This document shows positions 1-64,000 of a stretch of DNA of 64,000 nucleotides, piece by piece. Numbering within the stretch: position 1 is the first letter of the stretch; every line of letters begins with the position of its first letter. The stretch comes from Alphaproteobacteria bacterium (lineage in GTDB: Bacteria; Pseudomonadota; Alphaproteobacteria; Rs-D84): contig JAGCYJ010000012.1 in the NCBI GenBank assembly GCA_017960855.1, forward strand, positions 5,434 through 69,433, given 5' to 3'. Made by a program: the position numbers and the translations under genes. Below the pieces are notes generated by a model that did no database searches, was not told where the DNA came from, and worked only from the letters and a program-made list of their open reading frames with translations.

Positions 1-1
1 G

Positions 2-2125
2 GTAAAGTCCGATTGTAATGCGTATGAAAACAGTTTGAAACAGCAGAAAAATGCCAGCCAGACCAAGTTGGCTACCGCTGAACGTGCGTTGCGTGATGCG
101 GCGTTGGAACAATTGCGGGCGGCAAACAAATATGATTTGGGTCAATGTACAATTGAATTTAAAAAGTGTATGCAGACGACCGGCGGTTGTGGTGATGACT
201 TCGCTGCGTGTGCATCTGTTGCCGCATCTGATAACACCAATGTGAATAAAAGCACAACTAACAAAGCGAAAAAATATTCAATCAAGGGTTCTGCAACAAC
301 AATTGAAATATCTGCATCAACATATGATACATTGTTGGCTAAAAAACCGTTGTGCGAAACTGTCACGAAACAGTGCCAAAGTGTTGCGGATCAAGTTTGG
401 GGAACTTTCTTGAAGGAAGTTGCACCGGCGGTTAAATCGGCGGAACTTATTGCCGAAGATAATATGCGCCAAGATTGCATCGGCAATATTTCAGCGTGTT
501 TCCAACGCGCATGTCGTGATAATATTGACCCCAGTGATCCCGACGGTTCGTATGATTTATGTTTGACTCGTCCAGAAACAATGTTGAGTGTGTGTAAGAT
601 TCCACTTAACGCATGTGGTATTGATGCGTCATCACGTTCCAAGGCGGAAAAATCACAGATTTGGGATTTTGTAGTTGCGCGTCTTGCGTCTATGCGTGTT
701 GATTCATGTACCCGCGAAGTAAAAGCATGTTTGCAATCTGAAGATCGTTGCGGTTCGGATTATTCACAATGTATCGGGTTGGATACAGATACCATTATGC
801 GTATGTGCCCGTATGAAAAATTGGTTGGGTGTCAAATGGTTTATGGTGAAACCGAAATTCGTGGTGAAAAAGTTTATGATGAAATTTCCACCATGGTCCA
901 AGGTGTCATGCTGAATATTGATAATACTATGTTAAGCAAGTGCCAAAATGCTGCAAACGAAGCAATGATAAAAGTTTGTGGCGACACAGAAAACTGCGAT
1001 GGTTTGGCGGTTGATAGTGGTGTTGGAACACGTTCATTCAAATATCAGATTTGCGAATACACCGCAATTAATGGAAATGATATTACGTGGGGACCAGTGT
1101 GTATGGATTCATTGGATGGCATAAGCGAATACGATTTGATGAACCCCGGAAATGGTGCAATAGGTTGGGCTGGAAAATTATCCGGAACAATGTATTGGGG
1201 CGACATTGCGTATAACTGTACAGAAGCGGAAGATGGTGTGTCAGAATGCGCATTTACAAACCAGAGAGAATATGTAGAAAAACTAAAAACCCAAGGATAT
1301 GAGATTAATGCAGAAGAAGAAAAAATAATCAGTGAACGAGTATTTGGTATGGAAATGTCGGCACTGGTAAATGCTGTTAATACGGCAATTGCTGCAATTG
1401 AATCAGACCCAACCGTGCAATACTGTATGACCGGTCGTCGTGTCCAAGGAATGAAGATTGGTGAAGAAGACAGGTCATTTGGGCAAAGTGGACGTGGTCA
1501 GGGGCGTTTCCCGAATTTGACATCACAAATGCGTCAGACGATTGCTTTATCGGCACTTAAAAACGCGCGCGAAAATTACAATAAAAGATATGATTCTGAA
1601 ATATCGCGTATGATGAAAGACCAAGTGACCGCTGCGGCGCGTGTTGATAAAAATCATGCGATTGAATTGGCACAGAATACATGTGCGGCATGGGCGGAAC
1701 AAAGTGCCTTGCCTCAATCCGAATCGCCAAAGGTTAATAACACAGGTAAATGGATTGCGTTTGGTGTTCTTGCAGCCGCGGCCGTTGTTGCAAGTATATT
1801 TACTTTTGGGGCGGCAGGAGCACCTGCTGCGGCTGCGTTGCTGGGTTTCGTGGAAACCAGTACCACCGTTGCGGCCGTTAGTGCTGGGGTTGGTGTTGCG
1901 GCAGTTGGTGCAGCAGCAGGTATTGCGGCTTCCGCTGCAACACCGGTTGGTCAGGCAAATATTGAGCAATGGAATTATAAAGAAAATGTGACAACAACGT
2001 TTGCGCCATCTACTGGTGTTTGTACCAAGGTTCGTGTTTATCAGAACTGTGCAAAGACCAAAAAGAACTATTGTAAAGAATGGGAAGAACCAAAAGAAAT
2101 TCGTGATGAAGTGACATTGTTATAA
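2..2125 (+). CDS. Cysteine-rich secreted/envelope protein, family member A (5' end outside window)
   Basis: The frame is open from nt 2, with no stop upstream of the TTG at 35. There is no signal peptide at the ORF-track start, so the N-terminus is off-window. C-x6-C-x4/6-C motifs are present (CTIEFKKCMQTTGGC, CIGNISACFQRAC, CTREVKACLQSEDRC). Ala/Gly-rich hydrophobic segments lie near the C-terminus (WIAFGVLAAAAVVASIFTFGAAGAPAAAALLGF..). It is collinear with the protein starting at 62792. Confidence 0.8.
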   Translation, partial: VKSDCNAYENSLKQQKNASQTKLATAERALRDAALEQLRAANKYDLGQCTIEFKKCMQTTGGCGDDFAACASVAASDNTNVNKSTTNKAKKYSIKGSATTIEISASTYDTLLAKKPLCETVTKQCQSVADQVWGTFLKEVAPAVKSAELIAEDNMRQDCIGNISACFQRACRDNIDPSDPDGSYDLCLTRPETMLSVCKIPLNACGIDASSRSKAEKSQIWDFVVARLASMRVDSCTREVKACLQSEDRCGSDYSQCIGLDTDTIMRMCPYEKLVGCQMVYGETEIRGEKVYDEISTMVQGVMLNIDNTMLSKCQNAANEAMIKVCGDTENCDGLAVDSGVGTRSFKYQICEYTAINGNDITWGPVCMDSLDGISEYDLMNPGNGAIGWAGKLSGTMYWGDIAYNCTEAEDGVSECAFTNQREYVEKLKTQGYEINAEEEKIISERVFGMEMSALVNAVNTAIAAIESDPTVQYCMTGRRVQGMKIGEEDRSFGQSGRGQGRFPNLTSQMRQTIALSALKNARENYNKRYDSEISRMMKDQVTAAARVDKNHAIELAQNTCAAWAEQSALPQSESPKVNNTGKWIAFGVLAAAAVVASIFTFGAAGAPAAAALLGFVETSTTVAAVSAGVGVAAVGAAAGIAASAATPVGQANIEQWNYKENVTTTFAPSTGVCTKVRVYQNCAKTKKNYCKEWEEPKEIRDEVTLL

Positions 2126-2156
2126 AAACAACCGCCCGATTGGGCGGTGTTTTTTA
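2126..2156. terminator. Bidirectional rho-independent terminator
   Basis: Stem accgccc(2131-2137), loop gatt, stem gggcggt(2142-2148). An A-run lies upstream and a T-run downstream. It sits between convergent genes. Confidence 0.8.
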
Positions 2157-3209
2157 TATCAAATCTTTCAAATCTGTGATGATAAGTATGCCGGACTTTT
2201 CCCATTGTTTACGCAAATCATCTATATCCATTATATTATCTGCGCCCAAATACAAAACCGGTTGAACTTTGTTTGCACTTGCAACATTTAACACAGATGC
2301 AATTGGTGACTTTCTAATTTTGCCGGCGGCGAACCACGATTCGTTATCTGCAACCCAAAAATCCGAATCGGTATGTGATACAATTGCAAACTTGTCAGTC
2401 ACGATTACTTCGTTGTCTGTTTTGTATGGTACAGATTTTGCATCAAGGTATTTTGCCACAACATCGTTATCATTCGTTGTTGTTTTTATATCTGTAATTT
2501 CCGTTGTTGGTTCTTCTTCGTCATAATCTTCATCGTCTTCATCAAAATTCAAATCTGTAAACACAGGCGCATCATTTATAATGTTTGATGTTTCTTCTAT
2601 GTCAAAACTTGTCGGAATTGGCATTTCTGGTTCCGGTTCTGGCTGGGGTGTCGCTGGTACGACAACAGGGGCCGCAGCAGGTTTTGTCACATTGCTTAAA
2701 TCAAAAGCGGTTGTTTGTGTGCGTGCGGTGTGTTCGCGTGCGCGCGTGTATGCAACCTTTAATTCCGCAGGCAGTAATTCCGGTATGGGTTCCGGTTTCT
2801 TTTCTGTTTCAACTACTGGTGCGGGTGCTGGTTCAGTGACGACTTCTTTCACTTCTGTTGTTGTGACAATAGTTTTTTGTGGCACAGGTTCCGGCATCGG
2901 TGGCTGAACAAATGCGTTTTTGATGATTTGTGGCACAGTAAGTTTGAAATCAAATAATGGTGCGTTTTTTCGTGCAATCATAACAGTCGTTGCAACGTAC
3001 AATGGGACCATGGCCAGAACTAAAATTCCGAATACTAAACCCGCAAAGCCATGAAGGTGTGCGTGCATTAGTTGGTGCCAACGAAGAGCCGAGAATATAT
3101 TGAAGTTGAACATATATTGCATAATGGCCCATGTGACAACAACGTACGCAATCGTCCAAAGAATGACGTACTTTTTGGAATCATAAAAATTTTTCGTCCA
3201 TACTAACAT
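2154..3209 (-). CDS. Hypothetical inner-membrane protein with Pro/Glu-rich acidic linker
   Basis: 351-aa ORF. The N-terminus has about 3 hydrophobic TM segments (ILWTIAYVVVTWAIM, GFAGLVFGILVLAMVPLYVATTVMI). A PEP/acidic low-complexity region follows, then a globular C-terminal domain with no motif I recognise. Confidence 0.7.
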   Translation of the reverse strand: MLVWTKNFYDSKKYVILWTIAYVVVTWAIMQYMFNFNIFSALRWHQLMHAHLHGFAGLVFGILVLAMVPLYVATTVMIARKNAPLFDFKLTVPQIIKNAFVQPPMPEPVPQKTIVTTTEVKEVVTEPAPAPVVETEKKPEPIPELLPAELKVAYTRAREHTARTQTTAFDLSNVTKPAAAPVVVPATPQPEPEPEMPIPTSFDIEETSNIINDAPVFTDLNFDEDDEDYDEEEPTTEITDIKTTTNDNDVVAKYLDAKSVPYKTDNEVIVTDKFAIVSHTDSDFWVADNESWFAAGKIRKSPIASVLNVASANKVQPVLYLGADNIMDIDDLRKQWEKSGILIITDLKDLI

Positions 3210-3215
3210 ACTTTT

Positions 3216-3243
3216 ATTATAGACAAGGTGTTGTTTTTGTCAA
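3216..3243 (-). promoter_or_regulatory. sigma70-type promoter TTGACA-N16-TATAAT, 6 nt upstream of the ATG at 3209 (leaderless geometry)
   Basis: The minus strand reads cattGACAaaaacaacaccttgtcTATAATaaaagtATG. The -35 is the reverse complement of 3238-3243 and the -10 is the reverse complement of 3216-3221. Confidence 0.6.
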
Positions 3244-3309
3244 TGTTTATGTTTTTTTAGATAAAATGCAAAACAAAATGGTAAAAAAACTTTTTTTTGG
3301 CCTTTTTTG

Positions 3310-3318
3310 TGGTATAAT
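3310..3318 (+). promoter_or_regulatory. Extended -10 element TGgTATAAT upstream of 3347 gene
   Basis: tggtataat at 3310-3318. The RBS ggggga (3334-3340) and the ATG at 3347 follow. Confidence 0.5.
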
Positions 3319-3346
3319 TAAAGTATTTAAAATGGGGGGACTCCTG

Positions 3347-5410
3347 ATGCAAAAATCAGTAAAATTGTTCGGCGGAATGTTCGCCGGTTTCAGTGTCTTG
3401 GCCGTTGTTTGTGCGGCTTTCGCAGCGGAACCAACACCGCGTGCTGCGGCGGATGTACGCGAAGTAAATCGTGCAACAGTGGCGCCTGGGCGTATGCCGT
3501 CTATGCCGATTTTAACCATAAATCCGGCTAATTTAACGACGGATACCAAGCCATCACAGCCAGATGTGGATCCGAAGCCACAGCCAAAACCAGATCCAAA
3601 ACCAGAGCCGGAACCGGAACCAGAACCACAGCCGGAATGCCCAGATGGTGGCGTGCGTAATTCTGAATATACTGTCAATAACTGTATGAATGATGTTTTG
3701 GCGTGTATCAACAATGGCGCGTTGTCGGGCGGTCTGAACGATTTGTTTAATGAAGATATGCGTAATTCCATTATGAATGGTATGGGGCTGTGCTCTATCC
3801 AGGTTGAAAAGTGTATGATGGAAGTGCGTCGTGATTGTAAACCAGTATATCGCGCAATTGCGGATGTCTGGGTTGATTTCAATTCACGTAAAGTCCAACC
3901 AGAATATTACAACTTTGTTTTACGCAGAACTGGTTTAACCCCGAACCAAGCGGAAAACACATGTCTGTTGTTGGATGTGAATACATATGGTTCTTCGTTT
4001 AATGCGGTTGCGAACAGCGGTTTAACGACGGCTGAATACAACAATCGTGTTGGTGCATACAATAATCAACAGGGTGGGGTGCTGATTAAAACTAACCCCC
4101 AGGGTGCCGAATTGAACTATGGCAACCCAGGTGTTGACGGTTCACGCGGACACTATGCGCGTTGGGATGCAACAACGGCAACATGCTATCTGCGTGTTGC
4201 AGCATATAACAAAGACCAACAGATTAAAAACAGTTGGTTGTTTGGCGCGTTGGGTAATGATGACCCTGCACAAGTATGGCGTGCAGCCGGTGATACATTC
4301 AGTTGCAACAAAGACCTGTTCGGATTTTCGTTGTTGAATGATACCAAGACAACAGCAGTTGTTGGTGTTGGTGGTGGTACACTGGCCGGTGCAGGTATCG
4401 GTGCGTTGGCGGGTCATGGTAAACGTGCATTTGATTGCGATAACAGATCTGCACTGAAATCATTGAATGAACAGTTGCGCAAAAACGTCAATATCTATTC
4501 TTTGAACAGATATTTGAAAGCAAGCGATAGAATAGGTGTTGATGATTTAACAGAACGTCAGTGCAACGCCATTGTCGATTTGTACACAAATTATCAGACA
4601 ATCATGCAGGATAAGGAACGTTGTTTCGGTCCCGCGGATTTTGCATGCAAGTTTGTAGATCTAAAAGATAATGCGGTAGATGCGACTCTTAATCAGACAT
4701 ATTGTGAAGCTTGTGTGAACGCAGGCAAAGTTAAAAAAGAAGATTGCATAAAATATTTGGAAAAAGAATTTGGTTCAGAATTATTATCTGAAGATTCTTC
4801 TACTATGATCCGTATCTCTGGGACTTCAGAAGAATGTCTGTATCGTTCGTTGCGTGACCCGGGAAATATACTTAACACAAAATTGAAATGTGAAGCATCA
4901 GATACCGGATGTCTGAAGTATGCAGAAATAGAAATAGAACTTGAAGAACTGGGTGGAATATTTGCTGGTTTGTCTGTATTAGAAGGTGAAAAATCTAATA
5001 TGGGCAAGAGTATCGCAACTGGTGCCGCGATTGGTGCAGGAACCGGTGGTTTGGCAACGGCGATTACAGCATTTGTTGAACGTAACAACATTAACTGTCG
5101 TGTTGGTGATGGTTTGAATACGGTTGCGTTTGGCAAATCCCATACCATTAATACATTGAAAGATTTCTATGTTAAATGGAACCTGCATTTGCCAGATACC
5201 GTTATACCAACGGCAACCGCGGTTGATTGTAAAACATGGAAATTGTCATGTGCAGAATATACTGATTTGAATCAATGCAAAAATGCTGCGTTGAATTACA
5301 AACCGACATTGGATGGAACAATTACACTGATTCGTTCAGCGTGTAAAGTTTCGGGCAGTGTCTGTATTGAAAATGCAGCGGTTGCAAAATCGTATGGAGC
5401 ATGTGAATAA
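3347..5410 (+). CDS. Cysteine-rich secreted/envelope protein, family member B
   Basis: I chose the ATG at 3347 (ORF track starts at 3266). It is preceded by GGGGGA and gives a signal peptide MQKSVKLFGGMFAGFSVLAVVCAAFAAEP. A PKPQPKPDPKPEPEPEPEP linker follows. C-x6-C motifs are present (CMNDVLAC, CSIQVEKCMMEVRRDC). Two glycine-zipper segments are present (AVVGVGGGTLAGAGIGALAG; IATGAAIGAGTGGLATAITAF). Confidence 0.8.
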   Translation: MQKSVKLFGGMFAGFSVLAVVCAAFAAEPTPRAAADVREVNRATVAPGRMPSMPILTINPANLTTDTKPSQPDVDPKPQPKPDPKPEPEPEPEPQPECPDGGVRNSEYTVNNCMNDVLACINNGALSGGLNDLFNEDMRNSIMNGMGLCSIQVEKCMMEVRRDCKPVYRAIADVWVDFNSRKVQPEYYNFVLRRTGLTPNQAENTCLLLDVNTYGSSFNAVANSGLTTAEYNNRVGAYNNQQGGVLIKTNPQGAELNYGNPGVDGSRGHYARWDATTATCYLRVAAYNKDQQIKNSWLFGALGNDDPAQVWRAAGDTFSCNKDLFGFSLLNDTKTTAVVGVGGGTLAGAGIGALAGHGKRAFDCDNRSALKSLNEQLRKNVNIYSLNRYLKASDRIGVDDLTERQCNAIVDLYTNYQTIMQDKERCFGPADFACKFVDLKDNAVDATLNQTYCEACVNAGKVKKEDCIKYLEKEFGSELLSEDSSTMIRISGTSEECLYRSLRDPGNILNTKLKCEASDTGCLKYAEIEIELEELGGIFAGLSVLEGEKSNMGKSIATGAAIGAGTGGLATAITAFVERNNINCRVGDGLNTVAFGKSHTINTLKDFYVKWNLHLPDTVIPTATAVDCKTWKLSCAEYTDLNQCKNAALNYKPTLDGTITLIRSACKVSGSVCIENAAVAKSYGACE

Positions 5411-5440
5411 TCAAGTTTCTTTAGGTGTGTCCCTAAAGCG

Positions 5441-5500
5441 CCGCCCCGTTAAAGTTTTCACGAAATCCTTGTCGTCGTGAAAACTGGGGCGGATTTTTTT
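5441..5500 (+). terminator. Rho-independent terminator (compound hairpin + T7)
   Basis: ccgcccc(5441-5447) pairs with ggggcgg(5486-5492). gttttcacga(5454-5463) pairs with tcgtgaaaac(5475-5484). The run attttttt follows. Confidence 0.7.
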
Positions 5501-6227
5501 ACATTACGAAATCTTCGCCCAGGTATACTTTCTTGACCCGTTCATCAGCGATAATTTCATCGGTGGTACCGTGTTTCAAAATTTTGCCATCGTGCAAAAC
5601 ATAACTGTGGTCGGTGATGCCCAAAGTTTCACGAACATTGTGGTCGGTGATAATAACGCCCAGACCGCGATTTTTTAATTGCGACACCAACGAACGAATT
5701 TCGTTAACTGCAATAGGATCAATTCCTGCAAACGGTTCGTCCAACAAAATGAATTTAGGATCATTTGCCAATGCACGTGCAATTTCAACACGACGACGTT
5801 CACCACCAGACAGCGCGGTCGCAGGACTGCGACGCAATGCAGAAATTGCGAATTCATCCAGCAGCGCATCCAACTTTTGTTGACGTTTCTTTTTGCTGGG
5901 TTCCACAACTTCCAATATTGCCATAATATTTTGTTCAACGGTCAGACCGCGGAAAACACTATTTTCCTGGGGTAAATAACCGATGTGTAAACGTGAACGC
6001 TGATAGAAAGGCAGGTGGGTTATATCCTGGCTGTTCAAGAATATTTGACCACCGGTTGCACTTAACTGACCCGTTATGCAATAGAACGCGGTTGTTTTAC
6101 CGGCACCGTTTGGCCCAAGTAAGCCAACCGATTCGCCTTGGCGTGCGACCATGGATATGTCGCGAATAACCATACGCTTGCCATATGATTTAGATAAATG
6201 TTCAACACGTAATACAGATTGTTTCAT
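5499..6227 (-). CDS. lptB: LPS export ABC transporter ATP-binding protein LptB
   Basis: 242 aa. Walker A GPNGAGKTT, ABC signature LSGGERRRVEIARAL and Walker B ILLDEP are present. The overall sequence is typical of LptB, and it overlaps the upstream lptC-like gene by 4 nt. Confidence 0.9.
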   Translation of the reverse strand: MKQSVLRVEHLSKSYGKRMVIRDISMVARQGESVGLLGPNGAGKTTAFYCITGQLSATGGQIFLNSQDITHLPFYQRSRLHIGYLPQENSVFRGLTVEQNIMAILEVVEPSKKKRQQKLDALLDEFAISALRRSPATALSGGERRRVEIARALANDPKFILLDEPFAGIDPIAVNEIRSLVSQLKNRGLGVIITDHNVRETLGITDHSYVLHDGKILKHGTTDEIIADERVKKVYLGEDFVM

Positions 6228-6700
6228 AATTTTATCACCATTTCATCAGTTATTACTTTGTCGCCGGTTGATGAATCCATGCGAACATTGCCAGTAAGTG
6301 TGACACGTTTTGCTTTGATATCATATTTTCCTTGGCGTGCAGACACATCGTTTTTCTGCGGTTTGCCGTCAACTTTGCGCGTGATATTTCCGCGAATAGA
6401 ATCCAGGTAGATAATGTCAGGTTGATCGTATTCTTGTCGTGCAGTTTCGGCGCGAATTTGAAAAGGATTGCCGTCACGATCAACACCAGAAAAAGATGCG
6501 TCGGTCATTTTAAATTGGTTGGTTGCAATATCCTTCATATTGACGGCGGATATCGGTGTCCAAAGTAATTGGTGCGTAAACAGTGCACCCGCAACCAATG
6601 CCGCAACCATCACCAATCCCCAACCTGTGAAAAAGAATTGCCACAAACGTTGCAGACGGCGGTGTTTAGAAAAGATTATAAATGTGCGACTGTCACTCAT
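6224..6700 (-). CDS. LptC-like LPS export protein (membrane-anchored OstA-fold)
   Basis: There is a single N-terminal TM segment (LWQFFFTGWGLVMVAALVAGALF) with no cleavage site, followed by a beta-rich domain of about 120 aa. It lies directly upstream of lptB. The start is uncertain: ATG at 6700 or at 6739. The LptC versus LptA assignment rests on the uncleaved anchor. Confidence 0.55.
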   Translation of the reverse strand: MSDSRTFIIFSKHRRLQRLWQFFFTGWGLVMVAALVAGALFTHQLLWTPISAVNMKDIATNQFKMTDASFSGVDRDGNPFQIRAETARQEYDQPDIIYLDSIRGNITRKVDGKPQKNDVSARQGKYDIKAKRVTLTGNVRMDSSTGDKVITDEMVIKL

Positions 6701-6748
6701 ATCAAAGGTCAGTTTAGCGCGACAGATAATAAAAAGCAATTTTTATAT

Positions 6749-6776
6749 TTGAGAGATGCGCATTTTGTGATATAAT
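6749..6776 (+). promoter_or_regulatory. sigma70-type promoter TTGAGA-N16-TATAAT
   Basis: ttgaga at 6749-6754 and tataat at 6771-6776. The ATG at 6791 is preceded by agaaagagag. Confidence 0.6.
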
Positions 6777-6790
6777 ATCCAGAAAGAGAG

Positions 6791-7603
6791 ATGAAAAAAA
6801 ATCTTGCATCGTTTGTTGCATTGGTGTTGTGCATGACCGTTGGTTCGGCCATGGGTGCGGTGACTATTAAAAAAGCAGAACCAGTTAAGACCCAGCAAAC
6901 CAGCACATCTAACGCTACGGGCAGTTTGGTGCCATCGGTGCTGACTTTGGTGTCGGATGTTCAGGCACTGAATGCAAAGCAACGTGATTTAGATGCAGAA
7001 TGTACTCCGTCCAGTGCAGAAATTGAATTCGTAAATAATATGATGAAAGAGTGGGCAAAAACTGGTTCATCCACGGCAGAAGAAGCATTTAGAAAATTAA
7101 ACAGAACACGGTGTGATGGTGGTACAGGGTATGAATCTTCTGTTCGTTATGCGGCTGTTACGGATATGGGAACGGTTTGCTATGACAATTTTGCCGAATC
7201 CGATAAAGATATGGTTTGGTATCATTTCCCAAAGGCAAGCAAAGCAGTGTATTGTCCCGATGGTTCGCCGGCAAGCACTTGTGGAAAAAATCAGAAAACA
7301 GTATCTAATATTTATGAAGTATTTGATTTGATTGATTTCGGTGTTAGCGATTATAACCGTCAAGAAGCAACTATGGCAGCAAAGTTATTGGATCGCGCCG
7401 ATAGATGTTCGGATGTAAAAATTAGTAAAAAGAAAAAACAAATGTGGGGCGAATTCCTGACAACCGCCATGGGTAATGTTGGTCAAAAGACCAATACTTC
7501 GGCGATTATGCAGACGGTTGGCAATATTACCCAAAATGGTGCTAGTTTAAATGGCGGTCTGTCATCGTTGGGTTCAATCGCATCTCAATTTATGGATAAG
7601 TAA
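6791..7603 (+). CDS. Hypothetical secreted protein (Cys-containing)
   Basis: 270 aa. The signal peptide is MKKNLASFVALVLCMTVGSAMGAV. There are six mature-region Cys by hand count and a Ser/Gly/Asn-rich C-terminus. I recognise no family. Confidence 0.7.
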   Translation: MKKNLASFVALVLCMTVGSAMGAVTIKKAEPVKTQQTSTSNATGSLVPSVLTLVSDVQALNAKQRDLDAECTPSSAEIEFVNNMMKEWAKTGSSTAEEAFRKLNRTRCDGGTGYESSVRYAAVTDMGTVCYDNFAESDKDMVWYHFPKASKAVYCPDGSPASTCGKNQKTVSNIYEVFDLIDFGVSDYNRQEATMAAKLLDRADRCSDVKISKKKKQMWGEFLTTAMGNVGQKTNTSAIMQTVGNITQNGASLNGGLSSLGSIASQFMDK

Positions 7604-7627
7604 TATTATTCGCGTTGTTTTTTATGC

Positions 7628-7656
7628 TTTACTAATTTTATGAAAAATCGTATAAT
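7628..7656 (+). promoter_or_regulatory. sigma70-type promoter TTTACT-N17-TATAAT
   Basis: tttact at 7628-7633 and tataat at 7651-7656. The RBS aggaaagggga precedes the ATG at 7684. Confidence 0.5.
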
Positions 7657-7683
7657 ACCAAAGATTAGGAAAGGGGACACTTT

Positions 7684-9183
7684 ATGAAAAACAAAACTTG
7701 TTCTGCAACATACTTTATTTCCAGGGCGTTGGTCTTGGTGTCGTTGGTCGCGGTTGCGGCGTGTGCGCGTGATACAGACGATATGTCTTATGATGTGTCA
7801 ACACCGACGGTTGACTATGTTGAACGTTTGGATGTTTATTCTGCGCCACATAAAGATTCCTTTTTGAATCAGTTGGCGATGAATTATCGTTCTTATGCAA
7901 TTTACAATGCGCGGACCAGTGGCTATCCAGATATGGGCGAATTGTTTGCCCAGAAAGCGGTTGCTGCGTTCTCGGGCGAATTGCCGTTCCCTGAAACTAT
8001 GGAAAATTGGCCGGTTGATGATGAACAAACCGCGTTTGAATTATATACCGCATATAACGAGTTGATGGATCAGTTAAGAAATGATGCAAGTGATTTGCAG
8101 CCAGAATTAGCGGCCGAGGTTCAGGCAAAATACGATTGCTGGTTATCTGCAACGGCCAGTGGCCAAGATGCAACTGCACGTCAATGTCGCGATCGTTTCC
8201 AAAAGGCGATGGTTGCTTTGCGTGATTGCAGGGGTGGCAAAATTATAAGCAAGGTTGAATCACAACCTGTTAAAACAGTGACAAACGAATTTGCAGTTCA
8301 AGATTATCGTCGTAGCAGTGCGGAATATTATCCAGAAACACGTAATATGCAAGCGATGAGCAATTCATCTAGATCTCGCGAAGGTGTTATTATTGTCAAT
8401 AACGTAAATGTTCCTGAAAACTTGATAAAACCAGAACCAGTACAACCAATGGTGTTTAATCAAAACATTTATGGTGGCGATAAGACGGTTACCACAAACA
8501 GAGAGGCGAAGGATTGCCAATGCGCATATCGTGTTTGCAAAACGAAACCTTGTCCGCCACAACCTGTTGTCCAAGAACCATGCAATTGTCCAAATGAAGA
8601 TTTAGTGACGCGTGCAGAATTCATTGATATGATGATGGCTATGCGTGAAGAATTGGCGGCAATCAACGCGCGTTTGGATAAGTTGCAAGCTGCAGCTGGC
8701 GAAAAGACAATGATCAAGGTGCAACAGATTCCGCTGGAACCAAAACAACATGTTATGGAAGAAGTGTTCGAAGTGCGCTTTGACTTTAACAAGGCTATAA
8801 TCAAACCAGAATATCGTGATTTGATTGAAAAGTTGGCATCGGCGACCCAAGCAAACAAGAATATTAAAGTTTCTGTGGTTGGGCACACCGATACCGCTGG
8901 CAGCAAGAGCTATAACTATGCGTTGGGTGGGCGTCGTGCGGAAGCGGTACAAAAGATGCTGATTCAATATGGTATCCCAGCCAGCCAGATAGTCGCTGTG
9001 TCAAGTGGTGAAGAAGATTTGGCGGTTCCAACACCAGACAATACGCCGAATGCAGCAAACCGCCGTGTTCGCGTGGTAAAGGAAACACACTATACCAGTG
9101 AAGAGCCGGGTGGCAATCCAATCGCGGTAGAGGTTGGCGGATATGCCAGTGGTTCTTGTGGTGAATATGGCTGTGATATGTAG
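7684..9183 (+). CDS. OmpA-family peptidoglycan-associated (lipo)protein
   Basis: 499 aa. The signal/lipobox-like sequence is LVSLVAVAAC. The C-terminal OmpA_C-like domain reads FDFNKAIIKPEY..VVGHTDTAGSKSYNYALGGRRAEAVQKML..NRRVRVV. A Cys/Pro-rich linker, CQCAYRVCKTKPCPPQPVVQEPCNCP, precedes it. Confidence 0.85.
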   Translation: MKNKTCSATYFISRALVLVSLVAVAACARDTDDMSYDVSTPTVDYVERLDVYSAPHKDSFLNQLAMNYRSYAIYNARTSGYPDMGELFAQKAVAAFSGELPFPETMENWPVDDEQTAFELYTAYNELMDQLRNDASDLQPELAAEVQAKYDCWLSATASGQDATARQCRDRFQKAMVALRDCRGGKIISKVESQPVKTVTNEFAVQDYRRSSAEYYPETRNMQAMSNSSRSREGVIIVNNVNVPENLIKPEPVQPMVFNQNIYGGDKTVTTNREAKDCQCAYRVCKTKPCPPQPVVQEPCNCPNEDLVTRAEFIDMMMAMREELAAINARLDKLQAAAGEKTMIKVQQIPLEPKQHVMEEVFEVRFDFNKAIIKPEYRDLIEKLASATQANKNIKVSVVGHTDTAGSKSYNYALGGRRAEAVQKMLIQYGIPASQIVAVSSGEEDLAVPTPDNTPNAANRRVRVVKETHYTSEEPGGNPIAVEVGGYASGSCGEYGCDM

Positions 9184-9215
9184 GCGTGTTTGACCAGATT
9201 GGGACAACAAAATAC

Positions 9216-9243
9216 TTGACAAAAACAATTATATGTATATAGT
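9216..9243 (+). promoter_or_regulatory. sigma70-type promoter TTGACA-N16-TATAGT
   Basis: ttgaca at 9216-9221 and tatagt at 9238-9243, upstream of the small ORF at 9282. Confidence 0.6.
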
Positions 9244-9281
9244 TGGGTTGTCAGAGAGATGTTTTGAATAGAGGTAAAAAC

Positions 9282-9419
9282 ATGACTGATGATGTAAAAA
9301 AGTTTGAACGGGCTCGCAATACTGTCGCTTTTGGCAGGGCGTCTGCGAAGGTTTTTGATATCCGTGGCGAACTGTCAGCACGTTTGGGTGAACTGCCACC
9401 TGAAGAGTTCGGAAGATAG
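9282..9419 (+). CDS. Small hypothetical protein (45 aa)
   Basis: It is not in the ORF track because it is under 60 aa. My translation is MTDDVKKFERARNTVAFGRASAKVFDIRGELSARLGELPPEEFGR. The RBS gaggt lies 6 nt before the ATG. It has its own consensus promoter and a terminator. Confidence 0.5.
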   Translation: MTDDVKKFERARNTVAFGRASAKVFDIRGELSARLGELPPEEFGR

Positions 9420-9451
9420 AAGTTGTTCAAACATCTAAAAGCAATTAAATG

Positions 9452-9479
9452 ACGGGGCATCATGCCCCGTTGTTTTATT
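9452..9479. terminator. Rho-independent terminator
   Basis: acggggca(9452-9459), loop tca, tgccccgt(9463-9470), then tgttttatt. Confidence 0.7.
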
Positions 9480-9482
9480 ATG

Positions 9483-9683
9483 TTATTTCCGAACCGCCGC
9501 AAACAATGCCCATATCCAACCAATTATTGACCAGCCGAATAACCAACTGCCAATTCGGATTTTGACCATTTCGGTTTTGTCTTTTTTGTTTAGTTGAGCC
9601 AAGTATGCAGGGGCGCAAAGTACCATTACGATTAAGATAATCGCAATAATATATTTTATCAAAATAGGGTTCCCTACATTCAT
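9483..9683 (-). CDS. Small two-TM membrane protein (superinfection-immunity-like motif)
   Basis: 66 aa from the ATG at 9683 (ORF track starts at a TTG at 9695). The sequence is MNVGNPILIKYIIAIILIVMVLCAP...WLFGWSIIGWIWALFAAV. There is no clear SD. The family resemblance is weak. Confidence 0.45.
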   Translation of the reverse strand: MNVGNPILIKYIIAIILIVMVLCAPAYLAQLNKKDKTEMVKIRIGSWLFGWSIIGWIWALFAAVRK

Positions 9684-9726
9684 TTTTTTTACCAAGGGGC
9701 TTTTGTCCCCTTGGACCTTCCTTTCC

Positions 9727-16390
<6,664 letters not shown>

Positions 16391-16395
16391 AAAAT

Positions 16396-16421
16396 ACCGC
16401 CCATTTGGGCGGTGTTTTTTT
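16396..16421. terminator. Bidirectional rho-independent terminator
   Basis: accgccc-attt-gggcggt flanked by an A-run and a T-run, between convergent genes. Confidence 0.8.
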
Positions 16422-16434
16422 ATTGTTTTTTTTG

Positions 16435-17133
16435 TTAATCAAACAAACCAAACTTATATGCGGCACCGATATAAATTTCAGTTGCATCTATATGGGTTGT
16501 TGCAATTTTGTGATTTAATTTACCGTAATCGATATAACGCAATCCCAGATTTAAATCAATGTATTTATTAAGTGCAAAATTGATACCGGCCATTGCGGCG
16601 AAAGACAATTCAAAATCGTTTGTTGAAAAGTCGCCATGTGTACCACTAACATCACCCCAGATGCCACTGGCACCCAAACCAACACCAAAATAGGGTTCAA
16701 CCGCACCACCAAAGTTTTTATAGATGTAAACATTTAACATATTTGACCAAATGTCATAATCAAAATCTGTATCATGTTTTTCCAGTGATGCGCCAGTATA
16801 TGACGTTTCAAATTCTAATTTCACATAGTCAGTTAAACGATTGCCGATATTTAAGCCAAAACCAAAACTGTCGTCACGAAGTGTTGTATCCTTTGCTTTA
16901 TGGGCATCGTACTTGAAATAAATGTGTTCGTTGCGATGAATGCGAAAACCAGCATATGTATCCCGCGCAGAAGATGAATAAGAAGAAGATGTTGTTGGTG
17001 TGTCATCATAATCAGGGGCATATGTCGTGTATGATTCTAAATCTTCGTCATACGTTCCATATTCTTCATAATCGTTCGCAAATGTTGGTGTTGCAATCAG
17101 TGCGCCCAACAACAAGAAAGATATTTTTTTCAT
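16435..17133 (-). CDS. Outer-membrane beta-barrel protein (OmpW/Omp25/opacity-porin-like)
   Basis: 232 aa. The signal peptide is MKKISFLLLGALIATPTFA. Amphipathic strands alternate and there are Gly/aromatic girdles. The RBS GGGGA is present. Confidence 0.75.
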   Translation of the reverse strand: MKKISFLLLGALIATPTFANDYEEYGTYDEDLESYTTYAPDYDDTPTTSSSYSSSARDTYAGFRIHRNEHIYFKYDAHKAKDTTLRDDSFGFGLNIGNRLTDYVKLEFETSYTGASLEKHDTDFDYDIWSNMLNVYIYKNFGGAVEPYFGVGLGASGIWGDVSGTHGDFSTNDFELSFAAMAGINFALNKYIDLNLGLRYIDYGKLNHKIATTHIDATEIYIGAAYKFGLFD

Positions 17134-17196
17134 TTCTGTCCCCTATAAAACAATCTGAATTATAATTACAAAGAATATGCATTGGCAAGGATTTTG

Positions 17197-17205
17197 TGCT
17201 ATAAT
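17197..17205 (+). promoter_or_regulatory. Extended -10 element TGcTATAAT
   Basis: tgctataat at 17197-17205. The RBS ggaaggga and the GTG at 17221 follow. Confidence 0.5.
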
Positions 17206-17220
17206 TTAACGGAAGGGAAA

Positions 17221-18996
17221 GTGAATTTGCCACGCAAACCAAACGATTTAGATAAGAAGGAAAATGCGCACCCATCGTTTAAGCGACGGATGTTGGTTTA
17301 CCTTTTTAATTTGATTTTAATCGGCAGTGTTTTTGTTGCGGGCTATGTTGCGGTAATTTATTTGCGTATGCCTTCGTTAGATTCTATTCTGCACGAAACG
17401 CGGCCAGCGGCGGTTATGTTCATGGACAGAAATGGAAATGAAATTCGTTCATCGGGGCGCATAATGGGCGCGCCTGTTTCTGTTGAAACTTTGCCACCAT
17501 ATGTATGGCAAGCGATTGTCGCAATAGAGGACAAAAGATTTTTCAAACACGGACCCATTGATATGCGTGGTACCACACGTGCGCTGGTTGTGAATTTGTT
17601 CCGTGGACACTTTGCAGCGGGCGGATCGTCAATCACACAACAGACCGCAAAGAATATTTTCTTGTCGCGCGATAAAAAGATTTCACGAAAAGTTCAAGAA
17701 TTAATTTTGTCGCACTGGTTGGAAAATCGTTTCAACAAAAATCAAGTTTTAGATTTGTATATGAATCGTGTGTCGCTGGTTGGTGGTATGCGCGGTATTG
17801 ATGCGGCATCGCGTGTTATGTTCCAAGTACCCGCAACGAAAATGTCGTTAGCCCAAGCGGCACAGATTGCGGCTATGTTAAAGGCACCAACAACATACAG
17901 CCCGTTAAAAAATCCGGAAAAAAATATTACGCGTGCGCGAACAATTTTAACTGAAATGGTGCGTCAAGGATATATTGATATAAATCAAGCGCGTGCAGCT
18001 GCGCGTGAATTGGCACCAGCAACACCAGCACCCGACACAAACAAATATCGGTATTGGACGGACTTTGTGTTGGACGAAGTTGGATCGCGCATTGGAACAT
18101 TTAATACTGACTTGTATGTTTATACGACAATAGATATGGGGCTGCAAGAACACGTGGCGCGTGTTTTAGCGAACAAGGTTGAGCAATATCAAGGTGCAGT
18201 TGTCGCGATGGAATATGATGGTGCGATTCGTGCTATGTCAGGTGGTGCAGATTATCAAACAAGTCAATTTAATCGTGTGTTGGCGACGCGTCAACCGGGG
18301 TCTGCATTCAAGCCAGTTGTTTATTTGGTTGCATTGGAAAAAGGTATGCGTCCCGATTCGTATGTAAACGATTCGCAATTTGCGATTGGTGATTACAATC
18401 CTAAAAATTACAACGAACGTTATTACGGCGATATATCGTTGGCAACTGCGTTTGCAAAAAGCGTTAATTCTGTGCCATTAAAATTGACCGAAACATTTGG
18501 AATCGATTCGGTATTGAATATGGCGGGTCGTTTGGGTGTTGGTACAAAACTGCGTCGTGAATATTCAACTGTGTTGGGGGCGTCAGAAATGTCGCTGTTG
18601 GATTTAACAAATATTTATGCGGTAATTTGGAACAATGGCGAATCGGTGCGGCCTTATTCAATAACTAAAATAACAGACGCGTCTGGCAATATTGTTTATG
18701 AACGCAATCCATCTGAACCGATTACAATTTTGTCGCCGGATACTGTTTCATATATGACGGAATTATTGTCAGACGTTGTGGCGGTTGGTGGAACCGGACA
18801 TCGCGCAATGGCACCAAATGTGTTGGGGGGCAAAACCGGCACCAGTAATAATAATCGTGATGCTTGGTTCGTTGGTGCGACAAATAATTTAGTTATTGGT
18901 GTATGGTTGGGCAACGACGATTTCACACCAATGTCATCTAAAATAACAGGTGGTACAATCCCAGCAGAAATATTCCATGATATTGTTGCGAATTAG
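17221..18996 (+). CDS. mrcA: Class A penicillin-binding protein (bifunctional transglycosylase/transpeptidase)
   Basis: GT51 motifs are EDKRFFKHGPIDMRG and GGSSITQQTAKN. Transpeptidase motifs are SAFKP (SxxK), SVN (SxN) and KTGTS (KTG). An N-terminal TM anchor is present. I chose the GTG at 17221 because the -10 element lies inside the longer ORF. Confidence 0.85.
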   Translation: MNLPRKPNDLDKKENAHPSFKRRMLVYLFNLILIGSVFVAGYVAVIYLRMPSLDSILHETRPAAVMFMDRNGNEIRSSGRIMGAPVSVETLPPYVWQAIVAIEDKRFFKHGPIDMRGTTRALVVNLFRGHFAAGGSSITQQTAKNIFLSRDKKISRKVQELILSHWLENRFNKNQVLDLYMNRVSLVGGMRGIDAASRVMFQVPATKMSLAQAAQIAAMLKAPTTYSPLKNPEKNITRARTILTEMVRQGYIDINQARAAARELAPATPAPDTNKYRYWTDFVLDEVGSRIGTFNTDLYVYTTIDMGLQEHVARVLANKVEQYQGAVVAMEYDGAIRAMSGGADYQTSQFNRVLATRQPGSAFKPVVYLVALEKGMRPDSYVNDSQFAIGDYNPKNYNERYYGDISLATAFAKSVNSVPLKLTETFGIDSVLNMAGRLGVGTKLRREYSTVLGASEMSLLDLTNIYAVIWNNGESVRPYSITKITDASGNIVYERNPSEPITILSPDTVSYMTELLSDVVAVGGTGHRAMAPNVLGGKTGTSNNNRDAWFVGATNNLVIGVWLGNDDFTPMSSKITGGTIPAEIFHDIVAN

Positions 18997-19038
18997 AATT
19001 AAAGAGGAATAAATTTGTTTTTATCTGGTCGCTAATTG

Positions 19039-19047
19039 TGATATAAT
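19039..19047 (+). promoter_or_regulatory. Extended -10 element TGaTATAAT, 7 nt upstream of the ATG at 19055 (leaderless geometry)
   Basis: tgatataat at 19039-19047, then aatagtt, then ATG. No SD is possible in that space. Confidence 0.5.
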
Positions 19048-19054
19048 AATAGTT

Positions 19055-20026
19055 ATGATGAAGAAGTTATTGCTTGTTTTGCCAATGATTGCGTGTCTGG
19101 TATCGCCGGCGGCGCGTGCTAATTGGGAATACGATGGGACATATGTGCGTGATGGTCATTACGAAGATGACGGTCGTCGTTTCATTATCTTGATACGTGG
19201 TGGTATATCGTATGGAATGGCAAAGACGAAAAACGATATCGGCACATTAACTTCGGAATATTATTATAACCCAAATGATGGTTCAATTGTTTCAGCGGCA
19301 TATTACGACACATGCACAAATTGTGGCGATTATGTGTATGCTGGAATTGCCGATCTTGGTAAATTACCAATCAAGAAAAATTATGGTGAAATGTCCTTTA
19401 CTGGTGGTGCAGCAATTGGTTGGGTGTTGCCGTGGACACCACAGTGGCGTTTCCAAGTTGATTGGGACTATATATCGGAAAGCGAATATAATATATCGCC
19501 AATGTTAGAAGGCAAAGTTCCACTTGAGGGTGGCGATACCGATGAAAAGTTGAGTGTCAATATTCGCAGTGGTGGTGTCCAATCTACGGTCACAACAAAC
19601 GTCATTACCGCAATGGCAATTTATGACTTCTATGAAGGTTGGAATAAACCTTTGCGTAAGTTTATACCATATGCGGGTTTTGGCTTGGGATATGGTGATA
19701 CCGATACAGTGTTAAATTTGTCGGACTTGTATGGTGATTTGTCGTCATCTGTTGATTTGCAAAATTTTGGTGAATTGGATGATTATGGTGTTTTGCAATT
19801 CCACAGTGCTAAAAAATCTTCATCAAACTTGGCCGGGGTTGTGACGTTTGGTATGTCATATGGTGTATCTGAAGGGTTCTTCTTGGATGCGGGTTTCCGT
19901 TTTATATATATGCCAAAAGTAAAGTGGGCGTTGGGTAATGCGGATGGTTCGCGTTCACGTGATTGGTTCCATACAGAAAATATACTGTATTCAAATTTCT
20001 TGTTTGGATTCAGATGGGAGTTTTAA
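19055..20026 (+). CDS. Outer-membrane beta-barrel protein
   Basis: 323 aa. The signal peptide is MMKKLLLVLPMIACLVSPAARA. The C-terminus ...FLFGFRWEF is an OMP terminal-Phe signature. The composition is beta-rich. Confidence 0.75.
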   Translation: MMKKLLLVLPMIACLVSPAARANWEYDGTYVRDGHYEDDGRRFIILIRGGISYGMAKTKNDIGTLTSEYYYNPNDGSIVSAAYYDTCTNCGDYVYAGIADLGKLPIKKNYGEMSFTGGAAIGWVLPWTPQWRFQVDWDYISESEYNISPMLEGKVPLEGGDTDEKLSVNIRSGGVQSTVTTNVITAMAIYDFYEGWNKPLRKFIPYAGFGLGYGDTDTVLNLSDLYGDLSSSVDLQNFGELDDYGVLQFHSAKKSSSNLAGVVTFGMSYGVSEGFFLDAGFRFIYMPKVKWALGNADGSRSRDWFHTENILYSNFLFGFRWEF

Positions 20027-20027
20027 A

Positions 20028-20053
20028 AAACGCCCCACGGGGCGTTTTATTTT
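20028..20053. terminator. Bidirectional rho-independent terminator
   Basis: aaaaaacgccccacggggcgttttatttt. It overlaps the stop codon of the convergent comM gene. Confidence 0.7.
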
Positions 20054-21570
20054 ACACCATATTTACCGCGACCAATGGGACGATACGATAACGCTTCGGC
20101 TAAATCAGATAATTCAATATTGTCGGCACCACGTAAATCGGCGATTGTGCGTGCGATACGTTTAATGCGATTGTATCCGCGTGCAGACATAGACATTTTT
20201 TCCGCGGCGGTGTTCAGAAATTCGGTCAGTTCATCTGTCAGCGGTGCTGCCGCATTTAATTCTGCACCGTCCAGCAACGCGTTAACTTTGCCTTGGCGGG
20301 CAATTTGACGGTTGCGTGCCGCAACAACGCGTGCGCGGATTTGTGCGCTGGTTTCAATCGGGGTGTCTGATTTGGGCTTCATGTCCCATGGGTTAACTGC
20401 ATCCACATCAACATGCAAATCAATACGGTCAAGAAGCGGCCCCGATATTTTATTCTGATATGCTTCGGCACAACGTGGCGCGCGCGAACAAGACAATGCC
20501 GCGTTGCCAAGGTTTCCGCATGGGCATGGATTCATTGCGGCAATAAGTTGAAAACGCGCCGGATAGGTTGCGTTGCGCTTTGCACGCGAAATCGTAATCT
20601 TGCCCGATTCCATTGGTTGACGTAATATTTCCAATGTTGCGCGGTCGAATTCAGGTAATTCGTCCAAGAACAAAACACCGTTGTGTGCCAATGATATTTC
20701 GCCGGGCTTTGCGTTGCCACCACCACCCGCAAGTGATACAGGACTGGCGGTATGATGAATTGCGCGAAATGGACGATTTGTAATCAGTGCCTTGTCGCCC
20801 AGTTGTCCCGCGATTGAATATATGACGGATGTTTCAAGAATCTCGTCCGCGGTCATTTCAGGCAGTATTGTCGGTAAACGTGATGCTAACATTGTTTTCC
20901 CCGACCCCGGCGGTCCCACCATAAGCATTGCATGCCCACCCGCCGCGGCGATTTCCAATGCGCGTTTTGCAGATTCTTGACCATATACTTCGGCAAAGTC
21001 GCCGGCTGGCGTGGTTTGTGTTTGTCTGATTTCTGAAACAGTTGGTTGGGTCAACGGGGCGGCACCACTAAAATGATTTATCAATTCCAATACATGTGCC
21101 GGTGCCAAGATTTCTGTATGACCAGACAGGGCGGCTTCGGCACCCTGGGGGGCAGGGCAAATAATTCCCATGTTGTTGCGACGCGCCCAAACAGCCGCCG
21201 GCAGAACACCGTCTGTGCGAACGATTGCGCCGTCCAACCCGATTTCGCCAAGGATTAAATAGTGTGATAATTTTTCTTCGGGTAAAACGCCAATGGCGCA
21301 CAATATTCCGCACAGAATAGGCAGGTCAAAATGCGAACCGTTCTTTTCCACATCAGCCGGCGACAAGTTCACCGTCAATCGCTTTGGTGGCATTTTCAGA
21401 TTTAGCGCAGAAATAACATTACGTATGCGTTCCGCAGATTCTTTGACCGCGCGATCTGCTAATCCGATAATATTGAATTCTGGATTAGACAAACCCGTTG
21501 CCAACTGTACCTGGACATCAATGCGGGTCGCATCCATACCATTGAAAATTATTGAATTCAGAGAAATCAT
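20047..21570 (-). CDS. comM: YifB/ComM family Mg-chelatase-like AAA+ ATPase
   Basis: 507 aa. There is an N-terminal Lon-protease-like domain. Walker A reads MLMVGPPGSGKTM, and GVLFLDELPEF is present. A C-terminal ChlI-C region follows. Confidence 0.9.
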   Translation of the reverse strand: MISLNSIIFNGMDATRIDVQVQLATGLSNPEFNIIGLADRAVKESAERIRNVISALNLKMPPKRLTVNLSPADVEKNGSHFDLPILCGILCAIGVLPEEKLSHYLILGEIGLDGAIVRTDGVLPAAVWARRNNMGIICPAPQGAEAALSGHTEILAPAHVLELINHFSGAAPLTQPTVSEIRQTQTTPAGDFAEVYGQESAKRALEIAAAGGHAMLMVGPPGSGKTMLASRLPTILPEMTADEILETSVIYSIAGQLGDKALITNRPFRAIHHTASPVSLAGGGGNAKPGEISLAHNGVLFLDELPEFDRATLEILRQPMESGKITISRAKRNATYPARFQLIAAMNPCPCGNLGNAALSCSRAPRCAEAYQNKISGPLLDRIDLHVDVDAVNPWDMKPKSDTPIETSAQIRARVVAARNRQIARQGKVNALLDGAELNAAAPLTDELTEFLNTAAEKMSMSARGYNRIKRIARTIADLRGADNIELSDLAEALSYRPIGRGKYGVK

Positions 21571-21642
21571 GTTGGCATATTAGGACTTGCGCAAGTTGAA
21601 TTCAAGTTTTAAAATATCCGCGACAAAGAAAGGAATAAAGAG

Positions 21643-22521
21643 ATGCCGGCAAGAAATAAAAATACAGCACGCGAATGGTTTAATACCATATTTTATGGTG
21701 GTTTGATTGCGATTATATTTCGCAGTTTGTTTCTAGAGCCATTTAATATACCGTCGGGTTCTATGATACCGACACTGCATGTCGGCGACCATATATTCGT
21801 TCAAAAGTGGTCTTATGGATATTCACGCTATTCTTTCCCGTTTGGTTCGTGGAAGTTGTGGAACGGTCGTTTCTTTGCACATGAACCAAGGGTGGGTGAT
21901 GTCGTTGTGTTCCGTAATCCCGCCGATGAAAGCCAGGATTATATAAAACGCTTGGTCGGTGTGCCGGGTGATACGGTTCAGGTGAAAGAGGGGCGTTTGT
22001 ATCTGAACGGTGAAATGGTTCCACGTGAAAATCCACGTCCGTACATTATGGCGATATTGCCGAAGTCCATGCGCAGTGTCGGGTATTACAAGGACAATAT
22101 ATCAATCAAAGGGAACAAGGTTTGGGTTGATAATGCGCCGGCGCCGTTTAATTATACAATTGAATATAAATCAGATGCGTTCTGTCGTGAATATGCCGGT
22201 GCGTGCGGTGTGTTTAATATGACCGAATATGACGAAATATTACCAAACGGTGTAAAGCATAGTATCATAGAGGCATCAGACGAGGCACCTTTGGACAACA
22301 CGCCACTTTATACCGTCCCAGCAAAGCACTTCTTTTTCATGGGCGACGATCGCGACAACAGTGCCGATTCCCGCGCACATGTCGGATTCGTCCCGCGTGA
22401 TAATGTTTTGGGGCGTGCGTGGTTTATTTGGTATTCACATAATTACTATGCACCCATGATTGCGTTGTGGACATGGGGTTCCAAGATGCGCTGGGGTCGG
22501 TTTGGTATGGGGATTGATTAA
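21643..22521 (+). CDS. lepB: Signal peptidase I
   Basis: Motifs SGSMIPTL (catalytic Ser), YIKRLVGVPGD (Lys box) and FFMGDDRDNSADSR. Confidence 0.9.
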   Translation: MPARNKNTAREWFNTIFYGGLIAIIFRSLFLEPFNIPSGSMIPTLHVGDHIFVQKWSYGYSRYSFPFGSWKLWNGRFFAHEPRVGDVVVFRNPADESQDYIKRLVGVPGDTVQVKEGRLYLNGEMVPRENPRPYIMAILPKSMRSVGYYKDNISIKGNKVWVDNAPAPFNYTIEYKSDAFCREYAGACGVFNMTEYDEILPNGVKHSIIEASDEAPLDNTPLYTVPAKHFFFMGDDRDNSADSRAHVGFVPRDNVLGRAWFIWYSHNYYAPMIALWTWGSKMRWGRFGMGID

Positions 22522-23153
22522 TGATAAAACTTAAATACAAATTCAAAGATGAATCATTGTTGGAAATGGCACTGACCCAGAGCGGTGCAAATGCCACACA
22601 TAACAACGAACGGTTGGAATTCGTTGGTGATCGTGTTTTGGGTCTGACGGTGGCAGAATTGCTGTATCAAATGTATCCAGATGAATCAGAGGGCGAATTG
22701 GCGCGTCGCCATGCAATGCTGGTTTCGACTGAAACTTTGGCACGTGTCGCGAATGAATTGGACTTGGCGAACCGCGTTCATCATGGGCATATGACGGCGG
22801 GACGTATTCAACACATTTTGGCAAACGCGACCGAGGCGTTATTTGGTGCAATATTTCTTGAAAGTGGTTTTGATGTTGCACGTTCTGTTATTGCGGACAT
22901 ATGGCGCGATTTAGCGGCGGCGGATGCCACCGCGCCAAAGGATGCTAAAACAACATTACAGGAATTAGTTCAGCGTGAATCTGGCGGGGGATTGCCGAAG
23001 TATGAGTATCTGGAACCGACGGGTGCATCACATAACCCAACATTTAATGTTCGGGTGACTGCGCTGGGAAAAAGCGCAACAGGTAAGGGGGCATCTAAAA
23101 AGGTCGCCAGTATAGAGGCCGCAGCCGCATTGTTGAAAAAACTTGCAATTTAG
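22521..23153 (+). CDS. rnc: Ribonuclease III
   Basis: The signature ERLEFVGDRVLG is present, with a C-terminal dsRBD (LQELVQ...PTFNVRV...SKKVASIEAAAALLKKL). The start overlaps the lepB stop (ATTAATG). Confidence 0.9.
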   Translation: MIKLKYKFKDESLLEMALTQSGANATHNNERLEFVGDRVLGLTVAELLYQMYPDESEGELARRHAMLVSTETLARVANELDLANRVHHGHMTAGRIQHILANATEALFGAIFLESGFDVARSVIADIWRDLAAADATAPKDAKTTLQELVQRESGGGLPKYEYLEPTGASHNPTFNVRVTALGKSATGKGASKKVASIEAAAALLKKLAI

Positions 23154-23199
23154 CGGATTGGTGGCTAGAATCCAAGCACAAGAAACCAAGGGAAAAAAT

Positions 23200-23538
23200 A
23201 TGTTTTCGATTTTATTAGTTTTGTTGATTATCGTCGCCGTTTTTATGACCGGTCTGATTTTGTTGCAAAAGTCCGAAGGTAGCGGTATTTCCGGTTCATC
23301 TGCGTCATCTATGTTGGGCGGAATGTTGACTGGTGCTGCGGCTGGAAACTTTTTAACACGTTTGACGGCATGGTTGGCGGTTATATTCTTTGTTTTGTGT
23401 GGGGCATTGGCATTGGTTTCGTCCAGAATGAACGTTGCATCACAGCAAAGCGATTTGCGTAATGAAATTGTGACCCAAGAAACAGCAAATGCACCAATGG
23501 AAGAAATCCCAGCGGAACCTGCAACGGTTGAAGAATAA
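23200..23538 (+). CDS. secG: Preprotein translocase subunit SecG
   Basis: The ATG at 23200 follows aaggga. The sequence MFSILLVLLIIVAVFMTGLILLQKSEGSG... is typical of SecG, and a second TM segment is present. Confidence 0.8.
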   Translation: MFSILLVLLIIVAVFMTGLILLQKSEGSGISGSSASSMLGGMLTGAAAGNFLTRLTAWLAVIFFVLCGALALVSSRMNVASQQSDLRNEIVTQETANAPMEEIPAEPATVEE

Positions 23539-23558
23539 GAAAATAATTGATTAAAAAA

Positions 23559-23585
23559 TACCGCCCGATTGGGCGGTATTTTTAT
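23559..23585. terminator. Bidirectional rho-independent terminator
   Basis: taccgccc-gatt-gggcggta with flanking A and T runs. Confidence 0.8.
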
Positions 23586-23803
23586 TTCTTTTTAGGTTGT
23601 GGTTTTGATGGTGATGGTTTCTGAAACTCTTTATACAGCATAGATGCAGAAATATAAATAATCAATGCCGCAAAAGCAGTAATCAAGCCAGCCAACAAAC
23701 GTCCCTGGCATGACCAGATAAAGAATACGACCGCCAAGATTAACACCAGTGTGATACCGATATTCTTGGACATTACATCAACCCATTTTTTTAATGTCTT
23801 CAT
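23582..23803 (-). CDS. Small two-TM membrane protein, hypothetical
   Basis: 73 aa. The RBS AAGGAAA is present. Two hydrophobic helices are followed by a Lys/Pro-rich tail. Confidence 0.6.
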   Translation of the reverse strand: MKTLKKWVDVMSKNIGITLVLILAVVFFIWSCQGRLLAGLITAFAALIIYISASMLYKEFQKPSPSKPQPKKK

Positions 23804-23863
23804 TTTATTTCCTTTCGTTTAGATGATTTATTATATCATAAAATGTCAATTAAATACACAAAT

Positions 23864-23890
23864 AAAAACGGTCCGTAAAAGACCGTTTTT
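23864..23890. terminator. Bidirectional rho-independent terminator
   Basis: aaaaacggtc-cgtaaaa-gaccgttttt. Confidence 0.7.
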
Positions 23891-23912
23891 AATAAGGAGG
23901 ATAAATGAAACT

Positions 23913-24722
23913 TTACAAAATCACTTGGCCACCCAAACGTGAATTACGTGGAATTGGACCAAATGAAGAACGTGGGCTGACATAAATGTTGCCTGTGATG
24001 TCAAAATCGCCACAGAATTGCAACATATTGACATTGCGGATGAACATACTGCCTGTAATCTTGATATTGCACGGCAAAACATATTTGCGCATATTTTGCA
24101 GATACAAATTACCATTGATTTCAGTACCATTGTTCAACATTGTTGCGGCACCACGACTGTCGATAACAATGTCGCCATACATTTTATTGTTGATGCGTGC
24201 AGTTTGTCTTTCTGCAACAGGATCCGGGTGTACTTTGACAACACGAATCGGTTCGCCAATCATGTTATGTGTGCGATCGCGTTTGATTGGCAGAGTGCCA
24301 TAGCGTGATGCAGATTTATCGTCAGAAGATGCTTTTGCATCAGATGTGCTGACTGGTTTGGTCACTGGTTCAGCAATTACCGGCACATTTATTTTTTCAG
24401 CGACAACACTGGCTGGAACTGGATCTGTGACAATAACAACTGGCTTTCTGCGGAAGTTAATGATGTCCAAAATCAGCATAGAGCATAAAACGATAATCGC
24501 AACCAACAACACAAGGTTCAATAAACCAATAACGTTGATGCCACAAATTATACGCCACAACCAGCATAAAAATTGCCAAATTTTGCGGAATGGCCAGCAA
24601 ATAATGTACCAAAGACAAGCCCAGAAACCTGGGGTGCCATTAATACGTCTGCGACGTGCGCGGTTTTCGCGTTCAATACGGTCAGCTGCCACTCTCATTT
24701 TTAATCTTTCGAACATAGACAA
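23913..24722 (-). CDS. Hypothetical membrane-anchored protein with beta-solenoid-like C-terminus
   Basis: 269 aa. An Arg-rich N-terminus is followed by Trp/Cys-rich hydrophobic TM segments (FWACLWYIICWPF, LNLVLLVAIIVLCSMLIL). The C-terminus has short repeats (INGNLYLQN, IKITGSMFIRN, FDITGNIYVS). Confidence 0.65.
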   Translation of the reverse strand: MSMFERLKMRVAADRIERENRARRRRINGTPGFWACLWYIICWPFRKIWQFLCWLWRIICGINVIGLLNLVLLVAIIVLCSMLILDIINFRRKPVVIVTDPVPASVVAEKINVPVIAEPVTKPVSTSDAKASSDDKSASRYGTLPIKRDRTHNMIGEPIRVVKVHPDPVAERQTARINNKMYGDIVIDSRGAATMLNNGTEINGNLYLQNMRKYVLPCNIKITGSMFIRNVNMLQFCGDFDITGNIYVSPRSSFGPIPRNSRLGGQVIL

Positions 24723-24749
24723 TTCTCTTGTTTAAGTTTATTTACTCTA

Positions 24750-24777
24750 AATATAGTCAAAAATGCCGTTTTGTCAA
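24750..24777 (-). promoter_or_regulatory. sigma70-type promoter TTGACA-N16-TATATT
   Basis: The minus strand reads cTTGACAaaacggcatttttgacTATATTtag, upstream of the ATG at 24722. Confidence 0.6.
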
Positions 24778-24783
24778 GGGGTT

Positions 24784-24820
24784 TGTTGGGGCAGGGCTGG
24801 GGGACATATGTTGGGGCAGG
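24784..24820. repeat. Two direct copies of TGTTGGGGCAGG (period 25 nt) just upstream of the -35
   Basis: Copies lie at 24784-24795 and 24809-24820, read directly from the sequence. Confidence 0.8.
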
Positions 24821-24823
24821 TAA

Positions 24824-24848
24824 CATAAAAAACCGCCCAAACGGGCGG
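24824..24848 (-). terminator. Rho-independent terminator of the Cys-rich operon
   Basis: ccgccc-aaac-gggcgg. On the minus strand it is followed by ttttttatgtt. Confidence 0.75.
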
Positions 24849-24864
24849 GAAAGTTCTGTGTAGA

Positions 24865-27800
24865 TTATTTCTGTTGATTTATCAGTCCTGTGACTGCACC
24901 GACCACGATGTTTGATCCTGCCACGGTGTTAAGCAAATTTGCTAAGTTTACAAAATTAGTGGTGCAAGACCCAGCTAGCATTTTGATATCAACACGACGA
25001 CATTCTTGGTTGGCTTTAGAAGCACCTGCAGCCGGTTCTGGACATTCAGTAGCAGCAATGCCATATGAGCGAATAGAATCATTTGCGAACACGCCCTTCT
25101 TTGCAAGATAATCCGCAACTGCCTTGGCACGATCAGTAGACAATTGCTGGTTGCCACCACCTTTACCATAATATTTGCTTGTGGATTTGAATCCCTGATG
25201 ATCCGTTTTTCCTATAATCACGATGCAATAATCTTCCGGTTTGCTTAAATCTATATTTGTTGCTTTTGCATCCGTAATAAACGTATCTAACAGGGTAGTA
25301 TCTTTTAGAGTAGCTTTTCCAGAGTCAAACAAAGCGTGTTGTGTGGCATCTGCACGCAATGACGCTTGGGCAAGCGATGTACCTGTATTGGAAGCGGTGT
25401 GTGCGCAGGTTCCATCTGCTTGCGTAGTATATCCTGCTGTGGTGTTGCATGTGCAATTGCCATTTGTGTCGCTTGTATACCCCCGGGCACTATCGCAAAT
25501 ACAGCTGTTCTCGTATTCTACATACCCAGCACTTGTGTTACATGTACATTTGTTGTTACCTTCTTCAATTGCTCCTGCAACACATTTGCATTCTTGTTGT
25601 TCTTTAAGGTGTGCGGCAAGTTTACATTCCTGTGGGAGATCGTTCCCCAGGGTAGGTTCCTGAGCTGGTGTAACAGGAAGTTCTTCTACGCATTGCCCAT
25701 CCTTTTCAATTTTTGTTGAATCAGCGCAAATACAACCATTTTGTTCATCATTCACCCTGAATCCAGGACCGCATTGTATACAGCCGTCGTTTGTTAGATA
25801 TGCATTTTGGGCAGTACAGCGACAGTTTTTCAAATTTGATCCTGTTGCGCCTGGGTACATTTCTGCACAGGTTTTTTCAGGTTGTTTGTTGTCAGAATCT
25901 TGCATATGTTCAAACGGTTGTTTCATTAGTTCGTATTTCTTAATAATTTCATCTGACTTATTCGGATTGTCATGATTAACAACATAATTCGCAACACCTG
26001 AACCGACCGCACCAACACCGGCAACGACCGCACCCGCCACCAACTTCTTTTGAGTCGCAGCCCTTTGTGCAGCCCACATAGCTGCATCTTCGCCATCAGG
26101 GTACAATATAGCGCGTGCAATGGATGCATACACGCCACCGTCGATACCATCTGGGGTATATTCATACAGGCCCGTTTCTGATTTATCAATTACAACTTCG
26201 GATTCAATACCCGGACGGATACCCAACGCTTCTTTGCGTATCTTCAAATCGTTCGCCAGTTGAGCATATTCTTGGTACAGTTCAATCATGTCATTACCGC
26301 CCGGCAATTCAACATTGACTTCGCCACCCTTGATATTTTTACCGTCACCATATTCACAGTGGAATGTTTGCAGATAAGCTGCCATTGCTTGTTCTGCACT
26401 AATATCTGCTGCACGTTCAGACAGCGCCGAACCAACCATTGTACCGCCGATACCGGTCATACCAATACCCGCCGCACCAATTATACGGTTTTCCAGCGAT
26501 GTTTCTTTGTCGCGCATCTTTTGTGCATTGTCGGCCAAAGCAGCGACTTTTTCTTGGTATTGATCTTTTGTAAGGACCATTTTTGCATTACATGCCAAAC
26601 CACTTGGACTGATTTCATAGCCATTTTCACATGCGGAAACAACACATTCCAGTTTATCGTTTAATATACCAGCGGTCGCATGTTCAGGTAATTGCGGGCA
26701 GGGCATACCAACACTGGATTTGCAGGCACCATCAACCAATGTATACGCTGGTTCGTCGCATCCCGTCACTTTACAGAATTCAACACAGGCATTTTCTGAC
26801 TGGCATGCGCTTGCATCTTTTTCTTCGCCACTGGACGCGTCTTTACATGCACGTGTTGCAGCCGTCGCACCGGTCGGCATAGGATTGCACTTTGTATCAG
26901 ACCATGCTTTGCATTTCTGTTCGGTCTTGTCCCAAATCATACCGCAACCGCAATAATCGCAACTGTTGTTAGGTTCGTTCAAATTATAACCCTTGTCGCA
27001 AGCTGTAATTTTACACTCGGTGGCAACACCATTAGGGTCTTCTTTACTTATTTCAAGCTTGGACGCATGTGGGTATTTACTCAACAAATTATCTGGGCAT
27101 TTTTTGCCGATGTGATCGCTTTTTTGGACACAGCCCGTGTATGTTTTTGTTTGGTTATCCCACTGTGGTTCATAATTTGAACCTTTACATATTGGTTTGC
27201 AGACCATTTTACCAGATTTTTGTTCCCAAGTACCCTTGGCTTCGGCATGGTCTTTGTTGCCTTCGAAATCACAGTTGCCGTTTGGTGCCGTACAAATATT
27301 ATTTACGGTGTCTGGGGTATAAGGATCTTCGCATTGCTGGACAACACAAACCTCTTTACATTTCTCACCCTTGGCACAGGTCAGGTTAAATGCTTTATTG
27401 TTGTTTTGGCACATAAGTTTGCCCATACCAGTGGCATGTGCCGGCAAGCCCTTGTTGCACTGTCTGGCGGTATCATCTTTGTCTTTGCATTGACCCTGGC
27501 CACTGTAAACTTGGCCACAGCCACATTTAGAACTGACGCACATTTTACCGTCTTCTACATCCAAATTATCCTTACATTTCGTAATCTGACAGGTCTTTAC
27601 AGATCCATCGGAATTACGTTCTGTGATAACACCATCATCGGCCTTGGGATCCATTTTAGATAATATATCATCTGGACAAGTTTTCTTTACTTCTTCGCAT
27701 TTGCGGGTTTTCTTGCTGACTTCATACCCAACGGCAGCACCACAATCTTTCGGTACACAAATCTTTTGACCATTTTTCGTCAGTTCCCAGAAACCTTCTT

Positions 27801-30465
27801 TTGATGCATATTGACCACCATCCGTCACAGTACAGTCAGAATCAATGGAAACACAGATTGCGTTTTTGAGTCCCTTGTCGCCGTCCTTGATCTCAAACAG
27901 GGCGCTTTCACATGTGTCAATATAGCAATATGCTTGTTTAGGTGTTGAATTATCGCATGCCATGTGTGCTTTTTTCGCATTGTCGGGCAAACGTGGGTCG
28001 GAACGCTTGTCGCATTGTGGCGGATTATTACCCCATGCTGTACAATTTTTCTTATCACTGGATAAATTATAACCGCATTCACACTTGCTGATTATACATT
28101 CGCCACGTTTGTTAGTTGTGGTTTCCAGTGCATGATTTTGTGATATCAACTGCTTTTCTACTTCGTCTGTACATTTTTTAACACAAGTTTCGCCGTTTTC
28201 ATCGGGAACTTTTGTTTTATCTGAACATTCAGTTATTTTGCATGTCGCAATATCGCCAGTATTGACATTCCAATATTTATCATCTGGTGTTACTTCCATC
28301 TTTCTGGCGTCGGGATTTGTTATGCGATTTGGGCAAGTTTTTTTATCAAACACACATTCATACGCGGTGCCATTTAATTTTGCTTTATAGTTTTCCCAAC
28401 ACACAGGTTCGCAAGCGATAACATCATTCTTTGTACGTACTGCTTTACCTTTCAAATGTGTCTTTGCGTGGGGCAGGTTGGCATCAATATCACAAGGTGT
28501 GCCAGCAACACGAACACAATGATTTTTGCCATCAGTGCCTTTTTGGGCTTCATAATCTTTGGAATCGCAATCGTCAATTTCACATGCGGTTATTTGCCCA
28601 CCAACGAAAGCGGTTACATGACCTTTGTCCGCATGATCATCACCAGTTAGGCGTTTTAATGTACTGCCATTGCATGGTTTGCCGATTTGGTATTCACACT
28701 TTGCATTACATTTATCATTAGCATGTCCGGCGGCATCACATTTTTGTGACATACCCAAAGCATACTTATCTACGGCATAGCCATCTTCACACGATTGCAG
28801 TTCACATACACCGTTGTTGATAATTGCGGCGGTCGCATGTTGGATATAATCTTTACAATCTGTACCAGTTGTTGATAAGCAAACTGCGTTTTCACCGCTG
28901 CCGTTCATTGCGTATTTAGGCGTATCACATTCCGTCGGATAACAATATTTTGAATAATCCAATGATTGTGCTGTTTCATTCGCCGACGGAGTGGGTGCAT
29001 TAGATTTAAGGGCGGCGGCGGTTGCATGAAGGTAGTTTTTGGCCCTTGAAGAAGAACAATCAACAACACACGCGCCACTTTGTTCACGGAATCCGTCAAG
29101 ACAATTTCTGGCAACGCACCTGTTGTTGTCAACCGTCACATCGCGTGCAAAAGGTACATCACTTTTTTGACAGAGTTTACAATAAGCGTCCACGGTGTTC
29201 TGGCGTTCCAATGTGTAGCCGCCCAAACAAGCAGCAGGTATGCATTTTTCATTATTTAAAACTTTAACCGCCGTTGCATTAAATTGTTTTTTTTCGGCTT
29301 CTCCACATTTAACCGCAGAAATAGTGGCCGCGTCAATAATATTAGAATCTGGTTCCAAACGAATAACTATTCCGCTACGCAATTCGCTAGCTGGTATAAT
29401 CCTTGTTTTATACTGTAGATAGGATACTTCTGCATCAGCATTCCTTGGGAAGTTAATTATTTCAAAATGTCCGTCTGTGTCTGCTACTGCGGAATTGTGG
29501 TGCTCTAGTGTCTGACCACGTGGAGAAATCGTGGCACCAATGGCAGGTTCACTATTTTCAAGTAAAATGGTTCCTGTTATGGTGTTCAAGGCGCCTGTGC
29601 CAGAACCGTCGGTGCCACTTGAAGTATTACGAGTGGTCGAACCACTGCCGCTAACATTGCGGGTCGGTGTAGAATTGTAATTAGCATACGGTATACGCTT
29701 GCCATTATCGGATTCAGATACCGTTGTTTCATACTGCGGTTGGTCTTTGGCTTGGAACAACAAAGTGCAATGACCTTTTTTGAAAACACATTTTATTGTG
29801 AAGTTTCCTTCGGGATTGCTTTTGGCTGGGGTACTGCTTCTGTTATTCTTATCTGTGATGGTGACGTTAACCAATGGTTTGTAATTACCAGAGGATGCTT
29901 CATACACAATCTTTGCACTAAAATCTTTTGTTTCATCGCCCGCTGTTGTGGTGCCCGATGAACCGCCACCAGTGCGGGTTGTGGAGGTTGTCGAACCGCC
30001 ACCTTTACGAGTTGAGTTATTTTTGTATTTTACATGAACCTGCAAACTCTTAAAGTTATCGGGGTTAAAATTCTTTGGAATCTTTATTGGATCTGGATTT
30101 GCATAAGTTTCCAGTGCTTCTTGGCTTATAATATCAAAATAAAGTGTACCCGATTCTTCTGGTTTAAGGGCTAAACTAAATGTTGGAGAACCCGTATATG
30201 CATTTGTTGTCAATGTTTTAGCATTTTTATCATCAGGCACGAAACGTATCGTAACCCGAGGGAGAAAGGGTTCGTAGCTTTCTGGTTGTACAATGGTTCC
30301 GCCTATTATTATATAGTCTTGAAGCCGTTGTGGAATATACTGACATACTATTTGACCATTCGTTATGGCACATTGGTTTGCTTTAATGTCAAGAAATTCC
30401 GCAGCAAGCGCCGCATTGACCCCAGATAATACAAATAAAAATGCAAATAATATCTTCTTCATCAT
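24865..30465 (-). CDS. Giant (1866 aa) cysteine-rich envelope protein with C-terminal OmpA-like domain, family member E
   Basis: The signal peptide is MMKKILFAFLFVLSGVNAALAAE. There are at least 14 repeats of a C-x4-C-x2-GY-type module and glycine-zipper segments (AAGIGMTGIGGTMVGSAL; AGAVVAGVGAVGSGVA). CxC-N-x2-AGY EGF-like repeats are present. The C-terminus reads GKTDHQG...NQQLSTDRAKAVADYLAKKG...ECRRVDIKM, which is OmpA_C-like. Confidence 0.85.
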   Translation of the reverse strand: MMKKILFAFLFVLSGVNAALAAEFLDIKANQCAITNGQIVCQYIPQRLQDYIIIGGTIVQPESYEPFLPRVTIRFVPDDKNAKTLTTNAYTGSPTFSLALKPEESGTLYFDIISQEALETYANPDPIKIPKNFNPDNFKSLQVHVKYKNNSTRKGGGSTTSTTRTGGGSSGTTTAGDETKDFSAKIVYEASSGNYKPLVNVTITDKNNRSSTPAKSNPEGNFTIKCVFKKGHCTLLFQAKDQPQYETTVSESDNGKRIPYANYNSTPTRNVSGSGSTTRNTSSGTDGSGTGALNTITGTILLENSEPAIGATISPRGQTLEHHNSAVADTDGHFEIINFPRNADAEVSYLQYKTRIIPASELRSGIVIRLEPDSNIIDAATISAVKCGEAEKKQFNATAVKVLNNEKCIPAACLGGYTLERQNTVDAYCKLCQKSDVPFARDVTVDNNRCVARNCLDGFREQSGACVVDCSSSRAKNYLHATAAALKSNAPTPSANETAQSLDYSKYCYPTECDTPKYAMNGSGENAVCLSTTGTDCKDYIQHATAAIINNGVCELQSCEDGYAVDKYALGMSQKCDAAGHANDKCNAKCEYQIGKPCNGSTLKRLTGDDHADKGHVTAFVGGQITACEIDDCDSKDYEAQKGTDGKNHCVRVAGTPCDIDANLPHAKTHLKGKAVRTKNDVIACEPVCWENYKAKLNGTAYECVFDKKTCPNRITNPDARKMEVTPDDKYWNVNTGDIATCKITECSDKTKVPDENGETCVKKCTDEVEKQLISQNHALETTTNKRGECIISKCECGYNLSSDKKNCTAWGNNPPQCDKRSDPRLPDNAKKAHMACDNSTPKQAYCYIDTCESALFEIKDGDKGLKNAICVSIDSDCTVTDGGQYASKEGFWELTKNGQKICVPKDCGAAVGYEVSKKTRKCEEVKKTCPDDILSKMDPKADDGVITERNSDGSVKTCQITKCKDNLDVEDGKMCVSSKCGCGQVYSGQGQCKDKDDTARQCNKGLPAHATGMGKLMCQNNNKAFNLTCAKGEKCKEVCVVQQCEDPYTPDTVNNICTAPNGNCDFEGNKDHAEAKGTWEQKSGKMVCKPICKGSNYEPQWDNQTKTYTGCVQKSDHIGKKCPDNLLSKYPHASKLEISKEDPNGVATECKITACDKGYNLNEPNNSCDYCGCGMIWDKTEQKCKAWSDTKCNPMPTGATAATRACKDASSGEEKDASACQSENACVEFCKVTGCDEPAYTLVDGACKSSVGMPCPQLPEHATAGILNDKLECVVSACENGYEISPSGLACNAKMVLTKDQYQEKVAALADNAQKMRDKETSLENRIIGAAGIGMTGIGGTMVGSALSERAADISAEQAMAAYLQTFHCEYGDGKNIKGGEVNVELPGGNDMIELYQEYAQLANDLKIRKEALGIRPGIESEVVIDKSETGLYEYTPDGIDGGVYASIARAILYPDGEDAAMWAAQRAATQKKLVAGAVVAGVGAVGSGVANYVVNHDNPNKSDEIIKKYELMKQPFEHMQDSDNKQPEKTCAEMYPGATGSNLKNCRCTAQNAYLTNDGCIQCGPGFRVNDEQNGCICADSTKIEKDGQCVEELPVTPAQEPTLGNDLPQECKLAAHLKEQQECKCVAGAIEEGNNKCTCNTSAGYVEYENSCICDSARGYTSDTNGNCTCNTTAGYTTQADGTCAHTASNTGTSLAQASLRADATQHALFDSGKATLKDTTLLDTFITDAKATNIDLSKPEDYCIVIIGKTDHQGFKSTSKYYGKGGGNQQLSTDRAKAVADYLAKKGVFANDSIRSYGIAATECPEPAAGASKANQECRRVDIKMLAGSCTTNFVNLANLLNTVAGSNIVVGAVTGLINQQK

Positions 30466-30471
30466 ACTTTC

Positions 30472-32850
30472 CTACTGCAGTAAACGATACGCGAATGTGC
30501 ATTTGCTTTGGCCAGTATAGGTAACTTCGCATGTGCTGTTTGAACCAGAACAAATGGACTTATCAAGTTGAAGGCAAAATGCACCGTGTTCGTTAGCGGT
30601 ACTATTTTTTAATGTCGGATAATCTAGATGAAGGTAATATTTAATGCCGGTAGCAGAAGGTGAGTTTTCCACAGCAGGATAACCGAGACCGACATTGCTA
30701 TCTTTGTTCATAGAACTTTCCACAAACAAACGTATTTTTTCGCGTTCTGTGGAATCTGTGACTCTAATATTATTCGCCTGTAACTTATTCATAATGGTGG
30801 TGAACAAATCGGTATCGTTTTTGTCAATCGACGCCTTCAAACTTTCCGTGGCAGCTGCTTTCGTAATATCAGATTCCGCGATTTTCAATATCACAGTTGC
30901 TGGAACATCTTTTGCTTGTATTTCTTCGTCTTGATAGTTATCAGTTGGCAAAAGTAAAAACTGAATTATTTGTTCTGAATCTATATCGTCAATGGTATAT
31001 TTACCATCTGATCCTGTTGCTACTTCGGCATCAGAATCTTTTGCACCAACCCTTACACCAGAAACACCGTTACCATCTGGATCTACAACCCTTCCTGAAA
31101 GAGTACGTGTTTCGGCATCATATGCCATGTCAAGATCTGTAAGATTTGCCCCTTTGGCAAATATTGTTGATTCGTCTTCGGCGATAAATTGTCCCGATGT
31201 CAATGTTGCCGTTCCCAAAGAAGACACGTTGAAATTACGATCAAACGAAATGCAACCATATTCTTTGTCAAAGTGTTGTTTGCTGGGGTCTGGGCACGCA
31301 CATGTATTTTGTGATGACAACCAAGTTCCCTTTATACCACCTTTTGAACCTTCACAGATTTTCTGTAATTCGTCACTGTGCAGAGAATTCGAGATTTGGT
31401 TCGCCTGTTTACTAAGCTCATCCATGGTCTTAGTTGACCCTTTCTTTGTTCCTTCTTCTTTATCTGTATCAGTTTCGTCCAAGGTACCAACTTTGGCAAG
31501 GCATTCTTCTTCGGTCATGTCGCCATCTTCCATGCATTCTTTTAATCCTGCTTCATAGTCCTTTTCTGCCTTGTACCGGGCAATCGCACGATCAATTGCG
31601 CCAGATGTAAGCGCACCAACCGCTTGGCCAACACCAGAACCCAACATGGCCGAAGATGCCGCCGTCTGGGCACGTGTTGCGCGGAACGCATTTTCGCGGA
31701 ATGTTGTTATGTCAATTCCAAACCAATTTTGTGTGCAGTCAAATGTTGAACCTGCATATGCTTTCTTGGATGCATATAGTGTAGAATCCCCGTTGGCATA
31801 GAAATTCACCGTATAGACGCAATCTAAACTGCGTTCGTCAAACATTGCGCCCAAACGTGTGCAAACGGAACGCATCTGTTCGCGCAAATCATATAATCTG
31901 CGTTCATCGGTCGCAATTTGACGTTCGGCATTTTGACGGACTTCGCCGAATACAGACATTGTACGCATTGCCAAGCCAGAATCATATTCAACACATGATT
32001 TTGCGATGTTTTCACATTTTCTTATTGCTTCGTCGCCCGCGCTTTTACCAATACACTTGGAATAGGTCGCGCCACATTGTGCAATGATACAGGTGTCATA
32101 ATTGTTTCCGCAATCAATGGTCGCGTTGTACACCGCCAATTTTGCGTTCAAATCGCGATCGGCCTTGATTTCAGCAGAAAGTAATTGGTATTCATGACCA
32201 GTGCAATTTGTTGTGCGACGGCATGTATCCATTTTGTCAAAGAAAGTTGTGTCTGTGTCTGCAACACATTTGCCAAAATTAGAACCACATTTTTGTATCA
32301 TGCATTCGCGCAACATGCTATCGCAGGCATTTTCGCCAGTACCAGATAAGTCGGTTGCCATAACCTTGGCCGCAGATACTGTATCCGCTGCATCCAGCGC
32401 GGCACGTTGAATACGAACCAATTCAGCCAATGTTGTCGCCGAAGAATCAAGTTCAGATGACGATTGCGATGACAATGTTGTACTAAATTGTGACGACTTG
32501 TTTTCAACCTTGGATGTATCAGCAACAAATTCTTCTTTCTTTTGTGTTTGCTGTGACGAAGAACTGGTCGTTGTGGTTGTCGTCGTAGTTGTTGATGACG
32601 ACGAAGTTGAATTTGACGTAGATGATGAATTAGAGGTTGATGTGCCTTTAGAAGAGGAACCAGAACCTGTCTTGACCGACATTGTTGGCATACGCGAAGC
32701 CGCAGATGTTGGGCGCGATGCAGATGCCTTGGCCGTGGTTGATGACGGACGTGGAACCACATTAGCCGCCGTCGCATCCGCAAACGTTGCCAAGACAGCA
32801 ACAATTATGCCATAAATGCTTTTGTTCAAGATTCCGTTTCTGTACATCAT
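30472..32850 (-). CDS. Cysteine-rich secreted/envelope protein, family member D
   Basis: 792 aa. A signal peptide is present, followed by a Ser/Thr-rich tract (SSSTSNSTSSSSTTTTTTTTT). C-x6-C-x4-C motifs are present (CDSMLRECMIQKC, CGNNYDTCIIAQC), as is a glycine zipper (LGSGVGQAVGALTSGAI). A CarboxypepD_reg-like segment is present (LSGRVVDPDGNGVSGVRVGAKDSDAEVATGSDGKYTIDDI). It lies 6 nt upstream of member E. Confidence 0.85.
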   Translation of the reverse strand: MMYRNGILNKSIYGIIVAVLATFADATAANVVPRPSSTTAKASASRPTSAASRMPTMSVKTGSGSSSKGTSTSNSSSTSNSTSSSSTTTTTTTTTSSSSQQTQKKEEFVADTSKVENKSSQFSTTLSSQSSSELDSSATTLAELVRIQRAALDAADTVSAAKVMATDLSGTGENACDSMLRECMIQKCGSNFGKCVADTDTTFFDKMDTCRRTTNCTGHEYQLLSAEIKADRDLNAKLAVYNATIDCGNNYDTCIIAQCGATYSKCIGKSAGDEAIRKCENIAKSCVEYDSGLAMRTMSVFGEVRQNAERQIATDERRLYDLREQMRSVCTRLGAMFDERSLDCVYTVNFYANGDSTLYASKKAYAGSTFDCTQNWFGIDITTFRENAFRATRAQTAASSAMLGSGVGQAVGALTSGAIDRAIARYKAEKDYEAGLKECMEDGDMTEEECLAKVGTLDETDTDKEEGTKKGSTKTMDELSKQANQISNSLHSDELQKICEGSKGGIKGTWLSSQNTCACPDPSKQHFDKEYGCISFDRNFNVSSLGTATLTSGQFIAEDESTIFAKGANLTDLDMAYDAETRTLSGRVVDPDGNGVSGVRVGAKDSDAEVATGSDGKYTIDDIDSEQIIQFLLLPTDNYQDEEIQAKDVPATVILKIAESDITKAAATESLKASIDKNDTDLFTTIMNKLQANNIRVTDSTEREKIRLFVESSMNKDSNVGLGYPAVENSPSATGIKYYLHLDYPTLKNSTANEHGAFCLQLDKSICSGSNSTCEVTYTGQSKCTFAYRLLQ

Positions 32851-32865
32851 TTTAACACAATCCGT

Positions 32866-33726
32866 TTATTTTAATGTAGAACACGCTATGTCATAGAACT
32901 TGCACAACTGGGTCGCCATTGACCGTTCAGATGGATGCGCTTCGTCACACTGGTTCGGCATACTGCGGTTACATATTGATATTATACACGCATCGCGTCC
33001 GGAATTGTCCTTGCACGATTGGGTAATAGATGCCAAACGTTTTTCACGTGCATCGCGATACGATTGAACAAGTGCCAACAGCGCATTTTCTGCGTTTTTT
33101 ATGGCATTATCACGTGCCGTCATCAATGTTGTACGAATGTCCGCCAAATATTCGTCGCACCCAGTGGCCGCCACAGAACATTCAGAAAAATACCGATTGA
33201 AATCAGAATCTTCGGCACAAGCACTGTACCTAGATGTACATTTTGCATTACCAACAACGCACGCTGTGATTTCCGATGAACATGTTGCAGATGTCTTTTT
33301 CTGGCGTGCTTTTTCAAACAAAACAGACATTTGGGCGGTAATTCCCGCAGCAGTACACGACTGTTCAATCAGGGAATCATAGGTTTCAGATACGTCGTCC
33401 GCCGTACAACCGTCAATCATTGTTATACACTTCTTGGATGCCCAAACATAACGCTCTCCTGGGTCAGTTGGGGCATTTTTTAGATCCTTGGACGATATGG
33501 TAAACCGCGAAGATGTTCCAACAGAAACAGCCCGCATTCCCGCGTCGTTCGGTTCGCCCGCGTCCGCCGTACCACAGTATTGACATCGGGCCGCCGGATT
33601 GGACGATACATTAATGGCACACGCAGAATCCAGACAACGCGTCAAATTCGCGCGTGAACACGCCGTGTGCCCCATATTTGGCACCAGCGCAAAAGCAAGC
33701 ATTATAAAAGCAGTTTTCTTTATCAT
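32866..33726 (-). CDS. Cysteine-rich secreted protein, family member C
   Basis: The ATG at 33726 (ORF track starts at 33849) gives the signal peptide MIKKTAFIMLAFALVPNMGHTA. Motifs CSRANLTRCLDSAC, CSSEITACVVGNAKC and CKDNSGRDACIISIC are present. It lies 15 nt upstream of member D. Confidence 0.8.
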   Translation of the reverse strand: MIKKTAFIMLAFALVPNMGHTACSRANLTRCLDSACAINVSSNPAARCQYCGTADAGEPNDAGMRAVSVGTSSRFTISSKDLKNAPTDPGERYVWASKKCITMIDGCTADDVSETYDSLIEQSCTAAGITAQMSVLFEKARQKKTSATCSSEITACVVGNAKCTSRYSACAEDSDFNRYFSECSVAATGCDEYLADIRTTLMTARDNAIKNAENALLALVQSYRDAREKRLASITQSCKDNSGRDACIISICNRSMPNQCDEAHPSERSMATQLCKFYDIACSTLK

Positions 33727-33801
33727 TTCTCTCTGATGCTTGATTATATCAAAAATAAGGGGCGGGTGCAAAGGGAAAAAAACAAAATTGCATTTTATCT
33801 C

Positions 33802-33830
33802 TTGACAAATAGATTTATTTTGTCTATATT
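33802..33830 (+). promoter_or_regulatory. sigma70-type promoter TTGACA-N17-TATATT
   Basis: ttgaca at 33802-33807 and tatatt at 33825-33830, upstream of the ATG at 33861. Confidence 0.65.
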
Positions 33831-33860
33831 TATGGCAACAAATAACCAAAGGAACTAAAA

Positions 33861-34544
33861 ATGGCTAAAAAAGGTACAAGTTTTTGGGTTAATATCGGTT
33901 CAGGCGCTATTGCTGTGTTGGCAATTGCCGCGATGATTGTCGCTACATCCAAGTGCAGCGGTGCCGAACAAGAAAACACACAAACTGCCAGGGCATTGGC
34001 TTCTGCTCGTGCTGAAATTGAACAGAAAGATGAAACAATTGCTGATTTGAATGAAGGCATCGAATATTTGAAAGCAGAAAATAAGATGCAGAAAGATTCT
34101 ATTGATGTAATGAACCAATTTAACAAGGACATCAAGGCGGAAAATGATTCTTTGAAAGTGAATTGCGTACAAAAAAAGAAAAAAACCGCAAGAAAACCTG
34201 CAGCAAAACCTGCAGCTAAGCCGGCAACAAAACCATGTGTGACACCATCTGTTACAGTTGTGTCTGGCGATAAAAAGGTTGTTGTTGGTGCATGTGGCGA
34301 AGAAAAGCCATCTGTCAAGGTCACTTCTGCTGAAAAGAAAGTTGTTGTTTGCGGACAAGATGAAACCAAAGATCAAGGTCGTGTTATCGTGAACGGTGAC
34401 AACAACGGTCAGATTATTGTTAATACAAATGGTATCGTTGAAGCAAACGGTAATGTTAATGGTCATGACAATAACGTGAACAGTGCAAGCAAGGGTTCGC
34501 TTGAAGGATATGCGATTGTCAGAAGCCGTGCGAAATGCCGTTAA
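33861..34544 (+). CDS. Hypothetical membrane-anchored coiled-coil protein
   Basis: 227 aa. The N-terminal TM segment is GSGAIAVLAIAAMIVATS. A heptad-like region follows (EIEQKDETIADLNEGIEYLKAENKMQKDSI), then a KPAAKPAAKPATKP linker and an Asn/Gly/Val-rich C-terminus. Confidence 0.7.
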   Translation: MAKKGTSFWVNIGSGAIAVLAIAAMIVATSKCSGAEQENTQTARALASARAEIEQKDETIADLNEGIEYLKAENKMQKDSIDVMNQFNKDIKAENDSLKVNCVQKKKKTARKPAAKPAAKPATKPCVTPSVTVVSGDKKVVVGACGEEKPSVKVTSAEKKVVVCGQDETKDQGRVIVNGDNNGQIIVNTNGIVEANGNVNGHDNNVNSASKGSLEGYAIVRSRAKCR

Positions 34545-34572
34545 TATAAACAAGTATAGTTTAACATTGTGT

Positions 34573-34611
34573 AAAAATCCCTGTGGTGTTCCACGGGGAT
34601 TTTTATTTTTT
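34573..34611 (+). terminator. Rho-independent terminator
   Basis: aaaaatccctgtgg-tgtt-ccacggggattttt, followed by attttttt. Confidence 0.8.
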
Positions 34612-34664
34612 GCTAGACAGGGTTGCGAAATATATGCTAATATTAAAAGCACAGAGAGAAATTG

Positions 34665-37600
34665 ATGAGATTTATGCGGATTTTCGGTTTTTTACTGTTT
34701 TTGTTGCCGATGGCATCATTTGGCGCGACTAATGAATTTATGGTTGCTGCACAGTTGTTGTCTGCGGCAAAAAATGCCGATATCCAGCAGGTTCAAGCCC
34801 TTATCAACAACGGTGCAAATGTAAATTATGTTGATTCAACGGGGCTGTCAATCGTGTGTACCGCATTGATGAATAACGATGTACGCGCGGCTCAGATATT
34901 ACAAATGTATGGTGCTGATGCGGCAAATTGTGATCGCCAGATTAAACAGTATAATTCAAGGAACAAACCCGAACGAAGCGGGGGATTGTTCGGTGGGTTA
35001 TCCTCGGCCCAAAGCATAACATTAGCGGCGGCGGGTGCCGCCGTTATCGTTGGTGGACTTTTTTTGTTGACCGATGTGTTTGATCCAGGCAACAGCAACA
35101 AGTCATCGTCCAGTGGATCACACGGTGGTGGTAATGGTGGTGGTAATGGCGGTTCGTCTGCAACGGTGGCGTTTACTTTGCCGTACGGTCCCGCAATGAC
35201 AGATGCCAAGGCCGAAAATTCTGACTATGTGAACAATTTGAATTTTTACAGTCCATCTGATGAAAACAGTTCTTATTACAGAAATTACACATTGATGAAC
35301 AATTCCGCGATAACCCAGAATTATTTGCTGATGATGCATGGCTATTCGGCGTTGGCGCGTGGATATAATGGGCTGCAGACATTGCGGTATAAAGATTCTG
35401 CATATTCGCCGGTGCCAAGGACGGTGTTAAACGGTTATGCGGTTTCGGGCTATACGGTTGAAGGTGGGCGTCCGGTAAATGTCGCGCTGATAACCGCCAA
35501 CGGTATCAATATGCATGGAAAACCGGCGGGCGAAATAACGGCAGCGGTTGATTCATTGGACGATCGTTTTGTTGCGTGGACCGCGCTAAATGGTTCTTCG
35601 TTGATTGAACCCGAATACACCAATTTATCCAGTAAATATTACAACAATGCAATTACCTTTGGCGAAGATGCCGCGAACAAGGTTGCCGATGCAACAACAG
35701 CCGAAGATGGAATGATGGTTGATTTCTTTGATTTGTCGGGTAATGGAACTGCGGTCGCTAATACGGATGCGACAGACTATGACAATTTGTTGGCCAAGGT
35801 TGTGGCTGGTGCTAATTCCGGTTTTTCGGGTGCCGACTATATGGGCTTTATGCCGTATGGGCAACTGACGATATTTCGCACGGGTGGTGGTGTGGACAGT
35901 AATGGCGACCCAACGGACTATTATAATTACAAGGCATTAAGAAATGCCGCGACTTTATATGCGGCGGGGGATTTGACCGCGCGTTCACATCCCGAGATTT
36001 TTGCAAACTTGGATGTGATTGACCCGTTGCATGCGTTTGATGCCCCAACCATAGAAACATTGTTGTCAAACAATCCAGATATGACAAAGAAAGATTTATA
36101 TCAGGCCGCTTTCTCTGTATATGTGAATTCTATGTATGGCGATGATGATACAACATATCAGCCCGGAACAGATTCTTATTACTTCTTCAATAATTTAGGT
36201 TCCGCTTATTTGCCATTGGTGTTGTTCTCTACTGGTGCGGTGGAAACGAATTCAACGTATTCGGGCGAAGCAAAGGTGGCGACATTTGAAAATGCTGCGC
36301 CATTGGTGTATGACAATTTGGAACATTTGTTTGCGTCCATTGTTGCAGTGGGGCAGACAGGAACTGCTTATACTGGAAATATCGCCAGTTATACGCCGTC
36401 GGGTAAATATGCACTTATGCAGTGGCAGAACACAAATGGTACTGCCGACGATGCATCTGATGATACATACTATCGTGCGCGTATGTGTGGCATTGCGGGA
36501 TTTGGTTTGGGTGATATTGATCCATGGTGTTTTGCATCTGTTGGTATGACGGATGAATTAGCGGTCGCTTCGGCTGCGGGTGCGTTCGGCGCGATGAAAT
36601 CGGCTTTTCCGTATTTAAGTAATAAACAAATATTTGCGCTGGCGGCTTTGACCGCGGACGGTGCTTATTTGGGAACACTGGACGGCAAAGCGGCGACCAA
36701 GGATGTGCTGACTTCTTATCTGCAGGGTTTATATATATTGCCAGATGAATATCAGGTATATGTTGACGGTGGCCATATGACGTATCTGGATGCTTTCAAA
36801 GAAGTGTTTGGTTATGGTTTGATAAATGTTGAACGCGCAACGACACCGGGCAAAAGCATACATTATTATAATGGCGACAGCATTGTTGCGGCATCGGGAA
36901 ATGCATATTGGCGTGCGGCGACAAATACCGCGTTTCGTTCTTCGTCCGCGTTCGGTGCGCGTGATGCGACATTAAGAACATCTGCGTATGATGTTTTGAC
37001 CAGTGTTGATGGTGAATTGTCTTTGCCACGTGTCTGGACAAGTGAATTTACAATTGGTGCGAATTCTAAACATGGTTTGTATATGGGCGACGTGTTGGGC
37101 GAATTGCGGACACGCGACGAAGCGGACAACCGTATTCAAATCGGGCAAATGGGATTTTCAATGACGACATCACAACGCGCCTATGCCGACAGTATGGGTG
37201 GTTTGGATAATATGAAATTGGATTGGACGTCGGGCGATTGGAACTTTGCCGCCGGCTATCAACGTCACTTTACTGATGGGGCATCACGGTTTACGGGGTT
37301 AAGTAATCCGATTTTGGGATTGGCATCAAACGCGGTTATATCGGATGCAAAATATAACTTTGGTAAATGGTCATTTGGTGCGCGTGCTTTTTCAGGAAAT
37401 GTGACGGATGAATCTTTGTTGGAAAATGATCCGACAATTGCGGCGAACTATGAACCGGCGCGTCTGGGGTTTGTTCGTGGTGCGGGTGCCAGTGTCGGTT
37501 GGAAAAACGACCGCTTTGCGTTTGATACAACAGTTGGAACGGCAAATGAAACGAATACGGTACTGGGTGCATATACCAATGGCTTGTTGGGCATGGGTGC

Positions 37601-38081
37601 TGGTGAAACGGTCTATGTCGACAACGAATTGCGTTTCCGTCCGACCGATAGTTTGACACTGACGGCGCGTGCGACATTCGCGCGGACAACAACTGACGGG
37701 GCGGGGGGATTGGTAATGGGCGTGTCGCCATTGGAATCAAATGCGTTCGCGTTGGGCGCCGATTGGGGTAATTTCCGGTTCAGTGTGGCGCAACCGTTGG
37801 CGGTTCGTCATGGAAGTTTGAAATACGCATATGCTGATTACAATGTTGTTGATACAGACGACGGCAATTTTGCGCTGGATATTGCGGACACCCATGTCGC
37901 GGATATAGATTTGAGTGCACGTACCCGCGAAGTGCGTTTCAGCGGTGAATATCGCCATAATTTTGGGACATTTACCGATGGTGCATTGGGCTTTATATAC
38001 CGCGTAAATCCGAACAATACGGATGAATTCGGTAATGAATCCATCTTTATGATGAAACTGACACACCGTGTCGGGATTTAG
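34665..38081 (+). CDS. Ankyrin-repeat / subtilase-like / beta-barrel outer-membrane protein (autotransporter-like)
   Basis: The signal peptide is MRFMRIFGFLLFLLPMASFGA. ANK-like repeats are present (AAKNADIQQVQALINNGANVNYVDSTGLSIVCTALMNNDVRAAQILQMYGADAN). A hydrophobic segment AAAGAAVIVGGLFLL and a Gly/Ser linker follow. S8-like remnants are present (GMTDELAVASAAGAFGAMKSAFPYLS; FGYGLINVERA). The C-terminal ~330 aa are beta-rich. Confidence 0.65.
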   Translation: MRFMRIFGFLLFLLPMASFGATNEFMVAAQLLSAAKNADIQQVQALINNGANVNYVDSTGLSIVCTALMNNDVRAAQILQMYGADAANCDRQIKQYNSRNKPERSGGLFGGLSSAQSITLAAAGAAVIVGGLFLLTDVFDPGNSNKSSSSGSHGGGNGGGNGGSSATVAFTLPYGPAMTDAKAENSDYVNNLNFYSPSDENSSYYRNYTLMNNSAITQNYLLMMHGYSALARGYNGLQTLRYKDSAYSPVPRTVLNGYAVSGYTVEGGRPVNVALITANGINMHGKPAGEITAAVDSLDDRFVAWTALNGSSLIEPEYTNLSSKYYNNAITFGEDAANKVADATTAEDGMMVDFFDLSGNGTAVANTDATDYDNLLAKVVAGANSGFSGADYMGFMPYGQLTIFRTGGGVDSNGDPTDYYNYKALRNAATLYAAGDLTARSHPEIFANLDVIDPLHAFDAPTIETLLSNNPDMTKKDLYQAAFSVYVNSMYGDDDTTYQPGTDSYYFFNNLGSAYLPLVLFSTGAVETNSTYSGEAKVATFENAAPLVYDNLEHLFASIVAVGQTGTAYTGNIASYTPSGKYALMQWQNTNGTADDASDDTYYRARMCGIAGFGLGDIDPWCFASVGMTDELAVASAAGAFGAMKSAFPYLSNKQIFALAALTADGAYLGTLDGKAATKDVLTSYLQGLYILPDEYQVYVDGGHMTYLDAFKEVFGYGLINVERATTPGKSIHYYNGDSIVAASGNAYWRAATNTAFRSSSAFGARDATLRTSAYDVLTSVDGELSLPRVWTSEFTIGANSKHGLYMGDVLGELRTRDEADNRIQIGQMGFSMTTSQRAYADSMGGLDNMKLDWTSGDWNFAAGYQRHFTDGASRFTGLSNPILGLASNAVISDAKYNFGKWSFGARAFSGNVTDESLLENDPTIAANYEPARLGFVRGAGASVGWKNDRFAFDTTVGTANETNTVLGAYTNGLLGMGAGETVYVDNELRFRPTDSLTLTARATFARTTTDGAGGLVMGVSPLESNAFALGADWGNFRFSVAQPLAVRHGSLKYAYADYNVVDTDDGNFALDIADTHVADIDLSARTREVRFSGEYRHNFGTFTDGALGFIYRVNPNNTDEFGNESIFMMKLTHRVGI

Positions 38082-38099
38082 TATCACTGATATACGGGC

Positions 38100-38127
38100 T
38101 TGACAAAAACTATTTTTCGTGTATTAT
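38100..38127 (+). promoter_or_regulatory. sigma70-type promoter TTGACA-N16-TATTAT
   Basis: ttgaca at 38100-38105 and tattat at 38122-38127. Confidence 0.55.
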
Positions 38128-38157
38128 TTCCCACAGAAAAAACAAAAGGTATTTTTT

Positions 38158-38565
38158 ATGACGTTTAAAGAGTTTATGAAGATTAATTTTGCACCGACAA
38201 TGGAATTGCCGGGTTGGGTGGATCATGACTCGTTCTATGATGCGGTATTGCTGTCGGATAAGATGGATATGGTACCAGATGTTATTCGTTCCCCAGATGG
38301 ACGGTCTTATGTTTATTTTGAAAGAATGACACCAGATGTAATGGCGTTTGCGCGTGCCATGGGTTTCAAACCACGCTTACACAGAAGTCGCAGATATTTT
38401 CCGCCAAGACACATATATCGTGCGCCCGTCAGCAGAGCCATGTCAAAATCTGCAAAGCAGACAGTTGATAAAATATCTACTTTGTCTGGCCAAGATGTAA
38501 AAGAGTGCAAGGCGACCCCTGAATACGCAAAATACATTTCGTATTACAGACAAAAAAACAGATAA
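38158..38565 (+). CDS. Hypothetical protein (135 aa)
   Basis: The ATG at 38158 follows aaaagg. The longer ORF-track start lies inside the promoter. The C-terminus is basic. I recognise no motif. Confidence 0.55.
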   Translation: MTFKEFMKINFAPTMELPGWVDHDSFYDAVLLSDKMDMVPDVIRSPDGRSYVYFERMTPDVMAFARAMGFKPRLHRSRRYFPPRHIYRAPVSRAMSKSAKQTVDKISTLSGQDVKECKATPEYAKYISYYRQKNR

Positions 38566-38567
38566 AT

Positions 38568-38597
38568 AAAACCGCCCGTTTGGGCGGTTATCTTTTA
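38568..38597. terminator. Bidirectional rho-independent terminator
   Basis: aaccgccc-gttt-gggcggtt between convergent genes. Confidence 0.75.
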
Positions 38598-39833
38598 CGA
38601 CAATTTGTGAATTACCAAACCACTGCGCAGTTTCGGTTCAAACCATGTCGTCTTTGGTGGCATGATGTTGCCGGTATCTGCAATATCAATGATTTGTTGC
38701 ATTGTGACGGGATACAGTGCAAACGCCACCGCCATTTCGCCGGAATCAACACGTTTCTGTAATTCGCCAAGTCCGCGAATACCACCGACAAAGTCAATAC
38801 GTTTGCTGGTGCGTAAATCGCCAAGGTTCAAGATTTTATCAAACACCAAGTTCGACAAAACGGTCACGTCCAAAATGCCGATTGGGTCGCTGTCGTTATA
38901 TGTGCCGGCGCGCGCGGTCAATGAATACCATTTGCCACCCAGATACATACCAAAGTTATGCAATTTTGTCGGCTTGTAAATGTCGGCGCCCATTTCCACC
39001 ACTTCAAATGATTCCGACAATTTTTCCAAGAACTGTTCGTTTGTTAAGCCGTTCAAATCGCGCACAACGCGGTTATAGTCGATAACATGCAACTGGCTTG
39101 CTGGGAAAATCACAGCCAAGAAAAAGTTGTATTCTTCATTGCCGGTGTGGTTCGGATTTTGTTCGCGTTTTTCCGCGCCAACACGTGCAGCGGCGGCGGT
39201 GCGGTGATGACCGTCGGCGACATACATTGCCGGAATATTTTTAAAGATTTCAGTTATGCGGGCGTTAATCGCGTCATCGCGAATTGCCCAAAAAGTATGA
39301 CCAAATCCATCGGGTGCAACAAAGTCGTATTCTGGGGCATTGTTTGCTACAAAGTCCGCAACGATTTTGTTCATTTCATCTACATCTGGATACGCAAAGA
39401 ACACCGGTTCAATATTCGCGTTTTGGATACGCACGTGAATCATACGATCGTCTTCTTTGTCTTTGCGAGTCAATTCGTGCTTTTTAATTTTGCCGGTCAT
39501 ATAGTCATCAACATTTGCCGCGGCGACCAAACCATATTGCGTGCGACCGTCCATAGTTTGCGCATAGATATAATACATTTCTTTGTCGTCTTGGACCAGC
39601 CAGCCGTTGTCTTGCCATTTCTTGAAGTTTTCGACGGCTTTGTCGTATGTTTTCTGTTCGTGTTCGTCGGCAATCGGATCAAAATCAATTTCTGGTTTGA
39701 TAATGTGCAGTAATGATTTTTCACCGGCTTCGGCCTTGGCTTCAACAGAGTTCAGAACATCATACGGACGTGATGCAACTTCGGCTGCTAATTCACGCGG
39801 TGGGCGAACACCTGCAAATGGTTTTATTTTCAT
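38595..39833 (-). CDS. DUF1015 family protein
   Basis: 412 aa. The N-terminus MKIKPFAGVRPPRELAAEVASRPYDVLNSVEA...LLHIIKPEIDF, the ADGHHR motif and the length all fit the conserved DUF1015 family. Confidence 0.75.
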   Translation of the reverse strand: MKIKPFAGVRPPRELAAEVASRPYDVLNSVEAKAEAGEKSLLHIIKPEIDFDPIADEHEQKTYDKAVENFKKWQDNGWLVQDDKEMYYIYAQTMDGRTQYGLVAAANVDDYMTGKIKKHELTRKDKEDDRMIHVRIQNANIEPVFFAYPDVDEMNKIVADFVANNAPEYDFVAPDGFGHTFWAIRDDAINARITEIFKNIPAMYVADGHHRTAAAARVGAEKREQNPNHTGNEEYNFFLAVIFPASQLHVIDYNRVVRDLNGLTNEQFLEKLSESFEVVEMGADIYKPTKLHNFGMYLGGKWYSLTARAGTYNDSDPIGILDVTVLSNLVFDKILNLGDLRTSKRIDFVGGIRGLGELQKRVDSGEMAVAFALYPVTMQQIIDIADTGNIMPPKTTWFEPKLRSGLVIHKLS

Positions 39834-39893
39834 GTAATAATCTCCTTTTAGTTCTTGGGGATTATTACACGAAAAAACAAAAGGTAAATAAAA

Positions 39894-40973
39894 TTATTTC
39901 ACTTTTATTGGAATAATTGTCTGGACTTTGACTGTGTCCAGCGGGACATATTGAAACTGGACTTTTGCGAAGTCAATGTTTTTCATATCAATGGATCGAA
40001 TTGTCCGATTATACATGGTATGATAGTAAATGACTTTGTCGCCCAAATCGGTCGCGATTGTCCATTGGGTCGCGGACGGCATATTATTCGTTGCACGTCC
40101 AGAATCAAATTCCACACCCAACGGCACATCCAAATTATTTAAGATATGAAACGCCTTCATTGTGGATTCATATCCATTTTTTTGTGGCACAGAATAGTTG
40201 CTAAGCAGCGCCGCCCGAACAAATCGTGATGGTGGTGTAAAATCGCCCGGCAGCCCCAGCATTTTACTGTCTGAACCAAACGCGTTCAGTGTTGTGTCAC
40301 CAAGTTTTTTAGAACTATTGGTGCCCGGTTCCAGATTTATATAATTGTTAAGATTTGTAAGGTGCCATGGATACCCCGGCGAATTTGCGATTGCGCCGAC
40401 CTTGCTTTCATAGAAATGGGCGTTGCCGTCAATAAATTCTAAAATGACTTGGCGGCCGGTCGCGTCTGTTATGCGCCAATGCACCGTTGACGCGGTTGGA
40501 TCAACATTTGCGACGGTGATATCTTTTATCGCTTCTATGACTTGGTCAATGGTTGAAAAGCGCGACAGCATCCACGCCACCAATTCAAAATCGGCAATAG
40601 TGTTTTCTTTATTAAGTGCGCTGTATTTTGGATATTCGCCATAATCTGGAAAATAGAACAGACCCGCGGACAAGCCCGCTTCGTTTGTGCCGTCAATTAC
40701 AAAGTCCGGTATTTGCACCGCGATTCCGACATAGCCATATACTGATGTAAACTCCAGCCCGTCCATTTTACCGCTGGGGGTCAGTGATTTTTGTGTATGA
40801 CCGCGTGGCGCGATAACATACATACTGTTCATTTCGTCGCCATGCCAATCCACAGTGCGCGCAACAACCACAGATTTATCTTTTGCCCGCAGGGTGATAC
40901 CTGTGCATGCGTTGCCATAGTTGATAATTCCAATAATGCCGGCGATTGCGGCGGCAAAAAATCTTGTGTTCAT
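39894..40973 (-). CDS. Secreted choloylglycine hydrolase family (Ntn linear amide C-N hydrolase)
   Basis: The ATG at 40973 follows GGGGGGA. The signal peptide ends ...INYGNA, immediately before CTGITLRAKDKSVVVARTVDW. That places the catalytic N-terminal Cys after cleavage, which is typical of the bile-salt hydrolase / penicillin V acylase family. Confidence 0.8.
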   Translation of the reverse strand: MNTRFFAAAIAGIIGIINYGNACTGITLRAKDKSVVVARTVDWHGDEMNSMYVIAPRGHTQKSLTPSGKMDGLEFTSVYGYVGIAVQIPDFVIDGTNEAGLSAGLFYFPDYGEYPKYSALNKENTIADFELVAWMLSRFSTIDQVIEAIKDITVANVDPTASTVHWRITDATGRQVILEFIDGNAHFYESKVGAIANSPGYPWHLTNLNNYINLEPGTNSSKKLGDTTLNAFGSDSKMLGLPGDFTPPSRFVRAALLSNYSVPQKNGYESTMKAFHILNNLDVPLGVEFDSGRATNNMPSATQWTIATDLGDKVIYYHTMYNRTIRSIDMKNIDFAKVQFQYVPLDTVKVQTIIPIKVK

Positions 40974-41069
40974 TTTATCCCCCCTTGATATAATTATTAT
41001 GCGGAAAAACGGCGCGCCCAGACCATAGGAACCATTGCAAATTGGGCTGTTTATTTTCCCAAAATTTTG

Positions 41070-41078
41070 TGATACAAT
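41070..41078 (+). promoter_or_regulatory. Extended -10 element TGaTACAAT, 7 nt upstream of the ATG at 41086 (leaderless geometry)
   Basis: tgatacaat at 41070-41078, then gcgacac, then ATG. Confidence 0.45.
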
Positions 41079-41085
41079 GCGACAC

Positions 41086-41613
41086 ATGAAGATATCAGTT
41101 GATACGATTTATAAGTTTCATCGGGCGCGCACCGCGTGCCATATTGCGTGTGTGAATTATTTTGCGGGGTTGACCGGTCATCATTTCCCTGAACACGACA
41201 GCGATAAAAATGTTGAACCCATGCAAACGGGGTATGCGTATAAAAACTATGCTTCATATCATCCGGAATACAATTTAACCGATAAATATGTCGAACTGTT
41301 TGACAACGCGCACGCGTCGCACCACGAACACGCTTCGCATCACATAGAGTTTTATCATGGTGATGTTTCCAAGATTCCACAGATACGCCTGATTGAAATG
41401 ATTTGCGATTGGTTCAGTGCTAATTTTGAACAAGTGAATATCATACACGATTACGAATATGAAACGGTGGCGGGCTGGTTTGATGCTAAATTGTCGCACC
41501 TTGATTGGACGGCGGCGCAGTTAAAAACAATTCGTGAAACGATTAAATTGTTGGAACAAAAAGCGGACAGGGCGGAACTGCTAAAAATCTGGTCGCCAGT
41601 GAGCAAGGGGTAA
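41086..41613 (+). CDS. Hypothetical His-rich protein (possible metal-binding)
   Basis: About 175 aa. It begins MKISVDTIYKFHRARTACHIACVNYFAGLTGHHFPEHDSDKN and continues ...NAHASHHEHASHHIEFYHGD. The start was chosen from the promoter geometry. An alternative ATG lies at 41077. Confidence 0.5.
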   Translation: MKISVDTIYKFHRARTACHIACVNYFAGLTGHHFPEHDSDKNVEPMQTGYAYKNYASYHPEYNLTDKYVELFDNAHASHHEHASHHIEFYHGDVSKIPQIRLIEMICDWFSANFEQVNIIHDYEYETVAGWFDAKLSHLDWTAAQLKTIRETIKLLEQKADRAELLKIWSPVSKG

Positions 41614-41674
41614 GTGGATGAAAAAAATAGCAATCAGACAATTAAAGCGAACACTAAAATATTGGGGGTAAAAA

Positions 41675-43090
41675 ATGTCGAATTTAAAAAAATTTCAAGC
41701 AGCCATCTCTAAATTAAAAGAAGCCGATTCCGAAATAGAGGATAAAATTCTTACAGATTGTAAAACCATGTCAAAGGTAGAAAATTGGGTTTGTGTTCAT
41801 GCCACCCGATATATGCCACCACGGAATTCTGATGGAACAATGTTTTTACCGACAACGGCTATGGTAACAAATTACGATATTCCACGTACTACGGTTCATG
41901 TCACATTAAACCATGTTGTGAAATCTCATGCCGCTGGCGCATGGGAAGATTGTCCATATGTTGTATTTACGCCATATACAGATCTTGTCAGAGAAAACGA
42001 AGCCCCAAAGTGCGTATCTTTATATGATACATATTTTGTTCCAGATTCTGACCGTGGTTTGTTATTGCCACCAAGTGCATATATTGTTCAACCGTCAAAC
42101 GGGGAATTTTACGAAATTGGTGAACATATGGCAACGTATAAACGGGGTAATTATACAGAACAAGAAATAAAATTTATATTGTCTTTGATGCCGGAAGATA
42201 TTCAGCAAAAATATAAACAGTTTGCAGAGTACACATTAGATAAAACATATACCAATTACTATTTTAACATTAGTATTACTGATGATAATGAGCGTCAAAA
42301 GATACTAAGTACAAAGTATAAACAACAAATGGATAAGTATGCCGAAGACCTTTTGTCATCATATTTACGCGATTATGTTGTGCGTTTGGCGATGGAATCC
42401 AAGGGGTTTCGATACATATCGACAGGTTATGACTATAGAGTAAGCGAGGCCACCTGTGACGCAGTCAAGGATTCTGGAATATTAACAAACGTTGATGAAA
42501 AATCACATTTCGGTAGTGTAGAACGGGCGATGGAAGACAAGTGGTCCGCAATGCATTATCAATATATAACGATATTAGGTAAATATGAGGCAAGCGAATT
42601 ATATAACCATTGTGTGGAAGAACCATATAATAATTGGTTTCAAAGAGGAGGATTAATACCTACTGACAAACCCAAAATAGAGCTTGATATCCTGGGCGCA
42701 ATCGTAAATAACGAGCCAATAAATTTCTATAATAAATATTGTGACACATTTGCTTCTTTTGCAGAAGATAAAAAAGGTGCGGCGACAATTGCTGAATACA
42801 GTCCAGAATTGGATAAAGCATTGCGTAAAAATGCTCAAATATTGGAAAAAGAGTTTCAAGAAGCCGTACAAATACTAAAACAGAAACCTCAATACCCAAA
42901 GTTTGAACGATTGGCAAAGAGAGTATTAGAAAGGTGTTCAAAAATGAACCCTGGTGATTCTATAAGAATACCATATTGGGGACCAGATAATCTTGAGGAT
43001 GGTATAGATTTTGAAATACCATTACCGACTAAATCACCAACAGGACCGATTGTCTCACCAGTTGCGCCGATTAATAAAACCCGAGATTAA
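41675..43090 (+). CDS. Hypothetical protein (471 aa), AT-rich orphan
   Basis: The RBS GGGGGT lies 5 nt upstream of the ATG. There is no signal peptide. It is Lys/Glu/Tyr-rich, and I recognise no motif. Confidence 0.65.
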   Translation: MSNLKKFQAAISKLKEADSEIEDKILTDCKTMSKVENWVCVHATRYMPPRNSDGTMFLPTTAMVTNYDIPRTTVHVTLNHVVKSHAAGAWEDCPYVVFTPYTDLVRENEAPKCVSLYDTYFVPDSDRGLLLPPSAYIVQPSNGEFYEIGEHMATYKRGNYTEQEIKFILSLMPEDIQQKYKQFAEYTLDKTYTNYYFNISITDDNERQKILSTKYKQQMDKYAEDLLSSYLRDYVVRLAMESKGFRYISTGYDYRVSEATCDAVKDSGILTNVDEKSHFGSVERAMEDKWSAMHYQYITILGKYEASELYNHCVEEPYNNWFQRGGLIPTDKPKIELDILGAIVNNEPINFYNKYCDTFASFAEDKKGAATIAEYSPELDKALRKNAQILEKEFQEAVQILKQKPQYPKFERLAKRVLERCSKMNPGDSIRIPYWGPDNLEDGIDFEIPLPTKSPTGPIVSPVAPINKTRD

Positions 43091-43107
43091 ATAAAATTTG
43101 ACTAAAA

Positions 43108-43149
43108 AACCGTTTGATTTTCTTCAAAAATCAAACGGTTGTAAATTTT
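43108..43149 (+). terminator. Rho-independent terminator (13-bp stem)
   Basis: accgtttgatttt(43109-43121) pairs with aaaatcaaacggt(43127-43139). The run tgtaaatttt follows. Confidence 0.6.
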
Positions 43150-43163
43150 GGTTGGGGCAACTG
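43149..43163 (-). repeat. 15-nt direct copy of the tRNA-Gln 3' end (CAGTTGCCCCAACCA on minus strand)
   Basis: tggttggggcaactg at 43149-43163 is identical to 43344-43358, the 3' end of the tRNA gene. Confidence 0.9.
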
Positions 43164-43283
43164 CGTACCTCGATACACAATAACAAAAATCTATAAAAAC
43201 TCGTATCTACCGACTCCGTTTTTATGATTTTTCTAATTGTGTATTCTCGTATTGGTCATGCGTGCCGTTCCGGCACTCTGACC

Positions 43284-43298
43284 GATCCAGTTGCCCCC
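43284..43298 (+). repeat. Inverted partial copy of the tRNA-Gln 3' end
   Basis: gATCCAGTTGCCCCc on the plus strand shares 13 nt (ATCCAGTTGCCCC) with the minus-strand tRNA T-arm/acceptor 3' strand. Confidence 0.85.
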
Positions 43299-43299
43299 G

Positions 43300-43341
43300 A
43301 TAATGAAATAACACACCATTTCGGGTGTGTTATTTCATTAT
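43300..43341. other. Perfect 18-bp hairpin immediately 3' of tRNA-Gln
   Basis: ataatgaaataacacacc(43300-43317), loop atttcg, ggtgtgttatttcattat(43324-43341). There is no adjacent U-tract on either strand. Confidence 0.85.
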
Positions 43342-43343
43342 CT

Positions 43344-43417
43344 TGGTTGGGGCAACTGGATTCGAACCAATACTAGCGGAGTCAGAGTCCGATGTTCTAC
43401 CATTAAACTATGCCCCA
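43344..43417 (-). tRNA. tRNA-Gln (anticodon CUG)
   Basis: Hand-folded 74-nt cloverleaf. Acceptor TGGGGCA/TGCCCCA with U1:A72. D arm GTTT-AATGGTA-GAAC. Anticodon arm TCGGA-CTCTGAC-TCCGC, with one 27:43 mismatch. T arm ATTGG-TTCGAAT-CCAGT. The 3' CCA is encoded. Confidence 0.9.
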
Positions 43418-43429
43418 ATGGCGACGCTA

Positions 43430-43457
43430 ATTATATAGCGGTTTTTCCATTTTGCAA
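43430..43457 (-). promoter_or_regulatory. sigma70-type promoter TTGCAA-N16-TATAAT for tRNA-Gln
   Basis: The minus strand reads TTGCAAaatggaaaaaccgctaTATAATtagcgtcgccat, followed by the tRNA 5' end. Confidence 0.6.
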
Positions 43458-43474
43458 ATAAAAATCTTGGTGTG

Positions 43475-44197
43475 TTATTTTCTTTCGGGTTTAGATTTAT
43501 AAATATTCCACAGCCGTTCAAAACCGTCGCGATCCAATTTCGCATCATTTACGATGGACAGGGAATCCCAATCAACCACGCCGACAACATTATACTTGTC
43601 GTCCAGCATAAAATTACTAACGTTCAAATCCAAGTGCGCCAGCACAGAGTTTTTAGTTATTGTCGGCTTTTTCGCATTCTTTTTATGTTGCAACGGCATC
43701 AAGAACAGTTCGTTGTTCGGAATAGATTTTACCGATATGCCCTGTAATTCATCAATCATTTTGACGACTTGGGCTTTGATTTTCTTTTCGTGTTTGATGA
43801 TGTTGTCTTTGCCGAATTCGTGCAGGTTTTTGCCGGACAATTTATCTGCGACATACATGGGCATTTTCTTGGCGACAAAGATTCTGGGGATTTTGACGCT
43901 TAAATGTGGACGTACAATGTCCAATAATAACTGATAATTATTTAATTGCGCGACCGAAACATCACGAAAGATTTTCACAAAATACCGATTGTTCACGACA
44001 CAGGTCATACGGTTCATGCTGACTTGGCGGACAAAGCGAATCGTGTGGACACGCACGCCATATGTTCGACGCACAAAACGCGCGATTGGTATGCGGAACA
44101 AAAATACATTTACATTGCCGCGTATGCGCCGGCGCCGATCTTGACCGGTGAACAGGTTGGAAATCAGTGCACTTATGTAAAACGGTATTTTATACAT
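43475..44197 (-). CDS. Protein-kinase-like fold phosphotransferase (LPS kinase / APH / choline-kinase superfamily)
   Basis: 240 aa. The catalytic-loop-like LAHLDLNVSNFMLD (HxDxxxxN) is followed by VGVVDWDS (the DxD/E metal site). Confidence 0.65.
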   Translation of the reverse strand: MYKIPFYISALISNLFTGQDRRRRIRGNVNVFLFRIPIARFVRRTYGVRVHTIRFVRQVSMNRMTCVVNNRYFVKIFRDVSVAQLNNYQLLLDIVRPHLSVKIPRIFVAKKMPMYVADKLSGKNLHEFGKDNIIKHEKKIKAQVVKMIDELQGISVKSIPNNELFLMPLQHKKNAKKPTITKNSVLAHLDLNVSNFMLDDKYNVVGVVDWDSLSIVNDAKLDRDGFERLWNIYKSKPERK

Positions 44198-44325
44198 AGG
44201 TTTTTAATCCTTTGCATTGGATTATACTATATGTCGGAATATATTCCTAGGAATTGTTTATGTTGCTTTTTGTGTCAGATTTCATTATCGTTTATACATA
44301 GACAACGCAAGGCAAGGGGGATTCT

Positions 44326-45240
44326 ATGTATAAATATGGACTGTTTCGTCAGGCGGCATCTAATTTGGCGGGGGTGTTCGGTAAATCACGTGCGCAACGT
44401 CGGTTAAATCGCGATCGGATTCGGTATTATGGTCTGATTGATACGGTTGGTCAAAATATGATTCCGCGTCAAAAATATCCGACCAAGATTCCATTGGCGT
44501 TCTGTTTCAATGCGCGCGGTGCGCGCATGGCGGCGGTCACAATGCGTTCCATTTTGGATGCATCCGCAGGGCGTTGTGATTATGACATTTATTGTGTTAT
44601 TGACACGGATGTTGATAAGACAATTTGCGATATGATGCGTAATACGATTAAGCCACACAAATCATCTATTCATTTTGTTCATGGCAATCATGACTTTGAC
44701 GAATCGCCGCGGCGCAAGTGGCCGATTGCTATGTGGTATCGGTTGATGTTGCCGAAACTGTTGCCAAATGTTTCGCGCATAATTTACGCCGATATGGATA
44801 TGATATTTTTTAATGACTTGATTGATATTTACGAATATGACCTGGGCAAAAATGTGATTGCCGCGGTTCCAACCCGCACCAGCAAGTATATCAATTCTGG
44901 ATTCTTGCTGATGGATCTGGACAAGATTCGCAAGGAAAAAATATATGAACAATGGATCAAGGCATCACGTGAAAACGATTTCTATAACCCCGACCAAGAT
45001 GTTTTGAATTATACATTAAAGGGGCGGATTGCGTTTTTGCCACTTAAATATAATTTCCAGATTTCACATGGTTCGCGCATATTCAAAATATATCCTAAAA
45101 ACGAATTGGATGATTTGAAACACAATCTGGTTTGCCTGCATTATTCTGACTATGTAAAACCGTGGAGTGATGGTATCCGCCCAGTATTTTCTGAATATTG
45201 GTGGGATGTCGCGCGCCGCACAGGTTTATTCAAGGAATAG
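44326..45240 (+). CDS. Glycosyltransferase family 8 (LPS/LOS core glycosyltransferase-like)
   Basis: 304 aa. The DxD motif is IIYADMDMIF. NSGFLLMDL, DQDVLNY and HYSDYVKPW are present. The RBS is aaggggga. Confidence 0.8.
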   Translation: MYKYGLFRQAASNLAGVFGKSRAQRRLNRDRIRYYGLIDTVGQNMIPRQKYPTKIPLAFCFNARGARMAAVTMRSILDASAGRCDYDIYCVIDTDVDKTICDMMRNTIKPHKSSIHFVHGNHDFDESPRRKWPIAMWYRLMLPKLLPNVSRIIYADMDMIFFNDLIDIYEYDLGKNVIAAVPTRTSKYINSGFLLMDLDKIRKEKIYEQWIKASRENDFYNPDQDVLNYTLKGRIAFLPLKYNFQISHGSRIFKIYPKNELDDLKHNLVCLHYSDYVKPWSDGIRPVFSEYWWDVARRTGLFKE

Positions 45241-45250
45241 GGCGATTGAT

Positions 45251-46006
45251 ATGGGAACGAAATTACGGCATTTTTTCTCTAATGTAATAAGTGCGTTGAT
45301 TTGGAAAAAAACTTTGCGGGACAAAGTGCGGGTCATGATTCGCTATCCGCGCACATTTGAATACAAGCGATATGTTCGCGATTATGCACACAAACACGGC
45401 ATTTGCGATTGTGGCATTTCTTCGCGTGTGGGTCGCGGGTGCGGAAACTTCGTCGTTATATTAAGCAATAAATATGTATTTAAGTTTCCACTGTTTTCGG
45501 ACGGACGCGAAATCGCGGAACGTGAACGGCGCATAACAGATGCATTTGCAAAAATATCGCCAATCAAGATTCCGAAAATGAAAATTATTCCATACAAAGA
45601 TATTGTAATTCGTCGCTATGAATTCGCAGATGGTGTTTTGGTGTCTGATGTTAAGCCAGATGTTTTTCGTCCGCACCGCGAACATGTTGCGAAACAGATT
45701 GCAAATTTTATGTATGTTATTGGTAATTCTGACCCAGTGGAACTGCGCGATTTAAAACCGAAGCCAAACGCAAAGCCACAATACTTGAACGGATGGTTCC
45801 ATGGCGATATATGGCAGAACTTTATGTTGGATCCGAAAACATTTGATATTACTTATTTCATAGATTGGGAAGATACCGCATTCCAAGATTTTATGCCGGG
45901 GCTGTGTGTTGCAACGCGTACATGGGAAAAACGCGGATATCGCTATATGGGCATAACAGTTTTGTCTGAATATTCAAAACTTTATTTCCAACATAAAAAG
46001 AAATAA
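45251..46006 (+). CDS. Protein-kinase-like fold phosphotransferase (second copy; LPS kinase / APH-like)
   Basis: The ATG is at 45251 (ORF track starts at 45167, inside the GT8 gene). WFHGDIWQNFMLD (HxDxxxxN) and YFIDWEDT are present. Confidence 0.65.
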   Translation: MGTKLRHFFSNVISALIWKKTLRDKVRVMIRYPRTFEYKRYVRDYAHKHGICDCGISSRVGRGCGNFVVILSNKYVFKFPLFSDGREIAERERRITDAFAKISPIKIPKMKIIPYKDIVIRRYEFADGVLVSDVKPDVFRPHREHVAKQIANFMYVIGNSDPVELRDLKPKPNAKPQYLNGWFHGDIWQNFMLDPKTFDITYFIDWEDTAFQDFMPGLCVATRTWEKRGYRYMGITVLSEYSKLYFQHKKK

Positions 46007-46147
46007 GTTAAAAATCCCAAGACGAATCGTCGAAAATATTTTTCATATGCGTTGCATTACGCGTGGTGCGTTATATAAACATAAAAAAACTTGCAATAGT
46101 AAAATTACTTTTCTACCATTAACGCGGAAAGAAAAGGAGAGTTCACC

Positions 46148-49100
46148 ATGAAGCAAACTAGAACCACACTGAAAGCATTAACTGCTGCGTATCGCGCTGT
46201 ATTACGTCACGGTATTTTGTGCAACGCAATTGCATTGGGATTAATTGCAACCGCACCCGCAATGGCAGAACGATTAATTTTGGATGAAGAAACGACTTTG
46301 ACGGGACAAACGTTTACTGGAAATAGTGTCACAGCGATATCGGTTGATACAGAAAAGTGGACTGGAACTCCTGAAGAACCTGTTGTTAAGACGAATGCGT
46401 ATTTATGGACATCTCCGACGGATAGAACTTTACAAAAGGATACGGAAGGTAAGTATATTAAAGGAGATATTGAACAATATACCTATGAAGTGAAGTCGTC
46501 AATTGCGGCGGGTGATGAAGCAAAAGGGGGCGCGGTTTATAGTACGGCCGCTTTGACAATCAGTGGTGGTGAATTTTCTGATAATGTAGCGAATGGCGCA
46601 TTAACAGGCCAGAAAGTAAAAGATGTATATCGTAAACAAGAAGGTTGGGAAGATTTTGTATTAGAGTCAGATAATGGTGGAGATAAAAGAACACTAGATG
46701 GGGCCTATGGTGGTGCCGTTTATGCTGGGGCTGGTTTAACAATAAACAACGATGCTGTTTTTGCGAACAATCGTTCTGATAAATATGGCGGTGCTGTTTA
46801 TGTTGTGGGCAATATTGATGTTGATGGTGCGTCGTTTACAAATAATGAGGGTGGTGCAATTTATGTTGATACCGGCGGCACCGTGGCGGGTTCGGTAAAA
46901 AATGCAACGTTTACTGGTAATACAGGAAGTTCTATTTATTCTAAAAATGCCAAGGGATTGAATATCAGCGATTCAACGTTTTCTGGTAATTCTGGGGCAA
47001 AAGTTGTTGAGAATCGTTCTGGTAATTTAGACATTACAAATTCAACATTTACTAACAATGATGGCGGTATACTTCTGTTAGGTGCCGGCACAACGGGGGC
47101 TGTGTCTTCTTTGCGTGGTATTACAGCCACAGGCAACACGTCATCGTCAAGAAGTAATATGTATTTATACGGCAAATCGGGGAAGACCCTTATTGAAGAT
47201 TCGACATTTAGTAATAATACAACCATTGGTAATGATGGCGGTGTCGTTATGATAGTTAATAACAGTGATGGACCGGCGGTTATTAGAAACTCTAAATTTA
47301 TAGAAAATAGTACACAAGGGGACAGTTCTGCCACAGGTGGTGCCGTTGCCTTTGGAAACAGTGTGTCATATACCGGTACTGGCAATGAATACACTGGTAA
47401 TCACGCAGGCACGAATGGGGGCGCTTTGGCTAATACGGCTTCTGCAAACTTAATTACCGAAATTGGGGCGACATTTTCCGGGAATTCGGCAGATGGCGAT
47501 GGTGGTGCGATTTGGTTTAATACAGGCAATAACTATTCTTTGGTTGCAAGCATAGTCGATTCAAGTTTTGTTAATAATACAGCCAACGGACAAGGCGGTG
47601 CTATTCATAATGCTCACAACAAAGGTGAAACGAAAAAAACAACATTAAACTTGATTGCAAAAGATAGCGATGTCATGTTTAGTGGCAATATTGCTGATGG
47701 TGAAGCTAATGATATTTATAATGCATCAACCTTGAATTTGGTGGCGGCCGAAGGAAGAACGATTTCTTTGGGTGGAGGGATTGATGGAGATGCCGGTACT
47801 ATAAACATCAATAAAGATATTTCGTATGATTATTACGAAGAAAATGATGGTACATTCACAAGAAAGAATGCTTCTGTGACATCACCAAATGGAACTGTTG
47901 AAATATTTGGGGCGCTTAAAAATCAAACTGTTGATTTAGGTGCTGGTGAATTGCACTTGAATAACACCGATTTGACCGGTTCGACTGTTACGGTTGCGTC
48001 GGGTGCGACATTAAATTCCATTGACAATTTAATCAACGATTATTCGTCCAATATTACCTTGGCGGATGGTGCGCTGGTCAAGGGTGATATAGATTATACC
48101 GCGGGTCTGGCGGATACTTATTCTGCGGATTCCGGTGCAAATATTACCTATAAATTGGCAAACGCGTTGAATTTGTCGGGTGTGCAATATGGCAGCAAGG
48201 AAATCGCCATCACCAACACCGGCGCAACAGTTAACGCGGATGTGAACTTTGCATGGTTCAATGGTGACACTGGTTTGACATTGACATCGGGTGGCAATGG
48301 AACCGGCACAGTGTTGGTGTCTGGGGTTGCCGGTGGTATTAATGCTGCGGTTGATGCAACCGATGAAACAGTCCAGGAAATCACATACAGTGCGAATGCT
48401 GCGTCTGAAACATTTGATGGGGCAGACAATGTGATTCAAAATGCTGATTTTACAATTACCGGTAATGGTAATGATACGGATTCCAACAAAATCGTATTTG
48501 AAAATGATATGATTGTTGATGGTCAATCAACATTATCGCTGCAAGACATCAATCTGGAAAATACCGATGACGAAGCGATTACAGTTCAACAGGGTGGGTC
48601 GATGTACCTGACGGACGCACGTGTTGGTGTTGACCTTAACATTTTGGGAACATTGGTGTCTGACCCGACATACTATGATGCGCGGGTTGTGAACAGCGGT
48701 ACGGCGTCGTTTACCGGTGACGTGTTCGAAGATGGCTCTTCGTTAACCAATTCGGCAACCGTGAACCTGAACAATGTTGAATTCAAATCGGGTTCTTCGT
48801 TGATTGGTAATGCGGGCAACACATTGAACTTGGTTGGTACAGGCAACATATTCAACGGTTCATCAACCGGCAACAATGTTGTCTTGGCCAGTGGTGCAAA
48901 CTATACCGGCACATTATACGACGGTGTGGTTGATGCTCGCAACGGTGGCATTGATACAATTACTGGTTCGGTTTCCGGCGGCAATTTGTATGTTGATGCG
49001 AACTTGACATCTGGCGAAGTTGATACATTTGGTGGCACAAGTGGCGCGACATTAAAGGGTATCAAGTTGGCGAATGCTGGATATGGCACCGAAGACAAAG

Positions 49101-50938
49101 TTGAATTGGCAATCGGTGAAGCCACGTTGGCAAACGATTTGAACATTGATGGTATGAATTACTATACCAGCGTTGTCAAAGATGGCGACAATATCGTATT
49201 CAGCGACAAGTTGATTAACGAATCTAACCTGTATAGCAAGTTGGCATGGGATGCCGGTACATATATCAAACCAAGTGTTTCGTTAGAAAATACTGGTGAT
49301 GATTATATGACGGTTGGCCAGGCGTTGACCGAACTGGATACACGTATTGCGACATTGAACGGTGATGCAAGTACTGATGGTTCTGTGTCAAAATCTATAT
49401 CGGATGCGCTGGTTGATTTGGCGGCATCTAATACATATGACACATATGGCGCGGCAGATACCGCTTTGACAGATGCCAAGGCATATGTTGATGGCAAGGG
49501 ATACCAGACAGCAAGTGATGTTGATAGCGCAATGGATGCCAAGGTTACAGCGTTGGATTTGGACAATACATATGCAGCCAAGGGTGATGTTGCAGATTCC
49601 TTTACCGCTGTTCATGGCGAAATCAACGATGCGATAAGCGCTGCGGCCGAAGATGCCACAACCAAGGCCGATGCTGCGTTGGCGGCGGCCAAGGATTATG
49701 TTGATGGCAAAGGTTATCAGACCGCAGACGATGTCACTGGTGCAATTAATAGCGCATTGGCTGGTTATACCACGACTGATGGTATGAGCACCGCAATTGA
49801 CAGTGCAATTGGTGATGCATTGGCGGATTACACTACGACGTCTGATATGACCGACGCAATCGCGACAGCCAAAGGCGAAGCAATTAGTTCAGCCAAAGAT
49901 TATACCGATGGTGCGATTGAAACAGCATTGGCGGACTACACCACAACCACTGATATGAATACAGCAATTGACAGTGCAATTGGTGATGCATTGGCGGATT
50001 ACACCACGACGTCTGATATGACCGACGCAATCGCGACAGCCAAGGGCGAAGCAATTAGTTCAGCCAAAGATTATACCGATGGTGCGATTGAAACAGCGTT
50101 GGCGGATTACACCACTACCGCTGGCATAACCACAGTGGTTAATGAAGCGGTTGAAGCTGCGTTTGGTGATGGTAGCGTTGTTGCCAATGCGGTTGATGAG
50201 AGAATCGAAGCGTCTTTGGCAGATGATGGTGCAATCAATACAGCGATAAGCGGTGCGACCAAAATGGGTACAGATGGTGACGACTCGGTATCAATGTATG
50301 CCCACTTTGACGAGGGCGCATCTGTGACGGAGGCAGCGGCAGCGTTGGATACAGCGGTCAGTGCAACCGAAAGCGATATCGCAACACTGAAGGGCGAAGA
50401 AGGTACGGCGGGTTCTGTGAAGAATACAGCCAAGGGCTATGCCGATACAGCAGAAAACAATGCCAAAACCTTTGCGACCAGTGCGGTTGATTCATTGGCG
50501 AATGGCGCAGTTGCAGATAATACAGCGGCGTTATCATTGCTGAACGATGATGCGAATACCGAAGGTTCTGTTGCATACGCGGCGGCAAATGCAGTGGCGA
50601 CAGCAAACGCATATACTGATTCCAAATTGAACGAAGTACGCGATTCTGCGGTGGCGGCATCAAATGCATACACCGACAGACGTATCGAAGATTTGGACAA
50701 GAATCTGTCAGCCGGTGTCGCGGGTGCCGTTGCGTTGTCTTCGGTCGCGGTATCTGGTGTTGAACGCGGTGAAGTATCGGTTGGTGCAGGGTATGGATAC
50801 TTCAACGGTCAATCCGCTGCGGCGTTTGGCGCAACAATGGGATTGTCGAACAGATGGTCCGTTAATGCGGGTGCTGGTATATCTAATGCAGATGTATCGT
50901 TCCGCGCCGGAACAAACTACAAATTCAAATTGTTCTAA
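46148..50938 (+). CDS. Trimeric-autotransporter-type adhesin with Pmp-like GGA/FxxN repeat passenger and YadA-like anchor
   Basis: 1596 aa with a long signal peptide (..LGLIATAPAMAE). GGA(I/V/L) and FxxN motifs recur (GGAVYS..FSDN, YGGAVYV, GGAIYV, FTGN, FSGN, GGAIWF, FVNN..GGAIHN). The stalk is Ala/Asp/Thr-rich. The C-terminus LSAGVAGAVALSSVAV...VSVGAGYGYFNGQSAAAFGATMGLSNRWSVNAGAGIS...YKFKLF matches YadA_anchor. Confidence 0.8.
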   Translation: MKQTRTTLKALTAAYRAVLRHGILCNAIALGLIATAPAMAERLILDEETTLTGQTFTGNSVTAISVDTEKWTGTPEEPVVKTNAYLWTSPTDRTLQKDTEGKYIKGDIEQYTYEVKSSIAAGDEAKGGAVYSTAALTISGGEFSDNVANGALTGQKVKDVYRKQEGWEDFVLESDNGGDKRTLDGAYGGAVYAGAGLTINNDAVFANNRSDKYGGAVYVVGNIDVDGASFTNNEGGAIYVDTGGTVAGSVKNATFTGNTGSSIYSKNAKGLNISDSTFSGNSGAKVVENRSGNLDITNSTFTNNDGGILLLGAGTTGAVSSLRGITATGNTSSSRSNMYLYGKSGKTLIEDSTFSNNTTIGNDGGVVMIVNNSDGPAVIRNSKFIENSTQGDSSATGGAVAFGNSVSYTGTGNEYTGNHAGTNGGALANTASANLITEIGATFSGNSADGDGGAIWFNTGNNYSLVASIVDSSFVNNTANGQGGAIHNAHNKGETKKTTLNLIAKDSDVMFSGNIADGEANDIYNASTLNLVAAEGRTISLGGGIDGDAGTININKDISYDYYEENDGTFTRKNASVTSPNGTVEIFGALKNQTVDLGAGELHLNNTDLTGSTVTVASGATLNSIDNLINDYSSNITLADGALVKGDIDYTAGLADTYSADSGANITYKLANALNLSGVQYGSKEIAITNTGATVNADVNFAWFNGDTGLTLTSGGNGTGTVLVSGVAGGINAAVDATDETVQEITYSANAASETFDGADNVIQNADFTITGNGNDTDSNKIVFENDMIVDGQSTLSLQDINLENTDDEAITVQQGGSMYLTDARVGVDLNILGTLVSDPTYYDARVVNSGTASFTGDVFEDGSSLTNSATVNLNNVEFKSGSSLIGNAGNTLNLVGTGNIFNGSSTGNNVVLASGANYTGTLYDGVVDARNGGIDTITGSVSGGNLYVDANLTSGEVDTFGGTSGATLKGIKLANAGYGTEDKVELAIGEATLANDLNIDGMNYYTSVVKDGDNIVFSDKLINESNLYSKLAWDAGTYIKPSVSLENTGDDYMTVGQALTELDTRIATLNGDASTDGSVSKSISDALVDLAASNTYDTYGAADTALTDAKAYVDGKGYQTASDVDSAMDAKVTALDLDNTYAAKGDVADSFTAVHGEINDAISAAAEDATTKADAALAAAKDYVDGKGYQTADDVTGAINSALAGYTTTDGMSTAIDSAIGDALADYTTTSDMTDAIATAKGEAISSAKDYTDGAIETALADYTTTTDMNTAIDSAIGDALADYTTTSDMTDAIATAKGEAISSAKDYTDGAIETALADYTTTAGITTVVNEAVEAAFGDGSVVANAVDERIEASLADDGAINTAISGATKMGTDGDDSVSMYAHFDEGASVTEAAAALDTAVSATESDIATLKGEEGTAGSVKNTAKGYADTAENNAKTFATSAVDSLANGAVADNTAALSLLNDDANTEGSVAYAAANAVATANAYTDSKLNEVRDSAVAASNAYTDRRIEDLDKNLSAGVAGAVALSSVAVSGVERGEVSVGAGYGYFNGQSAAAFGATMGLSNRWSVNAGAGISNADVSFRAGTNYKFKLF
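49790..50131 (+). repeat. Near-perfect 171-nt (57-aa) tandem duplication inside the adhesin stalk
   Basis: The unit TAIDSAIGDALADYTTTSDMTDAIATAKGEAISSAKDYTDGAIETALADYTTT occurs twice. The copies start at about 49790 and 49961, with only a few nucleotide differences. Confidence 0.85.
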
Positions 50939-50963
50939 TTTGATTTTGGTTTATGAAAATAAG

Positions 50964-50991
50964 CACCGCCTAATCGGGCGGTGTTTTTTTA
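50964..50991. terminator. Rho-independent terminator
   Basis: caccgcc-taatcg-ggcggtg followed by T7. Confidence 0.8.
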
Positions 50992-51000
50992 TTAACTTTT

Positions 51001-52101
51001 TTATGCGGCTTGTTTTATGTCGCGCTTTATGTCGCGGATGTATTTGCGTAATTCGTCAATTGGAACCAATGAACCGTCGCGCTTTATTGCAGACCAGTAA
51101 TCCCAACCATTAAAACTGACACTGTGTTGCAAACGTGCCGCCATGACGTGAATAGATGCCTTGCCATACAAGGTGTGTGCCAACTGGGCATCATGGGTAA
51201 TCATGACGCGTTCGCCACGCGGGCTGACCAATGTTTGTCCGACATACAGCAACCCCGCATCAATCAATTCGCGGAATGCGATACGCGGTTCTGCGCGTTT
51301 CGGTGCAGAAACTTCTATATCTGACAAATCAATCGGTGTAATGTTCGCAACGCGGTCGCGTGCCGCAGATACATATGTTGGTTCACGATCCATGGCGATA
51401 AAGTTGCGTCCCAATTCGCGCGCCACCGCCGCCGTTGTTCCCGAACCCACAAATGGATCCAAAATAATGTCGCCTGGTTTTGTCGAAGCCAAAATTATAC
51501 GGCGCAATAATTCCATCGGCTTTTGTGTGTTGTGCAAACTTTTACCGTCGGCACCCTTGATACGTTCTTCGCCCAGACAGATATTCATTGCCCAATCGGA
51601 CCGCATCTGTTTGCCGCCGTTTAATTTCTTCATTGTTTCGTAATTAAAGGTATATTTACCCGTCTTGCGCGGGGTCGCCCAAATCAAAGTTTCATGGGCA
51701 TTTGTAAATCGTGTCCCGCGGAAGTTTGGCATAGGATTCGTTTTTACCCAAACAATGTCGTTCAGAATCCAAAATCCTAAATCTTGTAAAATTGCGCCGA
51801 TGCGGAAAATGTTATGATAACTGCCGATTGTCCAGAATGCGCCGTCTGGTTTTAAAACGCGCTTGCATTCGGCAACCCAACGTCTTGTAAAATCATCATA
51901 TTCTTTTGAATCAGCAAAAGAATCCCAATCGTCGCGAACCGCACGTGCAGCAGTTTGATCTTCAGGACGATACAATGTCTTTTCGCCCAGTTGCAAGTTA
52001 TACGGAGAGTCGGCAAACACAGCATCAACAGACGCGTCGGGTATACCGCGCATCAACTCAATACAATCACCGGTCAAAATCTTGTTCAGATATTTGTCCA
52101 T
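51001..52101 (-). CDS. ccrM: CcrM-like N6-adenine DNA methyltransferase (beta class, GANTC-type family)
   Basis: 366 aa. It is collinear with Caulobacter CcrM as I recall it: GSYHNIFR.G..LQDLGFWILNDIVW.K.NPMPNF.GTRF.NAHETLIWA, then SDW....C.GEERIKGADG, then TQKP..LL.R.IL..TKPGD.ILDPF.G.GTT. The C-terminal ~80-aa extension is present. Motif IV here reads DSPY. Confidence 0.9.
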   Translation of the reverse strand: MDKYLNKILTGDCIELMRGIPDASVDAVFADSPYNLQLGEKTLYRPEDQTAARAVRDDWDSFADSKEYDDFTRRWVAECKRVLKPDGAFWTIGSYHNIFRIGAILQDLGFWILNDIVWVKTNPMPNFRGTRFTNAHETLIWATPRKTGKYTFNYETMKKLNGGKQMRSDWAMNICLGEERIKGADGKSLHNTQKPMELLRRIILASTKPGDIILDPFVGSGTTAAVARELGRNFIAMDREPTYVSAARDRVANITPIDLSDIEVSAPKRAEPRIAFRELIDAGLLYVGQTLVSPRGERVMITHDAQLAHTLYGKASIHVMAARLQHSVSFNGWDYWSAIKRDGSLVPIDELRKYIRDIKRDIKQAA

Positions 52102-52223
52102 TCTCTCTCTCGCAAAAGACCTTTTATATCTGCTATTTTATCATATTTCGGGGTTATTAAAAAGCGGTGTGCAAGTGGGGGAAGTAAAATAAATGTCTTG
52201 ATTTTTATAAAAAATGCATTTTT

Positions 52224-52251
52224 TTGATGTGCCAAAAATGCAAAATATACT
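52224..52251 (+). promoter_or_regulatory. Candidate sigma70 promoter TTGATG-N16-TATACT
   Basis: ttgatg at 52224-52229 and tatact at 52246-52251, upstream of nrdR. Confidence 0.4.
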
Positions 52252-52289
52252 TGCGTGCGGGGCTTTTGATTGCTACCTTTATGTTAATC

Positions 52290-52790
52290 ATGAGATGCCC
52301 ATATTGTAATTCTAGTGACAGTCGTGTTGCGGACTCGCGCCCGGATACCGAGGATTCCATTATCCGTCGCCGTCGCGTGTGCAACGCATGCGGTGCAAAG
52401 TTCACAACTGTTGAACGCATTCAGATGCGTGATTTGACCGTACGCAAAAATAGCGGAAAGTTGGAACCATTTGACCGCGAAAAACTGGCACGCAGTATCA
52501 AGTTGGCTTGTCGTAATCGTGATGTAAGCGACGATCAGATTGATAAATTGGTGACTTCTATTCATCGCAGATTGGAAACAGAAACCGCAGATGATGTGGT
52601 GCCCAGCAGTATGGTCGGGCAAATGGTTTCAGATTCGCTGTTGAATCTGGATCCGATTGCTTTTGTACGTTTTGTTTCTGTGTATCGCAAGTTTTCTAAG
52701 ATTGCTGATTTCAAAAAGATTATTGACCAAATACCAGAGGATGATGAGGGAGCGGTGGTCTGTCAATTACCAAAGACGTCGCTGTTTTAG
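52290..52790 (+). CDS. nrdR: Transcriptional repressor NrdR
   Basis: The ATG at 52290 gives MRCPYCNSSDSRVADSRP...RRRRVCNACGAKFTTVERI, a zinc ribbon followed by an ATP-cone. 166 aa. Confidence 0.9.
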   Translation: MRCPYCNSSDSRVADSRPDTEDSIIRRRRVCNACGAKFTTVERIQMRDLTVRKNSGKLEPFDREKLARSIKLACRNRDVSDDQIDKLVTSIHRRLETETADDVVPSSMVGQMVSDSLLNLDPIAFVRFVSVYRKFSKIADFKKIIDQIPEDDEGAVVCQLPKTSLF

Positions 52791-52791
52791 C

Positions 52792-54504
52792 ATGAAAAAA
52801 ATCATTGGATTTTTTGTCGCAATGTTTTTGCCACTTACCGCGTTCGCGTTAAGCGCGCCAGATGTTTTATCTGATGCAGATGCCAGTTTGTATGCTCAAA
52901 TCTTTATGTTGCAAGACAAAGAAAAAATCGACACCGCAATGAAATTGGAAAAGCAGTTGGATGACAAGTTGCTGATGAACGAAGTTTTAATGCAACGCTA
53001 TGTTTCCAAGACATATCATACCAAGGGTGCCGAAGTCGCGGCTTGGATGGAAAAGTATTACGATATGCCCGGTGCGGATCGTATGGCGAAATTGGCGAAC
53101 ATAAAAAAGGTGACGGTGCGAAAACCAAGTTTGCCGAATTCTATATCCGGCAGCGAATCGATAGAAACTGCACAATCTGAAACATGGACGGCGAAACAAT
53201 ATACCGGCAAAGTGGCGGACAAAATCACTAAATTCAGAAAGGCGATTCGCAGTGGCAGCACAAAAACCGCGCGTCAGATTCTGGAAGATTCTTCATTTAA
53301 GCGAAAGATAACCGAATCAGATTATGGGCGTCTGGCCGGTCGTATGTCATATATTTATTACACAAACGGCGAATATGAATTGGCAAAGAAGTGGGGCTTT
53401 GTGGCGGCGGACGCAAAATCAGAATACGGTTTGTGGTCAATGGGCTTGTTGTATTTCAAAGAAGGAAAATACAAAGAAAGCCAAAAATATTTTGCACGCA
53501 TTTTAGATTTGCAACAGATAAACAATGCGCGTAAGACCGAAGCGGCTTTCTGGGCGGGGCGCGCCGCGGATGCAAATGGTGATCGGGATACCGCCAAAGA
53601 TTACTGGCGTATTGCGGCGGCATATCCAATGGCGTTTTATGGCGCGTTGTCTGCGACTATGTTGGGTAATGTCCCTGAATATGAATTCTTTGAACAGGAT
53701 TGCACCGAAGAAGATTATGACGAACTACGCAACACCAAATACGGCAAAATGGCATTGGCTCTGTTGCAGGTTGATAATCGCGATCGGGCGGAACAATATC
53801 TTAAATATTTAATTACTGCGCGTGCTTCGGATCGGACATTACACGCCGTCAATTCGGTGGCGACTGCGTATGGTTTGCCACGCGTTTCGATTCAGTCGGC
53901 CAGTGTTATTCGCGATCGTGGTATTTTGGAAATTGACGACGATATTATTTACACCGCGCAATATCCGTTGCCTGATTGGGAACCAATGGGCGGTTGGTCA
54001 ATTGATCGTGCGTTGTTGTTGGCAATTACCAAGCAAGAAAGTGGTTTTCGTGCGGGGGCTAAATCTGGGGCGGGGGCAAATGGTTTGATGCAGATTATGC
54101 CCAGCACCGCGAAACGCGTTGCGCGTCGCAACAATGTGAAAATGGATGATATTGATATGTCAAAGCCGGAACATAATATGTTCCTGGGGCAGCAATACAT
54201 TGTTGATTTGTTGGCGCATCCGTATATTCAAAACAATATTATCAAAATGTTGGCGGCATATAACGCGGGTATGGGAACATTGGTAAAGTTTGAAAAATCA
54301 TTCGCAACAAACGACCCGCTGTTGTATATAGAAAGTTTTCCTGCGTATGAAACCCGCAGTTATATAAAGCGTGTTATGTCAAATTTGTGGCTGTATCGTG
54401 CGCGCCTGAATCAACCACTGACATCTATGGAAGAATTGGCGGTGGGGCAATGGCCGTTGTATAACAGCGAAGACGAATATGTTCTTAATCGTTTATCAAT
54501 CTAA
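52792..54504 (+). CDS. slt: Soluble lytic murein transglycosylase (Slt70-like)
   Basis: The ATG at 52792 gives the signal peptide MKKIIGFFVAMFLPLTAFA. A superhelical N-terminal region is followed by an SLT domain (LLLAITKQESGFRAGAKSGAGANGLMQIMPSTA). Confidence 0.85.
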   Translation: MKKIIGFFVAMFLPLTAFALSAPDVLSDADASLYAQIFMLQDKEKIDTAMKLEKQLDDKLLMNEVLMQRYVSKTYHTKGAEVAAWMEKYYDMPGADRMAKLANIKKVTVRKPSLPNSISGSESIETAQSETWTAKQYTGKVADKITKFRKAIRSGSTKTARQILEDSSFKRKITESDYGRLAGRMSYIYYTNGEYELAKKWGFVAADAKSEYGLWSMGLLYFKEGKYKESQKYFARILDLQQINNARKTEAAFWAGRAADANGDRDTAKDYWRIAAAYPMAFYGALSATMLGNVPEYEFFEQDCTEEDYDELRNTKYGKMALALLQVDNRDRAEQYLKYLITARASDRTLHAVNSVATAYGLPRVSIQSASVIRDRGILEIDDDIIYTAQYPLPDWEPMGGWSIDRALLLAITKQESGFRAGAKSGAGANGLMQIMPSTAKRVARRNNVKMDDIDMSKPEHNMFLGQQYIVDLLAHPYIQNNIIKMLAAYNAGMGTLVKFEKSFATNDPLLYIESFPAYETRSYIKRVMSNLWLYRARLNQPLTSMEELAVGQWPLYNSEDEYVLNRLSI

Positions 54505-55124
54505 TGAAATCAAATCCAGATTTTTCAATTGAATTAACACATGGCGGAATAATCGCAGGTGTTGATGAAGCAGGGCGTGGCCCATTATGTGGTCCGGTTG
54601 TCGCGGCGGCGGTGATTTTTCCGCGGTTCGACATTGAAATACCCGTCGTGATTCGCGATTCGAAACAAATGAGTCCGCGGGCGCGCGCAACTGCATATGA
54701 TTGGATTGTCCAAAACACAACTTGGGCGGTGGGGCAATGCAGTCCGGCGGAAATAGATGAATTGAATATTTTATGGGCATCTATGTTGGCGATGGAACGC
54801 GCGGTTGCGGGGTTGAATACACAGCCAAATATGTGTTTAATTGACGGAAATCGGGTGCCGAAAAACCTTGTCGGCGAATCGGTGGTGCGGGGTGACGCAA
54901 AATCATTGTCTATTGCCGCGGCATCTATTATTGCCAAGGAAACGCGGGACCGAATTATGCATGAATTAGCGTTAATGTACCCCCAGTATGATTGGGACAA
55001 AAATGCCGGATATCCAACACAATCCCATTTACATGCAATCGAAAAATATGGTATAAATGAACATTATAGACGGTCATACGGTCCGGTGAAAGAAAGGATA
55101 AAAAATGAAACTGCGCACGATTGA
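54504..55124 (+). CDS. rnhB: Ribonuclease HII
   Basis: GVDEAGRGPLCGPVVAAAV, DSKQMS and the typical length of 206 aa. The start overlaps the slt stop. Confidence 0.9.
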   Translation: MKSNPDFSIELTHGGIIAGVDEAGRGPLCGPVVAAAVIFPRFDIEIPVVIRDSKQMSPRARATAYDWIVQNTTWAVGQCSPAEIDELNILWASMLAMERAVAGLNTQPNMCLIDGNRVPKNLVGESVVRGDAKSLSIAAASIIAKETRDRIMHELALMYPQYDWDKNAGYPTQSHLHAIEKYGINEHYRRSYGPVKERIKNETAHD

Positions 55125-56274
55125 CGGGATAGATGTTCGTGGTAAATATGTTTTGCTGCGTGATGATTTTAATGTGCAAATTGTTGATGGAAAAATAACA
55201 GACGCTTTTCGAATCGAACAAAGTATGCCAACGATAAACGCACTGCGTAATGCGGGCGCACGAATCGCGATTGTTGCGCACCTTGGGCGGCCAAAGGGTT
55301 CGCGCAATATGGAATATACACTGGCACCGGTTGCAAAATATATGGGTGTTCCACTGATTCCAGATTGTTTAGACAAAGATTTTATGGCGAACATGCATGA
55401 CGGTGATGTCGTGCTGTTGGAAAATGTTCGTTTCTATGCGGGCGAAGAAGAAAACGATTCGGATTTCGCAAAAAGGTTGGCGGACGGATTTGACCTGTTT
55501 GTAAATGATGCGTTTGCGGTTTCACACCGCGCACATGCGTCAACGGTTGGGGTGACGAATTTCTTGCCGTCTTATGCGGGTAAATTATTGGCATCGGAAA
55601 TTGAACAACTTGATTCGGTTATGGAAAAACCCGCACATCCGTTTGTTGCGATTGTTGCAGGTTCAAAAATATCAACGAAAATTGGTGTGTTGCGTGCGCT
55701 GGCACGAATCGCTGACCGGTTGATAATTGGTGGTGCGCTGGGGACAACATTTAATTATGCAACTGGGGCAAATGTTGGTAATTCACTGTATGAAGCGGAC
55801 CAGAAAGACACCGCGTTGGAAATATTGGAATATGCCAAGGCGAATAATTGCGAAGTTCTGATTCCATTGGACAAAGGGGTCGCAACTGAATTTGCGCGTG
55901 ATGCAGTGCGTACTGACAAAACGTTTGATAAAATTACAGACAACGACATTATTTTGGATGCGGGCGTTTTAACAACGGCGCGTGATGTTGATGCAATTAA
56001 ATCTGCGGCAACTGTTGTTTGGAACGGAACGGTTGGTATGGCGGAATGGATGCCGACTTGGTCGGCGGGTTCTTTTGCAATCGCGCGTGCAATGGCGGAA
56101 CAAACACGCGCGGGAAAATTAAAGAGCATTGTTGGCGGTGGCGATACGGTCGCGGCGCTTGAGGCATGCGGTGTCAAAGATGATATTTCATATGTATCAA
56201 CCGGTGGCGGCGCGTTCTTGGAATATATTGAGGGTCGCGAATTGCCGGGAATAGCGGTTTTGGAGGAAAAATAA
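55105..56274 (+). CDS. pgk: Phosphoglycerate kinase
   Basis: 389 aa. The sequence runs from MKLRTIDGIDVRGKYVLLRDDFNV through AHLGRPKG to GGGDTVAA. It overlaps rnhB by 20 nt. Confidence 0.9.
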   Translation: MKLRTIDGIDVRGKYVLLRDDFNVQIVDGKITDAFRIEQSMPTINALRNAGARIAIVAHLGRPKGSRNMEYTLAPVAKYMGVPLIPDCLDKDFMANMHDGDVVLLENVRFYAGEEENDSDFAKRLADGFDLFVNDAFAVSHRAHASTVGVTNFLPSYAGKLLASEIEQLDSVMEKPAHPFVAIVAGSKISTKIGVLRALARIADRLIIGGALGTTFNYATGANVGNSLYEADQKDTALEILEYAKANNCEVLIPLDKGVATEFARDAVRTDKTFDKITDNDIILDAGVLTTARDVDAIKSAATVVWNGTVGMAEWMPTWSAGSFAIARAMAEQTRAGKLKSIVGGGDTVAALEACGVKDDISYVSTGGGAFLEYIEGRELPGIAVLEEK

Positions 56275-56304
56275 AAATCCCTGCAAATGCAGGGTTTTAT
56301 TTTA
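56273..56304. terminator. Bidirectional rho-independent terminator
   Basis: aaaaatccctgc-aaat-gcagggttttatttt. Confidence 0.75.
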
Positions 56305-56737
56305 TCTTCGTTTGAAATAGGCGTTTTATCAAATCAAATTTATTGCTGTATGCTAATTCATACATTTTATTTATTTGTTCGTTGGTTTGGGTGTTTAACG
56401 TAGTTGCTGATGCATAATCTTGTGCGGCAAAAGATATACGGTTGCGTGTGTGAATAATGCGAATATCAGAAGCAATCAATCTGTAAAAAGCACGATTTTG
56501 AACGGCTGACGATTTACCCTTGTGCGCCATTTGAAACAATGTAGCGTCCGCTTTTTCATGGCGTGCCACAGCAGATGCTAATTTTTTATCCATTGCGTAC
56601 ATATAGCGTTGTAAACGAATCGGCTCCATAGCGTAAAAACCAGGGGTGTGTTCGGCAATTTCGTTGTGATTGACATCAGAATCACCAGGTTTAACCTGCG
56701 TTTTCAGAATAATAGAAACAATCAAAGCCCATAACAT
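56297..56737 (-). CDS. Hypothetical protein with N-terminal anchor
   Basis: 146-aa ORF with a hydrophobic N-terminus (MLWALIVSIIL). I recognise no motif. Confidence 0.5.
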   Translation of the reverse strand: MLWALIVSIILKTQVKPGDSDVNHNEIAEHTPGFYAMEPIRLQRYMYAMDKKLASAVARHEKADATLFQMAHKGKSSAVQNRAFYRLIASDIRIIHTRNRISFAAQDYASATTLNTQTNEQINKMYELAYSNKFDLIKRLFQTKIK

Positions 56738-56783
56738 AGTCCCAGAATATTAAGCTTTTTACGGGGCTTGTCAAGCTGGATGC

Positions 56784-56812
56784 CTTGAAAATTCAAATTA
56801 AAGGGCTATATT
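56784..56812 (+). promoter_or_regulatory. Candidate heat-shock (sigma32/RpoH-type) promoter CTTGAAA-N14-GCTATATT
   Basis: cttgaaa at 56784-56790 and gctatatt at 56805-56812. This resembles the CTTG-N17-CYTATNT RpoH consensus and lies upstream of clpP. Confidence 0.4.
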
Positions 56813-56854
56813 TGTTCTGCACCTTGATGAAAATTAGCGAATCGGGGTTTTATG

Positions 56855-56863
56855 TGGTATAAT
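56855..56863 (+). promoter_or_regulatory. Extended -10 element TGgTATAAT upstream of clpP
   Basis: tggtataat at 56855-56863, 27 nt before the ATG at 56890. The RBS is aagga. Confidence 0.5.
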
Positions 56864-56889
56864 TTACAGACAAGACATAAGGATTTTAT

Positions 56890-57471
56890 ATGGCTTTAAT
56901 ACCTATGGTTATCGAGGAATCACCACGTGGCGAGCGCTCGTTTGATATCTATTCGCGCCTGCTGCGTGACCGTATCATTGTGGTTGGTGGTGAAATTGAA
57001 CCAAATATGGCGAACAGCATTGTCGCCCAGTTGTTGTTTTTGGAATCTGAAAATCCAAACGCAGATATTTCTATGTATATTAATTCCCCTGGGGGTGAAG
57101 TTTCATCTGGATGGGCAATTATGGATACCATGCAATATATCAAGGCACCTGTCTCTACTATTGGTATGGGATTGGTTGCATCAATGGGATCTGTGCTGTT
57201 GGCGGCGGGCGAAAAGGGTAAACGATTCGTGTTGCCGAATACACAGGTTATGATTCATCAACCAATGGCTGGTGCCCAGGGACAGATTACTGATATGGAA
57301 ATACAAATAAATCAGTTCCAAAAAAATAAGAAATCGTTGGTAAAACAAATGGCTGAATTTACTGGTCGTAAAGAAAAAGAAGTTTTCGAAGCGATGGAAC
57401 GTGATAATTGGATGACACCGACCGAGGCCAAAGAATTTGGTTTGATTGATAGTGTTCTGACAAGAAAATAA
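56890..57471 (+). CDS. clpP: ATP-dependent Clp protease proteolytic subunit
   Basis: 193 aa. [11 protein letters not shown], catalytic-Ser context [16 protein letters not shown]. Confidence 0.95.
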
Positions 57472-57492
57472 TTTTGTTCATAGGAATGTGGG

Positions 57493-58761
57493 ATGAGCAA
57501 CGATAAAACAAAAGATACAAATACCAACGCAGATAATCAGCAATTTTGCAGTTTCTGTGGCAAGGCCGTATATGAAGTAAAAAAACTGGTCAGTGGTCGT
57601 GGCGTTTGCATTTGCGACGAATGTATCGCGCTGTGCAACGACATTATGACGGATGAACGCACAGATGAAATACACAAAGACGCAGCCAAGTTGCCGACCC
57701 CACATCAGATTTATGATTTCTTGAACGAATATATTATTGGCCAAGAAGATGCGAAACGCACTTTGTCTGTTGCGGTTTATAATCACTATAAACGGCACAG
57801 TGTTGCGGCATCATCCAAGGTTGAAATACAGAAATCAAATGTGCTTTTAATCGGACCAACGGGAACCGGTAAAACATTGTTCGCACAAACACTGGCGCGT
57901 ATTTTGGATGTCCCGTTTGCAATCGCAGACGCAACCACTTTGACCGAAGCGGGCTATGTTGGTGATGATGTGGAAAGTGTCCTGACGCGTTTGTTGCAAA
58001 ACGCAAGTTTTGATGTTGAACGCGCACAACGCGGAATTATCTATATTGACGAAATTGACAAGATTTCACGTAAATCTGAAAATCCGTCGTTGACCCGCGA
58101 TGTGTCTGGCGAAGGTGTGCAACAAGCATTATTGAAATTAGTCGAAGGCACAATCGCAAATGTTCCAGCCGGCGGAGCAGGGCGCAAACACCCGGGTGAA
58201 GCCACCGTTCAGTTGGATACCAGCAAGATATTATTCATTTGCGGTGGTGCATTTGATGGTTTGAACAAGATTATTGCAAATCGAACAAACGCACGTCGTG
58301 GTATTGGATTTGGTGCCAACGTTGAATCAAAAGAGGCACGTGAATCAAAAAGTTATTTGAACGATGTGCAACCAGCGGATTTGGTAAAGTTCGGAATTAT
58401 TCCGGAACTGGTTGGTCGTTTGCCAGTCATTACAACTTTGCAAGATTTAGACGAAGATGCTTTGGTAAAGATTTTGACCGAGCCAAAGAACGCGATTGTA
58501 AAACAGTTTGTCGCGATGCTGGAAATGGACGGTGTTAAATTAAATATCAAAGAAGATGCTTTGCGTGAAATTGCCAAAATGGCGGTGGCGCGTAAAACAG
58601 GCGCGCGTGGTTTGCGCGGAATATTGGAAAAGATTTTGATGCAACCTATGTTTGATGCACCTGATAAGCCAGATTTGAAAGAAATTGTAATAGATAAAAA
58701 TGTTGTTGCTGGTAAAAAGGCACCAATGGAAATCTTTGCCGATGCTAAAAAGGCGGCATAA
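57493..58761 (+). CDS. clpX: ATP-dependent Clp protease ATP-binding subunit ClpX
   Basis: 422 aa. The zinc finger is CSFCGK...CICDEC. Walker A is [16 protein letters not shown] and GARGLR are present. Confidence 0.95.
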
Positions 58762-58772
58762 GAAAAGGGTAT

Positions 58773-58809
58773 AAAAAAACAGCCACAAAAATGTGGCTGT
58801 TTTTTTTTA
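58773..58809. terminator. Bidirectional rho-independent terminator
   Basis: aaaaaaacagccaca-aaaa-tgtggctgttttttttt. Confidence 0.8.
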
Positions 58810-58814
58810 ACTCT

Positions 58815-59492
58815 TTATTGCGGTATTTGTCCTGTGCCGTGAACGTTGGCATACATGCTGTTGAATATGGCATCGGCATCTTCTTGGGTTGCTGGATATG
58901 AAGTATAACCCATTTCATAATTTGCGCCATTCAAAACAATCAATGTTGGTGTTTCACCAGCGCATTGGATGTAATAACGTGCCGGATCATAATATTTACC
59001 ATAACATTTACCATTTCCAACCGCCACATAGCCAGCATCAGCCAATGTTTGGCAATCTGGTTGTGTACCATATGTGATTTCACCGTTTTCAATTACTTCG
59101 TCAACTTGGTCCAAAATACCAGAACACCAAACACGAACCATCTGACCATTTACAGATGCCATTGAACCGTCGGTTGAGGTTTTGCGGACACCAAAACAAT
59201 CGCCGTTCAATACATTCAAGTCATAGTCCGAGTTTGTAAGTGTTCCACGTGATAATTCTGTGCGACCAACCGGCATAGTTTCATCAGTGTTTTTAAGCGC
59301 TTCGCCACAAATCATTTTCATACCCCAGCAATTCGCCCACGCATCCCACAGGCCTGCATCATAACCAGTGCCCATAGATGTATAGCAGGTTGCCGGATTT
59401 ACACGACAAACGGTTGGCTGTTCCCACCAGGGCGTTGCAGCAACAACATTCGTCGTTATAAAAAGTAAAGAAAGCAAAAATATTTTTTTCAT
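58815..59492 (-). CDS. Hypothetical secreted Cys/Trp/Tyr-rich protein
   Basis: 225 aa. The signal peptide is MKKIFLLSLLFITTNVVAA. There are nine Cys by hand count. It lies 100 nt downstream of family member F on the same strand. Confidence 0.7.
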   Translation of the reverse strand: MKKIFLLSLLFITTNVVAATPWWEQPTVCRVNPATCYTSMGTGYDAGLWDAWANCWGMKMICGEALKNTDETMPVGRTELSRGTLTNSDYDLNVLNGDCFGVRKTSTDGSMASVNGQMVRVWCSGILDQVDEVIENGEITYGTQPDCQTLADAGYVAVGNGKCYGKYYDPARYYIQCAGETPTLIVLNGANYEMGYTSYPATQEDADAIFNSMYANVHGTGQIPQ

Positions 59493-59593
59493 ATTTACAT
59501 TCCCGTTGTGTATATTTTATCAGATTTTATGGTTCCCTGCAAGTTGCTTTATTACAAACTTTATGGTTCAGGTTCAAACAAGGGATTGGTTGT

Positions 59594-62299
59594 TTAACCG
59601 CCACTACCAGAATCGCCGCCGCCAGAATCGCCACCACCACTGGAACCACCGCCTGTTCCGCTGTTCGCTACGCATGCATCATTTTGTTGGCTATAACCAT
59701 CATTACATGTGCAAACGCCGTTAGATTTAGTTGCGTTGGTGAAACATTGACATGTGCCAGAATCACATGTTCCTGCACCACAATCAGAATTGGTGGTACA
59801 CTCGGTCGTTTCGCCTGTGTAATATAAGGCGACGGTTGCAGGGTCGGCACAATATCCCCATTTTGTATTAGCACCCGTTTCATTATAGAATTGAGAGAAC
59901 AGTTGAATACCTGTATCGCGTTCGGTGTTTGACGTCCATGGCGACGATACCCAATAACCCCCAACTCTTTCACATTCAGTTTTTAATACAGATGCCATAG
60001 ATGCCTTGACTAAATCCAGTGTGGCATTGACATCTTGTAATAATGTCGTTTTTAACTCGTTCCACTTTGTTCCACTATCTGGCGTGTTTGAACGAAGTAT
60101 TTCAATATCGCTTGGACGCAAGCACGCCTGGACGGCATATCTGACAAGTTTTTGGTACAAACTGCCGGAATAATCACCGCATGGTGGTTCATTATCAAAT
60201 TCTACATTTGTTGGATCTTCGTCATAGTTTTCACCAGGTTGCGGACATCCCTTGGTCGGCGAACATTGTACACAACGATTTCCTGGTTGTGCCAAATCTG
60301 GATTCGCGTTTAATTGATATTCAAATATGATTTTGCCACACGCATCTACCATATAATAATATTTAAAATCACATGTCTTATATCTTGTCACGCACATAGA
60401 AGTAGATGAGTGCGATGATGAAGAACATGGTATAGTAGATTGTTCGCCACTATCGCCTTCGTCGGCCCTGGTGTAAATAGCGGTCGCACTGGCAGTGCGT
60501 GACATGGGCTGGTTTTCAATAGCTGTTGTAGTATCACATACGCCCCATTTGTTCGCATGTCTCTGCTCGCCAGGTGCATACACACGACACGCATAAGGAT
60601 AAGAGTGCAGGGAATCGCTGCTGGGGACAGCGCACAAATCACGCGCATATTCTTGTAAGGTTGCGAAACAATTCTGGGCGATTTTTTGAGTTGTGATGTC
60701 TGCCATTGTGGTCAGTAATTCTTGCATACCATCTGTGCCACCGCCGTACAGGTTGCTGCACGCTGCTAATTTTTCGATACATAATTCTTCGGACAATTCT
60801 AAACGAGAGCCCAACAATAACTGTTCTTTGACGTTGCTAAAATCTTTTAATGAATTGCTTTGCATATCATAGCACTGGTTGACAACATCCAAACATTCGT
60901 TTTTGACGTCACGAATTTTTACTTGTTGACTTTGATAAATCTCTATAACCGCCTGGCGCACGAATTCATCCCATACTTCGTCGGCTAAATCGCGACAAGT
61001 ATCCAAACTATCTTCGGCAAACATACGTTTGCGATTTAATTCCAAAATCAGTGTGCGGTTGGTGTCGTTCTTTAATATGTCGCCAGACAAGGATAATGTG
61101 CTGCCCAATTGGTAGAAACTGGATGTGTATATTGGTTCGCCAGTTGTTTTGTTCAAATACAAACCACTGGTATCCAAACAATGAACATAACCCGAACCGC
61201 ATGCTGCCTCTGCGGTAACGTCTTTACGAACCTTGGCAATACATTCGTTGATAGAAGAAGAGTTGTGCGCATCGTAATTTTCCAGTCGTGCCGCATTCAT
61301 TTCGCGTTCTGTTTCACGGATGGACGCATTCGCAGATAATTTCTTTTTATCCAAAGATGCCAAAATCAAGGCACAATCGTTTTCAATGTACATGCTGTAC
61401 GCGGAAACAACCATGTTCAACAAAGATTTAGAAGAACAACGGTCGGCAACCAAATTGACGCATTGGCTGTGTACCGCATTGTATAATGTTTCGCCGGTCA
61501 GATTGGAAATGTTCAGACCCGATGTTAAATCGGTTGTTGCCCAAATAGCATTGATGTCACCAGCGATATCTAGTTGTCCCGCCGTTGATAATGACTTTGA
61601 TTTTGTGGAGGATAACACCGCGCTTATACCAGCCAGTTGCGCCATAGATTCCGATTTGTCTTTGATAAAGGACGCTACCATTTCGCCTTCACTGGCATTC
61701 TGCATTGCGTGTACTTCCGCCGCGGTTTTTGGAATTGCCTCTATATTTAAATCTTTGAAATCTTGTAATTGGTCGGCGGTTTGGTTTAGTGCACGCTGTT
61801 TGCTTTTGATATCATACAAACGCGACGAACAAACGCAGCGACGATAAGTTTCATCTTGTGCCGCACAGAATTGATCCATACATGTGAAGTACGCATCGCG
61901 ACATGTGTTATATCCTGTGCCAAACGTCTTGGAATCATTGGTTGTCGGCAGAAGGGATGCGCGGGTTGTTTTTGTGGTTGCGGTGCGTGCCCGTGTGGTA
62001 CTGGTTGCGGTGCGCGCAGTGGTGTTCTTGTTAGAACGTGTGGTTGCGGTGCGCGAAGTATTGGTTGCAGTACGCGCAACGGTTGGACGCGTTGCGGTGG
62101 CTTGTTTGATGTCGCGAACCCGCACAGTTTGTGGTGCGCTGGTGCGCGAAACGGTATTTACTTGTTTTGTTGTGGTGCGCGCATTTGAAACGTTTTGGTT
62201 CGCCGCCCCCCGCGAAATTGTTGATGCGTCGCGAACCGCGGCATACGAAACACCGATGCCGATAAAGCACGCAAAAACAACAGGTAATACCTTTCTCAT
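59594..62299 (-). CDS. Cysteine-rich secreted/envelope protein, family member F
   Basis: 901 aa. The signal peptide is MRKVLPVVFACFIGIGVSYA. An Arg/Thr-rich tract follows. CRDAYFTCMDQFCAAQDETYRRCVCS and many C-x6-C motifs are present. The C-terminus has an EGF-like CQCFTNATKSNGVCTCNDGYSQQNDAC and a GGSSGGGDSGGGDSGSGG tail. Confidence 0.85.
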   Translation of the reverse strand: MRKVLPVVFACFIGIGVSYAAVRDASTISRGAANQNVSNARTTTKQVNTVSRTSAPQTVRVRDIKQATATRPTVARTATNTSRTATTRSNKNTTARTATSTTRARTATTKTTRASLLPTTNDSKTFGTGYNTCRDAYFTCMDQFCAAQDETYRRCVCSSRLYDIKSKQRALNQTADQLQDFKDLNIEAIPKTAAEVHAMQNASEGEMVASFIKDKSESMAQLAGISAVLSSTKSKSLSTAGQLDIAGDINAIWATTDLTSGLNISNLTGETLYNAVHSQCVNLVADRCSSKSLLNMVVSAYSMYIENDCALILASLDKKKLSANASIRETEREMNAARLENYDAHNSSSINECIAKVRKDVTAEAACGSGYVHCLDTSGLYLNKTTGEPIYTSSFYQLGSTLSLSGDILKNDTNRTLILELNRKRMFAEDSLDTCRDLADEVWDEFVRQAVIEIYQSQQVKIRDVKNECLDVVNQCYDMQSNSLKDFSNVKEQLLLGSRLELSEELCIEKLAACSNLYGGGTDGMQELLTTMADITTQKIAQNCFATLQEYARDLCAVPSSDSLHSYPYACRVYAPGEQRHANKWGVCDTTTAIENQPMSRTASATAIYTRADEGDSGEQSTIPCSSSSHSSTSMCVTRYKTCDFKYYYMVDACGKIIFEYQLNANPDLAQPGNRCVQCSPTKGCPQPGENYDEDPTNVEFDNEPPCGDYSGSLYQKLVRYAVQACLRPSDIEILRSNTPDSGTKWNELKTTLLQDVNATLDLVKASMASVLKTECERVGGYWVSSPWTSNTERDTGIQLFSQFYNETGANTKWGYCADPATVALYYTGETTECTTNSDCGAGTCDSGTCQCFTNATKSNGVCTCNDGYSQQNDACVANSGTGGGSSGGGDSGGGDSGSGG

Positions 62300-62364
62300 C
62301 CTTTCTATGAAATTATGTTAGCAAAAAAAATTATTTTCGGGCAAGGGGTATTTAACAAAAAACA

Positions 62365-62396
62365 AATAAAAAATCCCGTCGTTTGACGGGAAAAAA
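62365..62396 (-). terminator. Rho-independent terminator of infA
   Basis: cccgtc-gttt-gacggg. On the minus strand it is followed by attttttatt. Confidence 0.75.
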
Positions 62397-62397
62397 C

Positions 62398-62646
62398 TTA
62401 CTGATTTGGTTGGTCTGGTGTCGCACGATTGCGTTCAACAAAAGTGATGCGACCTTTGTCCAAGTCATACGGTGTCATTTCAACACGAACATGCTCGCCA
62501 ATGTTGACCCAAATGCGTGCCTTGCGCATTTTTCCGCAAACAGTTGCCAAAATTTCGTGTCCGTTTTCCAGTTTTACCCGAAACATAGTGTTCGGCAATT
62601 TGTCTTCTACGACACCACTAAAAACAATTACATCATCTTTTGCCAT
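62398..62646 (-). CDS. infA: Translation initiation factor IF-1
   Basis: [69 protein letters not shown] is canonical S1-fold IF-1. There is a C-terminal extension of about 10 aa. Confidence 0.95.
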
Positions 62647-62791
62647 ATTTATCCCTTGGATTTTTCTTTAGTTTTTTTGTTGTCTGTAATGATATTGCGC
62701 ACCAAGAAAAAATGCAAGTTGTTTTTAATATGCCTTGCACATAGGTCTTTTATCTGATAAAATATATGCTGTAAATTGTAGGATGGAATAA

Positions 62792-64000
62792 ATGAAAATA
62801 CATGTTATTGCATTGCTGTTGTGTATGGTGCCATATGTTGCATCATCTGCAACTGAACGTGACGAAAACGCCCGTATTGGTGTCAATCGTGTGTCTATGG
62901 CTGGGGTACGTGGTATTCCAAACATGACCGTCAATTTAAAGAAGACGACGACAACCACGAAGACAAATACCAGCACATCTGGCGGTGGAAATAATAATGG
63001 CGGTGGTCAGTCGGATAATGGTGGCAATAATAACGGCGGTGGTAATAACGGTGGTGGCGACAACAACGGCGGTGGAAACGATTCAGGGCAAGATAACAAC
63101 GGAAATTGCCGTGACGCATATCGCGCCTGTATGGATGAATTCTGTCTGTTGGATGAATCCGAAGGGTATCGTTGCGCTTGTTCAGATAATATAAATAAGT
63201 CAAAAGATTTAATCCAAGAAATTCAAAAAATCCAATCCGAAGCTGATAAATTGTATACCGAAGGTGTCGAACGCGAACAACTGGGGGCCAAGGTGACGCT
63301 GGTGTTCGGTCAATCAGAAGCGGCGAAAAAATCATCGCGTGCATCGGGTTTAAGTTTCTCGGAATGGTTAAACAGCGGCAGTTCAACTGATGACGAAAGT
63401 TTGGGTGCGGATTCCGATATTGGTGATAATTTGTTTGCCATGGCTTCTAATTATTGTGCATACACATTGGATTCATGCAAAGACAAGGCTGAAATGGAAG
63501 AGGCACTGTATTCACGCCAGGTAGTTGCAGATTGTAAATCTTTTGAATCTTATTTAGCAGACCAAAAACGTAATGCCGAAGCAAACAAACGTACCGCCGA
63601 AGCCGCGGTGCGCAAGGCGCGTTTGGAAATGTTGGACACAACAAACAAGTATAATCGTGGCGAATGCTTGTTGGCGTATCGTTCCTGTATTGCGGACAAG
63701 GGTGGTTGCGGTGTCAATTTTGAAAACTGTTTAGATGTTGATTTGTTGGGGCGTCGTGCAAATGCGTGCGAAAATGTTTTGGATCAATGTATGGCTGTTC
63801 GTTCCTATGTTTTGGAAGATTGGAATGCCGAAGCGGCCAGTATTTTGGTTGAAGCGTCCAAGTATGCTGATAAATATGCACGTCAAACGTGTTTGGCACG
63901 TATCCAGGCGTGTTTGGAAGATAACTGCTCAACTGCAACAAACAGCGCGTGCTTGACCAATGTTAATGTTGCTGCGGGAATCTGCACTGTTATTACAGAA
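62792..64000 (+). CDS. Cysteine-rich secreted/envelope protein, family member G (3' end outside window)
   Basis: It is not in the ORF track because it runs off the window, so I translated it by hand. ATG at 62792 after aggatgg. The signal peptide is MKIHVIALLLCMVPYVASSA. A Gly/Asn-rich tract follows. Then come CRDAYRACMDEFCLLDESEGYRCACS and CLLAYRSCIADKGGCGVNFENC. 403 codons are open to nt 64000. Confidence 0.8.
   Translation, partial: MKIHVIALLLCMVPYVASSATERDENARIGVNRVSMAGVRGIPNMTVNLKKTTTTTKTNTSTSGGGNNNGGGQSDNGGNNNGGGNNGGGDNNGGGNDSGQDNNGNCRDAYRACMDEFCLLDESEGYRCACSDNINKSKDLIQEIQKIQSEADKLYTEGVEREQLGAKVTLVFGQSEAAKKSSRASGLSFSEWLNSGSSTDDESLGADSDIGDNLFAMASNYCAYTLDSCKDKAEMEEALYSRQVVADCKSFESYLADQKRNAEANKRTAEAAVRKARLEMLDTTNKYNRGECLLAYRSCIADKGGCGVNFENCLDVDLLGRRANACENVLDQCMAVRSYVLEDWNAEAASILVEASKYADKYARQTCLARIQACLEDNCSTATNSACLTNVNVAAGICTVITE

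Follow-up and report, generated by a model that had tools for sequence, protein, structure and literature searches.

The window analysed here, 64,000 nucleotides of DNA, derives from a gut alphaproteobacterium that has not been cultured and that belongs to the Candidatus Enterousia / order Rs-D84 group, fermentative bacteria with genomes of less than 1 Mb. The lineage has been described as anaerobic and devoid of a respiratory chain, with a reduced genome encoding many unexplained membrane proteins for which a role in interactions has been proposed (PMC12306168). An earlier note on the window had singled out seven cysteine-rich open reading frames, here termed A to G, as paralogs of one family spread over three loci interleaved with core genes. 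The positions and strands assigned to all seven were correct (Table 1), the peptides and motif examples quoted for them were each found verbatim in the ORFs, and their combined length, put at ~17 kb by coordinates, was measured at 16.9 kb. The window edges truncate A at its start and G at its end. The genes separating the loci are indeed core genes, encoding enolase, PBP1, LepB, RNase III, LptB/C, ClpXP, PGK and RNase HII. Peptidoglycan synthesis genes are also encoded in the window, which is rich in autotransporter-type adhesins, and polymorphic-membrane-protein-like autotransporters are encoded nearby.

Table 1. Features of the cysteine-rich gene set and its neighbours, in order of position in the window; export and helical character are predicted.
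Feature	Positions	Strand	Description or basis
A	2-2125	+	C-terminal 707 aa of ~980-aa exported Cys-rich helical protein; N-terminus precedes window start
A, twin-Cx6C copy 1, four-Cys form, residues 48-92	143-277	+	jackhmmer, iE 6e-10 to 9e-9
A, twin-Cx6C copy 2, six-Cys, residues 232-285	695-856	+	C- and D-family HMMs, jackhmmer
A, C-terminal Ala/Gly-rich hydrophobic segments, residues 581-650	1742-1951	+	Kyte-Doolittle scan
Cys-free 351-aa membrane protein	2154-3209	-	Acidic/Pro-rich linker; conserved neighbour of B
B	3347-5410	+	687-aa exported protein, 18 conserved Cys (even count), two glycine-zipper segments
B, segment AGxTFxC…FG…glycine zipper…FDC, common with D	4217-4486	+	phmmer, jackhmmer
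E	24865-30465	-	1866-aa exported protein, 107 Cys
E, conserved core, motif AYLxTFxC[DE]YG…ELPGGN	25966-26598	-	Alignment; 56 metagenome loci
D	30472-32850	-	792-aa exported protein, 15 conserved Cys (odd count)
D, twin-Cx6C domain 2, residues 246-290	31981-32115	-	jackhmmer from C, iE 1.3e-10
D, twin-Cx6C domain 1, residues 174-217	32200-32331	-	jackhmmer from C, iE 2e-7
C	32866-33726	-	286-aa exported all-helical protein, 20 invariant Cys; first gene of C-D-E operon
C, twin-Cx6C six-Cys domain, residues 148-193	33148-33285	-	jackhmmer seed
1139-aa exported protein	34662-38081	+	Divergent from C; ankyrin match (Pfam Ank_4)
Chlam_PMP repeat match	46148-50938		
S	58815-59492	-	225-aa exported protein, 9 invariant Cys (odd count), directly 3' of F
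F	59594-62299	-	901-aa exported A/H/G/F member, 29 conserved Cys (odd count)
F, degenerate twin-Cx6C domain, residues 350-379	61163-61252	-	jackhmmer from A, iE 9e-7
F, N-terminal signature module C-x6-C-MDQFC-x9-C-x-C, residues 133-157	61829-61903	-	Invariant alignment columns
G	62792-64000	+	First 403 aa of ~730-820-aa exported paralog
G, signature module, residues 106-137	63107-63202	+	Module HMM
G, twin-Cx6C domain, residues 291-335	63662-63796	+	jackhmmer, iE 1.5e-12

The similarity previously noted by eye between A and G and between F and G remained significant after composition correction, with BLASTP E-values of 2e-14 and 8e-11, respectively, and of 2e-7 for A and F. Profile comparison with hhalign yielded 98-100% within A, F and G, and 99.5-100% for A against H, G and F, H being a fourth copy of the family that is present in relatives and would lie past the window end in the source genome. 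On these comparisons, A, F and G, together with H, are clearly full paralogs of one family. An HMM of the signature module matched F and G with E-values of 9e-21 and 3e-15, and the sole reversed-sequence decoy with an E-value below 1 in the type-1 module search reached 0.012. Full-length orthologs of A encompass 978-983 aa, and the Ala/Gly-rich segments at its C-terminus constitute a putative membrane anchor. G carries a Gly/Asn-rich linker, and F combines a Thr/Arg-rich linker with a variable Cys-rich tail that scores below the cut-off for the Myxococcus Cys-rich repeat TIGR04201 (16.6 bits, cut-off 25). More than 1226 homologues of F were identified, and tblastn confirmed 272 out of 326 F pattern matches from the species representatives in genome_contigs. 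The structure model of F is mostly helical, but poor (pLDDT 56).

C and D have in common with A, G and F a domain of ~45 residues and six cysteines, the twin-Cx6C domain, defined by the pattern C-x6-C-x4/6-C-G-x2-[FY]-x2-C-x(1-3)-D-x-D-x(6-9)-C-x(5-6)-C. Taking as members those proteins with a copy detectable by a profile from another member family, we found two copies each in A and D, one in C, one in the visible part of G and a degenerate one in F. A profile search of 10,543 ORFs identified 512 instances. Searches with jackhmmer seeded with C, D or A converged on families A, H, G, D and C, with F recruited only when A was the seed; the single unlabelled match was a fragment most similar to G, and hence no unrelated ORFs were recruited from the 10,543. 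B and E, which are themselves Cys-rich, were never recruited from this set. Single-family HMMs of C and D matched the second copy in A with E-values of 7.6e-7 and 1.3e-4, respectively. Composition-corrected BLASTP between C and D gave an E-value of 2.5, and hhalign reached just 55-73% (A-D 73%, A-C 65%, D-C 55%), and the tie of C and D to A, G and F lies solely in this short Cys-rich domain. The proposed family hence holds for C and D at the level of one domain, and not as full-length collinear homology.

C has 670 homologues and just 66 matches in 1.84 billion representatives. Its AF2 model (pLDDT 75) contains helices only, with block-mean pLDDT values of 83-89 for residues ~150-190; C149 and C156 both lie on helix 146-157, and a single CxxC is present (C48/C51). 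D, with 868 homologues, complements its two twin-Cx6C domains with a TFxC and glycine-zipper segment and with an extension at the C-terminus that varies. Its match to CarboxypepD_reg (PF13620) falls under the cut-off (27.5 bits, cut-off 32.3), and some D orthologs present a precomputed match to this domain.

The claim of a single family could not be sustained for B and E, neither of which has BLASTP similarity to other members after composition correction. In hhalign comparisons, B stays below 4% against the other proteins except in the signal-peptide region, and is not detectably homologous to A, F and G. Lacking the six-Cys domain, B is tied to D by a different segment: D orthologs were its best non-B matches with phmmer (E-values of 5e-4 to 0.02), and jackhmmer recruited all 33 of them. 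Glycine-zipper segments gave two antisense-ORF false positives in one search. E has no hhalign similarity to the other six proteins, and comprises CarboxypepD_reg domains (39 bits, cut-off 32.3), at least 12 copies of a beta-type C-x4-C-x2-GY…C repeat unlike the motif of the other proteins, and a C-terminal OmpA domain at residues 1712-1797 (PF00691; 31.3 bits, cut-off 27.2; E-values of 0.002-0.06 against PDB OmpA chains). The OmpA domain is limited to some E orthologs, and the one at locus L001, of 465 aa, lacks it. The sole region of E common to all orthologs is its conserved glycine-zipper core, which contains one lone cysteine.

Three further genes accompany those flagged earlier. S, absent from the original list, follows F in 79/80 related loci. 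The 351-aa membrane protein, with no Pfam or NCBIfam match, adjoins B in 14 of 16 related loci, and the 1139-aa protein, which presents a glycine-rich hydrophobic segment and an OMP-like C-terminus, adjoins C in 22 of 23.

The C-x6-C spacing, which had been held to recur throughout, separates neighbouring cysteines more often than any other spacing in A, B, C, D, F and G, with 5-9 instances observed against ~1 expected (shuffle p <= 0.005 each; in B, 5 against 0.96). In E it is not enriched (7 observed versus 6.1 expected, p = 0.41), restricting this observation to six of the seven proteins. The number of cysteines in the mature protein is even in C (119/121 orthologs; 20 Cys), H (69/74; mostly 36), G (70/75; mostly 36), A (38) and B (14/14; 18-26), and odd in F (78/81; 27-47), D (118/121; 15-35), S (9 Cys in 79/80) and E (33/38; 1-43). 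Across hundreds of orthologs, totals vary widely and change in steps of two. The fact that parity is kept despite this variation points to cysteines that behave as disulfide pairs, in agreement with the disulfides suggested by the earlier note; the helical character that it had likewise suggested matches the C and F models and the mostly helical secondary structure predicted for the proteins. Signal peptides of the AxA type are present at the N-terminus of B to G and of A orthologs, and by signal peptide and kept parity A-G would classify as an exported, disulfide-bonded class. Hydrophobic or glycine-zipper (GxxxG-rich) segments occur in A, B, D, E and G. The members with odd counts occur as adjacent gene pairs, D with E and F with S.

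Comparison with related genomes revealed a conserved gene order. H-G/F is found in 48/48 species, with S in 47 of them, and B-A comes directly after C-D-E at 8/18 loci. F has C, D or E no more than 10 kb away in 7-11 of 48 loci, against a chance expectation of ~2% for a 0.9-Mb genome. C-D-E, B-A and H-G/F-S are often mutually adjacent in relatives, as illustrated by the orders C-D-E-H-G-F (locus L098), H-G-F-S-B-A (L079) and, without S, H-G-F-B-A (L037). This contradicts the view that three loci denote an expansion rather than an island; judging from gene order, the three loci are a single conserved gene set, evidently split in the source genome. The family was found in order Rs-D84 alone, which bears out its supposed lineage specificity, and each gene forms its own ortholog group, kept across the sampled species. 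By this distribution, the A-G genes are old and fixed, not recent expansions. Their cores are strongly conserved and retain ~50-55% identity across a genus-level spread. The check for a known, annotated family was negative in Pfam, in NCBIfam, against PDB sequences and at the level of folds, the OmpA and CarboxypepD_reg domains of E aside.

Taken together, the genes look like a single set with linked functions and not like seven copies of a gene. The explanation that we tentatively favour is that A-G form part of a conserved set of envelope proteins, Sec-exported and disulfide-stapled, that is specific to the lineage. Its core would be a helical superfamily built around the twin-Cx6C domain, with A, F, G and H as full paralogs and C and D as domain carriers, joined by the non-homologous partners B, E and S and by two more conserved neighbours, the Cys-free membrane protein and the ankyrin/OMP-like protein. 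Intramolecular disulfides would staple neighbouring helices, and the lone unpaired cysteine of D, E, F and S may form an intermolecular bond within D-E and F-S, an idea we infer from parity and adjacency. The glycine-zipper and hydrophobic segments of A, B, D, E and G would tether the proteins to the membrane, and the OmpA domain of E, where present, to peptidoglycan, resulting in a disulfide-stabilised envelope scaffold or complex. A more far-reaching version, which we deem rather unlikely, posits a covalent disulfide-linked envelope structure unknown until now, with about eleven co-conserved genes laid out as X3, C-D-E, B-tm-A, H-G and F-S. D-E and F-S would be heterodimers joined via single unpaired cysteines, and the twin-Cx6C domain would be a new protein fold and the basis of the structure. 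If true, a lineage-specific envelope scaffold or attachment apparatus would lie behind the reduced-genome gut lifestyle.

It is doubtful, to a similar degree, that these proteins are instead surface adhesins or host- or partner-interaction proteins displaying stapled helical domains on low-complexity stalks, and serve gut attachment, with mucus, host cells or other microbes as possible targets, instead of forming an internal envelope scaffold. Long Thr/Ser/Arg/Gly/Asn/Pro-rich linkers do follow the signal peptides, the number of Cys-rich repeats at the C-terminus of D, E and F, and of their Ig-like CarboxypepD_reg domains, varies between species, and both the abundance of autotransporter-type adhesins in the window and the unexplained membrane proteins proposed for interactions in this reduced genome (PMC12306168) fit such a role. 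However, no outer-membrane translocation domain is recognisable in A-G with Pfam or NCBIfam, the conservation of the cores is unlike that of fast-evolving adhesins, and the OmpA domain found in E binds peptidoglycan in the periplasm.

Seven single-family paralogs that arose by lineage-specific duplication at three independent chromosomal loci, as originally proposed, now seem improbable. The paralogy of A, F and G, the domain carried by C and D and the C-x6-C enrichment in six of seven proteins speak for common descent, but profile tests refute it for E, B lacks the common domain, and the separate, long-fixed ortholog groups and the adjoining loci of relatives run counter to recent duplication. 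A periplasmic metal-handling or electron-transfer system, with the cysteines serving as redox-active thiols or as ligands of metals or clusters instead of forming structural disulfides, is very improbable. The density and invariance of the cysteines, the CxxC of C and an anaerobic host that need not support oxidative folding (PMC12306168) would be compatible with this role, yet neither a haem-binding CxxCH motif nor a known Fe-S- or Zn-binding family was found (Pfam, NCBIfam), counts change in steps of two and not of three or four, the helix i/i+7 spacing is typical of inter-helix staples, and Sec export implies crossing the membrane unfolded. Finally, a compositional artefact of Cys-richness is barely conceivable: chance matches between short Cys motifs are possible and the antisense false positives did occur, but composition-corrected BLAST and HMMER E-values refute it for A, F and G, the decoy and shuffle results oppose it, and E, the richest in cysteine, was never recruited.

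The favoured set of envelope proteins has several partial counterparts. Like chlamydial OmcB and OmcA with MOMP, A-G are predicted to be Sec-exported, Cys-dense envelope proteins of a small-genome bacterium, encoded near PMP-like autotransporters, and may be cross-linked by disulfides, as the chlamydial complex is thought to be; the odd cysteine counts kept in the adjacent gene pairs D/E and F/S lend indirect support to cross-linking of this type. Unlike OmcB, which is beta-rich, the A-G set is predicted to be helical, it has no Pfam or NCBIfam match to chlamydial families, and peptidoglycan synthesis genes are present. The parallel is confined to a possible function. The twin-Cx6C domain would also resemble the CHCH/twin-Cx9C proteins of the mitochondrial intermembrane space in having paired C-xN-C motifs on consecutive, here predicted, helices and an oxidising export compartment as destination. 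Its core is C-x6-C…C-x6-C instead of C-x9-C, with a spacing of x6 and not x9 or x3, six cysteines and a CG-x2-[FY]-x2-C-x-D-x-D centre; it sits inside bacterial proteins of 300-1000 aa, and none of the seven matched CHCH (PF06747) in Pfam at E <= 0.1. Helicobacter Hcp proteins, with Sel1-like repeats, are likewise exported, helical and repeat-built, and their Cys pairs staple helices as may be the case here; motif and spacing differ, the A-G proteins are far larger and multi-gene, and no Sel1 repeat (PF08238) was matched in any of the seven in Pfam. The above-threshold OmpA domain of E recalls OmpA-family peptidoglycan binders, and the GxxxG-rich segments recall the glycine-zipper proteins SlyB/Pcp and the Rickettsia 17-kDa antigen. 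Unlike these, OmpA is confined to some E orthologs, no glycine-zipper family is matched in Pfam or NCBIfam, and lipoboxes are absent. In one relative, a gene encoding a DsbA/DsbG-like thioredoxin-fold protein lies near C.

All seven flagged cysteine-rich ORFs (A-G) were found in the window, as was every string quoted from them in the earlier note, and together they span 16.9 kb (Table). Since the window begins inside A and ends inside G, A lacks its N-terminus and G its C-terminus. The proposal that they are seven paralogs of one family holds for A, F and G and extends to C and D in the form of a shared domain, but it fails for B and E. After correction for composition, pairwise similarity was significant in three pairs only, A-G (2e-14), F-G (8e-11) and A-F (2e-7); the C-D comparison was not significant (E = 2.5), and neither B nor E matched any other flagged protein. 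Successive cysteines of A, B, C, D, F and G are most often set apart by the recurrent C-x6-C spacing (5-9 instances against about 1 expected; p <= 0.005, shuffling), but it stands at chance level in E (7 against 6.1 expected; p = 0.41, shuffling), where gaps of x4, x1 and x3 dominate. Overall, the initial observation was partly confirmed and its interpretation partly supported.

Homologs were identified in a collection of 5.8 billion proteins (>1226 for F, 670 for C and 868 for the D core), and 80 genome loci centred on F, together with 56 metagenome loci centred on E, supplied the 10,543 ORFs of a local database. Profile-profile comparison grouped A, F and G with H, a fourth paralog of ~830 aa seen in related genomes, in one family (probability 98-100%), with a common core of ~400 residues that starts with the invariant signature C-x6-C-MD-x-FC-x9-C-x-C. 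The comparisons of A with D (73%), A with C (65%), D with C (55%) and H with C (48%) all converged on one short region, and B and E scored below 7% against everything, signal-peptide and low-complexity matches aside. The short region corresponds to a ~45-residue domain with six cysteines, C-x6-C-x4/6-C-G-x2-[FY]-x2-C-x-D-x-D-x6-9-C-x5-6-C, here termed the twin-Cx6C domain.

A domain HMM derived from C-family copies alone matched A (E = 7.6e-7), and one derived from D copies alone matched A (1.3e-4) and, weakly, the second D copy and C. Searches with jackhmmer seeded with C, D or A returned the same set, in which A, H, G and D each carry two copies and C carries one. The A-seeded search also gained a degenerate copy in F and collected 512 instances, of which the sole match outside the labelled families was a fragment with G as its best match. 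B and E, which are equally cysteine-rich, were never recruited in these searches. Based on the cross-family HMM matches and the converging jackhmmer runs, we accept a homologous domain common to five of the seven proteins (A, C, D, F and G). Full-length HMMs detected narrower sets: F found only G and A, C only C, and D only D. The N-terminus of C (C-x7-C-LDSAC-x11-C-x2-C) resembles the A/H/G/F signature by eye, but its assignment as a copy of that module was rejected; an HMM of the module did not match C in the window. It did align with divergent C homologs at the same position (E = 0.004-0.5), and a relationship between the two segments is suggestive.

Features of the window and paralog H, with cysteine counts (among orthologs for A-H and S)
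Feature	Position	Strand	Invariant Cys	Parity and number of Cys	Description
A	2-2125			even; 38	twin-Cx6C example CTREVKACLQSEDRCGSDYSQCIGLDTDTIMRMCPYEKLVGC
B	3347-5410		18	even 14/14; 18-26	
C	32866-33726		20	even 119/121; 20	twin-Cx6C example CSSEITACVVGNAKCTSRYSACAEDSDFNRYFSECSVAATGC
D	30472-32850		15	odd 118/121; 15-35	twin-Cx6C example CDSMLRECMIQKCGSNFGKCVADTDTTFFDKMDTCRRTTNC
E	24865-30465			odd 33/38; 1-43 (window copy 107)	
F	59594-62299		29	odd 78/81; 27-47	
G	62792-64000			even 70/75; mostly 36	twin-Cx6C example CLLAYRSCIADKGGCGVNFENCLDVDLLGRRANACENVLDQC
H				even 69/74; mostly 36	seen in relatives
S	58815-59492	-	9	odd; 9 in 79/80	exported, 225 aa
RMP[ST]M in B	about 3479-3502				residues ~45-52
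RMP[ST]M in D	about 32680-32694				residues ~53-57
Lone Cys of E	about 26356-26358				residue 1370
Membrane protein	2154-3209	-		Cys-free	351 aa, between A and B
Envelope protein	6791-7603	+		7	exported, 270 aa, tail rich in Gly/Ser/Asn
OmpA-family protein	7684-9183	+		13	exported, 499 aa
Giant surface protein	11000-16390	+		almost Cys-free	1796 aa, passenger/barrel-like, no Pfam match
Ankyrin-match protein	34662-38081	+			exported, 1139 aa
Choloylglycine hydrolase	39894-41087	-			bile-salt hydrolase family
tRNA-Gln(CTG)	43344-43417	-			
Giant surface protein	46148-50938	+		almost Cys-free	1596 aa, trimeric-autotransporter type

E differs in kind from the other flagged members. It contains two CarboxypepD_reg domains, an OmpA domain, additional CxC repeats and a repeat of ~50 residues (C-x4-C-x2-GY…C) in 12 or more copies, and its glycine-zipper core is the sole part present in every ortholog. 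The motif AYLxTFxC[DE]YG, with its lone cysteine, is kept among orthologs (related loci L084-L139), and a similar TFxC adjoins the glycine zippers of D and B. For the corresponding segment of B (AGxTFxC-x4-FG…glycine zipper), the best non-B phmmer matches were D orthologs (E = 5e-4 to 0.02), and iteration recruited all D orthologs. The search also drew two antisense ORFs, indicating that the signal is partly low-complexity; the link between B and D was retained because the single-pass phmmer matches cover the TFxC…FG part. In addition, B (15/17), D and some G orthologs carry a motif R-M-P-[ST]-M, ~25-35 residues past the point of signal-peptide cleavage; it may be a sorting or anchoring signal.

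For the cysteine-rich parts, no well-annotated family was retrieved by HMM searches. When the seven proteins were scanned against Pfam and NCBIfam, matches besides noise were limited to OmpA and CarboxypepD_reg, in E and D, leaving the cysteine-rich parts unmatched. Sequence searches of the PDB with the C profile, F and E yielded nothing but OmpA. Foldseek likewise found no structural match below E = 1, whether the query was C (model pLDDT 75; PDB and BFVD) or F (model pLDDT 56; PDB). Among 1.84 billion representative proteins, the C-family profile matched 66, all C-like except for one false positive (P0426, an unrelated repetitive protein), bearing out the suggested lineage specificity. No description of the family was found in the literature on cysteine-rich proteins of the lineage or on CX6C. 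Chlamydial cysteine-rich envelope proteins, with their disulfide cross-linked envelope and small genome, CHCH-type twin-CxNC helical hairpins and Helicobacter Hcp/Sel1 proteins are alike by analogy only; profile-based membership tests failed for all three, and the proteins were therefore assigned to none of them.

All members present Sec-type signal peptides. For C, a lipoprotein reading, with a cysteine directly past the signal peptide, was rejected given the variable spacing between this cysteine and the AxA site (AAC, AATTC, AATKC). The most telling evidence on the role of the cysteines is the parity of their number, which is conserved across orthologs: even in A, B, C, G and H, and odd in D, E, F and S, the ORF directly downstream of F. 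This conservation implies that cysteines have been gained and lost in twos, as predicted by disulfide pairs and not by metal sites with three or four ligands, making the disulfides envisaged in the earlier note probable. The odd-count families form two adjoining gene pairs, D beside E and F beside S. Odd counts and adjacency suggest one intermolecular disulfide per pair (D-E and F-S), with homodimers or a free thiol as equally admissible alternatives. Predicted models were also in line with the proposed helical character. The AlphaFold2 model of C (46-sequence alignment) is all-helical, with an overall pLDDT of 75 that rises to 83-94 (block means) from residue ~150 onward. Most of its cysteines lie on helices or helix ends, with C149 and C156 at i/i+7 spacing on helix 146-157. 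The model of F is mostly helical but poor (pLDDT 56). In one relative, a gene encoding a DsbA/DsbG-like thioredoxin-fold protein lies 9 kb from C.

Each of the seven proteins defines a fixed ortholog group and none resembles a recent duplicate; for F, tblastn confirmed 272 of 326 pattern matches in a species-representative genome collection. In the 48 loci with enough flank to judge, H is always directly upstream of G (48/48), H-G is always divergent from F (48/48) and S follows F in 47; given this arrangement, H would here fall past the window end. C-D-E form an operon, sometimes with a small extra cysteine-rich gene, and are followed by B-A in 8 of 18 loci. Furthermore, in 7-11 of the 48 loci no more than 10 kb separates F from C, D or E, against a chance expectation of ~2% in a 0.9-Mb genome, and contiguous arrangements were observed as C-D-E-H-G-F (L098), H-G-F-S-B-A (L079) and, without S, H-G-F-B-A (L037). 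Proximity above chance and frequent contiguity indicate that the three-locus separation in this window looks secondary, contradicting the argument that it reflects an expansion rather than an island. Together, some eleven genes behave as a single set with linked function.

S, absent from the earlier note, is kept after F in 79 of 80 relatives; it probably belongs to the same system as F and is a possible disulfide partner for it. In 22 of 23 related loci, C and the gene at 34662-38081 are divergently oriented; the product of the latter combines an ankyrin match, a hydrophobic segment rich in glycine and a C-terminus like that of outer-membrane proteins, with a degenerate subtilase-like stretch discernible by eye only. 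The gene between A and B adjoins B in 14 of 16 related loci; its product has transmembrane helices at the N-terminus, a long linker that is acidic and Pro-rich, and no family match.

The best, if tentative, explanation for this gene set is a conserved, exported system of disulfide-stapled helical proteins of the cell envelope, in which D-E and F-S would form covalent pairs; its function is inferred. The main rival, that these are surface adhesion or interaction proteins, appears rather unlikely. The superfamily and gene set are previously undescribed and occur in a lineage of gut and rumen bacteria (Rs-D84/Enterousia) that is widespread yet poorly known in its cell biology. About 2% of a <1-Mb genome is devoted to these genes, which would represent a case of heavy dependence on oxidative protein folding in an anaerobe without a respiratory chain. 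The disulfide-linked D-E and F-S pairs constitute a testable prediction, and the twin-Cx6C domain and its co-conserved partners offer a way to annotate hundreds of proteins now listed as hypothetical.

The window (43% G+C) is bacterial chromosome with a high density of housekeeping genes, encoding enolase, a PBP1-type transglycosylase/transpeptidase, signal peptidase I, RNase III, LptB/LptC, ClpP/ClpX, PGK, RNase HII and NrdR, as well as very large autotransporter-type proteins. The nearest matches in the databases are without exception annotated as 'hypothetical protein' and come from uncultured Alphaproteobacteria of the gut and rumen, several of them labelled Candidatus Enterousia, a genus within the uncultured order Rs-D84, whose members mostly have genomes <1 Mb and ferment without TCA cycle or respiratory chains (PMC12306168). 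No cultured representative was found among the records matching the gene set. The choloylglycine hydrolase gene, with homologs in 29 related loci, fits a gut lifestyle, and the tRNA is the only RNA gene detected in the 64 kb (ARAGORN and Rfam). The giant protein at 46148-50938 combines a beta-helix with a YadA anchor and weakly matches Chlamydia PMP repeats. With two further exported cysteine-containing proteins (6791-7603 and 7684-9183), the envelope proteome overall seems cysteine-rich. Two records with F orthologs, L018 (CAVGNU010000011.1) and L072 (OZ246409.1, a 716-kb 'chromosome'), are titled Bacteroides fragilis and Muribaculaceae; their gene content suggests mislabelled Rs-D84 bins.

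Follow-up and report, generated by a model that had tools for sequence, protein, structure and literature searches.

Three adjacent genes for cysteine-rich proteins in an uncultured gut bacterium raise the question of what their products build at the cell envelope. An initial annotation of the locus had read them as an undescribed structural scaffold, exported, disulfide-bonded and tethered to peptidoglycan, conceptually similar to the chlamydial cysteine-rich outer-membrane complex. We analysed the genes within a stretch of 64,000 nucleotides (GCA_017960855.1 JAGCYJ010000012.1:5434-69433, hereafter the window) together with related loci, which partly confirmed the observations made in that annotation and partly supported their interpretation. 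The source organism is a Candidatus Enterousia-like alphaproteobacterium of the order Rs-D84, whose genomes are smaller than 1 Mb. Bacteria of this order have been described as obligate symbionts or parasites, their genomes lack standard transporters, and metabolite uptake from other cells has been proposed for them; the source organism is a gut fermenter without respiratory chains (PMC12306168).

A three-gene operon is conserved across related genomes

ORF analysis recovered the same three co-directional genes as had been annotated, here named A, B and C (286, 792 and 1866 aa), with gaps of 15 nt between A and B and 6 nt between B and C (Table 1). A longer, TTG-initiated ORF is present at gene A, but the ATG start agrees with all orthologs. 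The promoter-like site just upstream of A has a TG directly preceding its second hexamer. Downstream, the single terminator said to close the operon was found 3' of C, where a G+C-rich hairpin is followed by a T-run (24848-24833, minus strand), 17 nt past the stop codon.

Table 1 Features of the locus and its surroundings, in nucleotide positions of the window
Feature	Position	Strand	Basis or remark
Gene E	35..2125	+	5' end cut by window start; relatives ~820-1010 aa
Gene F, 351 aa, cysteine-free, N-terminal hydrophobic helices	2154..3209	-	D-F-E order in relatives
Gene D, 714 aa, Cys-rich, two glycine zippers	3266..5410	+	Motif, hhalign
Intrinsic-terminator-like hairpin CCGCCCGTTTGGGCGG and T-run	24823..24848	-	Downstream of C
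Gene C, 1866 aa, 107 cysteines	24865..30465	-	ORF, HMM, ortholog alignment
C, OmpA_C-like peptidoglycan-binding domain, aa 1712-1828	24982..25332	-	Pfam, NCBIfam and PDB matches
C, C-x-C / EGF-like stalk, aa 1533-1687, from zipper 2 to OmpA_C	25405..25869	-	Cysteine pattern
C, conserved middle, aa 1297-1530	25876..26577	-	Ortholog alignment, AF2
C, variable Cys-repeat region, aa ~380-1292	26590..29328	-	Greatly expanded relative to orthologs
C, CarboxypepD_reg-like beta-sandwich, aa 295-374	29344..29583	-	Pfam HMM, E 1e-9
Gene B, 792-aa mosaic protein	30472..32850	-	ORF, ortholog alignments
B, strain-specific replaceable cassette, aa 456-668	30847..31485	-	DNA breakpoints, protein alignment
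B, glycine zipper, aa 396-421, consensus AsSAxlGsGxGxaxGaxTSGAixRA	31588..31665	-	Alignment of 73 orthologs
Gene A, 286-aa exported (predicted) all-alpha protein, 20 cysteines	32866..33726	-	ORF, homologs, AF2
Promoter-like site before A: TTTGCA, 18-nt spacer, TATAAT	33743..33772	-	Consensus match only
227-aa gene, N-terminal hydrophobic segment and coiled coil	33861..34544	+	Divergent from A
Ankyrin gene, 1139 aa, divergent neighbour	34662..38081	+	Tied to operon by synteny only
Genes G and H together	58815..62299	-	Just past ankyrin gene in 12 relatives
Gene H, 225 aa, 9 Cys	58815-59492	-	
Gene G, 901 aa, 40 Cys	59594-62299	-	Paralog of E

The gene neighbourhood is kept in relatives: B follows A in 85/85 related loci, and a C-type gene lies downstream in 48 of the 55 loci that were long enough to tell, although shared gene order carries little weight in reduced genomes with such high synteny. 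Gene A is encoded by 257 species genomes. The ratio dN/dS was low: A gave 0.025 and the B core (described below) 0.043, compared with 0.034-0.055 for housekeeping neighbours; purifying selection on A and the B core is as strong as on those neighbours. Genes A, B and C are real, functional genes, kept as one unit under strong purifying selection.

Signal peptides and cysteine parity point to exported, disulfide-bonded proteins

By inspection, the N-termini of A, B and C look like Sec signal peptides; each has an AxA-type cleavage site and lacks a lipobox. This feature, which had been described as a classical signal peptide on all three proteins, is conserved in orthologs and supports their predicted export. 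Cysteine content reaches 7.0% in A, 3.2% in B and 5.7% in C, whereas housekeeping ORFs of the window have 0-1.7%. The motif C-x6-C-x4/6-C had been assigned to all three proteins; we found it twice in A and twice in B (composition-shuffle means, 0.13 and 0.05), while C has zero occurrences.

Cysteine counts per domain are nearly always even, as seen in the B tails (164/167), the N-terminal region of C (37/44) and the C-terminal region of C with its stalk (40/44), which argues for intradomain disulfides. The heavy disulfide bonding proposed earlier thus gains statistical support from sequence. Two conserved regions have odd counts: the B core has exactly 15 cysteines in 177/178 orthologs, and the middle of C has exactly one in 39/44. 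The unpaired cysteine in each is a candidate for an intermolecular bond. Two relatives without a C gene, L089 and L090, still have an odd number of cysteines in the B core (15 and 13, respectively), so a B-C disulfide is not required. The oxidising periplasm assumed in the initial annotation is not a given in a gut fermenter of this type (PMC12306168), and the absent respiratory chain counts against a disulfide-locked reading.

Conserved cores are combined with replaceable segments in B and C

The A protein consists of three 6-Cys modules (C-x6-8-C-x4-6-C-x6-11-C-x12-14-C-x5-6-C) that are homologous to the Cys modules of B. We found 670 homologs of A; all 20 cysteines are invariant across 55 aligned sequences, and a count of 20 was found in 78 of 82 A sequences. 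The spacing from the AxA site to the first cysteine differs among orthologs. An AF2 model of A is helical (pLDDT 76.5), and neither the sequence nor the fold of this model matched the PDB.

In B, the signal peptide leads into an S/T-rich linker, then two A-like 6-Cys modules and an F-x-C-x2-N-W-F-G motif; after these come the glycine zipper, the variable cassette and a domain at the C terminus. Its conserved core spans approximately aa 100-455. At the cassette, the DNA identity shared with L086 and L087 (93.4%) and with L088 (98.1%) ends abruptly at 31483, and similarity to L088 picks up again at 30846. Strains that differ in the post-zipper part of B have flanking DNA that is 93-98% identical, and dS is 0.45 for aa 669-792 (the 124 aa downstream of the cassette) versus 0.03-0.06 in the flanks. 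Across 178 orthologs, the tails of B are decoupled from the cores: where two cores are at least 95% identical, the tails are alignable in only 65% of pairs.

From its N-terminus, the C protein has a signal peptide, then beta-sandwich domains and a Cys-repeat region, followed by a middle with two zippers, a C-x-C stalk and an OmpA_C domain. CarboxypepD_reg-like segments had been reported in both larger proteins. This holds for C, where PF13620 and PF13715 scored 39.0 and 35.9 bits (cut-offs 32.3 and 32.2) and the domain was found in 33-35 of 49 orthologs, but not for B, where the same models stayed below these cut-offs at 27.5 and 19.9 bits; the 27.5-bit match lies within the variable cassette. 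The repeat region of C contains 14 C-x4-C units, mostly of the form C-x4-C-x2-G-Y...C, and C also has C-x-C units; no repeats were found at the DNA level, and the units are too diverged for self-BLAST. C orthologs measure 465-1588 aa with 5-113 cysteines, which becomes a four-fold length range (465-1866 aa) when the C of the window is included, and the N-terminal repeat region is replaced or resized among near-identical strains. The conserved middle comprises a coiled coil, zipper 1, a ~125-aa domain with the invariant C1370 and zipper 2. Its AF2 model had a pLDDT of 63.6 overall and 76-89 for residues ~50-130 of the modelled fragment (C aa ~1346-1426); the middle had no sequence match in the PDB, and the model matched no fold there.

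The C terminus of C does match a known family. PF00691 (OmpA_C) aligned to aa 1712-1797 with 31.3 bits (Pfam cut-off 27.2), the region matched OmpA C-terminal domains in the PDB (E 2e-3), and the model matched 39/49 C orthologs, in agreement with the earlier claim that the last protein ends in such a domain. Its motifs are intact (GKTDHQG ... LSTDRAKAV ... RRVDI, i.e., TD...G and LSxxRA). The Asp and Arg of these motifs contact peptidoglycan in OmpA-like domains, and D1755 of C is conserved in at least 90% of the 49 orthologs. The domain thus supports the predicted tethering of C to peptidoglycan. Moreover, L089, which is a distant relative, encodes the B core with its zipper and OmpA_C in one protein (OmpA score 27.9 bits, cut-off 27.2), a fusion that we counted in favour of a wall-anchored complex.

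By contrast with the OmpA_C domain, A, the B core and the C middle had no match in Pfam, NCBIfam, PADLOC, PHROGs or PDB sequences. Together with the unmatched AF2 folds of A and the C middle, these searches bear out the view that the Cys-rich cores have no known family, and indicate that these conserved cores fall outside the families and folds described so far.

Zipper-like segments suggest placement in a membrane

B and C had also been credited with glycine-zipper segments. Gly/Ala-rich segments are indeed present: the zipper of B contains G-x3-G-x3-G (GSGVGQAVG), and C has two zipper-like segments (zipper 1, aa ~1326-1348; zipper 2, aa ~1474-1496) that are Gly/Ala-rich with irregular spacing. 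However, the Pfam zipper models tested (Gly-zipper_Omp, Gly-zipper_OmpA, Gly-zipper_YMGG and Rick_17kDa_Anti) matched neither B nor C at E <=1, nor any of 49 C orthologs at E <=0.01. The segments are only weakly hydrophobic (Kyte-Doolittle ~1.4-1.7). All segments that flank the zippers are Cys-rich and so probably lie outside the cytoplasm, which makes the outer membrane the most likely location. Two membrane passes would place the N-terminal region of C in the periplasm, which counts against working ends at the cell surface.

The operon is the core of a larger island

Although A, B and C were described as a three-gene unit, they form the core of an island that includes five or more further orphan genes in most genomes. 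The 227-aa gene has a strong terminator of its own (34571-34606) and a dN/dS of 0.18-0.28, and its synteny with A holds in those relatives that were checked (L004/L005, L075 and L086-L088). The ankyrin gene, which is adjacent to A in 81/85 loci, encodes a protein in which ankyrin repeats, a hydrophobic segment rich in Gly and Ala and a large unassigned region accompany a signal peptide.

D adjoins the A-B(-C) genes in most relatives. It has the pre-zipper motif AGxTFxCxxxxFG and the zipper in common with B (hhalign of D versus the B core, E 1.1e-4). In 25/31 D sequences, the segments set apart by the two zippers hold odd, even and odd numbers of cysteines. E combines A-like C-x6-C-x6-C-x6-C modules (A profile, E 0.002) with a long hydrophobic stretch rich in Gly and Ala and a tail that contains cysteines; its parity is odd plus odd, for an even total. 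We counted the parity patterns of D and E in favour of the zipper-held reading. F had no family match and no PDB match.

The proteins resemble known envelope systems in part

Glycine-zipper proteins of the outer membrane, including YiaD with its OmpA_C domain, are documented (bioRxiv 10.64898/2025.12.22.696046). Like C, proteins of the YiaD type (with the E. coli relatives SlyB, YfgH and OsmB) have a Gly/Ala-rich zipper followed by OmpA_C and a predicted role as a membrane element held to the wall, and they set a precedent for insertion of alpha-helical zippers in the outer membrane. Unlike them, B and C lack a lipobox and a lipid anchor, the zippers of C are single with a ~125-aa domain between them instead of forming a 2TM hairpin, and hundreds to more than 1000 residues of Cys-rich modules are present in a multi-gene set with A and B. 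The YiaD model NF053611 aligned through its own OmpA part only (model positions 94-205), with 32 bits versus a cut-off of 175.

The chlamydial complex (OmcA, OmcB and MOMP) likewise consists of exported Cys-rich envelope proteins, presumed to be disulfide-stabilised, in an obligately host-dependent bacterium. The chlamydial cysteine-rich OMP families in Pfam did not match A, B or C at E <=1, so the two are unrelated in sequence, as had been supposed. The likeness is conceptual only, as the organism studied here retains peptidoglycan synthesis and LPS export genes (PBP1a, SLT transglycosylase and LPS export). In contrast to the chlamydial complex, the system has an OmpA_C anchor and strain-replaceable cassettes, and no developmental cycle is known for this organism.

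TraN, which stabilises mating pairs for F-like plasmids, is a Cys-rich outer-membrane protein with ~22 conserved cysteines and predicted intramolecular disulfides, in which partner specificity is set by a variable beta-sandwich 'tip' on a conserved core (PMC9246713). B similarly joins a conserved Cys-rich core to a replaceable cassette able to hold a beta-sandwich, but its core is built of all-alpha Cys modules and carries a glycine zipper. No Pfam or NCBIfam match to TraN was found in A, B or C, and the operon does not lie among conjugation or type IV secretion genes; its neighbours are housekeeping and orphan genes. The C repeats, with the patterns C-x4-C-x2-G-Y...C and C-x-C-x4-G-Y, are reminiscent of the small disulfide-knotted modules in EGF-like or CPL1-like stalks, from which they differ in their bacterial periplasmic or surface setting. 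The CPL1-like model PF21671 matched 16/49 C orthologs (best E 7e-9) and cEGF matched 2/49, while the C of the window matched neither.

A wall-anchored complex with variable working ends is tentatively favoured

The reading that we favour, though tentatively, is a wall-anchored, disulfide-stabilised, zipper-held envelope complex that pairs conserved anchors with variable working ends and probably serves cell contact. A, B and C would be exported via Sec, with internal disulfides locking each domain, and OmpA_C would fasten C to peptidoglycan. The conserved parts (i.e., A, the B core and the middle, stalk and OmpA_C of C) would make up the wall-anchored base, to which A may belong as a soluble periplasmic partner or assembly subunit. 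The zippers of B and C may pack together and, with the paralogs D and E, keep the proteins within a membrane or at its surface. The working ends under diversifying pressure would be the B cassette and the repeat region of C; in an obligately partner-dependent bacterium, they would most likely touch or adhere to other cells or host surfaces, or form a protective coat that varies. The variability of B and C could also reflect relaxed constraint or phage pressure instead of adhesion. A bolder and rather unlikely extension is that the whole island (the ankyrin gene, A-F, with or without G and H) encodes a new envelope organelle, whose disulfide-locked, zipper-held base on the peptidoglycan would present exchangeable specificity modules at the surface for partner attachment and perhaps metabolite uptake. 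If so, all its conserved parts would be families and folds without described relatives.

Several other readings compete with a wall-anchored complex for cell contact. One is a static scaffold, in which a disulfide-cross-linked, wall-tethered lattice in the periplasm or outer membrane stiffens the envelope as in chlamydiae and the variable parts are mere spacers. We consider it unlikely, albeit with an appreciable chance of being right: high cysteine content, the parity evidence for disulfides, the OmpA_C anchor, the very tight conservation of A and the B core, and an abundance of paralogous Cys-rich envelope proteins, which take up ~26% of the window, all suit it, and the single unpaired cysteines in B and in C could cross-link molecules. 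A purely structural scaffold nevertheless leaves unexplained why folded B cassettes are swapped among near-identical strains and why C varies four-fold in length, neither of which is expected of a lattice with fixed geometry. Nor is there homology to OmcA or OmcB, and a cell with peptidoglycan synthesis and LPS export genes has no obvious need to replace its wall. The proteins might instead tether or stabilise the outer membrane on the peptidoglycan in the manner of YiaD, SlyB or OmpA, with the zippers embedded in that membrane, OmpA_C gripping the wall and the Cys-rich parts contributing only rigidity and length. The order of zipper, short Cys linker and OmpA_C in C and in the L089 B protein is that of YiaD, whose NCBIfam model matches the OmpA part, but the missing lipobox, the unmatched zipper part of that model and the failure of the Pfam zipper models on B and C make this doubtful, more so since A, the variable cassettes and the multi-gene island would be left unexplained.

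Transport or uptake across the envelope, with the island (ankyrin gene, A-C, D, F and E) forming a channel or bridge for partner-cell metabolites, appears improbable. It would suit the lack of standard transporters in Rs-D84 and the conserved composition of the island, which includes the cysteine-free F with its hydrophobic helices and a large exported ankyrin protein; however, it is drawn purely from context, and no known part of a secretion system, such as an ATPase, secretin or pilin, was found in the island. The arrangement of B, with a conserved N-terminal part and a replaceable cassette downstream, also recalls polymorphic toxins that join a delivery region to exchangeable toxic ends. 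We give this hardly any credence, because in this genome the cassette lies within B, ahead of a conserved C-terminal domain, there is no immunity gene, C begins 6 nt past B, no toxin family matched, and the cassettes are beta-sandwich or Cys-rich modules of a binding type. Finally, an anoxic habitat, the missing respiratory chain and regular cysteine spacing might suggest that the cysteines bind metals or clusters for redox or storage instead of forming disulfides. This, too, is very improbable: the even-number rule per domain fits disulfides and not metal sites, no CxxCH, ferredoxin-type motifs or conserved histidines were found, the signal peptides are of Sec and not Tat type, and a DsbA-like gene lies close to the island in some genomes, albeit in only 10 loci.

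Three putatively exported cysteine-rich proteins are encoded by a conserved operon

The initial annotation had described three co-directional genes, here named A, B and C, and our analysis bore out this layout: the ORFs are separated by gaps of only 15 nt and 6 nt, and C is followed by the reported terminator, a G+C-rich hairpin and T-run at 24848-24833. The predicted signal peptides are likewise supported for all three proteins by Sec-like N-termini with AxA-type cleavage sites, as is also the case in orthologs. Cysteine makes up 7.0% of A, 3.2% of B and 5.7% of C, whereas housekeeping ORFs in the window have 0-1.7%. An OmpA_C domain was found in C as annotated (Pfam, 31.3 bits against a cut-off of 27.2). 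The CarboxypepD_reg-like beta-sandwich attributed to both larger proteins held for C (39 bits, cut-off 32.3) but stayed below the cut-off for B (27.5 bits), and the C-x6-C-x4/6-C motif attributed to all three occurs in A and in B, two times each, and is absent from C, whose cysteine units are instead C-x4-C-x2-G-Y...C and C-x-C. The annotation was thus largely right; it was wrong about the motif in C, and the beta-sandwich in B is weak.

Features of the operon, its surroundings and the associated cysteine-rich genes
Feature	Position	Strand	Description
E	35-2125 (5' end cut by window start)	+	Large; Cys modules, long Gly/Ala-rich hydrophobic stretch
F	2154-3209	minus	Cysteine-free; hydrophobic N-terminal helices
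D	3266-5410	+	Cys-rich; two glycine zippers
Gene C	30465-24865	minus	1866 aa
Gene B	32850-30472	minus	792 aa
Gene A	33726-32866	minus	286 aa; start is the ATG used in all orthologs
Promoter-like site	17 nt 5' of A		Consensus-type match
Coiled-coil gene	33861-34544	+	227 aa; between A and ankyrin gene; own terminator at 34571-34606 (16-bp stem)
Ankyrin protein	34662-38081	+	Exported, 1139 aa; N-terminal ankyrin repeats, Gly/Ala-rich hydrophobic segment, large further region
H	58815-59492	minus	Exported, 225 aa, 9 Cys
G	59594-62299	minus	Exported, 901 aa, 40 Cys; E paralog; ends in C-x-C/EGF-like units and Gly/Ser tail

The three genes are kept as a unit: A is directly followed by B in 85/85 related loci, and a C-type gene comes next on the same strand in 48 of the 55 loci with sufficient downstream sequence. 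Compared with one strain of 93% nucleotide identity, dN/dS was 0.025 for A and 0.043 for residues 1-455 of B, while two housekeeping neighbours gave 0.034 and 0.055. These low values show that A and B are real genes under strong constraint. That the gene set is real and conserved is well supported.

A large protein collection held 670 homologs of A, from gut MAGs labelled 'Alphaproteobacteria bacterium', and a scan of species representatives placed A in 257 genomes, many of them Candidatus Enterousia and one a circular genome of 958,618 bp. The family is narrow, since its profile reached only 66 clusters among 1.84 billion representative proteins; its remotest members come from 'Rickettsiales' and 'Alphaproteobacteria' MAGs. 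Rs-D84 bacteria, including Candidatus Enterousia, are widespread in human and animal guts, where they are presumed to live off other cells (PMC12306168). Enterousia are uncultured, rod-shaped gut bacteria with genomes below 1 Mb that carry peptidoglycan genes, lack flagella, the TCA cycle and respiratory chains, and are probably obligate symbionts or parasites (PMC12306168). The window encodes LptB, LptC, PBP1a, an SLT transglycosylase and an outer-membrane beta-barrel protein, which indicates that the cell is a diderm with a wall. The operon accounts for about 1% of a genome of this size.

The conserved cores define new protein families

All 20 cysteines of A are invariant and fall into three 6-Cys modules, and AlphaFold2 predicts an all-alpha fold (pLDDT 76.5, above 85 in the C-terminal half). 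In B, the signal peptide is followed by an S/T-rich linker, two 6-Cys modules similar to those of A (profile-profile E 3.6e-4), a conserved F-x-C-x2-N-W-F-G motif, a conserved small-residue zipper and a tail. C comprises a signal peptide, beta-sandwich domains, a long Cys-repeat region, a conserved middle, a C-x-C stalk and OmpA_C. The middle (aa 1297-1530), the sole stretch of C well conserved among orthologs, consists of a coiled coil, a first zipper, a domain of ~125 aa with one invariant cysteine, and a second zipper. Among 49 C orthologs, OmpA was detected in 39, CarboxypepD_reg in 33-35 and a match to a CPL1-like Cys-rich model in 16. DNA tandem or direct repeats were absent from C and self-BLAST of the protein gave no match; its internal repeats are old and diverged.

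As the initial annotation had stated, the cores belong to no recognised family: Pfam, NCBIfam, PADLOC and PHROGs gave no match for A, the B core (~aa 100-455) or the middle of C, and the only matches anywhere in the three proteins were CarboxypepD_reg and OmpA. PADLOC matched A to PDC-M01B at E 0.0018, which we attribute to chance. The PDB sequence searches, which used profiles for A and for the middle of C and the single sequences of B and C, returned only OmpA C-terminal domains. Fold comparison against the PDB with Foldseek, which covered the A model and that of the middle of C (pLDDT 63.6 for the latter), yielded no match (best E 2.5-3.4). The recognised pieces of A, B and C are thus generic only (signal peptide, beta-sandwich and OmpA_C), and the conserved cores represent new families with no structural relative, folds having been compared for A and the middle of C.

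Profile-profile comparison detected no similarity of the middle of C to the B core, A or D. The sequence C-x-Y-G-D-G in C resembles C-R-V-G-D-G in D, but this likeness was dropped because of the last of these results. D and B have both the zipper and the motif preceding it in common (hhalign E 1.1e-4), and for D, E and F neither families nor PDB entries matched. The set defines three or more new protein families: the helical 6-Cys module found in A, B and E, the pre-zipper module common to B and D, and the two-zipper middle of C.

Two short N-terminal features also stood out. The motif S/G-R-M-P-[ST]-M lies 25-45 residues past the signal peptide in B (aa 52-57, ~32680-32697) and D (aa 75-80, ~3488-3505); within the window RMP[ST]M occurs in these two ORFs only, and a strict pattern search recovers it from 33 of 72 B orthologs. 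The motif may serve in sorting, processing or attachment. B is also unusually conserved over its first mature residues, DAxAANVVxR.

Cysteine parity supports intradomain disulfides

Unpaired cysteines would leave the count per domain even or odd at random. Counts here were far from random: A has 20 cysteines in 78/82 orthologs, the mutually unrelated B tails (the part after the zipper) have an even number in 164/167, and even numbers are found in the N-terminal region of C in 37/44 and in its C-terminal region in 40/44. Binomial p-values for parity were extreme, uncorrected for relatedness among the sequences. These even counts support the view that the cysteines form intradomain disulfides, and with it the heavy disulfide bonding proposed by the initial annotation. 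The two exceptions are the B core, with exactly 15 cysteines in 177/178, and the middle of C, with exactly one in 39/44. This pattern points to one unpaired cysteine each in B and C as a candidate intermolecular bond, with the caveat that the B core is also odd (15 and 13) in two distant genomes that have no C.

In 25 of 31 D orthologs, 9 cysteines precede the first zipper, an even number (4-12) lies between the zippers and 7 follow the second. E has an even total in 17/17 orthologs and an odd count on either side of its hydrophobic stretch where this could be delimited (6/17). Parity thus predicts a disulfide bridging both sides of the zipper region in D and E, which would place all zipper-flanking segments outside the cytoplasm and would argue against inner-membrane helices with cytoplasmic loops. 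The zippers would then lie either in or on the outer membrane, for which the SlyB, YfgH and YiaD zippers, described as outer-membrane, offer a model, or pack as helices outside any membrane.

These counts raise the question of how a non-respiring anaerobe oxidises more than 150 cysteines in A, B and C alone. Genes for a membrane-anchored, DsbA-like thioredoxin-fold protein (CPYC) and a SurA-like chaperone lie near the island in some genomes; the DsbA-like gene occupies 594-1415 in L001-L003 and lies ~9.5 kb upstream of A in 10 loci, and none was found in the 64-kb window.

The ends of B and C are variable

DNA similarity to three near-identical strains (93.4%, 93.4% and 98.1% nucleotide identity) ends exactly at 31483, corresponding to B codon ~456 just past the zipper, and in one of the three it resumes at 30846 and continues into C. 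Downstream of this replaceable cassette (aa 456-668), B residues 669-792 show a dS of 0.45, compared with 0.03-0.06 in the core of B and the first part of C, which points to a past exchange with a divergent allele by recombination. Core and tail are uncoupled among 178 B orthologs: tails could be aligned in 65% of pairs with core identity of at least 95%, 39% of pairs at 85-95% and 9% of pairs at 70-85%. Trans-specific sharing of tails was not seen, as no pair with core identity below 65% had tails with an alignment of 60% identity or higher covering 70% or more. C orthologs are 465-1588 aa long with 5-113 cysteines; none is as long as the C of the window (1866 aa, 107 cysteines). Such a combination of conserved anchors and exchangeable ends would be expected where outside pressure, from partners, host immunity or phages, acts on the ends.

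The contigs of the three strains (L086-L088) all stop within B, shortly past its end, or near the beginning of C. Assemblers tend to break contigs at strain-variable regions, and these ends fit within-sample hypervariability of the B cassette and C repeats.

The gene set extends beyond A, B and C

Two distant relatives have one B homolog following A (B-core HMM E 1e-64 and 4e-60). One of them, a 'Rickettsiales bacterium' MAG (GCA_031283185.1), has no C gene, and its 721-aa B homolog (11035-13200) carries a C-D-C-D-C motif past the zipper and ends in OmpA_C (27.9 bits, cut-off 27.2); the B homolog of the other is without OmpA. By this fusion, the B core is itself tied directly to the wall anchor. 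In both relatives, the gene upstream in divergent orientation is a homolog of D (41-42% identity).

D, F and E lie immediately 3' of C in most Enterousia loci (31, 27 and 40 loci, respectively), an ankyrin-repeat protein gene divergently adjoins A in 81/85 loci, and homologs of G and H are found beyond the ankyrin gene, near the operon, in 12 loci. The window holds this island as three separate pieces, with every piece present, and about a quarter of its 64 kb encodes Cys-rich exported proteins. An autotransporter label for the ankyrin neighbour was dropped, as its ankyrin repeats alone matched and no barrel or autotransporter family was found.

A tentative model for the operon products

Housekeeping-like conservation of A and the B core, swappable modules and an orphan envelope island make this gene set a prime candidate for the lineage's cell-contact or envelope machinery. 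From sequence patterns, we tentatively propose, as the likeliest mechanism, a disulfide-locked, wall-pinned zipper bundle with replaceable working ends. A, B and C would be exported by Sec, with internal disulfides fixing each domain. B and C, together with D and E, would pack through their zippers into an outer-membrane-associated bundle; C, via its Cys-knot stalk and OmpA_C, would pin this bundle to peptidoglycan, as would B itself in deep relatives. A would be a soluble partner of the B core. The working ends would be the replaceable B cassette and the expandable C repeat region, probably serving contact with partner cells or host surfaces, or forming a variable coat. TraN of F-like plasmids, a Cys-rich outer-membrane protein in which a variable tip determines partner specificity (PMC9246713), is a working analogue.

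The static cross-linked scaffold of the initial annotation shares the predicted disulfides and wall anchor with this proposal; set beside the replaceable ends, we consider it somewhat unlikely. A YiaD-like tether from outer membrane to wall would draw on the zippers and OmpA_C, and is improbable given the whole gene set. We strongly doubt that the proteins are components of a trans-envelope uptake apparatus. A polymorphic toxin, suggested by the exchangeable B tails, and a metal-binding role, which would call on cysteines that parity assigns to disulfides, both carry very low weight. The general kind, wall-anchored Cys-rich envelope or surface proteins, is already known, and a truly new attachment organelle is unlikely. 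The disulfide-locked bundle can be tested by what it predicts: particular disulfides, binding to peptidoglycan and exposure at the surface.

Further genes in the window encode putative surface or envelope proteins. A giant trimeric autotransporter adhesin (46148-50938, plus strand) has a YadA anchor, a beta-helix and Chlamydia PMP repeats, and a second giant surface protein (11000-16390, plus strand; ~1770 aa) has G/T/N repeats and a barrel-like end and gave no match in the family search. A second OmpA_C protein (7684-9183, plus strand; 499 aa) has a lipoprotein-like signal (LVAVAAC) and 13 cysteines, and is preceded by a 270-aa exported protein (6791-7603) with 7 cysteines and a Gly/Ser-rich tail. 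Finally, a 269-aa ORF (23913-24722, minus strand) lies 3' of the operon terminator and has a basic N-terminus and a hydrophobic segment; the family search gave no match for it. With its own promoter-like site at 24777-24750 (11/12 match), it appears to be a transcription unit separate from A, B and C.

Follow-up and report, generated by a model that had tools for sequence, protein, structure and literature searches.

The gene at the centre of this analysis occupies 24865..30465 of the window, by which we mean the whole 64-kb stretch of DNA that was analysed, and in the ORF list its product has 1866 aa and 107 Cys; all features given coordinates here lie on the minus (-) strand. From its second Met on, the product has the same sequence as MBP5364196.1 (P0001, 1865 aa), which NCBI titles 'OmpA family protein [Alphaproteobacteria bacterium]'. 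The gene closes a conserved operon in which all three genes encode secreted Cys-rich proteins. The first gene, p327 (32866..33726), encodes 286 aa with 20 Cys from the likely start MIKKTAF, and is separated by 15 bp from p792 (30472..32850; 25 Cys, an S/T-rich stretch and a weak CarboxypepD_reg match), which in turn lies 6 bp from the 1866-aa gene. PDB sequence profile searches returned nothing meaningful for p792 or p327. A site upstream of p327 (33743..33772; TTTGCA-18-TATAAT, with TG upstream) is promoter-like solely in that it matches the consensus, and a terminator-like GC hairpin with a T-run (24833..24848) lies 17 nt past the stop codon of the 1866-aa gene. Neighbouring genes include those for an ankyrin-repeat protein and a bile-salt hydrolase. 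Identities of the p327 protein to its counterparts are 73% (L081), 53% (L083) and 87% (L084), and in all three the p792 counterpart is also kept. A tblastn search of 80 loci anchored on lepB in related species recovered lepB, rnc, secG and p269, and no 1866-aa protein, p792 or p327 at the syntenic position, indicating that the operon is not universal and not essential to the whole genus. Simple foreign insertion of the operon was considered and rejected, as the same neighbourhood occurs in L081 and L084 and the base composition is unremarkable.

A preliminary description of this DNA had the protein running from a signal peptide through CarboxypepD_reg-like regions, a module array, a Gly-zipper region and CxC repeats to an OmpA-like domain, an order that is borne out by hydropathy, Pfam and the sequence itself, and held that no protein with such a combination had been described; the sources indeed say only 'OmpA family protein' or 'hypothetical'. 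The signal-peptide-like N-terminus (30400..30465; residues 1-22, MMKKILFAFLFVLSGVNAALA/AEF, with a putative cleavage site placed by reading) is the top hydropathy peak of the protein, at 1.96, and is of the MKKILF...PAMA type common to nearly all family members; its end, ...VNAALA/AEF, has no Cys, and a lipobox is absent. The following domain (30016..30399; residues 23-150) belongs to no known family, gave no match in Pfam and PDB searches, and is 80-94% identical to that of the close relative P0207. Next comes a variable 'head' (29314..29937), in which S/T/G-rich linkers connect two CarboxypepD_reg-like beta-sandwich domains (residues 177-270 and 292-384). PF13620 and PF13715 reach 39.0 and 35.9 bits on the whole protein when summed over the two stretches, above the gathering threshold of ~32, but the copies scanned singly score 25 and 29 bits, each under that threshold; a PDB sequence profile search with the head gave nothing meaningful. 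At its far end the protein closes with a C-terminal Gly-rich hydrophobic tail (24880..24936; residues 1844-1862; hydropathy 1.60).

The centre of the protein is an array of ~17 Cys-rich modules (26578..29313; residues 385-1296, 80 Cys) with the consensus CTEQKKKNATAAKEACKNGKEVCKITACEDGYTPNEDGNKCV. All 14 C-x4-C cores and the two C-x3-C variants listed in the preliminary description were found, between residues 408 and 1274, as were its six HA[TKS] elements, and its estimate of ~80 central Cys compares with counts of 79 (residues 401-1300) and 80 (residues 385-1296). The C-x4-C motif occurs 15 times, against 4.7 +/- 2.1 expected from 2000 composition-matched shuffles, and self-BLAST at E<=0.01 yielded 58 off-diagonal HSPs, where locally shuffled controls gave 0-7. 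With a 42-position module HMM seeded solely from P0005, a 27%-identical homologue, 14 copies were detected at domain E<=0.05 (11 of these at 19-31 bits) and 17 copies in the protein centre at E<=1; on 30 shuffles the same model gave 0-1 matches at E<=0.05 and 0-2 at E<=1. The repeat periodicity, on which the claim of a module array had beforehand been made to stand or fall, is statistically supported both by self-BLAST and by the module HMM against shuffles. The tandem modules are real, but they are not ~16 equal units, as the super-repeat alignment and the HMM reveal a hierarchical array in which ~6 less regular modules are followed by three ~190-aa super-repeats of 4-5 sub-modules each, including in every case a mini C-x-C-G-x2-[WY] hairpin. 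Super-repeats A (27703..28368; residues 700-921; 235 bits with the super-repeat HMM) and B (27127..27702; residues 922-1113; 283 bits) were delimited by the three-copy alignment and are followed by super-repeat C (26578..27126; residues 1114-1296); super-repeat B is 86-98% identical to P0207. Four Cys are conserved per module (C...C-x4-C...C), and the Cys counts of the exported Cys-rich regions (4, 80, 18 and 4) are every one even, in keeping with the pairing of all Cys in disulfides. The modules are old duplications, with ~25-30% mutual identity. A slipped-strand or cassette mechanism was rejected, since the gene has no DNA-level repeats besides one 21-nt duplication in its second Gly-rich helix, and a six-frame scan of the window brought up no further module or anchor copies outside the gene.

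Super-repeat C, the part chosen for AlphaFold2, was modelled with a mean pLDDT of 93.3 as stacked beta-hairpin units, with a long and a short hairpin per module: the HA-x strand pairs with the C-x4-C strand, and a small GY-x-L / C hairpin follows. Foldseek of this model against the PDB gave nothing significant (best E 0.17, TM ~0.2), and the super-repeat profile had no match among PDB sequences. The top Foldseek neighbours, all of them non-significant, were extracellular tandem EGF-like or Cys-rich ectodomains, among them Plasmodium Pfs25/Pvs25 and MSP1-19 and the stalks of the insulin receptor, Eph and TNFR. Such parasite surface proteins and receptor stalks are rods of small disulfide-rich two-hairpin modules, and the array may be built likewise; however, the EGF framework has 6 Cys and the array module 4. 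EGF-type Pfam models matched neither the whole protein nor single modules, and the cEGF model matched just 3 of 61 relatives. Sushi/CCP, suggested by C-P-x-LP-x-HA ... C-x2-GY-x-L, was rejected because neither the protein nor any module gave a Sushi match at E<=10; the Cys spacing of the module also differs from that of the 4-Cys (C1-C3/C2-C4) Sushi/CCP domain, and in the module no conserved Trp follows the third Cys.

As judged by profile scores, the module is a divergent, sub-threshold relative of the CPL1-like domain PF21671, whose gathering threshold is 27.4 bits. The whole 1866-aa protein has no match to PF21671 at E<=1, but five of 16 modules scanned singly do (23.8, 21.9, 19.5, 18.8 and 14.7 bits; best E 4.7e-5), over profile positions ~21-60, the 'HAT' strand included. 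Relatives above the threshold are P0008 (36.8 bits), P0012 (38.2), P0016 (37.9) and P0014 (31.0), in which the alignment falls exactly on the module core, and 23 of the 61 family members in our census match at E<=1e-3. The four conserved Cys align with the C-terminal two-thirds of the profile, and the HA-x strand, the C-x4-C strand and the GY hairpin all find their counterparts there. The matches in relatives, together with the sub-threshold module scores, suggest that the module is no new fold class, and the idea that it was unknown to Pfam had to be given up in part, since relatives exceed the gathering score of PF21671. Proteins of the fungal PriA/Cpl1 family (Cryptococcus Cfl1, Cpl1 and Dha1; IPR048661, CPL1-like/SIGC) are likewise secreted and carry a small Cys-rich domain, so that the pairing of a secreted-type N-terminus with a small domain of conserved Cys framework is common to both sides. 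However, PriA/Cpl1-type proteins (IPR038955) are small and have a fungal-specific N-terminal region and a single C-terminal Cys-rich copy (PMC12864254), whereas the bacterial side has up to 18 tandem copies in a giant envelope protein and departs from the single-copy architecture of PF21671. In fungi the domain occurs in secreted adhesin-like/flocculin proteins and has been linked to adhesion and flocculation, and the Cys-rich C-terminal domain of Cfl1 is required for adhesion and signalling (PMC12864254, PMC3926872). No fungal CPL1 structure was among the PDB matches of the profile search or of Foldseek. CPL1-like/SIGC domains, hitherto discussed for fungal adhesins only, extend to bacteria as tandem arrays.

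C-terminal to the array lies an anchor domain of ~215 aa (25936..26577; residues 1297-1510). The 'Gly-zipper region' of the preliminary description is real, but the larger anchor that contains it, the most conserved and least known part of the protein, had been missed. It consists of a helix, Gly-rich hydrophobic helix 1 (26422..26484; residues 1328-1348, IIGAAGIGMTGIGGTMVGSAL; within modelled helix 29-72), an F-x-C-x-Y-G hairpin with a helical core, and Gly-rich hydrophobic helix 2 (25978..26043; residues 1475-1496, LVAGAVVAGVGAVGSGVANYVV; within modelled helix 164-203), which holds the 21-nt tandem duplication (25992-26034). The two Gly-rich helices, with ~125 residues between them, flank a conserved domain. 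AlphaFold2 gave a helical model of moderate confidence (pLDDT 68), with which Foldseek found nothing significant in the PDB; searches for a Pfam or PDB family were likewise without a match, except for one chance match in the PDB profile search. Of 82 family proteins, 74 have the anchor, in every case C-terminal to the array, and it is carried by at least 152 protein clusters, stand-alone ~250-aa proteins among them; its identity to P0003 and P0005 is 73% and 56%, against 23-39% for the other regions. This unannotated family, which has no Pfam entry, merits definition, and might be used as a marker by which to recognise surface proteins of this kind in MAGs. An inner-membrane hairpin with a cytoplasmic core was also considered, but the hydropathy of Gly-rich helices 1 and 2 (1.29 and 1.67, against 1.96 for the signal peptide) is borderline for it.

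Beyond the anchor are C-x-C ... [AR]GY repeats (25405..25869; residues 1533-1687, 18 Cys), recognised by reading as had been claimed, though they are only loosely EGF-like, there being no significant EGF match in Pfam; weak matches in this region were to DUF5874 (E 4.5e-4), TIL_2 (0.016) and Pvs28 EGF (0.58). The OmpA-like peptidoglycan-binding domain (24973..25332; residues 1712-1831) scores 31.3 bits with PF00691 on the whole protein and 36.3 bits on the isolated C-terminus, above the threshold of 27.2. The motif region of the PF00691 family is TD...N-x2-LS-x2-RA-x2-V, and the motifs GKTDHQG ... NQQLSTDRAKAV, read in residues 1741-1800, predict peptidoglycan binding. NCBIfam OmpA-type models align with the C-terminal OmpA part only; the best of them, NF053611 ('YiaD family glycine zipper/OmpA-like lipoprotein'), reaches 32.3 bits against a cut-off of 175. 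A Gly-rich helix and an OmpA-like domain are shared with YiaD/SlyB-type glycine-zipper outer-membrane lipoproteins and OmpA-C-like proteins, but the protein differs from the YiaD/SlyB types in lacking a lipobox, in aligning with NF053611 over the OmpA part only, and in having its Gly-rich helices far apart around a domain without known relative.

Homologues proved hard to find with the whole protein, which retrieved 3; the Cys-rich centre alone added 4, and an exhaustive scan with the array profile matched 79 of 1.84 billion representative proteins, all in the Rs-D84/Enterousia lineage. Family members share a plan of signal peptide, CarboxypepD_reg, 1-18 modules and anchor, with OmpA present or absent, and the minimal member (411 aa) has a head, one module and the anchor. 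Whether module number varies among relatives had been raised as a question, and it does: the central region measures 913, 831 and 547 aa in three homologues, between which indels add or remove whole modules. Set beside a strain that in the flanking genes is 96-99% identical in protein and 94% in nucleotide sequence, the protein alternates between blocks of 90-98% and of 22-50% identity. The head is the most divergent block relative to P0207 (22-38%) and has no nucleotide similarity to L084, whose flanks are 94% identical; the OmpA and CxC regions vary just as much as the head does (26-40% relative to P0207), and the operon partners, at 87% and 58%, also fall below the flanks in L084. From these alignments, the protein apart from its anchor is a hypervariable mosaic between close strains, with identities ranging from 22% to 98%. 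The largest product of the operon combines a variable head and a rod of changing length with a conserved anchor, and is a probable recombination hotspot between near-identical strains; its variable regions might be useful as strain markers.

We suggest, with a probability of roughly 0.45, that the protein is an envelope-anchored, disulfide-stabilised fibre, most likely with the role of an adhesin-like contact protein in a gut bacterium that depends on partners. It would be exported by Sec and its Cys oxidised in the periplasm, and the anchor and OmpA domain would fix it to the envelope, at outer membrane and peptidoglycan. The module rod may be a rigid spacer, longer or shorter according to how many modules it has; a variable ligand on host or partner cells may be bound by the head, and perhaps by the modules too, and recombination between alleles would diversify the exposed parts. 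In favour of this reading are the repeat statistics and the confident model of the array, the even Cys counts, the kinship of the module with a domain of fungal adhesins, the passenger-and-anchor plan of the family and the arrangement as an operon. Bacterial fibrillar adhesins are built of a tip domain, a long stalk in which domains are repeated in tandem, and a cell anchor. The protein resembles them in its great length, its repeated stalk of variable copy number, its distinct terminal domains, its conserved anchoring end and its strain-level hypervariability. It differs from them in that their stalks are generally Ig-like and Cys-poor whereas its own is Cys-rich, and in its anchoring end, where a new helical Gly-rich domain and OmpA take the place of the sortase signal, beta-barrel or T1SS retention module. 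Hypervariability is typical of exposed proteins, and the mosaic variation gives indirect backing to the predicted surface exposure; together with the conserved anchor, it makes the protein a good candidate attachment factor of the organism. The organism belongs to the Candidatus Enterousia group; these and other Rs-D84 bacteria occur widely in the guts of people and livestock and are thought to depend on other cells; their genomes are <1 Mb and lack key biosynthetic pathways, and they have been proposed to take metabolites from other cells via uncharacterised membrane proteins (PMC12306168). In so small a genome a 5.6-kb gene is a large investment, and the locus is a concrete candidate for how Rs-D84 bacteria attach to a partner.

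Topology is where the fibre reading meets its main difficulty. If both Gly-rich helices cross one membrane, the array and the OmpA domain are on the same side, and with OmpA on the cell's own peptidoglycan that side is the periplasm. Neither Pfam nor NCBIfam models pick out a known outer-membrane translocator (beta-barrel, T1SS or T5SS signal) in the sequence, and a passenger with ~40 disulfides would be hard to carry across the outer membrane by known routes. The protein also contains no known adhesive domain, CarboxypepD_reg being a generic beta-sandwich. Further points against the fibre are that OmpA and CxC regions with the variability of the head are not what a periplasmic peptidoglycan anchor would lead one to expect, that the operon is missing at the syntenic position in related species, and that the anchor model is of moderate confidence. 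On the topological grounds given above it is possible, although we think it unlikely, that the protein is a wholly periplasmic scaffold or spacer, with the two-helix Gly-rich hairpin tying it to a membrane and OmpA tying it to peptidoglycan. By analogy with the chlamydial cysteine-rich envelope proteins, the rod and its two Cys-rich partners might then form a layer stiffening or spacing the envelope; co-transcription of three secreted Cys-rich proteins does suggest a complex, and stand-alone anchor proteins are common in the lineage. However, extreme mosaic variation beside nearly identical flanking genes is not expected of an internal structural protein. Moreover, a module number of 1-18 leaves no fixed 'ruler' length, a rod of ~17 modules probably exceeds the width of the periplasm, and many related species do without the operon.

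A rather doubtful proposal makes the ~215-aa anchor itself an unrecognised envelope-anchoring and display module of Rs-D84, which would show recombining CPL1-like arrays for attachment. Variable arms would then lie on the exposed side of the outer membrane and the conserved core on the protected side, the arms being the Cys-module rod with the head and, in some members, the CxC/OmpA part; an array of a domain otherwise known from fungal adhesins would attach the bacterium to a host or partner cell.

Set against the adhesin-like fibre, it is improbable that the modules are a host-directed signalling or immunomodulatory ligand, many CPL1-like copies acting on host receptors in place or, by analogy with fungal Cfl1, after proteolytic release. 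The similarity of the modules to PF21671 speaks for this idea, since Cpl1 has been reported as a secreted, TLR4-dependent effector that polarises macrophages (bioRxiv 10.1101/2021.09.02.458767) and paracrine signalling by Cfl1 needs its Cys-rich C-terminal domain (PMC3926872); the organism also inhabits animal guts, and the ankyrin-repeat protein and bile-salt hydrolase genes are close by. However, the similarity is remote, with the modules of the window under the Pfam threshold and no obviously fungal protein among the 79 array-profile matches; nothing ties the bacterial modules to TLR4, and the conserved anchor and OmpA domain favour retention over secretion.

To our knowledge, C-x4-C is not the usual zinc knuckle, which speaks against taking the four conserved Cys of each module as metal ligands in place of disulfides. 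Such an array, acting as an extracytoplasmic metal store or sensor, is highly improbable: the organism lives by anaerobic fermentation and has no respiratory chains (PMC12306168), so that the quinone-dependent DsbB pathway may be absent, and the CxC region has a weak metallothionein match (E 0.45), but there is no conserved His/Asp co-ligand pattern, Cys counts are even throughout the exported parts, the module has a relative in a secreted Cys-rich domain of fungi, and its confidently modelled hairpins have disulfide-rich EGF/TNFR-type ectodomains as Foldseek neighbours.

The open reading frame at 24865-30465 on the minus strand encodes a 1866-aa product, and the deposited MBP5364196.1, named 'OmpA family protein [Alphaproteobacteria bacterium]', is the same protein from its second Met. 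When the whole protein was compared with Pfam and NCBIfam, CarboxypepD_reg and OmpA were the only recognised parts. The preliminary description lists 16 module cores and six HA[TKS] elements, every one of which is found in the sequence, and the periodicity proposed there is supported without its motif, by self-BLAST and by a module HMM, both set against shuffled sequences. Self-BLAST gave 58 off-diagonal HSPs at E<=0.01, compared with 0-7 in locally shuffled controls. The 42-position HMM, seeded from one homologue only that is 27% identical to the large protein, detects 14 copies at domain E<=0.05 (11 of these at 19-31 bits) and 17 copies in the centre of the protein at E<=1; shuffled controls contain 0-1 and 0-2 copies, respectively. 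C-x4-C occurs 15 times, against 4.7 +/- 2.1 expected from composition-matched shuffles, and residues 401-1300 hold 79 of the 107 Cys. The array is hierarchical, with three super-repeats of ~190 aa (residues 700-921, 922-1113 and 1114-1296), each made of 4-5 sub-modules that include a mini C-x-C-G-x2-[WY] hairpin, and with about six less regular modules N-terminal to them. Because DNA-level repeats are absent from the array, the module duplications are old.

Relatives of the protein match the Pfam domain PF21671 ('CPL1-like') at 31-38 bits, above its gathering threshold of 27.4, and the match coincides precisely with the module core K-C-x-I-x2-C-x2-G-[YFW]-x(6-8)-C. At E<=1e-3, 23 of 61 family members are matched (best E-value 2.2e-12). 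When the modules of the large protein were scanned singly, 5 of the 16 matched at 14.7-23.8 bits (best E 4.7e-5), covering profile positions ~21-60, the 'HAT' strand included. The relatives exceed the threshold and the single modules fall short of it, so the module is related to this catalogued domain in a divergent, sub-threshold form. Mapping to a known Pfam repeat, which the preliminary description named as something that would refute it, has thus in part been observed. PF21671 (IPR048661) is the Cys-rich C-terminal domain of the fungal PriA/Cpl1 family, which includes Cfl1, Dha1 and Cpl1 (PMC12864254). The Cys-rich 'SIGC' C-terminus, on which Cfl1 depends for adhesion and matrix signalling (PMC3926872), is presumably the same domain. 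No description of the domain as a bacterial tandem array was found in the literature.

Super-repeat C (residues 1114-1296) was modelled with AlphaFold2 from an alignment of 14 rows that combined paralogous with orthologous copies, and the mean pLDDT was 93.3. In each modelled module, the HA-x and C-x4-C strands pair into a long beta-hairpin, after which comes a short GY-x-L / C hairpin. PDB sequences searched with the super-repeat profile gave no match, and Foldseek gave no significant match to the model (best E 0.17). The Foldseek neighbours, none of them significant, are all extracellular tandem EGF-like or Cys-rich ectodomains, among them Pfs25/Pvs25, MSP1-19, TNFR family members, an Entamoeba lectin and the Cys-rich regions of insulin-receptor and Eph.

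Scanned exhaustively with HMMER, a set of 1.84 billion representatives yielded only 79 proteins matching the array profile. Module number varies from 1 to 18 across the family, and nearly all members start with a signal peptide of the MKKILF...PAMA type and CarboxypepD_reg. In 74 of 82 family proteins, a helical anchor of ~215-235 aa directly follows the array (residues 1297-1510 in the window protein). In order, it contains a helix and a hydrophobic Gly-rich helix, then a helical core with an invariant F-x-C-x-Y-G hairpin, and finally another Gly-rich helix. The anchor is 73% and 56% identical to those of two distant homologues, P0003 and P0005, respectively; the other regions (head, array, CxC repeats, OmpA domain) reach 23-39%, and no more than about half of the array is alignable. 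Judged by this conservation, the anchor is the heart of the protein. It is present in at least 152 protein clusters. Some of its carriers are stand-alone anchors, about 250 aa long, with a signal peptide and an end just past the second Gly-rich helix; a 'mini' member of 411 aa has a head, one module and the anchor. No relative was found in Pfam or PDB, and a helical model of moderate confidence (pLDDT 68) had no Foldseek match. The Gly-rich helices have hydropathies of 1.29 and 1.67, borderline for membrane spans, and a third Gly-rich hydrophobic segment (1.60) lies at the C-terminal end of the protein. The only tandem DNA repeat within the gene, a 21-nt duplication at 25992-26034, codes for GAVVAGV/GAVGSGV heptads in Gly-rich helix 2 of the anchor. 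The anchor's single Cys, residue 1370 (26356-26358), is invariant within F-x-C-x-Y-G, the other Cys-rich regions being even-numbered; it could be a free thiol, form an intermolecular disulfide, or point to a reducing compartment for the anchor core.

Variation among close strains is pronounced. P0207, a close relative of 1981 aa, shares a cluster at >=90% with P0004, in whose contig the flanking genes match those of the window at 96-99% protein identity and 93.9% nucleotide identity. Compared with P0207, residues 1-100, 451-600 and 901-1100 of the large protein are 90-98% identical, residues 200-400, 600-800 and 1500-1866 only 22-50%, and the anchor 76-84%. In the head (residues ~175-436), nucleotide comparison with the close strain found no similarity at all. 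Such mosaicism suggests that recombination has shuffled alleles, and it is typical of exposed proteins under selection.

The gene is the last of an operon of three close-set minus-strand genes, preceded by p327 (32866-33726), encoding a secreted Cys-rich protein with 20 Cys, and p792 (30472-32850), encoding a secreted protein with 25 Cys, an S/T-rich mucin-like stretch and a Gly-rich hydrophobic stretch. The junctions measure 15 bp (p327/p792) and 6 bp (p792/large gene); upstream of p327 there is a promoter-like site, and 17 nt past the final stop a GC hairpin with a T-run. Apart from a weak CarboxypepD_reg match in p792, neither upstream protein has relatives in Pfam or PDB. In a close strain with ~94% identical flanks, p327 is 87% and p792 58% identical, the latter differing in length (792 versus 901 aa). 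The operon, together with a divergent small protein and an ankyrin protein, recurs at three other loci: L084, from a close strain, and L081 and L083, where the large-protein homologues are only 27-35% identical yet the cluster is the same. In 80 related species representatives it is absent from the 10 kb that follow lepB, and nucleotide synteny with lepB-anchored loci ends ~75 bp past the stop codon of the large gene. The lepB-anchored relatives are MAGs of Candidatus Enterousia and of uncultured gut Alphaproteobacteria, originating in rumen, livestock and the human gut. They represent the Rs-D84 lineage, which has genomes below 1 Mb and for which a partner-dependent lifestyle has been proposed (PMC12306168).

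The domain to which the module distantly belongs is known, and so is the giant repetitive envelope protein as a general kind. What is new is the use of the CPL1-like domain as a tandem array in bacteria, the previously undescribed anchor family, the conserved operon of Cys-rich proteins, and strain-level mosaicism in a gut symbiont with a reduced genome. We tentatively suggest (probability about 0.45) that the large protein is an envelope-anchored, disulfide-stabilised fibre working like a fibrillar adhesin. The head would bind a ligand, the module rod would serve as a spacer whose length is set by module number, the helical anchor and OmpA domain would fix the protein to the envelope, and recombination would diversify its exposed parts. 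Topology is the main weakness of this reading. If both Gly-rich helices cross one membrane, the array and the OmpA domain lie on the same side, which would be the periplasm provided that OmpA attaches to peptidoglycan of the same cell; no known translocator is recognisable in the protein. The hypervariability of all parts but the anchor, OmpA included, suggests a common compartment for the two arms and a different one for the anchor core. A periplasmic structural scaffold is the strongest rival, although we consider it rather unlikely. Cpl1 is a reported TLR4-dependent effector (bioRxiv 10.1101/2021.09.02.458767), and a host-directed CPL1-like ligand might be envisaged here, which we hold to be improbable. 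A metal-binding array is very improbable; Cys number is even in every exported Cys-rich region (4, 80, 18 and 4). The fibrillar-adhesin reading is the best supported of these.

Several neighboring genes deserve mention. The ankyrin-repeat protein (34662-38081, plus strand, 1139 aa), divergent from the operon, has N-terminal ankyrin repeats; Ank_4 is its sole Pfam match, with no model for the C-terminal ~1000 aa. It adjoins the operon in L081, L083 and L084 (70%, 53% and 96% identity, respectively). The small Lys/Ala/Pro-rich protein p227 (33861-34544, plus strand) contains a 12-nt tandem repeat of KPAA type (34182-34234, 4.5 copies) and is strongly strain-variable (51% identity over a short stretch); its L081 homologue carries a weak HC2 (histone-like) flag. 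The flank at 38595-41087 (minus strand) and 43475-46006 encodes DUF1015, choloylglycine (bile-salt) hydrolase family, DUF5662 and GT8 glycosyltransferase proteins and two APH-like phosphotransferases, a content that is consistent with a gut-adapted organism. Just downstream of the large gene lies p269 (23913-24722, minus strand), with its own promoter-like site (24777-24750), encoding a conserved protein with a membrane anchor and no Pfam match; it is present in 58 of 80 related loci and is the last syntenic gene ahead of the variable region. In the closest species-representative genome (L002, 13235-17563), p269 is followed not by the operon but by genes of 591, 229 and 607 aa. By sequence, the 229-aa product appears ClpP-like and that of 607 aa seems to hold many helix-hairpin-helix motifs, a possible indication of phage origin.
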